From NCBI GenBank assembly GCA_032718475.1, contig JAUCBJ010004713.1, positions 1 to 51,067 of the forward strand: 51,067 nt of DNA, given 5' to 3'. Positions within the stretch are counted from its first letter, which is position 1. Each line of letters begins with the position of its first letter. The DNA comes from Nemertoderma westbladi. Its lineage: Eukaryota > Animalia > Xenacoelomorpha. The translations under genes were made by a program, and so were the position numbers. Positions 1 to 51,067 of this stretch are shown here, piece by piece. The notes beneath the pieces were generated by a model. The model was not told the origin of the DNA. It searched no databases and was given only the letters and a program-made list of their open reading frames with translations.

Positions 1-1742
1 ATACCTGAATTAAACGATTAATTTATTATATATTAAAAAAGGCCTCCAGCGAACGAGTATGTTTGCACTATATGAACGACTAGATATGAGTGAACTAGTT
101 CTAACTCCCAACGTAACTAAGACACAGACATCTTACGCAATTAATATTCCATTATAATTGCTTGTAAAATATTCTAATGATCTAACAGTAGGTACACACC
201 ATCGTCGAGCTTTGAAAATGAATTAGGCCCAGTTTTTAATGCGATGTAATTTGCATGAGATATTCCCCTAAATCAATAACATTGCTTTATAATAAACCTG
301 AGATAAGGGAATGTAAATCTTCCTGGCGATATGTTGTTATCTCTAGACGGTGTGCATTACACCACGAGATCCCCCTCTGTCGTGAAACAGCGGGGGCGAT
401 TGCATTAAGCTAATGCACATGCACACACAAGCATTACCAAGAAAAGCCAAGAAGCTATATAGCAGTTACCTTCTTATATGCATTGCATGCATGCAGGCCT
501 GCCTTCCTGCTAGCAATTGATAGGGCAAGCAGGGCGGGAGAGAGAGTGTGTGGTTGTTGTAGCAGCATTGCTAATGAGTTAGAATGCTATCGGTAGGCAT
601 ATGTTGTGAATTAACCGTCATATAGAGAGAGTAATTTGCTTGGTGTAATTGTAATGTATCAGCCGTATAGAAACACCTGTGGGTGAGTTACTTCGGGTAT
701 ATTGTATAAAGAAGTGGGAATAAGAATGCCGTCGGTGGATATATTGGTGGGCGCGGCTTACGAAAATGGCAATGTCAACAACTCGAAAGGCCGAGTAAAC
801 ATAGATAGAGATGTAACAACTCGAAAGGCCGGGTAAACATAGATGTCTTCTCCCCAAACATCTTCGTGTCAATCTTAATCAGAAAATTGTATATTAATTA
901 AGTTGTTATAAAAAATCTCGAATTTAGAAGTTCGAAGTTGTGAAACTGACGAATAACAAACAAAATTATGTGCAAAAAATTACCATGACCACGATTTTCA
1001 CCTGTCTGTGTAACTGTGATACTATATTCTGTCAAATATAATATCAAAATTAATTTAAAGAAATACAAATTAATTTTCTCTTTGTTGACTTTTTCACCAC
1101 AAGTGACCATTGGTATTGACAGACATAGTTTGGCGGTTCCTTAGCGAAATATAGGATAATGTTCTGCCCAATCTGATAGGTGGCATAACAGATTAGTAAA
1201 GAAGTTGGCCACCGAAAATGTGATTATTTAAGATCAATCCTCTCTCGAGAAGATGGTTCCTTATCATTATTACAGTAGTGCATTGGTAGAATTCAGTTAG
1301 TACTTTTATGTTTAGTAGGTGATATTTATAACAGCTGATATTATAAAACCTTTTAATCAAGATTGTATACCCTGGCCGCTGCCACAGCAGCCCAATAAGC
1401 AAATAATTAATATATAATTGATCGCACTTATCAATCTTGGTATACCACCGGTATTGTATTATATAAATAAAGGCCGTATTTCTGACGATGTGTGCCCAAT
1501 AACTATATCGATTAGATTTGATTGAACTTGGATGCGTATCGTAGAATAAGGCCTCGTGCAGGGCCATACCCACTGTTACCAACAGTGGGTCACAGATTGC
1601 TTCGTAATGGCTATCAATGTAAGACAGTAATGAGAAGGAATTTCAAATTAATAAGAATTGCTCTTCAACTACAAAATGATAATTTCATGACGCATATTTG
1701 TTATCAAATAAGTGAATTGTAGTTGATCAACTTTAACGAATG

Positions 1743-1858
1743 ATATTGTAATAAGTTGTTCAGAAATGGAAAAAATGAGAAAGCGCGTCACCGCGGGTTG
1801 AACCGGTGACGCGCTTTCTCCTTTTTTCCGTTTCTGAACAACTTATTTATTACAATAT
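1743..1858. repeat. Fold-back inverted repeat (~50-bp arms, ~10-nt loop)
   Basis: ATATTGTAATAAGTTGTTCAGAAA...GCGCGTCACCG pairs with CGGTGACGCGC...TTTCTGAACAACTTATTTATTACAATAT; 2 mismatches and one 4-nt indel. Confidence 0.92.
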
Positions 1859-2053
1859 TATTTACCAAATATAAACATTACTCAATGGGAGCCACTATTG
1901 AAACAAATTGGCAGAAACTGAACGCCATAACCAATACAGATGCCAAAGACTTGTCAACCCAATTCAGGAAAGCTATGAGAGGTCTAGCAAGAGTGGACAA
2001 TTACATAAGAAACTAAGTATTAGTAAATCTCTGTAGACTATAGACCCGGTCAC

Positions 2054-3211
2054 GGTGTTCGGACACTTCCCCCCCGGACACTTCCCCCCCGGACACTTCC
2101 CCCCCGGACAGTTCCCCCCCGCTGAAGTAGGACACTTCCCCCCCCCAGACACTTCCCCCCCGGACACTTCCCCCCCGACTGTTCTTAACTTCGCACATTC
2201 GTATTTTTCATTTTGTAAGGTAAACGGACCGCTTGTATCCAGATAAGTTGTATCCAATTTTCCTTTCGTAGCTCAGAAAGTGATCTTTTGCATCCCGATT
2301 TTACATTTTATATCCAAGTTTTATTTATGGGTTTTATCAATGCAATTACATCGTATTGTTTGCTAATCTTTAAACAATTAATTATATTAGATGACCTATA
2401 AATTCCATCCCCGGAATGATATACTGTTTTTATTAACTATAAAATTATAATAATTAATTGTTTTAATTATAGATATTATTATGTAATAGTCTTCTTCAAA
2501 TTGTAGCAGATGGGGATGAATATTATTGTTGCAATCAAAATTATACCTCTCCAGGGTAAAATCGACATGCGTCGACCTGTATTCTGTGTTCAGCATTACA
2601 TATTGATATGGATATTACTATATACATACTATAGAGATATTATACACACTACATATTAAATTTCCTGGTTACATTCAATATTTTTAATAGGATTTTGTTG
2701 AATTATATAATATTGTAGTAATTTATATATTAATTTGGTTAACATTCAATACAGCTCCTACTTTAGGCTTAGTCAATTTATTATCTGATGATACAAACAT
2801 GAATTAATTATTTCAAAGTGGTCTTAAGTCTTTCACCACGGGCACTCAGGGAAATGCCGGGGTCTGGGGGCGATAACCGCCAAGAAAAGAAGCGGGGGTT
2901 TGGGGGCGGCAGCCCCCAAGAAAATACGCGGGGGTTTGGGGGCGGCAGCCCCCAATTAAAAGAAATTAAAAGAATTAAAGGAATTAAAAGAAAAACAAAC
3001 AAAACGTTTCTTTTATAATTTTGAAAAAACTTGTCTAGATACAACTTGTCCTGTAACCATCTTTAACTTTTGTTTATTGCTTTGATGCACCCAGATTAAT
3101 TTTAACACTTTAACTGGGGGGGGAGTGTCCGGGGGCAAGTGTCCGGGGGGGGGGGGGAAGTGTCCGGGGGGGAAGTGTCCTACTTGGGCGGGGGGGAAGT
3201 GTCCTAGATCC
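2054..3211. mobile_element. Non-autonomous TIR DNA transposon, Mutator(MULE)-like
   Basis: Inverted arrays of GGACACTTCCCCCCC at both ends (2054-2180, 3115-3211). Flanking direct repeat CCGGTCAC at 2046-2053 and 3212-3219 (8 bp, 9 if the boundary shifts). Internal GGGGGCGGCAGCCCCC hairpins at 2901-2953. Superfamily is inferred from TSD length and repeat-rich TIRs. Confidence 0.8.
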
Positions 3212-3368
3212 CCGGTCACACATAAATCTTGAGAGATGTCGAAATACATATAACTCTCTTAACAGCCCGAATAGGAAGATCAGGTGCCTATATCAAAACG
3301 CTTTTTAACAAAACATCTAACTGGTCTAAGGAATTGTCAATCTTTCAAAAACGATTAATTATCAGAAT

Positions 3369-3410
<42 letters not shown>

Positions 3411-3765
3411 GCTTGGGAACAAGACCTACCATTCTTGATGTCTCTAGCAACACATCGGATATGAAATAAAGCAATTAGTTCACCAACACACAACAACCAA
3501 AATGTCAATATACTTCACCAATACCCCACTCCATACGCAATCCGACACGATATATTACTGGATATGTTTCAGCCAGAAATAAACTCATATACTTTCCTAC
3601 GATCCGGCCTTTTATTCCGATATAGTGATAGTATCGGTCACAAATAATTATATTGCTCAGATTGAGGTGCTGATTTTATAAATGACTTTATGTATTTTAC
3701 ATGTTTTACTTAATATAGCCGCCGGTGGCGTAAGTCCGGGTGAATATATATAAATAAGCGCTCCC

Positions 3766-4020
3766 AACGCGAAATAACGTACTAAATGATTCCACTTACC
3801 TCCCAGAACCAACTGAACGCGAAATAACGTACTAAATGATTCCACTTACCTCCCAGAACCAACTGAACGCGAAATAACGTACTAAATGATTCCACTTACC
3901 TCCCAGAACCAACTGAACGCGAAATAACGTACTAAATGATTCCACTTACCCCCCAGAACCAACTGAACGCGAAATAACGTACTAAATGATTCCACTTACC
4001 TCCCAGAACCAACTGAACGC
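3766..4020 (-). repeat. 50-bp tandem repeat x5 built from the exon G 3' end + splice donor
   Basis: Minus-strand unit GCGTTCAGTTGGTTCTGGGAG|GTAAGTGGAATCATTTAGTACGTTATTTC (21 exonic + 29 intronic nt); copies near-identical. Confidence 0.97.
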
Positions 4021-4188
4021 TGGCCTGTCTGCTGTGTTTTTGGTTACTGACGAAGCACTGCCAGGTCCCAGTGTGGCCGCGATCCATTTTGTCGATGTGT
4101 AGTGTGTAGTCGTCATCCACGGTTACCCCTAGCAACGTGTTCACCGGATGACTGTCCTTCATCCAAAACACGGAAACAATAGGATGAC
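4000..4188 (-). CDS. Dscam: Dscam-like exon G: remainder of Ig4
   Basis: Flanked by ttattttAG and GTAAGT; 189 nt, phase 1 to 1. (G)HPIVSVFWMKDSHPV...LHIDKMDRGHTGTWQCFVSNQKHSRQASVQLVLG matches the Dscam Ig4 end G.YQCFV.N...S.QAS..L.LG. Confidence 0.92.
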
Positions 4189-4263
4189 CTAAAATAAGAA
4201 AGTAAATATACTTTCAGGGTTGAGCGCGTTGTACCTCGAGACAAATAGATACCAGATCCCTTG

Positions 4264-5997
4264 AACTCACCAACTATACGACACTTCAGTTCCACTGACC
4301 GACCGACTAAACTTACCGACTATACGACACTTTAGTTCCACTGACTGACCGACTAAACTTACCGACTATTCGGCACTTTAGTGCCACTGACTGACCGACT
4401 AAACTTACCGACTATACGACACTTTAGTTCCACTGACCGACCGACTAAACTTACCGACTATACGACACTTTAGTTCCACTGACTGACCGACTAAACTTAC
4501 CGACTATACGACACTTTAGTTCCACTGACTGACCGACTAAACTTACCGACTATACGACACTTTAGTGCCACTGACCGACCGACTAAACTTACCGACTATT
4601 CGACACTTTAGTTCCACTGACTGACCGACTAAACTTACCGACTATTCGGCACTTTAGTGCCACTGACTGACCGACTAAACTTACCGACTATACGACACTT
4701 TAGTTCCACTGACCGACCGACTAAACTTACCGACTATACGACACTTTAGTTCCACTGACTGACCGACTAAACTTACCGACTATACGACACTTTAGTTCCA
4801 CTGACTGACCGACTAAACTTACCGACTATACGACACTTTAGTGCCACTGACCGACCGACTAAACTTACCGACTATTCGACACTTTAGTGCCACTGACCGA
4901 CCGACTAAACTTACCGACTATTCGGCACTTTAGAGCCACTGATTGACCGACTAAACTTACCGACTATACGACACTTGAGTTCCACTGACCGACCAACTAA
5001 ACTTACCGACTATACGACACTTTAGTTCCACTGACTGACCGACTAAACTTACCGAATATACGACACTTTAGTTCCACTGACCGACCAACTAAACTTACCG
5101 ACTATACGACACTTTAGTTCCACTGACTGACCGACTAAACTTACCGACTATACGACACTTTAGTTCCACTGACTGACCGACTAAACTTACCGACTATACG
5201 ACACTTTAGTTCCACTGACTGACCGACTAAACTTACCGACTATACGACACTTTAGTGCCACTGACCGACCAACTAAACTTACCGACTATACGACACTTTA
5301 GTTCCACTGACTGACCGACTAAACTTACCGACTATACGACACTTTAGTTACACTGACTGACCGACTAAACTTACCGACTATACGACACTTTAGTGCCACT
5401 GACCGACCGACTAAACTTACCGACTATTCGACACTTTAGTGCCACTGACCGACCGACTAAACTTACCGACTATTCGGCACTTTAGAGCCACTGATTGACC
5501 GACTAAACTCACCGACTATACGACACTTGAGTTCCACTGACCGACCAACTAAACTTACCGACTATACGACACTTTAGTTCCACTGACTGACCGACTAAAC
5601 TTACCGACTATACGACAATTTAGTGCCACTGACCGACCAACTAAACTCACCAACTATACGACACTTGAGTTCCACTGACCGACCGACTAAACTTACCGAC
5701 TATTCGGCACTTTAGTTCCACTGACTGACCGACTAAACTTACCGACTATACGACACTTTAGTGCCACTGACCGACCAACTAAACTTACCGACTATTCGAC
5801 ACTTTAGTGCCACTGACCGACCAACTAAACTTACCGACTATTCGGCACTTTAGTTCCACTGACCGACCAACTAAACTTACCGACTATTCGGCACTTTAGT
5901 GCCACTGACTTACCGACTAAACTTACCGACTATACGACACTTTAGTGCCATTGACTGACCGACTAAACTTACCGACTATACGACACTTGAGTTCCAC
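4264..5997 (-). repeat. 46-bp tandem repeat x~37 built from the exon F 3' end + splice donor
   Basis: Minus-strand unit GTGGAACTAAAGTGTCGTATAGTCG|GTAAGTTTAGTCGGTCAGTCA (25 + 21 nt), with point variants. Confidence 0.97.
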
Positions 5998-6181
5998 GGG
6001 TTCTCCGGCATCGAATGATCTATGACTGCTCCCTGGTATCTCGATTTCTAGAGGCCCTTCCACCTTCAGCTCAGTTGTCGCCTCTGCGAATCCCATTGAG
6101 TTTCGGACTTCGCAATGATACACACCAGCGTCGGTCTCTGTCGTCGTGTTTATCTTCAATATCCCGCTAGTCATATTGTGT
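5973..6181 (-). CDS. Dscam: Dscam-like exon F: C-half of Ig3 + start of Ig4
   Basis: Flanked by ttctcaccAG and GTAAGT; 209 nt, phase 2 to 1. HNMTSGILKINTTTETDAGVYHCEVRNSMGFAEATTELKVEGPLEIEIPGSSHRSFDAGEPVELKCRIV has D.G.Y.C...N..G. Confidence 0.92.
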
Positions 6182-6363
6182 CTGGTGAGAAAATATTATG
6201 AATGAATGATTCCTATGATTGATTGTTTCAACTTAGATTAAGGATAAACATTTACTCAATGACAATGATTGATTATCTCAGAGTGACAATCTCTACCGAG
6301 GTATTGTCTAATTATTGGGCGTCATTTATTGTTACCATTTTTCATTCTGTTTGAACTTTTGGT

Positions 6364-6709
6364 TTCGGTTCCATCAAATCGGTTTCAGTACACCATCCTT
6401 GGTAAAGTGATAGTTTATTGTTTTGGTTAGAAAAGCCCATCTCTGTAACCTGCTTCTTTCACTCAATTGGTAAAGTGGTCGTTTATTGTTTTGGTTAGAA
6501 AATCCCGCCTCTGTAACCTGCTCCTTTCCCTCAATTGGTAAAGTGATCGTTTATTGTTTTGGTTAGAAAATCCCGCCTCTGTAACCTGCTCCTCCCCCTC
6601 AATTGGTATATATCATGTACATGTACACCAGTACAGTACATCAGAAAATTAACGGGTTTTGAAACTTCAAAAAATTCCTAAGTGGTTGTACTGAAACTAA
6701 TTTTACCCG
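6364..6709. mobile_element. MITE-like element with three internal 68-bp repeats
   Basis: Imperfect inverted ends GTTTCAGTACA (6382) and TGTACTGAAAC (6687). 68-bp period at 6399/6467/6535/6603. Shares GTTTATTGTTTTGGTTAGA with the CCCATGTGAAG family. Confidence 0.6.
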
Positions 6710-7091
6710 AACTTTTATGAGATATGAGATAAGCAGTAGAGCAGCAGTTGAAATTATCGAGGGAGCGCAACGAGGGATGGTAAAATGTTATGTAATACTG
6801 ACACTACAGGCACAGTTAGTCGCACAGCGGACACATAACCTCTTCCCCCACTGCTCCATTGCAGACTTCATCGCTGTTTAACGACACAATAATAGCATTT
6901 AATAAACTTAAACGTTGTATTTAATATAATCCATTAATTTCGAGTATTTGTGACAAATAGAGCCAACCCTAAGTAGTTATATACTAACGCTAGAACAGTT
7001 GATTGGGTAAATTGATGTCAGTAAATCATTCAAATAAAATATAGATTGCATTTTTTAATACAATTTAATTGTAGTTTTCTTTATTCAATTT

Positions 7092-7368
7092 GGCCCATGT
7101 GAAGAATACCAGACTTTCTGCCGTTATATTTCACTTTGCAGTTACCCCCATGTGAAGAATACCAGGTTTTCACCAAAAACACAGGTTACACAAGGGCTGA
7201 ATCTAACCAAAACAATAAACGAATTAGTATATGTACAGGTTATAAGACAGAAATAAGCGCTATAAAACACTTAATAAAGATAAATTAAAAAAATAAAAAA
7301 TCTTCATATATAAAATTCCAATAAAAAGTCGACCGAAAAGTTAAATCCTGGTATTATTCACATGGGCG
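7092..7368 (+). mobile_element. MITE of the GCCCATGTGAAGAATACCAG TIR family
   Basis: ~20-bp TIRs GCCCATGTGAAGAATACCAG ... CTGGTATTATTCACATGGGC; homologous copies elsewhere in the window. Confidence 0.85.
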
Positions 7369-7453
7369 TTAGTATTTAGGGTTTGGATAAGCCACCGGCA
7401 AGCAAATAAGAAAGGTAAGTTAGATAGATCGATAATATAGTCAAGTAACTCAC

Positions 7454-7607
7454 CGAACTGTGAATGTAATATTTTCTCCATCCTTCGTCCAATGGTGGGT
7501 TGGTTTAGGGGAGCCGGAAGCGACACAAGGGATCTCAGCTCCCTCACCCTCCTTGACTTCGACCACAGACCTCGTGTACAATATCTCGGGTTTATTGTTG
7601 ATTGTCT
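7454..7607 (-). CDS. Dscam: Dscam-like exon E: N-terminal half of Ig3
   Basis: Flanked by ccttgccAG and GTGAGT; 154 nt, phase 1 to 2. (E)TINNKPEILYTRSVVEVKEGEGAEIPCVASGSPKPTHHWTKDGENITFTV(R) has the canonical C.ASG.P.P...W.KDG. Confidence 0.92.
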
Positions 7608-9256
7608 CTGGCAAGGGAGATGATAAAAACAGATCAATATCGAGGAGTAACAGAAAGGGGAAGATTCGCGGTATTCTTCTAATATTAAACATAGTACTTC
7701 ACAGTTGTAACAATACAATGGGGCACAAATACAGGGGGTTCTTTATTCAATGACCATTACCAATAATCAATCATTATTTAGTCTTTATAATAATAAGATT
7801 TCAATTAATCCTTTACATTTTGGAGAAGTTAAATTCTGGAATTTTACTAATCAAATATAAGTAATAATATAAGAAAATAAGAAATTGAAACTAAGTTGTA
7901 ACCAGGAATAAGGTTGATATAATATGAATCATAAACACTATTCATTCATGTACTGCAAAACATATTGATTCATTTTTTAACAAATTAATCATTGATTATT
8001 TATTTTATTATTGTAAAAAAAAACAGTTTATAAATTATAACCAATCCTATTTACACTAAATTACTGCCACGCTTAAATGTTAAATATAAATGTAACCTCA
8101 CAATGCTCATTTGTATATTTAATAATAAAATAAATAAATAAGCAAATAGTTAATAAAATATGAATTACTTATTATATTTCTTAGAAGCTGGTTGGGTAAT
8201 GAGCCACCAGTGGTAGAGCTTTTATGTTATAAACATAGAGCCTGGATGCTGGGCAGGGAGGAATAGTATGGTCTCTTAGCAACCACAGGAAGTAGGTTAG
8301 AAGGCAGCTGTGGACTCCTGGCAGTGGCAGAGGATGTAAACAGATATTCAGTTTGTGCAGCAAGGGCTAACCCTTCTGCATTCCTATTGGTCAGCGGCAA
8401 TAAGGCTGAAGTGGGGGGGACAGGCGCGCTGGTAAGGAGCAAGCAGGATGCCATAACTAACAAAGGTTAATATATAATAATTTATAATTTATGTATGAAT
8501 ATTTTAAGTACATTCTTTTCAAATAATGTATAATGATGTACAGGAACTACTCTATTAATATGGGTGGGGGGGCTGTTAAACTCTGTTCCCATGAAATGCA
8601 GGCCCTTTATCGAAAGAGGGACAGCGTAAAACACCAATATTGAATAACTACTACTACTAGGATCAGCAGCTGCATTTTTAAGAATGCTGTGCCGGCTTGT
8701 CGACAAAATTGCGCCGAGTTAAAATCATCTTACCTTACTTTTAAAGTACTTGTTGAGAATGAATGCTCTTTTCTATTAATTTTTCCCCATCCCTTGAAAA
8801 ACAATTTCATCTCGCAAAGATGGCCAGAAGAAAGCCCAAGTCTAAGTCTAAGTGTTAATAATTCCGCGACTTTATAAAACGTTTATAATTATTATAAAAA
8901 AACGAAATTGATTCAAATTCGTGAAAGTAAATTATATCGCATTTGGGGCGCTAACTTAATTCGATGGATAAAAATCCCGTTCCCCGGGCGTAATCAATCA
9001 GGGGGGGGGGGGGGGGGGGGGGCTGAAATGTCAGGGAATTCTTGTAAAAAATTGACAAATCAGTGAAAAGTCAGGGATTGTGATATATAGGGGACATGTG
9101 TCATAAGCGAAATGTAAAAAAAGTGGAATATTAAGTGCACTCTATCATACTACTGTATAATAGATTTGATATGGTTACTGTTATACTATTTAAGAAAAAA
9201 ACGTCTTAAAATGAAAAGTTCAAATTATTGAATTTGGGAGGGGGGGGGGGGGGGGT

Positions 9257-9412
9257 ATGTTGGCCTAGATTTTAGATGTTGGCTTAGATTTTAGATGTTG
9301 GCTTAGATTTTAGATGTTGGCTTAGATTTTAGATGTTGGCTTAGAATTTAGATGTTGGCTTAGATTTTAGATTCTGGCTTAGATTTTAGATGTTGGCTTT
9401 GATTTTAGATGC
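9257..9412. repeat. 19-bp minisatellite x~8
   Basis: Unit ATGTTGGCTTAGATTTTAG, immediately after a poly-G tract. Confidence 0.9.
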
Positions 9413-10399
9413 TGATTCCGCTGTATATCAAAAGGGTATTTGTTTAGAAGAGGGTCATCTATTTTTATAGTGTTTTTAATGTTTCAGTTATGTGAACCCG
9501 ATTGGCGCATGGAATCTCTTGCTAACTTTTCAAAATTAATATAACTTGAATTGGACCCTTTATATATTATATTACAGGAATTACTTATTTGGTGGAGGCG
9601 GGAGATACTGGCGGAAACTTGACCGGAATAAAGATGAGCAACGGTGTGAGTTGCTGACTGACTGCAAATGAGTAATTAAAAACTCACTCACGGTACTAAA
9701 GGCAAAGGAACTCAGACAGCCAGATAGCGAAGAGTAATAAAAATATCGGTAGGTGTGAGCAGGGGCCGTGTGCGTGTGTAGTGAAGATGGCTGATTGCCT
9801 CCAACCAATGTTATACTACCTACTGTATACAGATCAGTACCGGTATAGCATACATCACTGCTGCAGTAGGTGCAATATATGGCTGCGGTACGGGATTTGC
9901 TTACCACCCAAACAGCTTACGATAATCTATTAAGATGAGCTGATCCGAGGGAGGAGAGAATTTCTGTGACGGGCCCGGGGGGCTGCTATACCCGTCAACC
10001 GGGGAGGGTGGGGGGTACCCGTCAACTTTGACATATTCCTGTGGCTCTGCTTCGGAAAAACAGCGAAATTGAGAAATTTATTTTGCTAACAATTATAATT
10101 TGGGAAGACAATTGCGTTTTAAGAAAATCTTACAACTTCTAAACATCGTAATAGTTACACTTTTAATTAGGTTTTAAAAGGTAAGTAAAAATCCTTACCG
10201 GTAGGTACACAATCAGCAGTAGATACCGAACACCCAAACACTGAACAACCAAACCAATGATCAATATACGGCAGTCAGCTGCTCAGCCAGCTGCATCTTC
10301 TCCTCTCAGTTCGTACTCCAGACATCACGGATCACGAACACGATCACGAACAAAAGTTACAGTATTTTAAGTGCCAAAAAGTCAAAAACTTGATATTGT

Positions 10400-10950
10400 A
10401 GGAGCCAATAAATGGCAATCAGCGCTAGATTCGCAAACAATAGACTGGCGAGACTGTTATATATTGCCAAGACAAATACAAGTGATGCCAGATTGAGGAA
10501 TTTTCAAGATTGAGGAATTTTCATTTCAAATTATTACACCGAAGAATACCTACAAAGGTTGACTTACTGCGATACGGTATAGCGTCTGATGATAAATGCA
10601 TGATGCTCTGTGTGATGATAATGAGACACTGATTCACAACTTTTGGCAATGTAGTAAAACACAATGCTTTTTAAATACCTTACTTCAATGGTGGCTCCAA
10701 ACCACAAAATTAGGCACATATTTTTCTAAAAAGGTCTGTGTGCTGGGAATATCAGGGGCGGGAAATAAACTCACGGATTTAGTCTTGTTAATGAGCAGAT
10801 ATTACATCTTCTGCGTTTCTAAAATACTCCCGTATTAAGCTTTATGTTGAGAAATTAAAAAGGGTGTTTCAATTGGAGGAAGGAATATCACTAAAAAGTG
10901 ACAATTATACAGCATTAGGTCAAAATGGGATTCGCTTTATGATTTACTAA
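10400..10950 (+). mobile_element. Decayed L1/Tx1-clade LINE ORF2 C-terminus (zf-RVT region)
   Basis: Frameshifted peptide LRNFHFKLLHRRIPT...GI....KC..C...ETLIHNFWQC with a terminal KW; contains a 17-bp tandem duplication (GATTGAGGAATTTTCA). Confidence 0.75.
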
Positions 10951-11348
10951 AATAATAAAAACAATAAATTATTCTGTTGCTATATTAGGTGAATCATATT
11001 TCCTTGCTTTCTAAAGAAAAAATAAATAGTCGTTGTTTTTTTCGCAGGTTGTAATTTGCAATTTGGAGCCTATGTACCTTTTTGGAACTTAAGTAACCGT
11101 ATGTAATTAGGTAAATTTATCATTGATAGATAATTATTTGTATGTGCGGTAGATAATACATATAGATGTTTATTTTGTATCCTATTTCTTGTTGCATCTG
11201 TTTTCTTGTTGTAACTGTGTTGGTTTCAATAAAGATACTGTAAATGATAACTGTTGTTAATGTATATATATATATATGTATTGTATAAATATATGTGGAG
11301 GAAAAAAAAGAGAATAGTTACTGACTTAGGATGTATGTAGGGTAGGAT

Positions 11349-14040
11349 GACACTCACCTTGTACAGCTAGGTTGGCTCCCTATACTCACCTTGTACAGCT
11401 AGGTTGGCTCCCTACACTCACCTTGTACGGCTAGGTTGGCTCCCTACACTCACCTTGTACAGCTAGGTTGGCTCCCTAGACTCACCTTGTACAGCTAGGT
11501 TGGCTCCCTACACTCACCTTGTACAGCTAGGTAGGCTCCCTACACTCACCTTGTACAGCTAGGTTGGTTCCCTACACTCACCTTGTACAGCTAGGTTGGC
11601 TCCCTACACTCACCTTGTACAGCTAGGTTGGCTCCCTACACTCACCTTGTACAGCTAGGTTGGCTCCCTACACTCACCTTGTACAGTTAGGTTGGCTCCC
11701 TACACTCACCTTGTACAGGTAGGTTGGCTCCCTACACTCACCTTGTACATCTAGGTTGGCTCCCTACACTCACCTTGTACAGCTAGGTAGGCTCCCTACA
11801 CTCACCTTGTACAGCTAGGTTGGTTCCCTACACTCACCTTGTACAGCTAGGTTGGCTCCCTACACTCACCTTGTACAGGTAGGTTGGCTCCCTACACTCA
11901 CCTTGTACAGCTAGGTTGGTTCCCTACACTCACCTTGTACAGCTAGGTTGGCTCCCTACACTCACCTTGTACAGGTAGGTTGGCTCCCTACACTCACCTT
12001 GTACATCTAGGTTGGCTCCCTACACTCACCTTGTACAGCTAGGTTGGCTCCCTACACTCACCTTGTACAGCTAGGTTGGCTCCCTAGACTCACCTTGTAC
12101 AGCTAGGTTGGTTCCCTAGACTCACCTTGTACAGCTACGTTGGCTCCCTACACTCACCTTGTACGGCTAGGTTGGCTCCCTACACTCACCTTGTACAGCT
12201 AGGTAGGCTCCCTACACTCACCTTGTACAGCTAGGTTGGTTCCCTACACTCACCTTGTACAGCTAGGTTGGCTCCCTACACTCACCTTGTACAGGTAGGT
12301 TGGCTCCCTACACTCACCTTGTACATCTAGGTTGGCTCCCTACACTCACCTTGTACAGCTAGGTTGGCTCCCTACACTCACCTTGTACAGCTAGGTTGGC
12401 TCCCTAGACTCACCTTGTACAGCTAGGTTGGTTCCCTAGACTCACCTTGTACAGCTACGTTGGCTCCCTACACTCACCTTGTACAGCTAGGTAGGCTCCC
12501 TACACTCACCTTGTACAGCTAGGTTGGTTCCCTACACTCACCTTGTACAGCTAGGTTGGCTCCCTACACTCACCTTGTACAGGTAGGTTGGCTCCCTACA
12601 CTCACCTTGTACATCTAGGTTGGCTCCCTACACTCACCTTGTACAGCTAGGTTGGCTCCCTACACTCACCTTGTACAGCTAGGTTGGCTCCCTAGACTCA
12701 CCTTGTACAGCTAGGTTGGTTCCCTAGACTCACCTTGTACAGCTACGTTGGCTCCCTACACTCACCTTGTACGGCTAGGTTGGCTCCCTACACTCACCTT
12801 GTACAGCTAGGTTGGCTCCCTACACTCACCTTGTACAGCTAGGTTGGTTCCCTACACTCACCTTGTACAGCTAGGTTGGCTCCCTACACTCACCTTGTAC
12901 GGCTAGGTTGGCTCCCTACACTCACCTTGTACAGCTAGGTTGGCTCCCTACACTCACCTTGTACAGCTAGGTTCGTTCCCTACACTCACCTTGTACAGCT
13001 AGGTTGGCTCCCTACACTCACCTTGTACAGCTAGGTTGGCTCCCTACACTCACCTTGTACAGCTAGGTTGGCTCCCTACACTCAACTTGTACAGCTAGGT
13101 TGGCTCCCTAGACTCACCTTGTACAGTTAGGTTGGCTCCCTACACTCACCTTGTACAGGTAGGTTGGCTCCCTACACTCACCTTGTACACTAGGTTGGCT
13201 CCCTACACTCACCTTGTACAGCTAGGTTGGCTCCCTACACTCACCTTGTACAGGTAGGTTGGCTCCCTACACTCACCTTGTACATCTAGGTTGGCTCCCT
13301 ACACTCACCTTGTACAGCTAGGTTGGCTCCCTACACTCACCTTGTACAGCTAGGTTGGCTCCCTAGACTCACCTTGTACAGCTAGGTTGGTTCCCTAGAC
13401 TCACCTTGTACAGCTACGTTGGCTCCCTACACTCACCTTGTACGGCTAGGTTGGCTCCCTACACTCACCTTGTACAGCTAGGTTGGCTCCCTACACTCAC
13501 CTTGTACAGCTAGGTTGGTTCCCTACACTCACCTTGTACAGCTAGGTTGGCTCCCTACACTCACCTTGTACGGCTAGGTTGGCTCCCTACACTCACCTTG
13601 TACAGCTAGGTTGGCTCCCTACACTCACCTTGTACAGCTAGGTTCGTTCCCTACACTCACCTTGTACAGCTAGGTTGGCTCCCTACACTCACCTTGTACA
13701 GCTAGGTTGGCTCCCTACACTCACCTTGTACAGCTAGGTTGGCTCCCTACACTCAACTTGTACAGCTAGGTTGGCTCCCTAGACTCACCTTGTACAGTTA
13801 GGTTGGCTCCCTACACACACCTTGTACAGCTAGGTTGGCTCCCTACACTCACCTTGTACAGCTAGGCTTGGCTCCCTACACTCACCTTGTACAGCTAGGT
13901 TGGCTCCCGTGCACTCACCTTGTTCAGCTAGGACCTTGGCTCCCGACACTCACCTTGTACAGCTAGGTTGGCTCCCTAGACTCACCTTGTACAGCTAGGT
14001 TGGCTCCCTCCTCCCTTGTACACTGGACCTTGGTTACCGA
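11349..14040 (-). repeat. 32-bp tandem repeat x~84 built from the exon D 3' end + splice donor
   Basis: Minus-strand unit GGGAGCCAACCTAGCTGTACAAG|GTGAGTGTA (23 + 9 nt); irregular transition zone at ~13860-14100. Confidence 0.97.
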
Positions 14041-14514
14041 CACTCACCTTGTACAGCTAGGTTGGCTCCCGTGCTTTGCTTACCTGGCACCTTGGTTACG
14101 GACACTCACCTTGTACAGCTAGGTTGGCTCCCGTGCTTTGTTTATGGACCTTGGTTACGGACACTCACCTTGTACAGCTAGGTTGGCTCCCGTGCTTTGT
14201 TTATGGACCTTGGTTACGGACACTCACCTTGTACAGCTAGGTTGGCTCCCGTGCTTTGTTTATGGACCTTGGTTACGGACACTCACCTTGTACAGCTAGG
14301 TTGGCTCCCGTGCTTTGTTTATGGACCTTGGTTACGGACACTCACCTTGTACAGCTAGGTTGGCTCCCGTGCTTTGTTTATGGACCTTGGTTACGGACAC
14401 TCACCTTGTACAGCTAGGTTGGCTCCCGTGCTTTGTTTATGGACCTTGGTTACGGACACTCACCTTGTACAGCTAGGTTGGCTCCCGTGCTTTGTTTATG
14501 GACCTTGGTTACGG
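14041..14514 (-). repeat. 59-bp tandem repeat x~8 built from the exon D 3' end + splice donor
   Basis: Unit = last 51 nt of exon D + GTGAGTGT; period 59 seen directly (14101, 14160, 14219...). Confidence 0.97.
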
Positions 14515-14613
14515 CATTTTCCGCCGTACAAACGTAACGACCGACAGAGTCTACCGAATTCACGCCATTAATTATGAGAACGCCGGTGTTGGTAATAACC
14601 ATTCTTTGGTCGT
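14464..14613 (-). CDS. Dscam: Dscam-like exon D: C-terminal half of Ig2
   Basis: Flanked by ttttacAG and GTGAGT; 150 nt, phase 1 to 1. (D)DQRMVITNTGVLIINGVNSVDSVGRYVCTAENAVTKVHKQSTGANLAVQ has G.L.I..V...D...Y.C. Confidence 0.9.
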
Positions 14614-15127
14614 CTGTAAAACCAAATACATAAAACATAAAATGTTGTACATTTCAGAGACAAGGGGGGGGGGGGTTGACGTGGAAATTTGACTCGTATC
14701 TCGTCTCATGGTTTAATTATCAATTAAGGGAAAGGAGCAGGTTACATTGGCTCGTTATTCTAACCAAAACAATAAACTAAAGTGAATAGAACAGGTTCCA
14801 GTTATTTTTTAGAGTAATCCAGATCTCATGTTCTCATACGATTGCTAAAAAATTTTCCAAGTTGATATTAAAAAAAATATTACGGCCCCACACAGCTCTG
14901 ATGATGAAATTGTTGTAGATGATTTTCAGAGGGCGGCTTATTGGATCGGGTAGATCAACATTATTTTCTTGCTATTCTTGGGAACTTCAAAGCTTCTTTG
15001 CCTAACTAGGACGCCCTGGATGTACAGCTGACATGTAAATCGAAATTCTGGAAACTCCGAGGAATTCATACTTGATAATGAACCGCTTTCAGCTAGTGAA
15101 TAGTTTCGGTTAGCCTGGTAGACGACA

Positions 15128-18100
15128 AACCCCTGACCGGGGGGTTCAAGGCTAATATAATGAATCCGTAACTGGGGGGTTCAATACTAATAGAATGAAT
15201 CCCTGACCGGGGGTTCAAGGCTAATAGAATGAATCCCTGACCGGGGATTCAATACTAATAGAATGAATCTCTGACCGGGGGTTCAAGGCTAATAGAATGA
15301 ATCCCTGACCGGGGGGTTCAATACTAATAAAATGAATCTCCGACCGGGGGTTCAAGGCTAATAGAATGAATCCCTGACCGGGGGTTCAAGGCTAATAGAA
15401 TGAATCCCTGACCGGGGGGTTCAAGGCTAATAGAATGAATCCCTGACCGGGGGGTTCAATACTAATAGAATGAATCCCTGACCGGGGGTTCAATACTAAT
15501 AGAATAAATCCCTGACCGGGGGTTCAAGGCTAATAGAATGAATCCCTGACCGGGGGGTTCAATACTAATAGAATGAATCTCTGACCGGGGGTTCAATACT
15601 AATAGAATGAATCCCTGGCCGGGGATTCAATACTAATAGAATGAATCTCTGACCGGGGGTTCAATACTAATAGAATGAATCCCTGGCCGGGGATTCAAGG
15701 CTAATAGAATGAATCTCTGACCGGGAGTTCAATACTAATAGAATGAATCCCTGACCGGGGGTTCAAGGCTAATAGAATGAATCCCTAACCGGGGGTTCAA
15801 TACTAATAGAATGAATCCCTGACCGGGGGTTCAAGGCTAATAGAATGAATCTCTGACCGGGGGTTCAAGGCTAATAGAATGAATCTCTGACCGGGGGTTC
15901 AATACTAATAGAATGAATCTCCGACCGGGGGTTTAAGGCTAATAGAATGAATCCCTGACCGGGGGGTTCAAGGCTAATAGAATGAATCCCTGACCGGGGG
16001 TTCAAGGCTAATAGAATGAATCCCTGACCGGGGGGTTCAAGGCTAATAGAATGAATCCCTGACCGGGGGGTTCAAGGCTAATAGAATGAATCCCTGACCG
16101 GGGGTTCAAGGCTAATAGAATGAATCCCTGACCGGGGGGTTCAATACTAATAGAATGAATCCCTGACCGGGGGGTTCAATACTAATAGAATGAATCCCTG
16201 GCCGGGGATTCAATACTAATAGAATGAATCCCTGACCGGGGGTTCAAGGCTAATAGAATGAATCCCTGACCGGTTCAAGGCTAATAGAATGAATCTCTGA
16301 CCGGGGGGTTCAATACTAATAGAATGAATCCCTAACCGGGGGTTCAAGGCAAATAGAATGAATCCCTAACCGGGGGTTCAAGGCTAATAGAATGAATCCC
16401 TGACCGGTTCAAGGCTAATAGAATGAATCTCTGACCGGGGGTTCAAGGCTAATAGAATGAATCCGTAACCGGGGGGTTCAATACTAATATAATGAATCCC
16501 TAACCGGGGGTTCAAGGCTAATAGAATGAATCCCTAACCGGGGGTTCAATACTAATAGAATGAATCCCTGACCGGGGGTTCAAGGCTAATAGAATGAATC
16601 CCTAACCGGGGGTTCAAGGCTAATAGAATGAATCCGTAACCGGGGGGTTCAATACTAATAGAATGAATCCCTAACCGGGGGTTCAAGGCTAATAGAATGA
16701 ATCCCTGACCGGGGGTTCAAGGCTAATAGAATGAATCCCTGACCGGCGGGTTCAAGGCTAATAGAATGAATCCGTAACCGGGGGGTTCAATACTAATATA
16801 ATGAATCCCTAACCGGGGGTTCAAGGCTAATAGAATGAATCCCTAACCGGGGGTTCAAGGCTAATATAATGAATCCCTAACCGGGGGTTCAAGGCTAATA
16901 GAATGAATCCCTGACCGGGGGTTCAAGGCTAATAGAATGAATCTCTGACCGGGGGTTCAAGGCTAATAGAATTAATCCCTGACTGGGGGTTCAATACTAA
17001 TAGAATGAATCCCTGGCCGGGGATTCAATACTAATAGAATGAATCTCTGACCGGGGGTTCAAGGCTAATAGAATGAATCCCTGACCGGTTCAAGGCTAAT
17101 AGAATGAATCCCTGGCCGGGGATTCAATACTAATAGAATGAATCCCTGACCGGGGATTCAAGGCTAATAGAATGAACCCCTAACCGGGGGTTCAACGCTA
17201 ATAGAATGAATCCCTGACCGGTTCAAGGCTAATAGAATGAATCCCTGGCCGGGGATTCAATACTAATAGAATGAATCCCTGACCGGGGATTCAAGGCTAA
17301 TAGAATGAATCCCTAACCGGGGGTTCAAGGCTAATATAATGAATCCCTGACCGGGTGTTCAAGGCTAATAGAATGAATCTCTGACCGGGGGGTTCAATAC
17401 TAATAGAATGAATCTCTGACCGGGGGTTCAAGGCTAATATAATGAATCCCTGACCGGGGGGTTCAATACTAATAGAATGAATCCCTAACCGGGGGTTCAA
17501 GGCTAATAGAATGAATCCCTGGCCGGGGGGTTCAATACTAATAGAATAAATCCCTGACCGGGGGGTTCAATACTAATAGAATGAATCCCTAACCGGGGGT
17601 TCAAGGCTAATAGAATGAATCCCTGGCCGGGGGGTTCAATACTAATAGAATGAATCTCTGACCGGGGGGTTCAATACTAATAGAATGAATCCCTGGCCGG
17701 GGATTCAATACTAATAGAATGAATCCCTGACCGGGGGTTCAAGGCTAATAGAATGAATCCCTGACCGGGGGTTCAAGGCTAATAGAATGAATCCCTGACC
17801 GGGGGATTCAATACTAATAGAATGAATCTCTGACCGGGGGTTCAATACTAATAGAATGAATCCCTGGCCGGGGATTCAATACTAATAGAATGAATCTCTG
17901 ACCGGGGGTTCAAGGCTAATAGAATGAATCCCTGACCGGGGGTTCAAGGCTAATAGAATGAATCTCTGACCGGGGGGTTCAATACTAATAGAATGAATCC
18001 CTGACCGGGGGTTCAATACTAATAGAATGAATCCGTGACCGGGGGGTTCAAGGCTAATAGAATGAATTCCTGACCGGGGGTTCAAGGCTAATAGAATGAA

Positions 18101-21100
18101 TCCCTGGCCGGGGGTTCAAGGCTAATAGAATGAATCTCTGACCGGGGGGTTCAATACTAATAGAATGAATCCCTGGCCGGGGATTCAATACTAATAGAAT
18201 GAATCCCTGGCCGGGGATTCAATACTAATAGAATGAATCCCTGACCGGGGGGTTCAATACTAATAGAATGAATCCCTGACCGGGGGGTTCAATACTAATA
18301 GAATGAATCCCTGACCGGGGGGTTCAATACTAATAGAATGAATCCCTGACCGGGGGGTTCAATACTAATAGAATGAATCCCTGACCGGGGGTTCAATACT
18401 AATAGAATGAATCCCTGACCGGGGGGTTCAATACTAATAGAATGAATCCCTGACCGGGGGGTTCAATACTAATAGAATGAATCCCTGACCGGGGGGTTTA
18501 ATACTAATATAATGAATCCCTGACCGGGGGTTCAATACTAATAGAATGAATCCCTGACCGGGGGGTTCAATACTAATAGAATGAATCCCTGACCGGGGGG
18601 TTCAATACTAATAGAATGAATCCCTGACCGGGGGGTTTAATACTAATATAATGAATCCCTGACCCGGGGTTCAAGGCTAATAGAATGAATCCCTGACCGG
18701 GGGTTTAAGGCTAATAGAATGAATCCCTGACCGGGGGGTTCAATACTAATAGAATGAATCCCTGACCGGGGGGTTCAAGGCTAATAGAATGAATCCCTGA
18801 CCGGGGGTTTAAGGCTAATAGAATGAATCCCTGACCGGGGGGTTCAAGGCTAATAGAATGAATCCCTGACCGGGGGTTTAAGGCTAATAGAATGAATCCC
18901 TGACCGGGGGGTTCAATACTAATAGAATGAATCCCTGACCGGGGGGTTCAAGGCTAATAGAATGAATCCCTGACCGGGGGTTTAAGGCTAATAGAATGAA
19001 TCCCTGACCGGGGGGTTCAATACTAATAGAATGAATCCCTGACCGGGGGTTTAAGGCTAATAGAATGAATCCCTGACTGGGGGTTCAATACTAATAGAAT
19101 GAATCCCTGACTGAGGGCTCAATACTAATAGAATGAATCCCTGACAGGGGGTTCAATACTAATAGAATGAATCCCTGACAGGGGGTTCAAGGCTAATAGC
19201 ATGAATCCCTGACCGTGTGTTCAAGGCTAATAGAATGAATCCCTGACCGGCGGGTTCAATACTAATAGAATGAATCTCTGACCGGGGGTTCAAGGCTAAT
19301 AGAATGAATCCCTGACCGGGGGGTTCAATACTAATAGAATGAATCCCTGACCGGGGGTTCAAGGCTAATAGAATGAATCCCTGACCGGGGGTTCAATACT
19401 AATAGAATGAATCCCTGACCGGGGGGTTCAATACTAATAGAATGAATCCCTGACCGGGGGTTCAAGGCTAATAGAATGAATCCCTGACCGTGTGTTCAAG
19501 GCTAATAGAATGAATCCCTGACCGGCGGGTTCAATACTAATAGAATGAATCTCTGACCGGGGGTTCAAGGCTAATAGAATGAATCCCTGACCGGCGGGTT
19601 CAATACTAATAGAATGAATCTCTGACCGGGGGTTCAAGGCTAATAGAATGAATCCCTGACCGGGGGGTTCAATACTAATAGAATGAATCCCTGACCGGGG
19701 GTTCAAGGCTAATAGAATGAATCCCTGACCGGGGGTTCAATACTAATAGAATGAATCCCTGGCCGGGGGGTTCAATACTAATAGAATGAATCCCTGACCT
19801 GGGGGTTCAATACTAATAGAATGAATCCCTGACCGGGGGTCCAAGGCTAATAGAATGAATCCATGACCGGCGGGTTCAATACTAATAGAATGAATCCCTG
19901 ACCGGGGGGTTCAATACTAATAGAATGAATCCCTGACCTGGGGGTTCAATACTAATAGAATGAATCCCTGACCGGGGGTTCAAGGCTAATAGAATGAATC
20001 CATGACCGGTGGTTCAATACTAATAGAATGAATCTCTGACCGGGGGTTCAAGGCTAATAGAATGAATCCCTGACCGGGGGGTTCAATACTAATAGAATGA
20101 ATCCCTGACCGGGGGTTCAAGGCTAATAGAATGAATCCCTGACCGGGGGTTCAATACTAATAGAATGAATCCCTGACCGGCGGGTTCAATACTAATAGAA
20201 TGAATCTCTGACCGGGGGTTCAAGGCTAATAGAATGAATCCCTGACCGGGGGGTTCAATACTAATAGAATGAATCCCTGACCGGGGGTTCAAGGCTAATA
20301 GAATGAATCCCTGACCGGGGGTTCAATACTAATAGAATGAATCCCTGGCCGGGGGGTTCAATACTAATAGAATGAATCCCTGACCTGGGGGTTCAATACT
20401 AATAGAATGAATCCCTGACCGGGGGTTCAATACTAATAGAATGAATCCCTGGCCGGGGGGTTCAATACTAATAGAATGAATCCCTGACCGGGGATTCAAT
20501 ACTAATAGAATGAATCCCTGACCGGGGGGTTCAAGGCTAATAGAATGAATCCCTGACCGGCGGGTTCAATACTAATAGAATGAATCCCTGACCGGGGGGT
20601 TCAATACTAATAGAATGAATCCCTGACCTGGGGGTTCAATACTAATAGAATGAATCCCTGACCGGGGGTTCAAGGCTAATAGAATGAATCCATGACCGGT
20701 GGTTCAATACTAATAGAATGAATCCCTGACCGGGGGTTGAAGGCTAATAGAATGAATCCCTGACCGGGGGTTCAAGGCTAATAGAATGAATCCCTGACCG
20801 GGGGTTCAAGGCTAATAGAATGAATCCCTGACCGGGGGTTCAAGGCTAATAGAATGAATCCCTGACCGGGGGTTCAATACTAATAGAATGAATCCCTGAC
20901 CGGGGGGTTCAATACTAATAGAATGAATCCCTGACCGGGGGGTTCAAGGCTAATAGAATGAATCCCTGACCGGGGGTTCAAGGCTAATAGAATGAATCCC
21001 TGACCGGGGGTTCAAGGCTAATAGAATGAATCCCTGACCGGGGGTTTAAGGCTAATAGAATGAATCCCTGACCGGGGGGTTCAATACTAATAGAATGAAT

Positions 21101-24100
21101 CCCTGACCGGGGGGTTCAATACTAATAGAATGAATCCCTGACCCGGGGTTCAAGGCTAATAGAATGACTCCCTGACCGGGGGTTCAATACTAATATAATG
21201 AATCCCTGACCCGGGGTTCAATACTAATAGAATGAATCCCTGACCGGGGGTTCAATACTAATAGAATGAATCCCTGACCGGGGGTTCAAGGCTAATAGAA
21301 TGAATCCCTGACCGGGGGGTTCAATACTAATAGAATGAATCCCTGACCCGGGGTTCAAGGCTAATATAATGAATCCCTGACCGGGGGGTTCAATACTAAT
21401 AGAATGAATCCCTGACCGGGGGTTCAATACTAATAGCATGAATCCCTGACCGTGTGTTCAAGGCTAATAGAATGAATCCCTGACCGGGGGGTTCAATACT
21501 AATAGAATGAATCCCTGACCGGAGGGTTCAATACTAATAGAATGAATCCCTGACCGGGGGTTCAATACTAATAGCATGAATCCCTGACCGTGTGTTCAAG
21601 GCTAATAGAATGAATCCCTGACCGGCGGGTTCAATACTAATAGAATGAATCTCTGACCGGGGGTTCAAGGCTAATAGAATGAATCCCTGACCGGGGGGTT
21701 CAATACTAATAGAATGAATCCCTGACCGGGGGTTCAAGGCTAATAGAATGAATCCCTGACCGGGGGTTCAATACTAATAGAATGAATCCCTGACCGGGGG
21801 GTTCAATACTAATAGAATGAATCCCTGACCGGGGGTTCAAGGCTAATAGAATGAATCCCTGACCGTGTGTTCAAGGCTAATAGAATGAATCCCTGACCGG
21901 CGGGTTCAATACTAATAGAATGAATCTCTGACCGGGGGTTCAAGGCTAATAGAATGAATCCCTGACCGTGTGTTCAAGGCTAATAGAATGAATCCCTGAC
22001 CGGGGGTTCAATACTAATAGAATGAATCCCTGACCGGGGGGTTCAATACTAATAGAATGAATCCCTGACCGGGGGTTCAATACTAATAGAATGAATCCCT
22101 GACCGGGGGGTTCAATACTAATAGAATGAATCTCTGACCGGGGGTTCAAGGCTAATAGAATGAATCCCTGACCGGGGGGTTCAATACTAATAGAATGAAT
22201 CCCTGACCGGGGGTTCAAGGCTAATAGAATGAATCCCTGACCGGGGGTTCAATACTAATAGAATGAATCTCTGACCGGGGGTTCAAGGCTAATAGAATGA
22301 ATCCCTGACCGGGGGGTTCAATACTAATAGAATGAATCCCTGACCGGGGGTTCAAGGCTAATAGAATGAATCCCTGACCGGGGGGTTCAATACTAATAGA
22401 ATGAATCCCTGACCGGGGGTTCAAGGCTAATAGAATGAATCCCTGACCGGGGGTTCAATACTAATAGAATGAATCCCTGACCGGGGGGTTCAAGGCTAAT
22501 AGAATGAATCCCTGACCGGCGGGTTCAATACTAATAGAATGAAACTCTGACCGGGGGTTCAAGGCTAATAGAATGAATCCCTGACCGGGGGGTTCAATAC
22601 TAATAGAATGAATCCCTGACCGGGGGTTCAAGGCTAATAGAATGAATCCCTGACCGGGGGTTCAATACTAATAGAATGAATCCCTGACCGGGGGGTTCAA
22701 TACTAATAGAATGAATCCCTGACCCGGGGTTCAATACTAATAGAATGAATCCCTGGCCGGGGGGTTCAATACTAATAGAATGAATCCCTGACCGGGGGTT
22801 CAATACTAATAGCATGAATCCCTGACCGTGTGTTCAAGGCTAATAGAATGAATCCCTGACCGGGGGTTCAATACTAATAGAATGAATCCCTGACCGGGGG
22901 GTTCAATACTAATAGAATGAATCCCTGACCGGGGGTTCAATACTAATAGAATGAATCCCTGACCGGGGGGTTCAATACTAATAGAATGAATCCCTGACCG
23001 GGGGGTTCAATACTAATAGAATGAATCCCTGACCGGGGGTTCAATACTAATAGAATGAATCCCTGACCGGGGGGTTCAATACTAATAGAATGAATCCCTG
23101 ACCGGGGGGTTCAATACTAATAGAATGAATCCCTGACCGGGGGGTTCAATACTAATATAATGAATCCCTGACAGGGGGTTCAAGGCTAATAGAATGAATC
23201 CCTGACCGGGGGTTTAAGGCTAATAGAATGAATCCCTGACCGGGGGGTTCAATACTAATAGAATGAATCCCTGACCGGGGGGTTCAAGGCTAATAGAATG
23301 AATCCCTGACCGGGGGTTTAAGGCTAATAGAATGAATCCCTGACCGGGGGGTTCAAGGCTAATAGAATGAATCCCTGACCGGGGGTTTAAGGCTAATAGA
23401 ATGAATCCCTGACCGGGGGGTTCAATACTAATAGAATGAATCCCTGACCGGGGGGTTCAAGGCTAATAGAATGAATCCCTGACCGGGGGTTTAAGGCTAA
23501 TAGAATGAATCCCTGACCGGGGGGTTCAATACTAATAGAATGAATCCCTGACCGGGGGTTTAAGGCTAATAGAATGAATCCCTGACTGGGGGTTCAATAC
23601 TAATAGAATGAATCCCTGACTGAGGGCTCAATACTAATAGAATGAATCCCTGACAGGGGGTTCAATACTAATAGAATGAATCCCTGACAGGGGGTTCAAG
23701 GCTAATAGAATGAATCCCTAACCGGGGGTTTAAGCTTTAAGGCTAATAGAATGAATCCCTGACCGGGGGGTTCAATACTAATAGAATGAATCCCTGACCG
23801 GGGGGTTCAAGGCTAATAGAATGAATCCCTGACCGGGGGTTTAAGGCTAATAGAATGAATCCCTGACCGGGGGGTTCAATACTAATAGAATGAATCCCTG
23901 ACCGGGGGGTTCAATACTAATAGAATGAATCCCTGACAGGGGGTTCAAGGCTAATAGAATGAATCCCTGACCGGGGGTTTAAGGCTAATAGAATGAATCC
24001 CTGACCGGGGGGTTCAATACTAATAGAATGAATCCCTGACCGGGGGGTTCAAGGCTAATAGAATGAATCCCTGACCGGGGGTTTAAGGCTAATAGAATGA

Positions 24101-27100
24101 ATCCCTGACCGGGGGGTTCAATACTAATAGAATGAATCCCTGACCGGGGGGTTCAATACTAATAGAATGAATCCCTGACTGGGGGTTCAATACTAATAGA
24201 ATGAATCCCTGACTGGGGGTTCAATACTAATAGAATGAATCCCTGACAGGGGGTTCAATACTAATAGAATGAATCCCTGACAGGGGGGTTCAATACTAAT
24301 AGAATGAATCCCTGACCGGGGGTTCAATACTAATAGAATGAATCCCTGACCGGGGGGTTCAAGGCTAATAGAATGAATCCCTGACAGGGGGTTCAATACT
24401 AATAGAATGAATCCCTGACAGGGGGGTTCAATACTAATAGAATGAATCCCTGACCGGGGGTTCAATACTAATAGAATGAATCCCTGACCGGGGGGTTCAA
24501 GGCTAATAGAATGAATCCCTGACAGGGGGTCCAATACTAATAGAATGAATCCCTGACTGGGGGTTCAATACTAATAGAATGAATCCCTGACAGGGGGTTC
24601 AATACTAATAGAATGAATCCCTGACCGGGGGTTCAATACTAATAGAATGAATCCCTGACCGGGGGTTCAATACTAATAGCATGAATCCCTGACCGTGTGT
24701 TCAAGGCTAATAGAATGAATCCCTGACCGGGGGGTTCAATACTAATAGAATGAATCCCTGACCGGAGGGTTCAATACTAATAGAATGAATCCCTGACCGG
24801 GGGTTCAATACTAATAGCATGAATCCCTGACCGTGTGTTCAAGGCTAATAGAATGAATCCCTGACCGGCGGGTTCAAGGGTAATAGAATGAATCCCTGAC
24901 CGGGGGTTCAAGGCTAATAGAATGAATCCCTGACCGGCGGGTTCAATACTAATAGAATGAATCTCTGACCGGGGGTTCAAGGCTAATAGAATGAATCCCT
25001 GACCGGCGGGTTCAATACTAATAGAATGAATCCCTGACCGGGGGTTCAAGGCTAATAGAATGAATCCCTGACCGGCGGGTTCAATACTAATAGAATGAAT
25101 CTCTGACCGGGGGTTCAAGGCTAATAGAATGAATCCCTGACCGGGGGGTTCAATACTAATAGAATGAATCCCTGACCGGGGGTTCAAGGCTAATAGAATG
25201 AATCCCTGACCGGGGGTTCAATACTAATAGAATGAATCCCTGACCGGGGGGTTCAATACTAATAGAATGAATCCCTGACCGGGGGTTCAAGGCTAATATA
25301 ATGAATCCCTGACCGTGTGTTCAAGGCTAATAGAATGAATCCCTGACCGGCGGGTTCAATACTAATATAATGAATCTCTGACCGGGGGTTCAAGGCTAAT
25401 AGAATGAATCCCTGACCGGCGGGTTCAATACTAATAGAATGAATCTCTGACCGGGGGTTCAAGGCTAATAGAATGAATCCCTGACCGGGGGGTTCAATAC
25501 TAATAGAATGAATCCCTGACCGGGGGTTCAAGGCTAATAGAATGAATCCCTGACCGGGGGGGTTCAATACTAATAGAATGAATCCCTGACCGGGGGGTTC
25601 AATACTAATAGAATGAATCCCTGACCCGGGGGTTCAATACTAATAGAATGAATCCCTGGCCGGGGGGTTCAATACTAATAGAATGAATCCCTGACCGGGG
25701 GTTCAATACTAATAGCATGAATCCCTGACCGTGTGTTCAAGGCTAATAGAATGAATCCCTGACCGGGGGTTCAATACTAATAGAATGAATCCCTGACCGG
25801 GGGGTTCAATACTAATAGAATGAATCCCTGACCGGGGGGTTCAATACTAATAGAATGAATCCCTGACCGGGGGGTTCAATACTAATAGAATGAATCCCTG
25901 ACCGGGGGGTTCAATACTAATAGAATGAATCCCTGACCGGGGGTTCAATACTAATAGAATGAATCCCTGACCGGGGGGTTCAATACTAATAGAATGAATC
26001 CCTGACCGGGGGGTTCAATACTAATAGAATGAATCCCTGACCGGGGGGTTCAATACTAATATAATGAATCCCTGACAGGGGGTTCAAGGCTAATAGAATG
26101 AATCCCTGACCGGGGGTTTAAGGCTAATAGAATGAATCCCTGACCGGGGGGTTCAATACTAATAGAATGAATCCCTGACCGGGGGGTTCAATACTAATAG
26201 AATGAATCCCTGACCGGGGGGTTCAATACTAATATAATGAATCCTTGACAGGGGGTTCAAGGCTAATAGAATGAATCCCTGACCGGGGGTTTAAGGCTAA
26301 TAGAATGAATCCCTGACCGGGGGGTTCAATACTAATAGAATGAATCCCTGACCGGGGGGTTCAAGGCTAATAGAATGAATCCCTGACCGGGGGTTTAAGG
26401 CTAATAGAATGAATCCCTGACCGGGGGGTTCAAGGCTAATAGAATGAATCCCTGACCGGGGGTTTAAGGCTAATAGAATGAATCCCTGACCGGGGGGTTC
26501 AATACTAATAGAATGAATCCCTGACCGGGGGGTTCAAGGCTAATAGAATGAATCCCTGACCGGGGGTTTAAGGCTAATAGAATGAATCCCTGACCGGGGG
26601 GTTCAATACTAATAGAATGAATCCCTGACCGGGGGTTTAAGGCTAATAGAATGAATCCCTGACTGGGGGTTCAATACTAATAGAATGAATCCCTGACTGA
26701 GGGCTCAATACTAATAGAATGAATCCCTGACAGGGGGTTCAATACTAATAGAATGAATCCCTGACAGGGGGTTCAAGGCTAATAGAATGAATCCCTAACC
26801 GGGGGTTTAAGGCTAATAGAATGAATCCCTGACCGGGGGGTTCAATACTAATAGAATGAATCCCTGACCGTGTGTTCAAGGCTAATATAATGAATCCCTG
26901 ACCGGGGGTTCAATACTAATAGAATGAATCCCTGACCCGGGGTTCTAGGCTAATAGAATGACTCCCTGACCCGGGGTTCAAGGCTAATAGAATGAATCCC
27001 TGACCGGGGGTTCAATACTAATAGAATGAATCCCTGACCCGGGGTTCAAGGCTAATATAATGAATCCCTGACCGGTGGTTCAATACTAATAGAATGAATC

Positions 27101-29022
27101 CCTGACCGGGGGGTTCAAGGCTAATAGAATGAATCCCTGACCGGGGGTTTAAGGCTAATAGAATGAATCCCTGACCGGGGGGTTCAATACTAATAGAATG
27201 AATCCCTGACCGGGGGGTTCAATACTAATAGAATGAATCCCTGACAGGGGGTTCAAGGCTAATAGAATGAATCCCTGACCGGGGGTTTAAGGCTAATAGA
27301 ATGAATCCCTGACCGGGGGTTCAATACTAATAGAATGAATCCCTGACCGGGGGGTTCAAGGCTAATAGAATGAATCCCTGACCGGGGGTTTAAGGCTAAT
27401 AGAATGAATCCCTGACCGGGGGGTTCAATACTAATAGAATGAATCCCTGACCGGGGGGTTCAATACTAATAGAATGAATCCCTGACAGGGGGTTCAAGGC
27501 TAATAGAATGAATCCCTGACCGGGGGTTTAAGGCTAATAGAATGAATCCCTGACCGGGGGGTTCAATACTAATAGAATGAATCCCTGACAGGGGGTTCAA
27601 TACTAATAGAATGAATCCCTGACCGTGTGTTCAAGGCTAATATAATGAATCCCTGACCGGGGGTTCAATACTAATAGAATGAATCCCTGACCCGGGGTTC
27701 TAGGCTAATAGAATGACTCCCTGACCCGGGGTTCAAGGCTAATAGAATGAATCCCTGACCGGGGGTTCAATACTAATAGAATGAATCCCTGACCCGGGGT
27801 TCAAGGCTAATAGAATGAATCCCTGACCGGTGGTTCAATACTAATAGAATGAATCCCTGACCGGGGGGTTCAAGGCTAATAGAATGAATCCCTGACCGGG
27901 GGTTTAAGGCTAATAGAATGAATCCCTGACCGGGGGGTTCAATACTAATAGAATGAATCCCTGACCGGGGGGTTCAATACTAATAGAATGAATCCCTGAC
28001 AGGGGGTTCAAGGCTAATAGAATGAATCCCTGACCGGGGGTTTAAGGCTAATAGAATGAATCCCTGACCGGGGGGTTCAATACTAATAGAATGAATCCCT
28101 GACCGGGGGGTTCAAGGCTAATAGAATGAATCCCTGACCGGGGGTTTAAGGCTAATAGAATGAATCCCTGACCGGGGGGTTCAATACTAATAGAATGAAT
28201 CCCTGACCGGGGGGTTCAATACTAATAGAATGAATCCCTGACTGGGGGTTCAATACTAATAGAATGAATCCCTGACTGGGGGTTCAATACTAATAGAATG
28301 AATCCCTGACCGGGGGTTCAATACTAATAGAATGAATCCCTGACCGGGGGGTTCAATACTAATAGAATGAATCCCTGACCGGGGGTTCAATACTAATAGA
28401 ATGAATCCCTGACCGGGGGGTTCAAGGCTAATAGAATGAATCCCTGACCGGGGGTTCAATACTAATAGAATGAATCCCTGACCGGGGGGTTCAATACTAA
28501 TAGAATGAATCCCTGACCGGGGGTTCAATACTAATAGAATGAATCCCTGACCGGGGGTTCAAGGCTAATAGAATGAATCCCTGACAGGGGGTCCAATACT
28601 AATAGAATGAATCCCTGACCGGGGGTTCAATACTAATAGAATGAATCCCTGACCGGGGGTTCAATACTAATAGAATGAATCCCTGACCGGGGGTTCAAGG
28701 CTAATAGAATGAATCCCTGACCGGGGGGTTCAAGGCTAATAGAATGAATCCCTGACCGGGGGTTCAATACTAATAGAATGAATCCCTGACCGGGGGTTCA
28801 ATACTAATAGAATGAATCCCTGACCGGGGGGTTCAAGGCTAATAGAATGAATCCCTGACCGGGGGTTCAATACTAATAGAATGAATCCCTGACCGGGGGT
28901 TCAATACTAATAGAATGAATCCCTGACCGGGGGGTTCAATACTAATAGAATGAATCCCTGACCGGGGGTTCAATACTAATAGAATGAATCCCTGACCGGG
29001 GGGTTCAATACTAATAGAATGA
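15128..29022. repeat. ~13.9-kb satellite, 34/35-bp unit, roughly 400 copies, in intron C-D
   Basis: Unit CTAATAGAATGAATCCCTGACCG(5-6)TTCAA(GG/TA), uninterrupted across the interval. Confidence 0.98.
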
Positions 29023-29235
29023 GACCCATTTAAAAAATAACACATTTTGAACAAACTCGGTTGCATCGTGTTATTGGAAAACAACATCACGCTGCAGTCT
29101 CGACACACAAGTCTTGCTGCTGCTGGGGTGTGACTGCTGTCGTAGAACCCATCAGCAGCAGTGCATGCTATATGGGAGACGGCAGGTGAGAGGAAACGAG
29201 GATTTTCAATTTTTTAAAATTTTAAATAATTTCCA

Positions 29236-29377
29236 GCCCATGTGAAGTCAACCAGACTATCTGCTGTTATATCTCACTTAACAGTTTACCTCCATGTGAA
29301 GCTAATACCAGGTTTTCACTAAAATCCCAGGATAAAGAAGGGCTGAATCTAAACATTAGTATCTTCACATGTAGGCG
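29236..29377 (+). mobile_element. Internally deleted, diverged copy of the same MITE
   Basis: GCCCATGTGAAG start, TCTTCACATG end, shared GGGCTGAATCTAA. Confidence 0.7.
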
Positions 29378-30417
29378 CAAATTCCGCGGGTCCGCGGTTC
29401 GGTTCACATTGCACTAAATAAAAAGTCAAGTCAACGGTTTTGAATATGCTGATTAATTGAGAATTATTTACATTGTAAAATGTCTAGGAGTAGAAGTTGT
29501 GTTACAGGGATGCCACGGTTATTTGGTGTTGGAATTGGGGTTGCCGGTTTGCTCAGGACTCAAGCTCTATTATTCTTTGCATTGTTAAACTCAATATCCT
29601 CCATCATCAACCCATCTCAGAAATGTAATAGTAACAGTCAACTATATTCTCTCATCGCAGAACCCTTTAATTAACCCAGGACTGTAAATGTCATCCAAAC
29701 AACACACGAACAAACCACGGTTGTAAAGGTATACCAATATCTCCCAACGCCTGCCTGCCCTCGGGAATACGCCAGCGCCCCCTTACGTTCATCCTATAAA
29801 CTCAGAAAATATCCCAACATACCCCGGATTGTGGCTCGCTTAAATTGGTTTTCTTTGTTCTTTGGATTAGCTATTCCCTATTGGTTGGGCGGGGCGCTAT
29901 ACAGGCTTCCCCTACATCCCCTTCTGATGAATGGATTCTTATTGCTTCGTCCAGCATGCTTATGTTACTGTGGTTACACAAGGCGGGGGCGCGTGTTACC
30001 ATGGTGGATACCAGGAAGAAATCATCCGTTTCAGAGAAGGACGGCAGCCTGCATAAGTCGCTTTATTATGCTCCAGCTCAATTTGGGATGAATAAGGGGA
30101 GAATTATTAATGCAGAACACAATGTCTTCTACGAATATAACGCCGCCATGCGAATTATATGGGTATTTTGTATTGGATCGCATACTACACCTCTAGGTGG
30201 CGAAATTCATTGTAGTATATTATACTGATTATAATATAGTACTGTAATTAATCTACATACTTTGCTGAATGGAGGGACATGACTTTTTGGAGGTTGCAAG
30301 TTAAAAAATTTTATGATAATGAAATATGACATAGTGACAATGAGACTATGTATGGCAAATTGATAATCTAATAACTTATTCTGCAAATAGCAAATTAATT
30401 ATATTAGTTGGCCTTGG

Positions 30418-30955
30418 CGCCCTGTTGAAGAATACCAACCAGGATTTCACTTTTCGGTCGACTTTTTATTGGAATTTTATATATGAAAATTTTTTATTTT
30501 TTAAATTTATCTTTATTAAGTGTTTTATAGCGCTTATTTCGGCCCATGTGAAGAATACCAGACTTTCTGCCGTTATATTTCACTTTGCAGTTAACCCCAT
30601 GTGAAGAATACCAGACTTTCTGCCGTTATATTTCACTTTGCAGTTAACCCCATGTGAAGAATACCAGACTTTCTGCCGTTATATTTCACTTTGCAGTTAC
30701 CCCCCTGTGAAGAATACCAGGTTTTGACAAAAAACACAGGTTACAGAAGGGTTGAATCTAACCAAAACAATAAACGAATTACTATATGTGTACAGGTTAT
30801 AAGAGAGAAATAAGCGTTATAAAACACTTAATAAAGATAAATAAAAAAAAAAGTAAATCTTCATATATAAAATTCCAATAAAAGGTCGACCGAAAAGTGA
30901 AATCCTGGTATTCTTCACATGGGCGCTTATTTCTGTCTTTTAACCTGTACATATA
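30418..30955. mobile_element. Self-nested MITE pair: + copy 30541-30925 inside a truncated - copy
   Basis: Inner copy is bounded by CTTATTTC at 30533-30540 and 30926-30933 and has extra ~54-bp internal repeats. Confidence 0.85.
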
Positions 30956-30972
30956 CCAATTCCATATACTAA

Positions 30973-31049
30973 CTCAGAACTTTTCCACCCTTAGTCCAGC
31001 TCACTTACCTTGATGCCTCAGAACTTTTCCGCCCTTAGTCCAGCTCACT
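30973..31049 (-). repeat. 44-bp-period partial duplication across the exon C donor
   Basis: 33 nt at 30973-31005 (intron) match exonic 31017-31049 with one mismatch. Confidence 0.92.
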
Positions 31050-31170
31050 ACGTGAACGTCGTTTTTAGACATGGAGATTCCTTTGGCCACGACCTCACAT
31101 TTAAAGACAACAACACCATTTTTCATGGCGTAAACATCATAAGTTCTAGCTATCCATTCGGTGTTTGGAA
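31009..31170 (-). CDS. Dscam: Dscam-like exon C: N-terminal half of Ig2 (equivalent of insect variable exon 4)
   Basis: Flanked by tttttAG and GTAAGT; 162 nt, phase 1 to 1. (V)PNTEWIARTYDVYAMKNGVVVFKCEVVAKGISMSKNDVHVVSWTKGGKVLRHQ carries the D.Y...G...V.KC...V.V.SW pattern. Confidence 0.88.
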
Positions 31171-31780
31171 CTAAAAAAATAGGATAATACATGTTTTATT
31201 ATTTCGTGAAGGTATACTAATTACTCTAGTCATTCCATATTATAATACCGGTATATATTAATTATATAATGATTAATTTAATAAAATTTGAATAGATATA
31301 ATCGCAGTGTCTGAGAGGATACAGCTGCTAAACAATAGTGTTTGGCGTCGCAGGGTCAAATCCGAATAAAGGCTGTGTTCTCGAGACTTTAACTTTTCTA
31401 TTTCTCGGTAAACTGAAAAATATTATTGGTTAAAAAAAACTGGTTGTGGATCGAAAGTACATTACGGTACGGTTCAAATACTTACACCCACCCCACCCCC
31501 CCCCCCCCCCCCGCCCCCCACCCCTTGCCCCGCCCCCTCACCAGAGAAAAAATAGAAGAGTTTTGATTTTTCTAACTGTGAATATTATTTGCGACATCTA
31601 TCGGATATGGTGGGATTTGCTTACTGGGAAGATAATTTCATATTATACCACACAGGACACAAACTTAGCAGCAAACTAACCGCCATGTATTGCGAATTTG
31701 TTTAACAATTGTTTGTATATTTGCGTCTTTGAAGTAAGATTTGGTGAGTTTTTTGTTTTAAAAGTACTTTTTAAATTACT

Positions 31781-31892
31781 TATTACATGGGAAAAAATGT
31801 TTTAACCTTAATTAACCTCGCTGGCGTTTGGTAAATTAAATGCCTAGAGAGAATAGTGAATAAAAATGTTCTACGTTTTTTCCCATGTAATA
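31781..31892. mobile_element. Short element with 17-20-bp inverted repeats
   Basis: TATTACATGGGAAAAAA (31781-31797) and TTTTTTCCCATGTAATA (31876-31892). Confidence 0.5.
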
Positions 31893-33262
31893 CGTAAAAT
31901 TTTATTCTTAAATTGGTATTTGTTGTTGTTCAATTCTCTAATATAATATAGATCGATATAGTGTTAAAAAATAAATTGAACTGTAGTATTTTACTATATT
32001 GCTTCCATAGTTACTGTACTGCTATTGTAATTATTGTACTCTTCAACTCCTCATGCTGCCTTACTCAATGTTAAATTTTTTTTTTCTTTTTTTACTGACC
32101 TCCCGCCACCAGCTGACAAAAACCTCTCACCTAGCAACCATAAAAACACAAATGTCTAACCTGCTGGCTATTTACCACAGTGCATGTGATAGTTTAATAC
32201 TACAGTACATCAGCAAGCAACAGTCCCTCAATGTTAAATTAATGTCAAATAATTTAGTGTCCTCGATTATTTATTACGTAACTAGAGAGCCGCGTAACTA
32301 CCTAAACCCATTATTGGATATTGAGTTCCGTTTTGGAGTTCGTCTTTCAGACACTAAAGTTGCAGTAACTTTTGAGTGTGTGAATGGATTTGGCTCAAAT
32401 TACGTGTAAACCTTTCTACTTCGATTCTCTTTCAACACATGTAATACAATTTAAGAAATTCCACCAAAAATATTTAAATTTACTTTTTTCGCCGGTAAAA
32501 AAGTAAAATCAATGCAATCCCATGGGTTACTTTTTTTCCCTAGGGAAACAAGTGAGACCTTTTCTCCCGATTTTGGGGAATATTCGAGCGAAAAAGTTAC
32601 AATTTCAGAATAAAATATTATAATACTAGTAAATTAATAGCTAAAACCCGAAAGGTTCGACAAAAGGTGCGACACTGAAAGGGTCACATCGATAAACTCT
32701 ATTTATTTTGTGAAAAACGAATATCATTAAAACTAATAAAAGACTTAATATAACCTTTGTAATATACTGAGTTTAAGTTCAAATAAAAATCCCTCAGACT
32801 TCGTAATGAACTGTATGACCAAAAAACCGATTACAGGGAAGAATGTTAGGGTCTCTGAGGAACGTTGGTGACTGTTCGTGGTCTGTGGAACTTAAAATAA
32901 TGATCTGGAATGTCCGATTGGATCGAACATGTATCGAGTCGAGAGATCTTACGTCAGAGAGGTGAGGGTAAGGACGGCTATACGGGAGAATGGAAAACTG
33001 CTGAGTCCCCCGCCCACGCGATTAGGCCTACCAAATTTTAAAATTTGGAAATTATATCATCTAAATTGAATATTAGCCTTCATATACAGTAGGCTTTGTG
33101 CTAGGCGACGAAAAGCACTTGGCTACAGTATGATAATCAATCAAACTGGATTTTCTACAATATTTCCAATTCATGTTCATTGTTTTGGTTCTCACATTTG
33201 TTTCTGTTGCTTTTATAGAGGCCATTTCCTTTCCTAACGTGCATATTCTGTATCACACAAGC

Positions 33263-33813
33263 GATTTGGATAGGTCTTTGTTATCCTCCACTATCCATAC
33301 TTTATCCCGATTCGGATAGGTCTTTGTTATTCTCCACTATCCATACTTTATCCCGATTTGGATAGGTCTTTGTTATCCTCCACTATCCATAGTTTATCCC
33401 GATTTAGATAGGTCTTTGTCATCCTCCACTATCCATACTTTATCCCGATTTGGATAGGTCTTTGTTATCCTCCACTATCCATAGTTTATCCCGATTTAGA
33501 TAGGTCTTTGCCATCCTCCACTATCCATACTTTATCCCGATTTGGATAGGTCTTTGTTATTCTCCACTATCCATACTTTATCCCGATTTGGATAGGTCTT
33601 TGTTATCCTCCACTATCCATAGTTTATCCCGATTTAAATAGGTCTTTGTCATCCTCCACTATCCATACTTTATCCCGATTTGGATAGGTCTTTGTTATCC
33701 TCCACTATCCATACTTAATCCCGATTTGGATAGGTTTTCTTATCCTCAAATTTCCATACTTTATCCCGATTTGGATAGGTCTTTGTTATCCTCCACTATC
33801 CATACTTTATCCA
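33263..33813. repeat. 46-bp minisatellite x~12
   Basis: Unit GATTTGGATAGGTCTTTGTTATCCTCCACTATCCATACTTTATCCC. Confidence 0.95.
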
Positions 33814-34616
33814 TACTGGCATAATTATCAGAAAGATATGCTGATCGGTATGCTGATTTCGTACTTTTATAATAAATATGTAATAAATAATTGTACTTGA
33901 CATCGCGTCCTTACGGTATGGTGCATTAGTGAGCCACTTAACCACAGAGCAACCATTTGTAATAACTGTGCAACGCAAATAAACTACATTGCAGTATATA
34001 TGAAGCCTGCAAATGGAGATTGTTGCTCGAGATAAGACCGTAAATGTCTTTCGAACAATCACTATCACCCATCGAAGAATTAATGAACACTCCATAGATT
34101 ACTTACGGCGGATGGCAGCTTCCTTATCTACAGTTTCCATGGCGACGTGGACTCACCTGCCCCTTCGATGGACAGACATATCACCGCCGGCTGAGCCTAT
34201 TGATTCAGAAATACGTTCCGCGAGGCTTACATTCGAATTCTCCATTCGCACAGAAGAAAATTAGCATGTTAATTGATTGCAGCGGTTCTCTGCTACAGTC
34301 CAGAGCAAATATTTGCTGATGGTGGTGGGTCCATTACACCTTCATTGATATACTCTGTACTGCGAATAAGGAAATAGAACTGTGGAACTGTCGACGATAT
34401 TCAACACTCAGTCCGATATGAATGTATTATTGATTGAACCACTATAAGGTTGAGGAATAAACTGCTGTGGGACTGGTGAAATATCGAGGGAGACACATTT
34501 TTCCAACGCGAAAATTGAAGCGAAAATACAAATTCTGTCTAGAAGTTGGAAGGTGAAACTATCTCTGTTTAAAAATTCTTGCAACCTATTTAAGTAAAGA
34601 GATTTGTAGAAAAATT

Positions 34617-34842
34617 CAGTTACCCCATGTGAAGAATACCAGGTTTTCACAAAAACACAGGTTACAGAAGGGCTGAATCTAACCAAAACAATAAACGAAT
34701 AAGTATATGTACAGGTTATAAGAAATAAGCGCTATAAAACATTTAATAAAGATAAATAAAAAAAAAATTAAAAATCTTCATATATAAAATTCCATTAAAA
34801 AGTCGACCGAAAAGTGAAATCCTGGTATTTTTCACATGGGCG
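34617..34842 (+). mobile_element. 5'-truncated copy of the same MITE
   Basis: Colinear with 7138-7368; ends TTCACATGGGCG. Confidence 0.85.
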
Positions 34843-35316
34843 GGGGCAGACTGCTGAATTAAAGTCGCCGGTTTGTTACTCATGCACCTGCGCAGCGCAT
34901 TGGACATAATGAAGTGCTGTAGTTCCACCCCAGCACACACGTTATTAGCACCACGCCTTACACAGTAAATCCGTATTGTACTTGAGTTATGGGCCCCGCG
35001 GGAACCATATCGACAAATAATAAACGTCGGTAATATCAGCATTAACCGCAAATCATTCACTTCTCGGTGTCTCTACCGTAGTTAGTAAAACATTGCTATC
35101 CAGCTGTTTTCATGTTGTACCGAAATTATTAAATTATATGCCTACAGTTTTTGTAATGCTGCACGTACATGGCAAACTGTATAATAATATGAATAATGTA
35201 GAGATACCTAGGTCTAAGGCGGTTCACATTTAACAAAACAATTAAGGGTATGTAAATTTCTCGGAATCACACTTTCTCTAAAGGTAGAATTTATTCCTCA
35301 CAGTAGCATAAGAGCA

Positions 35317-36216
35317 TGTGCTGCTGTATGGCAGTCCTTGTGCTGCTGTATGGCAGTCCCTGTGCTGCTATATGGCAGTCCCTGTGCTGCTATATGGCAG
35401 TCCCTGTACTGCTGTATGACAGTCCCTGTGCTGCTGTATGGCAGTCCCTGTGCTGCTTTATGGCAGTCCTTGTGCTGCTGTATGGCAGTCCTTGTGCTGC
35501 TGTATGGCAGTCCCTTTGCTGCTGTATGGCAGTCCCTGTACTGCTGTATGACAGTCCCTGTGCTGCTGTATGGCAGTCCCTGTGCTGCTGTATAGCAGTC
35601 CTTGTGCTGCTGTATGGCAGTCCTTGTGCTGCTGTATGGCAGTCCTTGTGCTGCTGTATGGCAGTCCCTTTGCTGCTGTATGGCAGTCCCTGTACTGCTG
35701 TATGACAGTCCCTGTGCTGCTGTATGGCAGTCCCTGTGCTGCTGCTTGGCAGTCTATGTGCTGATGTATGGCAGTCCATGTGCTGCTGTTTGGCAGTCCT
35801 TGTGCTGCTGTTTGGCAGTCATTGTGCTGCTGTATGGCAGTCCCTGCGCTGCTGTTTGGCAGTACTTCTGCTGATGTTTGGAAGTCCCTGTGGTACTGTA
35901 TAGAAGTCCTGTTGCTGCATTTTGGCAGTCTATGTGCTGCTGTATGGCAGTCCCTGTGCTGCTGTATGTCAGTCCCTGTGCTGCTGTATGGCAGTTCCTG
36001 TGCTGCTGTTTGGCAGTCCCTGTGCTGCTGTATGGCAGTCACTGTGCTGCTGTTTGGCAGTCTATGTGCTGCTGTATGGCAGTCCATGTGCTGCTGTTTG
36101 GCAGTCCTTGTGCTGCTGTTTGGCAGTCCTTGTGCTGCTGTATGGCAGTCCCTGTGCTGCTGTTTGGCAGTTCTTATGCTGCTGTTTGGCAGTCCCTGTG
36201 GTGCTGTATAGAAGTC
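35317..36216. repeat. 22-bp minisatellite x~41
   Basis: Unit TGTGCTGCTGTATGGCAGTCCC; explains the overlapping Cys-rich and Gln-rich ORFs. Confidence 0.95.
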
Positions 36217-37262
36217 CTTTCTTGGCTCTTTTTGCTCTTTAAATAAGATCCCTTGATAGTACAAACACAAAGATGCTACGTAGGGTCATGGTATAATATA
36301 CGATGATCATTAAACAACTATGGCATTGCAGCACACGTTCTCAACCACGGCGATATATTTTGCCAAAACCCAGTGCCACCCTGCAGGTACTACGGGACAA
36401 TCTCATCGACATCTGCGATTAGGACAGACGGTGCATGATCTTGTTCTATGGTGCACGCTGGTGTATAAATATTTTGGTTTTGTTAATGAAGATGATTTAG
36501 GATATACAATATGGGTGATCACGAATTGTGGAGGTGTTGTTTAGCAGAAAATGAATGCAGAAAAAACTCAGATGTAAATAGGAATAAGAAACTGTAAATT
36601 GCAAATGGATACTGTGACCCTTTCTGCAACACAACTCCTCGGGCTTAGGGATCTTATTCTAGGTTGTTAGCAGCTCTACAAGTAACTCCAGAGAGTTTTA
36701 ATTAGAGTTATTGTGCCGGTACTAAGGATGCAGGAGAGAGAGAGATAGAGAGAGACTGCCCCACAGGACATATTGTATACAAGAACACGGTTACTATGAC
36801 ACTTGGCACGATTCCTCGTTAAATCTCACCAAATAATGAGATCAAGTCGCCCCCAATGAATGCTGTTTCATCGCTCTTCTTTGTCACTCAGGTATTCCAA
36901 ATAACATAAGATTTTGTTGATGAAGTTATTTTCGTTTAAGTGAATTTGATTATTGTTATAAAACTATTTAGGTTTCTCTTGTATGTTGAATGGATTTTCG
37001 TATATGTGCACATTGAATATTGGGGCAATGCAATGGTATAGTGAAATCGTTGCACATGAAAAAATAGGATATGAATGTTATGTTATGTTACCTACTATAC
37101 CTAGATACTCAATTTAGACAGATTCATACACATATGGCTGCACTAAACGGTCCATCCAAGGCCCACGGACCCAGAAACTAATTATCTCGGTCATACACAA
37201 TTTCGGCCATGTTCAGTCTCTTTGAAAAACCAGCTAAGGCTAAGGTTTATTGATGGGCCACT

Positions 37263-38284
37263 ATATTGTGTGTTCAAACCAAAATATTTTAGGTTTTATT
37301 TTAGTTAATGGTAAGAAACCATATTGAACTCCCAAATTGAACCTCACATTTAAGTGTCTCTGGACCATAAAATTGGGTGAAAATTATTTTTTTCTGCTAC
37401 TAAACATCGTCTGGACTGTCTGAGAATAGCCAAACCAAATATTTTTTAAATTGGCCCCAAAATGGCTCCGTAATGGCCAAAAGGGCCTTTTTGCGCCAAG
37501 GGCTATTTCTCCACCAATATTTGTTGAAATTTGTCCAAATTTGGAATATAGGTTCAGAAGAACCCTGCATCCAATTCTTCTTATAAAATTTTGCCTTAAA
37601 TGCTCTGGAGCCTTTTTAGACCAAAAAAGGGCCTTTTTTGGGCCTTTTTGATATAAAAAGGCTCCAGGGCATTTCCAACCAAATTTGTTAAGAAGAAGTA
37701 TGGAGAAGGGTAATCTTAACAAGTGTACCAAATTTCAACTCATTTCAGTTAAAATTGGCGGAGAAATCGCCGTCCTGACGTCGTTCTGAGATATGGGTGT
37801 TTAAAGTTTAAGGAACAATTCAAACCTTCGGGCACAATTTTAGATAATACAAATTTTCTATGTTCGTCAATAACTTTGTCAAAAATGAATGAAATTCAAC
37901 GAAATTTTTCATGCTTGCTAAACAGATAACTAGTAAGACAACGTTTTAGCAATTTTATGCATATCTATAACGTGAGAGCCTTTTTTATGAAAAGGGCCCC
38001 GCACAATTGTAAAATAAAGTGCTGCTCGAAGGCTTTACAAAAATCAGATTAGCTCTTACGTTTTGGGTAATAACTTTAGTTTGAAAAAAGATATGAGAAA
38101 ACTGCTTGCAGATTTGAAATCTCCATTAGATTTGGCACATGATAGAATAAAAAAAACGTTTTTGTCAATTTCCAAAACAGGGGTGTGCTAACTCCCCTGT
38201 TTTTGTAAGAAACCATTTTCCTCAAATATTGTGTGTTCAAACCAAAATGTTTGAGGTTTTATTTTAGTTAATTGTAAGAAACCA
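37263..38284. repeat. Probable DNA-transposon remnant bracketed by a ~58-bp direct repeat
   Basis: ATATTGTGTGTTCAAACCAAAAT...GTAAGAAACCAT at ~37263 and ~38227; repeated AAAAGGGCCTTTTT motifs; perfect 10-bp hairpin at 38174-38203. Confidence 0.45.
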
Positions 38285-39075
38285 TTTTCCTCAAAATATT
38301 GATTGAAATACATAAAATAAATAATTTTCCAAAACCTTTGATCCATGTGATTTTAAAGATGACACAAAGCACATGTGTCTTTGTACATCCAATTTAATCC
38401 AACACAACTGGCTATAATCGCTAAAGTCGTTTGATCTTTCGAACGTCCCAACATATAACATGGACATTGACGGCCAGGCGTTCCCTAACGCCTTGGAAAC
38501 TCGCCAACTCAATTAAATAACCCCGTGGCGTTTTGATAGAAGATTCGTCCCAACTATGATGCAGTGGGGTGGAGGTTCTTGGTCACTCACTCAGTCAATG
38601 CTAATTCGATTTTTGTCCTTTAGGTACTACAGTAGTAGTTAGCTGGTAACAGCACTCTAAGTTGGGCCCCCAAGCTATATATGCGATAGCCGCCACATAC
38701 AGTTAGATAACGATGTGACGAGTGTGGGCTTTGTTAATGAGGTTAGCCTTGTATGGGATAATCACTAAATCAATGCTTGTAGTTTCTATATACCGTAAAG
38801 GATATTGGCCATCGACTATGCCTAGTTTTCGTAGATTTGGGGTGATATTGTATATATTTTTCAGATATTTTTCACAAACTGGGGGGGATAATTGGGGGGG
38901 GGGGGGGAGTATGAAATAGTTTTTACAAATAAAATCGTTAAATATTTTATAATTTGTTATACCCACGAGATGGGACCAATCACCTCCTATATATGTATTC
39001 TTTATTACTCAAACTAGACAAAGTTTGTGATTTCTATGCATAACTGTAACTACGTAACTACGGTGGGTCACTCAC

Positions 39076-39226
39076 CTGCTCGGATGTTAACAAATTGAGA
39101 AAGTATAGCGCCGTTCTCATTGGACAATTTGCACTGAAGTGTCGCGGAATGAATGCGTGGGTTGAGGCTATCAGCCTCGAATCGTTCAAACCGCAGAGTT
39201 CCATTACCAAACACCGTGACAAAGTT
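39076..39226 (-). CDS. Dscam: Dscam-like exon B: C-terminal half of Ig1
   Basis: Flanked by attctAG and GTGAGT; 151 nt, phase 0 to 1. NFVTVFGNGTLRFERFEADSLNPRIHSATLQCKLSNENGAILSQFVNIRA resembles Dscam G.L.F..F.A......H...Y.C...N..G.I.S..V.VRA. Confidence 0.9.
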
Positions 39227-42150
39227 CTAGAATAATATAATTAAATTACAATAGAATCAGAGGTCAGAGGTCAGAGGTTGGGGGACTTTAGATCCGACTT
39301 TTGCACCACATCAGAGTAATTAAAAACGAGACTTTAAATACCTAAGTTTAGTGACCGGGAGGTAGACCACGCATTGGGTAAGTGGTGGGTTAAGTTTGGT
39401 TTTTTGTTTGGGGTTTGTTTTCAGGCATGATATTTTATATAGTTTTTTATTTGAATCAAAGCTAGATTATTTGGAAAGTAAATCCCCAGCATATTTTAGA
39501 AGCATTTTGGCTTTCAACGCGTTTATAATAAAGGCAAAGAAATACTGTATGAATAATAAATAGGTTTACTATAAGTATATTGGATGAGACATGCCTATTG
39601 CCTAGGTCGGACAATCTCAGTAGGGATCTGTCCCCAAGGTTTTATGAAACAATAAACTACTCGATCCATATGTAAGCGTGCCTGTTGGATTAGCTCAAAA
39701 ACATGGGACCACGCCCTGTCAGGATCGACTAACGAAATAACACAGAGAAGCGTCTTTATAAGAAACCGAAACAACAATTATTGAGTTAAACGGAATTTCA
39801 AAATAGGAATTCAGGTGAAGAGAATTGTTAGCTGGAACTGCTGTGGTAGGAGATGCAGTATACTGTACATACAGTTGTAGTGCAGAATGGTTAGGTGATG
39901 ACACGAGAATATGTGCGTACCGTGCGAGCGCAGCGTATGGCGGTGGAGGTTTACAGATATTTATCTGAGTTCTGAATTTGATACTTTAATATTGTAATAT
40001 TTCGGAATATAGTTAAAATTCATAACCATCTATACAACTAATTGTTGTTACAACACCAGTAGTTCGGTAAACAACATTAAACTTAGCACATAACGGCTAT
40101 CGTTCAATCTAGAAACAGGAGGGATTCCTTAAAACATTCCAAAAGTTTATTCTTTTTAAATTATTGATTAATTTGCAGCGTTACTGGTATAAAACTAGAG
40201 AGAGAGAGCCGATAAGTTGACATATTGTAAGCATTAAAAAATACTTTTTTTAACAACATTAAAAGTTTAAAACTTGTCACAGCTATAATGTGAATATTGA
40301 GTATGGTTGGTATGGGTAGTTTTCATTTGATACTGTATGTTAAGTATGTTATACATGTTGTTATATATGTTATACAACTCAAATGTGGTTTTGATTATTG
40401 TATATGTATAACGTTATGGATAAAATCTCTATTTCATTTTGAACACTTGTTTAGCACTTCCACTGAATAAATTAATAGGTAAACAGGTACCAGAGGTGCG
40501 TATAGCGTGTGGCGTATAAAATATAACGAAATGCGTCGAAATGAGTTGCGTAGCTTCCTGGAATAATTTCATGGCTGCTAGATAAAAACGCAGAGCTGTG
40601 GAAATAGAAATCTTGAGAAAATTAAAGTGGTTGAGTGCCGCAATGAATGCCTGCTGACAGCCCGCTGCTTTTAAGCTGACAGGTTGTTGGCGTGAGAGTT
40701 TGCAATCAGTGTGGTTGAATTCGGGGTTGATGGGACGTGTAATAGGATCCTGTGGCTACGTGTAGGTTGTAGAACCCTCCCCCACACAAATGTGTTTGGT
40801 TTGGGGGGGGGGGGGGGGGGGGGGTACTGTCTAATATTGTTACTCAAAATCTGACGATTATGAAACTGTCTCACAGAAGTTCAGACTTCTGTCTACATTA
40901 TCGCAACAGGAAGATTCCTTTCTCTTGGAAATTACCTGTGAGGTAACTTATATAGAATCTTACTTCAATAATAAATCTTAATATACTATAAGCTCTAACC
41001 CGGACCAATATTATAATAGTGCAGTAATTCTAGTTATCAGAAACAGGCAACCAGGTCGTTCCCAAGGTGTAACCTGAATCTTGGTACTCATTTATCGAGC
41101 AGTCAAAGTTTGAAGCCTGGGTTCAGCGAGGATAGTATTTTTTTATATTATTCACAATAAAAGGAACGCAATATTACAATATTAAATGTAAAAAATTACT
41201 AATTATTCATCACGCTCTCGACAAAAATAAGGTATTTATTTTGGTTCGAATTATTCCTACGCGAACTTCAACTCCTATCAAGTGAAACAAACAAAACTCA
41301 ATAAAGTATCGATTCGCCTTCGATTTGGGTTATTTTGCCTTTCTTTCACAACGGAACTATATAGTAGTAATGTAAGGTAAGCCATGTAGGAAGCACCGGA
41401 AGAATGCAAGATTAAACTAGCTACGTGTCTATCGCCGCCTGTTTGCTGCACAATGTGTTAGTGGGCCGGAAAGCATCACTCATCTAGCGGAGGGCAGAAC
41501 AAAGCTGTACTGCAGGCCCTATTAGCAAATCAGGCGGGGTATTCAGTGCCGTAGATCTCCTAGGAAACACCAGCCTTCCCGTGGTGTTGACCGAATTAAC
41601 TCAGCGGTTGGTGGGTTTCTTGGTTCCTTAATGAGGCACAATGACTGTATGTTGTCGTGGAACACATGAAGTTTTCATTTTGCGTGCCTCTTCGGTTTGA
41701 AGAGAAGCGAGGGGATAAAGTCAGGGATTACCATAGCTTTGGAGTAGCGAACTTTAGATAGATTAACTGAAAGTGACGGCCAATTTAATTGACCTCAAAC
41801 CAAATTGAGGGTAACATTTCCGAATTGATTGGTCTTATTAAAAAGGATAAACTTCTTGAGTGAGACCTTGAGTCAAGTATAAGTCAAACAATATCGTATT
41901 ACTTTCTTATAGAATATTGAACAAAATATATATAGTTTCAGTTTGAAACTTTACACTTTACTACTACTACTACTAGGTCGAGCGAACTCGGACAGTGGAA
42001 ATGAGATCCTTCCAGGCTTCCCGATTCTCCATAGTTGTCGCAATTTCGTTTCTCCCAAGTTCAGTATCCCTTTCAAGTTGATCTATATATGTTATGGCAG
42101 GTCGTCCACGACTACGCTTTCCATGAGTTGGTTGCCAGAGAAGTAGATCT

Positions 42151-42595
42151 GGTATGGCAGCACGCGTTCAGCTACAAGGGACCACTCCATTGGAATCGCC
42201 TACCCCAGACCATAGTGAATGCGCCCTCCCTTGATGCCTTCAAACACCAACTGAAAAAACACATATTAACAAATCTGGCAGAAACCGATATCTGATAACA
42301 CCTGTTCGAGGCTGAGCCCCCCTCTTAACTTTTTAACATTAATATTATCCACTATTTTATTTATAGGACCCTCATGGAAACGAGGTTTAATACCTCATGA
42401 GGCTATCCTTACACTTGGTTTTAATTCACAATTTTTTTATAATCGAATGTTTTTACTTTACACACTCAAATAACTATTATGTAATTTACTTAACATTTTA
42501 CGATATGTCCCCTTACAGTTAGTAATTATGTTCGGTGCAGTTCGTTTTTAACCAGCTCTACCACCAGTGTAAAAAAAAATCAATCAATCAATCAA
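42151..42595 (+). mobile_element. 3' end of a CR1/L2-group LINE inserted into the RTE
   Basis: AFSYKGPLHWNRLP...SLDAFKHQLK C-terminal motif, 3' UTR stem-loop region ~42365-42409, (AATC)n tail. Confidence 0.8.
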
Positions 42596-43446
42596 TGACC
42601 TCGTCTTTACTTCGCCAGCAGTGCCCACTGAATCTTAATCTGCGTTCACGGAGGGTGGTTGATACAGGTGGTATTGTACCATAAAGCTCGGCGTTTGTCA
42701 TGTGTTGTCTCCAGCTGATGTTTAGGGCTGCCCTTAGTAGTCTTGTGTAGCAACCATCAATTCGTTGTTCAAGTGATTTAGTCAGTGTCCAGGTCTCACC
42801 GCCGTATAAAAATACACTTTCCACTGTGGCTTGAAAGAACTTAGTCTTCAGGTGCCTGGAGAGATCTGATTTCCAGATGGTATCCATTTTTGATAGAGCT
42901 ACCCAAGCCTTTGCTTTCCTAACTTCTATGTCCTTTTTGCTACTCTCTATCCATGATCCAAGGTACTGGAAGTCATCGACCTTCCTTAGTTGATTATTAT
43001 CAATGGTTGTCAAGTTTCCATCAACATTAAAGGTCATGAATTTGGTCTTGGTAGCATTTATATGTAATCCAACCTCCTTAGCAGCCCTCTCCACTTTATT
43101 TAGTAGAAGCTGTGCATCTGCTAGCGTATTAGAGAGCAGGGCGATGTCATCCGCAAAGTCGGTGTCTGTGACTGTAGTTGCCGGATATCTACTACTTCTG
43201 CGTTCTTGAAGTGTGAATCCCAGATCTTCACCCTTTGTGCCATTCCTCATTGCGTAATTGACCTTTAGTCCAAATTGGTGGTGGCTTTTCCCCTTTTAAC
43301 ATCCGGTTGCAAACATTCAATAATGGTCTATTATTTAGCACTCCGGTTTTCCATACCTCCGCTGGGATTTCATCTAATCCACTCGCTTTATTATTGGACA
43401 TGCTTTTAATGCTTCTTTGGAGTTCGGCAGGTGTGAAGTCCCCTGT

Positions 43447-45103
43447 GGGGCGAGCCACGAAGTGAGTGAGCCTTAGCGTAGTGGTACCATTAATCAACCT
43501 GTCGTTCTGTCGTTCTGTCGTTCTGTCGTTCTGTCGTTCTGTCGTTCTGTCGTTCTGTCGCGTCCAATTTTAAACGTTAATAACTCAGCCAATCTTTGAT
43601 GAAATCTATCCAAACTTGGTACACATGTTGTTTGGCAAAAGTTTAGAAATTTTCCAAGTAGAATTTCCGTGTGGCCTTCGAGAAGCTAAGATAATAGCAG
43701 TTAATTAGTTAATTAAGTTGATTACGGTAAAAACACCATTTTCAACCTGCCTTTTAAAGGAAATTAATTGTTTTACAGTATAAGATTTAAATAATTATAC
43801 TTAAAAATTATACAGATGTAATCCACATACGCCATTCTATTATAGTTTTTAATTAGTTCAAGTGATTTGCTTTATTAATTGTGTCTTTAATTGATCTAAA
43901 GTAATTAAAACGTCATAAAAATTGATTCTCATTAAATACTGCTCATTTATTGGCTAACATGCTGGTACGATGGAAGGATGTGTGTGTAAGGCAGCTATTT
44001 GCTGGGAATGATTATTGGTCAAGTCTCTGCTGGTGTGGAGCTAGCTGGCTTGGAGTTGTGGCTGTAGACTAACCAGAGAGGAATTGTACTGTAATAGGCA
44101 ACCAGTATTGCTATTCCAGCCCAGACATCATTCTTGAAATCCAACATCCCAACATCCTTCCTGTATTGACTCTACTATAAGTGTTGTATTGCTATCTCAG
44201 GTAAATGACAGATATAATAACATAAATACAATCCATGGCATGGCTGTTGTGTAGGCTTCTGAAATAGTTTATTCCACAATGTATATGTCTGGTTATTTTT
44301 TAATTGAATTTTTGCAAAGTAGTAAAATTAATGTTCTTAAAAATAATATTATTATTTTATATGTAACCTAGGAAATTAGCTACATTTTTTCGCTGCAGCT
44401 TTAAGAGTGTACATTGATTTAATATTATTTCAATACCCATATTACTACATCGGCATAAGATGCGTTGGCGTTGTATCACACATTTCCACATATCACACAT
44501 CTCCACATAGATGTATCAACAGTTACTCGCACAGTTTCGAAACTTCGCATAGTTATAACTGTATAAAGATCGTCAGTCTGCGTTTAGGAAAAATATTTTA
44601 TGACAAAACAGGACAAGCGACGAGCGCAACGAGGCATATAATGAAGACGAGTACTGCGTTGACTAAATTGTTATATAAACCACCTGGATTCACTTATTGA
44701 TCGCATCCCTAGTTATTATTATTATAAAGATCGTCCTAGCCTGCGTTTAAGAAATATATTTAAATACAAAACAGGACGAACGCAAAGAGGCTTATAATGA
44801 AAACGAGTACTGCGTTTATTATATTCCTATAAACCACCTGGCTTTGCATATTTAACGTGCGATTGGAAATAAGTTCGTGCTACCCTTCCGTGGGTGGTAG
44901 ATGTCGCGGTTATGTATTGGTGGGTGGGGGGAGGGGGGGGGGGGGGTGTGCAGATTAAAAGGGGTGAACACGTACTGTCCCCCTTTCTTTGATTAATTGG
45001 TGGTGTGGGTTAATATCTCATAACCTGATTTTGTGATACAGTCGCACAATTTTAATTTGTATCTCATAACTGGGCCTCGTGCTGCGCGAAGGCCCCACGA
45101 ACG
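43447..45103 (+). mobile_element. Non-autonomous DINE/HINE-like element, copy 1
   Basis: Head GGGGCGAGCCACGAAGT..GAGCCTTAGCG, (CTGTCGTT)n microsatellite, 3' hairpin GGGCCT..AGGCCC; cleanly splits the RTE reading frame; TGT on both sides. Confidence 0.75.
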
Positions 45104-46570
45104 TGTTTCTATAGGTAGTGTCTTGTCATATATTTTCCTTGTAGGGCTGACCTCGATGTTTGGTGGCTGCCCAAGCAAGTTGCTGAAGTTGAAACTTTAC
45201 ACTTTACATTTAATGTCAAATATTTCGTGTTTCAATCGTTATTTTTTGTAATTAAATATATCATATCATGAAAAGTGCACACCCGGATCCATCTCTATAC
45301 AACCCATCAACGTACATTGGATATACCCGGATCCATTCCATAGCCTCAATCTTTTTCAAACTAAATCTAATAATTGCGAATTCATTCTCGACTAAGTATG
45401 CAACACAGATGGTTTATAAAGTTGGGCCTAATTGCTGCTCCATATAACACGGAATTGAGTCAGTCTTTACAGGCATTGTGACTTTCAGCCTGTTTTATCG
45501 ACCGACGACCCGTTTCGATCATACATCTCATGGAACAGCTGCAGGCAAGTTAATGATCCCGCGGCAGCCCACCACCAGTGTAGCTAATCTTGGGTTAATT
45601 GTTCCATCAGCACAGCGTTGATTATGTATCCAAGTCCAGATCATATATTTCGGTTAGAAGACCATAAATGTACAGTGAGTGACAGAGTGAGTGTGGAATA
45701 TACCAACCCTATTGTTATGATGTTATGGTGTGAGTACACAAATGGTAATCAACTTCACCTTTTTATTTAGCAAAATAAAGCAACATAGACCAAACCAACT
45801 ACAAAACTCAATCAAGATCATGAAGCGCAACAGTTTTAAATATGTGTTAGGCTATAAAAATACTATTGAAACACAACCACCATTTCTCAAAACAATTTCA
45901 CTTTGGTGATGATATTATGGTATTTGTAGTAGCTAGATTTACTGCAGCATTAACTTTGGGCCTCACACAGCGAGCCCGAAGATTATCCGTGTTATTAACG
46001 ACACACCGGTTTAGTTTCATGCCAGTTTAATATCTTACAAAGCCATCGGAATCAATATCTCGGGTCCAGTTATAATGCACTTAACTATGATTGCATTGAT
46101 CCACAGCAAACACAGTTACTTCGCCACACAGAGGTACACACACAGACATGGTAATATTTTATATTGTTCGTTAATGATATTGTATTTGAATTTAAATTAT
46201 ATGGGATATGCGAATATAATAAATTGTAATTGAAAAATATTTTTGAGTAAGAGAAATTCAATTACTTTATAAATTTAATTGTCGGGCAATAAAAACATTT
46301 ATCAGTAGGTAAGTAAAACCGACAAAAAAGTTGGAGACCGAGGAGGTGCATTCAATCATTGGTCGTAAAATAGATAGGTTTAACCCCAGCTAGATGCGGC
46401 GTCTATCAAAACTAATTATTAACTCAAATAGGCGATTAGCTTCCCCCATTTGTGTCTAGCTTTTGTAGTGAAAGACTCTTGGAATACTTGTTTCCTCTGT
46501 AAGTAAATAAAGCTATTTGTAATGGGCCTAAATTCATTTAAATAAATGTATATTTGTCATACAAACTCAC

Positions 46571-46770
46571 TCGAATGGTCCCAACAGTTTCGCCAGAATT
46601 CGCGTAAATCCAAGAGATCTGGAAGGGAGATTGGGACCATCCCGAGCAATGGACAAAAGCGCCGACCTCGTTGCTAAAGGTCACAGCGGTCGGGGGCTCT
46701 TCCAGGAAGGTGGGTCCGTAGGTACCCGGGTCTACGATTGGGTCAACAGATACTACGGCAAAGATACAGC
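46571..46770 (-). CDS. Dscam: Dscam-like exon A: end of signal peptide + N-terminal half of Ig1
   Basis: Flanked by ttcccacAG and GTGAGT; 200 nt, phase 1 to 0. Translates (x)CIFAVVSVDPIVDPGTYGPTFLEEPPTAVTFSNEVGAFVHCSGWSQSPFQISWIYANSGETVGTIR, matching the Dscam Ig1 signature GPxFLxEP...FSN..GA...C...W. Not in the ORF track. Confidence 0.9.
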
Positions 46771-46873
46771 CTGTGGGAAATAAGAAATTAAAATAGGAAT
46801 TGAAAATATCAGGAGTAAATTATTGTGAACAAATATGGAAAAATAAAGAATACCATTAAATACCATACATACA

Positions 46874-48797
46874 CGAAGTGGGGCCTTCGCGCAGCACGTG
46901 AATTAAATTTAATTTAAGTACTAATTCGAAAGTATTACTGTATTAGCAAATTTTAAGCAGATTTCGCCTAATCACTTTTTACCTCTTTCATTTCTATTCA
47001 GACATTTCTGACTCTAGCGGTATAGTGAGAACTGAAGATGGATTAGGGTCTCCAGCCCCACAAAGACACAGCCTATGGATGAATAGTACATACGTACATC
47101 GGCCAAGTTTCATCTTGAATAACGGATAACGAAATGAGAGACGGATCTCACTTTCAGAAATTTCGTCGTATAGCGGCAGACCGATTAAATCTCCCCCCCC
47201 CCCCCCCCCCCCCACAAAGACGCAGCATGTGGTCCAGAATATATGGCAAGATTCAGCTTAAACTGATTAAAATCAATGAGACGGGAGAATCTATTTACTT
47301 TCAGGCATAAAGTAGTCCTATAGCGGGTGACTGTTGAACTGATTTTCAACAAAACAAATTTTCAACTTGGCAGCTTTAAATTCGACAAAGTTATAAGCAT
47401 GTCAATATCCTAACGACGACAACGATTTCACTTTCAGACATTTGGCCCTCTAGCGGCAGACTGGAGAACTGCAGATGGATTCGCCTCCTTTGAAAGTCAC
47501 AGCTAATGGTCTAATACATATCTGCCAAGTTTCAGCTTAAACGGATTAAAAGCAAAGAAATGGGAGGGCATTTAATGTTTAGACATGTGGCCCTCTAGCG
47601 GGAGACCATTGCACTGATGGTGTCTGAAAGTCTCTCAAAAATCTCAACTTTTGCTCATATTGATACCTACAAATTTTCAACTTGGCAGCTTTAAATCCGA
47701 CAAAGTTATTAGCATGTCAAAATCGTAACGACGACAACGATTTCACTTTCAGACCTTTGGCCCTCTAGCGGCAGACTGGAGAACTGCAGATGGATTCGCC
47801 TCCTTTGAAAGTCACAGCTAATGGTCTAATACATATCTGCCAAGTTTCAGCTTAAACGGATTAAAAGCAAAGAAATGGGAGGGCATTTAATGTTTAGACA
47901 TGTGGCCCTCTAGCGGGAGACCATTGCACTGATGGTGTCTGAAAGTCTCTCAAAAATCTCAACTTTTGCTCATATTGATACCTACAAATTTTCAACTTGG
48001 CAGCTTTAAATCCGACAAAGTTATAAGCATGTCAATATCATAACGACGACAACGATTTCACTTTCAGACATTTGGCCCTCTAGCGGCAGACTGGAGAACT
48101 GCAGATGGATTCGCCTCCTTTGAAAGTCACAGCTAATGGTCTAATACATATCTGCCAAGTTTCAGCTTAAACGGATTAAAAGCAAAGAAATGGGAGGGCA
48201 TTTAATGTTTAGACATGTGGCCCTCTAGCGGGAGACCATTGCACTGATGGTGTCTGAAAGTCTCTCAAAAATCTCAACTTTTGCTCATATTGATACCTAC
48301 AAATTTTCAACTTGGCAGCTTTAAATCCGACAAAGTTATTAGCATGTCAAAATCGTAACGACGACAACGATTTCACTTTCAGACCTTTGGCCCTCTAGCG
48401 GCAGACTGGAGAACTGCAGATGGATTCGCCTCCTTTGAAAGTCACAGCTAATGGTCTAATACATATCTGCCAAGTTTCAGCTTAAACGGATTAAAAGCAA
48501 AGAAATGGGAGGGCATTTAATGTTTAGACATGTGGCCCTCTAGCGGGAGACCATTGCACTGATGGTGTCTGAAAGTCTCTCAAAAATCTCAACTTTTGCT
48601 CATATTGATACCTACAAATTTTCAACTCGGCAGCTTTAAATCCGACAAAGTTATTAGCATGTCAAAATCGTAACGACGACGACAACGACGACGACGACGA
48701 CGACGACAACGACGACGACGACAACTATTTGCATAAATTGACCCACCCCCTAACAGTGTCAATTCGCTAAGGCTCCGCCAACTTCGTGGCTCGCCCC
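46874..48797 (-). mobile_element. Non-autonomous DINE/HINE-like element, copy 2
   Basis: Same head (48765-48797) and tail (CGTGCTGCGCGAAGGCCCCAC) in reverse orientation, (GTC)n microsatellite, internal 315-bp repeats, ACA (TGT on -) on both sides. Confidence 0.75.
47355..48682. repeat. 315-bp tandem repeat x~4.2 inside the element
   Basis: CAAATTTTCAACT recurs at 47355, 47670, 47985, 48300 and 48615. Confidence 0.95.
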
Positions 48798-48842
48798 ACA
48801 AACTATCAGGTACAGTAGTATTTCCAGGTCTATCTTTTACCT

Positions 48843-48916
48843 GAGCCGCTAGCTGAATGGTTAGAGCGTCAGACTTCCAACCCAGAGGTCACCAGTTCGA
48901 TCCCACCTGGACGTCA
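48843..48916 (+). mobile_element. tRNA-derived SINE head or tRNA pseudogene
   Basis: A-box TAGCTGAATGGTTAGAGCG and B-box-like AGTTCGATCCC at tRNA spacing; acceptor and anticodon stems do not pair properly. Confidence 0.65.
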
Positions 48917-50817
48917 TTGTCGACTTTGAAAAGGCTGTGCCCAACGAAAAATTATATTAAAATACCCCAATAAATGACAAATAATTTAACGGAAAGATAC
49001 AATTGTAAAAATAGGGACAAAATATTAGTCATAGATATTATAGGGAATCGCAGAGTCTGTTTGTTTGTCTGTCTGTTTATGTTATAAAGACGTCTGCGCT
49101 ACCGTATATCAATTGAAAAGCTACTAAACAAATGGAAGCATTGAATTCTCTTTCTATATAAATTATTAATATCCAATTTCTCTATTGTTTAGCGGTTAAC
49201 CTATGTGTTCCCACTCAATATTACTTTGAGATAATAGATTTCACTACGTCTCACAAATAAACCGGCTTTATTAAGAGATTAATATTCAGAAGCAATTAAA
49301 TGATGATGCGGTGGAAGTGTGGTGGTGATGGGCTCTCAGGTTGTGCGCAAGTGCAGTAAAACAAACTTCCTAACTCCGATTAATTCCGCTGAGAGCGAAG
49401 CTCAACGCACAAGTAGGTTAGTTAGCTTTGTCCGATATTGCTATTTCTTTATATGGGGGGGTTGTTATAGCTTACCCACCCAGAGAGCTAGCCGAGCTAC
49501 CTACAGTATATTGATTCAAGTCATAAAAAGCATCCTAAAGCCTCTCTCTGTGTGTGTGTAATTCTACCTGTGGATAAAATTTATTAATTTCTCTTGTGTT
49601 ATACTGTATATCAGTTCGTGAGGCTCTGTGCTGTGTGCTAAGGTTCGCTTCAGTGAAGGCTGAATGAATGATGTACGCCATCGATTATTGCGGTGCCTCG
49701 TGCCTTGTGCGGTGGTTCCAGATGTTGAATATCCGTTGCAATGAGAAGTTGGTGAACATTATAACATTGTATTATAACATATTTTATGTTTCATATTATT
49801 GATTGTAAGTTTCGCATTCGCGAATAAAACTACTTCGTTTTGTTCTAACGAAATATATCTTCTCCGTAAAGAGTGGCATTTACTTTTTGTTATGGCCTGA
49901 TATTCGAATATATAGAATAACGATCAACTTTATGAACATCGATACATTTTTTAGTTTATTTATGCTTTTTTGATAGAATGTCATGATAGTTGTAATTAAA
50001 ATTTTAAGCACCCACATCTGTAACCTTATGTCAGCACATTTGGTGTTGGTTCCTCCAGACCCATTAAATTGTGGTGCCAGGTAATTAGGTTCCTTTTCTG
50101 ATCGATGTTGGTGGTTCATGAATTATTTCTCTTGAGAAATTATCATCTATATTTTGGTGCAAAACTCCTTCCATTATAGGATTAAGGTACCGGTACCCTC
50201 AGCGGCAGTAGTGTCGCCTCAAGGGATTAATTTCTGTATGAAATCTGACATCTGCGTCACTGGCGAGGTTTTATAAACATTCTTGGTATACGGGCCGTGA
50301 TTCTTCATCATTTATACCTACAGTAACTGTCCCCTCCAGCTCCGTATTGTTGTTCGCAATCATGTAAATTAGTTTTCCAATTTATAAATCTTACAATTTC
50401 AGTCGAATTAATTTATTTTACTCGATACCTCGGTTTTCATTAGATTATATTGCAACATTTGTACTTCCAGTTTATATAGAAGTTAAACTAGAGAGCCAGC
50501 AAGCTGGCTATAAGAGGACCGTCAGACCATAAGAAGGACAGTTGACAGTTCGTCGAATTTTTTTTGACAAAATGTCATTGTACAGTTTGGTGAACTGTAC
50601 CGGTACCGCTGATATCAGACTTTTGCAAAAAAAATTTCACGCCAATAGCAATGTGCTTAAAAATACAGACAAACAAACAAACAGACGCTTTTTTGACAGC
50701 AATAAGCCCTAACGGTCTTCTAATAAAGTCCCTCTCTCTTGGTAGTTACCTTAATGCAGGGAAGATGCCAGTGACGCAACCACAGGGGGGCACACGTCCT
50801 TCTCATTTTTCAGGTAA

Positions 50818-50869
<52 letters not shown>
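50818..50869 (+). repeat. Poly-G tract (52 nt)
   Basis: Direct count; several other G/C runs of 12-22 nt occur in the window. Confidence 0.9.
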
Positions 50870-50872
<3 letters not shown>

Positions 50873-51067
50873 CATGTCATATGCCCCCGCCCCCGGCACT
50901 TTTTATATTCAATTAATTTAAAAGTCAAATAATCTTAATAAATTCTGATCGAGTACCAAACCCCGTAAGGATGGAGGTGAAACCATCTCAGTTTCAACTT
51001 TCATGAAAATATCATTAAGATTTGTAGAACTATCTTTTTTTTTTTTTTGTACTTTCGGGAAAATGAC

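Follow-up and report, generated by a model that had tools for sequence, protein, structure and literature searches.

The end of an exon, together with its 5' splice site, recurs in tandem in several introns of a minus-strand gene, and the question raised by this locus is whether the additional splice signals perform a function or are simply ignored. We analyzed the whole stretch of DNA that contains the gene (51,067 nucleotides, hereafter the window). As argued below, three exon ends and their donors have probably been copied in tandem into the next intron as mirage-type minisatellites, by small local duplications that likely persist neutrally. The repeat type itself is ordinary. Its value here lies in a dense natural example: a single gene with three independent arrays, the largest of 91 near-identical donors.

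Predicted gene structure and similarity to Dscam

Conceptual splicing under a first-donor model joins seven minus-strand exons in frame into 404 amino acids with no stops. The exons and the parts of Ig domains that they are predicted to encode are as follows.

Exon A, 46571..46770, minus strand: N-terminal half of Ig1; no junction repeat; used in PDB search
Exon B, 39076..39226, minus strand: C-terminal half of Ig1; no junction repeat; used in PDB search
Exon C, 31009..31170, minus strand: N-terminal half of Ig2
Exon D, 14464..14613, minus strand: C-terminal half of Ig2
Exon E, 7454..7607, minus strand: N-terminal half of Ig3; no junction repeat
Exon F, 5973..6181, minus strand: C-terminal half of Ig3 and start of Ig4; used in PDB search
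Exon G, 4000..4188, minus strand: Ig4; used in PDB search

Dscam is the top PDB hit for three of the four exons searched (A, B and F of A, B, F and G). With exon A, fly Dscam accounts for the best 12 of 16 hits (best E=7.5e-05); with exon B, all 12 hits are weak matches to Dscam (best E=0.015); and with exon G, titin ranks first and Dscam second. Judged from sequence, the N-terminal Ig domains are closest to Dscam, and the gene is predicted to encode a Dscam-like Ig protein, as originally proposed for a gene of seven exons. Four Ig domains only were found within the window. A protein search with exon A yielded 19 hits of at most 49% identity; names were retrieved for four clusters among the 10 that were looked up, all of them arthropod. 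The closest named proteins are arthropod, with 34-49% identity over single exons. In a search for homologs of exon F among longer proteins, none of 28 candidates qualified. In intron B, inspection by eye suggested a cassette exon at a donor-like site (34156); it was rejected because the two candidate lengths, 34 and 40 nt, break the frame and exon B joins exon C without it.

Arthropod Dscam1 carries clusters of mutually exclusive exons. Those of fly Dscam1 fall at the N-terminal halves of Ig2 and Ig3, the regions of exons C and E here. The present gene resembles arthropod Dscam1 in its predicted Dscam-like product and in having exons (C and E) for these two half-domains. However, unlike arthropod Dscam1, the window has no whole-exon duplicates: a tblastn search with the seven exons found no second whole exon in the window outside the arrays. 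The array copies hold just 21-51 coding nucleotides and therefore cannot extend the protein. Dscam1-type exon clusters were thus rejected, as they had been when the arrays were first noticed.

Arrays of donors at three exons

Array coordinates and unit sizes were called with TRF. Donor arrays follow exons D, F and G.

Exon D donor array, 11350..14514, minus strand: 59-bp unit x9, then 32-bp unit x85; 91 donor positions, of which 88 are GTRAGT
Exon F donor array, 4264..5997, minus strand: 46-bp unit x37.7; 38 donors, all GTRAGT
Exon G donor array, 3766..4020, minus strand: 50-bp unit x5.1; five donors, all GTRAGT; units 99% alike

At all three exons, the repeat unit crosses the exon-intron boundary, and head-to-tail units of minisatellite size (32-59 bp) repeat the splice signal. 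In D, the 59-bp unit consists of 51 exon and 8 intron nucleotides, and the 32-bp unit of 23 exon and 9 intron nucleotides. The F unit holds 25 exon nucleotides, the donor, and, within the unit, a secondary 13-bp duplication of this junction, and the G unit holds 21 exon and 29 intron nucleotides. These sizes agree with the 21-51 coding nucleotides originally estimated per copy. The donors of D and F have each been duplicated twice, with differing unit lengths. Microhomology of 5 bp flanks the G array, and only 1-6 bp is found at the others. Distinct unit variants number 21 in D and 20 in F. An 18-unit block of the D array has an exact repeat 21 units downstream, and a 5-unit block is repeated in F; neither was matched in any of 300 shuffles, although mis-assembly could explain the block in D.

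Exon C had been counted as a fourth case. Its 44-bp duplication has a unit that spans the donor, but the second copy ends short of it, and a high-copy dispersed repeat begins where this copy stops.

Partial copy of the end of exon C, 30973..31008, minus strand: 36 nt, offset 44, single copy; begins at the real donor

Because exon C has a single donor position (one GTRAGT), it was rejected as a donor array, and the exons with such arrays number three of seven, not four. The independent origin of the arrays is upheld, but for three donor arrays rather than four events. At positions homologous to the donors of exons C, D, F and G, 132 GTRAGT motifs occur, of which four are the real donors; the remaining 128 match the roughly 130 added motifs first reported. 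Local copies of acceptor junctions were found at none of the seven acceptors in the gene, also as reported.

Half of the span first assigned to the arrays (3766..31049) is taken up by another repeat.

34-bp satellite, 15131..29022, no strand assigned: in intron C; about 404 copies (TRF); consensus without GTRAGT; not junction-derived

This satellite shows the background repeat activity of the region: tandem repeats cover 23,057 of the 51,067 bases, and 17 arrays lie away from junctions.

Read support

The arrays are extremely unlikely to be artefacts of assembly. Reads from three DNA runs (X1, X2 and X3, of which X2 and X3 represent one sample) were compared at the start of array F. A contig from X2, which derives from another study and sample, covers positions 5926-6362 and thereby bridges exon F into the array through one whole repeat unit; at many sites in single-copy sequence, it and the window differ. 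Depth is greater over the F array than over the exon in all three runs, with ratios of 47 (X1), 7 (X2) and 11 (X3), where contig depth does not represent copy number. The many distinct unit variants in D and F likewise argue against an artefact. What favors one is that the read comparison covers F only, leaving D and G, and that D holds the exact 18-unit repeat.

Consequences of the downstream donors

Splicing from any of the 131 downstream donors would fail to yield an in-frame product without stops: 42 keep the frame, and none of these 42 is free of stops. The idea that the arrays act as an isoform dial was rejected on this result. The same count weighs against a related reading, which we regard as most improbable, that the arrays are alternative 5' splice sites, or recursive AG/GT steps, by which the Dscam-like protein is varied or new introns are created. 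The donors of D, G and C do have the form AG/GT, the substrate of a tandem-duplication model of intron gain (PMC3087553), but the F donor lacks the AG, and whole-exon duplicates are absent from the window. Upstream of the AG in the copies, 6-9 of 15 nucleotides are pyrimidines, versus 9-13 at true acceptors, with the 32-bp D unit offset by one base. Amino-acid changes are frequent in the exon-derived parts of the copies: the translation departs from that of the exon in 17 of 37 copies in F and in 39 of 90 in D.

The original prediction also suggested that the arrays are functional U1-loading or decoy platforms. In such a role, they would keep premature polyadenylation within introns in check or adjust splicing. 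U1 telescripting is an established phenomenon, and the extra donors keep the GTRAGT consensus almost throughout. However, several observations make this role very unlikely, although none is decisive. Apart from its array, the F intron comprises only the 83 nt past the last array donor, with no AATAAA and no ATTAAA, which speaks against a U1 shield, and donor arrays are absent from introns A (7.3 kb, 11 AATAAA), B (7.9 kb, 9 AATAAA) and C (16.4 kb). The difference in variability between U1-pairing columns (4 of 18 variable) and other columns (21 of 60) is not significant, in a comparison of low power (p=0.40). Moreover, array copy number apparently varies among samples, and no such platform was found in a search of literature by titles and abstract openings, with most subscription papers outside it. 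As a separate observation, the point estimates for the U1-pairing columns (22% versus 35% variable) lean toward donor conservation.

Excess at donors and proposed origin

Arrays span three of the seven donors, versus 0.22 expected when the window's 17 other arrays serve as background (P ~0.001). For array-junction overlap, P is 0.009 over all 14 junctions and 4e-5 when C is counted among the donors; because the window was preselected, all of these values make the excess look stronger than it is. The asymmetry between donors and acceptors is not significant (3:0, p=0.19; 4:0, p=0.07). Breakpoints of the copies fall at intron positions +6 to +9 in three of four cases (C, D and F), with post hoc P of 0.004-0.008, or 0.03 without C; that of G falls at +29 to +34. 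A local excess at donors holds within the window. The donor-targeted duplication process first proposed keeps this local excess, but targeting itself is not established, given the nonsignificant 3:0 asymmetry and a lancelet globin gene, BflGb6, that carries such a repeat at an acceptor (PMC3087553). The same gene contradicts the idea that acceptor copies are always purged.

Neutral survival alone predicts no excess over the intronic background, and the observed three of seven counts against it. Exon edges might instead be favored starting points for duplications that end immediately beyond the conserved donor, leaving arrays that are still functionless. The causes may include, for example, the end of allelic homology in recombination repair, or U1-bound or paused transcription complexes, and each gene may have its own affected exon side, determined by, for example, the direction of replication. 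The donor excess, the clustered breakpoints, and the two duplications of differing unit length at each of the D and F donors favor such a process, yet we consider it unlikely: the cases number three to four in a selected window, G breaks elsewhere, and selection by itself pushes breakpoints beyond +6. In addition, exons have the higher GC content (0.49 versus 0.38), and that of the four largest arrays, two of which lie away from junctions, is 0.45-0.54, so composition may suffice. A similarly doubtful generalization is that tandem duplications in animal genomes rich in repeats originate preferentially at exon edges, with a breakpoint just past the splice-site footprint (+6 to +9 in this gene) and one polarity per gene (all-donor, as here, or all-acceptor). 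If this were true, mirages would record a junction-directed mutational process not yet described, and the question of how they arise would have an answer.

We favor small local duplication followed by neutral persistence. A founder duplication of 32-59 bp would cross the donor through slippage or microhomology-guided repair. The exon and first donor remain intact, and so every copy falls in the intron. Unequal exchange, suggested by the block structure, would then enlarge and homogenize the array, as in the window's other arrays. By analogy with human F7 and lancelet data, the most upstream donor would be chosen, and because splicing would use this donor, the arrays likely persist as neutral DNA. 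The extra splice signals are likely ignored and not a regulatory device. Leakage to a later donor would lead to a frameshift or stop, and the product would probably be degraded. The exon-edge excess would reflect mutational bias, perhaps from GC-richer exon DNA, and not function; this is the weakest step.

Comparison with known boundary-spanning minisatellites

The arrays had been regarded as an undescribed system, but similar repeats are reported in several papers. Lancelet repeats that span exon-intron boundaries were named "mirages" and occur in Adh3, the globins BflGb6 and BflGb9, troponin C and PGBD5 (PMC3087553, PMC3902484). They have units of 10-160 bp, haplotype length differences and concerted evolution, their definition includes undisturbed splicing at the authentic site, and their origin is stated to be unclear (PMC3087553, PMC3902484). 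Tandem-duplication intron gain has been proposed for them (PMC3087553), and human repeats at boundaries that give rise to new introns are also described (PMC2812944). In human, boundary-spanning VNTRs are known in at least five genes: F7 (intron 7), 6-16, CBS (intron 13), LMNB2 and PDGF (PMC1557585). The F7 unit has 37 bp (4 exon and 33 intron nucleotides) in 5-9 copies; only the first donor is used in F7, LMNB2 and PDGF, whereas two downstream sites are used as well in 6-16 and CBS (PMC1557585). On the mechanism of mirage birth, decoy function or genome-wide enrichment, nothing further was found in the literature searched, which excluded most subscription papers.

The lancelet work leaves open whether mirages arise at junctions above chance, and the source genome of the window could settle this. 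The arrays would also put first-donor selection to a strong test in a non-mammalian setting, and donor arrays of this type can mislead gene prediction.

By layout, the D, F and G arrays are of the mirage kind of boundary-spanning minisatellite. The repeated unit blocks of D and F also fit turnover by homogenization of blocks within the cluster, with the reservation of a possible mis-assembly in D. Like lancelet mirages, their units span the boundary, duplicate splice signals and lie within 10-160 bp; as in the human F7-type VNTRs, the real donor lies in the first unit and identical pseudo-donors follow. However, lancelet globin mirages have 3-6 copies, versus up to 91 here, and lancelet mirages occur at both exon ends, whereas the present arrays all lie at donors. 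F7 units are mostly intron; in D and F, by contrast, exon sequence makes up most of the unit, which stops 7-9 nt inside the original intron. Finally, the human VNTRs are described as one array per gene, and this gene has three.

Host gene and donor arrays

Joined, the seven minus-strand exons A to G encode 404 amino acids without a stop, and all seven have an AG acceptor and a GTRAGT donor.

Exons of the gene model
46770-46571, minus strand, exon A
39226-39076, minus strand, exon B
31170-31009, minus strand, exon C
14613-14464, minus strand, exon D
7607-7454, minus strand, exon E
6181-5973, minus strand, exon F
4188-4000, minus strand, exon G

Pfam detected Ig domains in the frames of exons E, F and G, and none in that of exon A. 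Because fly Dscam is the top solved-structure match for exons A (E=7.5e-05), B (E=0.015) and F, and second to titin for exon G, "Dscam-like" is a fair label as judged on the exon sequences in the window; the remaining architecture lies beyond it. A protein search with exon A returned nothing above 49% identity, and its named matches are arthropod proteins. No second whole exon was found in the window. Intron A (introns are named for the preceding exon) contains a broken non-LTR retrotransposon fragment (42588-43569; RVT_1, E=8.3e-10) with an 8-bp x7.8 repeat (43499-43560), and intron B a lone donor-like site (CAG/GTGAGT, 34156) without a frame-keeping exon upstream.

TRF delimits tandem arrays of exon end plus donor at exons G (array G, 3766-4020; 50 bp x5.1), F (array F, 4264-5997; 46 bp x37.7) and D (array D, 11350-14514; 59 bp x9, then 32 bp x85), with 5, 38 and 91 donor-homologous positions, respectively. 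Together with the single exon C donor, they hold 132 GTRAGT motifs, of which 128 are extra, in agreement with the roughly 130 added motifs of the original prediction. Its statement that acceptors are spared also holds (0/7 with a local copy); donors A, B and E likewise yielded no local copy. Its count of four exons out of seven stands for D, F and G, but not for C, which has one donor, so the strict figure is 3/7. The 36-nt second copy at exon C starts at the real donor, and ends short of a second donor, where a high-copy dispersed repeat begins.

Excess over background repeats

Tandem repeats occupy 23,057 of the 51,067 bases of the window, and 17 arrays with a period of at least 10 lie away from junctions. 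Non-junction repeats include the following; the arrays of 46, 22, 315 and 19 bp served as background.

Non-junction repeats in the window
15131-29022, 34-bp satellite, about 404 copies, 13.9 kb, most of intron C, not junction-derived
33262-33812, 46 bp x12 array
35317-36217, 22 bp x41 array
47354-48680, 315 bp x4.2 array
9257-9411, 19 bp x8.2 array
30417-30972, 7089-7368, 34617-34842, 29236-29355, 6479-6588, dispersed repeat, inverted-repeat organisation

The dispersed repeat is presumably MITE-like, and one of its copies starts where the exon C duplicate ends. In three DNA runs its contig depths add up to tens of thousands of times that of single-copy sequence.

With each array collapsed to one unit, 3/7 donors are spanned versus 0.22 expected (P ~0.001; 4e-5 if C is counted; 0.009 over all 14 junctions), and these P values overstate the excess, because the window was picked for its odd look. 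The local excess at donors holds, but the asymmetry between donors and acceptors falls short of significance (p=0.19, or 0.07 with C counted), so donor-targeted duplication, as proposed, is not established. Base composition could account for some of the excess, since exons have a higher GC content than the non-array window (0.49 versus 0.38), and GC content is 0.45-0.54 in the four largest arrays, of which two lie away from junctions.

Array anatomy and turnover

Three of the four units (C, D, F and G) end just past the donor: original intron contributes at most 6 nt to the exon C duplication, 7 nt to the array F unit, and 8-9 nt to both array D units. Array G has 29-34 intron nt per unit and 5-bp microhomology at its bounds. 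Three of four breakpoints at no more than +9 or +10 correspond to a post hoc P of 0.004-0.008 (uniform beyond +6; a founder length of 32 was deduced for array F), or 0.03, also post hoc, without C.

Nested in the array F unit is a 13-bp copy of its own exon-intron junction. In unit 2 (5908-5932) this duplicate retains a full GTAAGT, which shows that the 46-bp unit arose from a smaller duplication that had already occurred at this donor. Given also the two unit lengths of array D, the D and F donors were each duplicated twice. Among unit variants, an 18-unit block of array D recurs 21 units later, and a 5-unit block is repeated in array F (each reached in 0/300 shuffles). This recurrence fits unequal exchange; mis-assembly could also produce it.

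Array F in sequencing runs

Logan contigs of four runs were placed on 5900-11340. Contigs of DNA run X1 contain long stretches identical to the window, of which X1 may be the source. DNA runs X2 and X3, a single sample from another study, show many differences from the window at single-copy positions. One X2 contig, spanning 5926-6362, joins intron E, exon F and one full repeat unit; the start of array F is also present in this second study's sample. The ratio of depth at 5951 to exon F depth is 47, 7 and 11 in X1, X2 and X3 (the window has 38 units), which, because contig depth is not equal to copy number, only suggests length polymorphism between samples. At 5951, in the first F unit, contigs of all three runs have C and the window T, possibly a consensus error or placement effect. 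A further short repeat (8666-8716) has very high depth in 4/4 runs.

Possible functions

Splicing at downstream donors as an isoform dial was ruled out: 42/131 positions keep the frame, and 0/42 in-frame products are stop-free. Translations unlike that of the exon occur in 17/37 F and 39/90 D copies, and the exon-derived parts show no visible coding constraint. The donor taken to be used within each array is a putative assignment. Variable columns make up 4/18 U1-pairing and 21/60 other positions (p=0.40), a low-power comparison with a trend to conservation.

The proposal that the arrays load U1 as a shield against intronic polyadenylation is not supported by their placement. Intron F, with 83 nt beyond its last donor, has 0 AATAAA and 0 ATTAAA, and no donor array occurs in introns A (7,344 nt, 11 AATAAA), B (7,905 nt, 9 AATAAA) or C (16,395 nt, 4 AATAAA); the array-bearing introns D and G have 4 and 7 AATAAA.

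In our reading, the arrays are genuine minisatellites across donors, of a type already described, and probably neutral. Birth biased towards junctions, with one polarity per gene, could underlie the edge clustering and the unit ends just past the donor, yet we regard it as unlikely; no paper testing it was found in the part of the literature searched.

Comparison with published boundary-spanning repeats

The original prediction did not recognise a described system, but three papers describe the same kind as "mirages", minisatellites whose unit spans an exon-intron boundary, and as human boundary VNTRs (PMC3087553, PMC3902484, PMC1557585). In human F7, the first unit of the intron 7 VNTR spans the donor. 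Of 5-9 identical sites, splicing uses solely the one furthest upstream, for which the authors prefer oriented scanning; only the first site is used in LMNB2 and PDGF repeats, and two further sites are used too in 6-16 and CBS (PMC1557585). Lancelet mirages lie at donor and acceptor ends in globin genes, have units of 10-160 bp and haplotypes of differing length, and apparently do not disturb splicing; the authors call the origin unclear (PMC3087553). Troponin C and PGBD5 are further cases (PMC3902484), and arrays D, F and G resemble this group.
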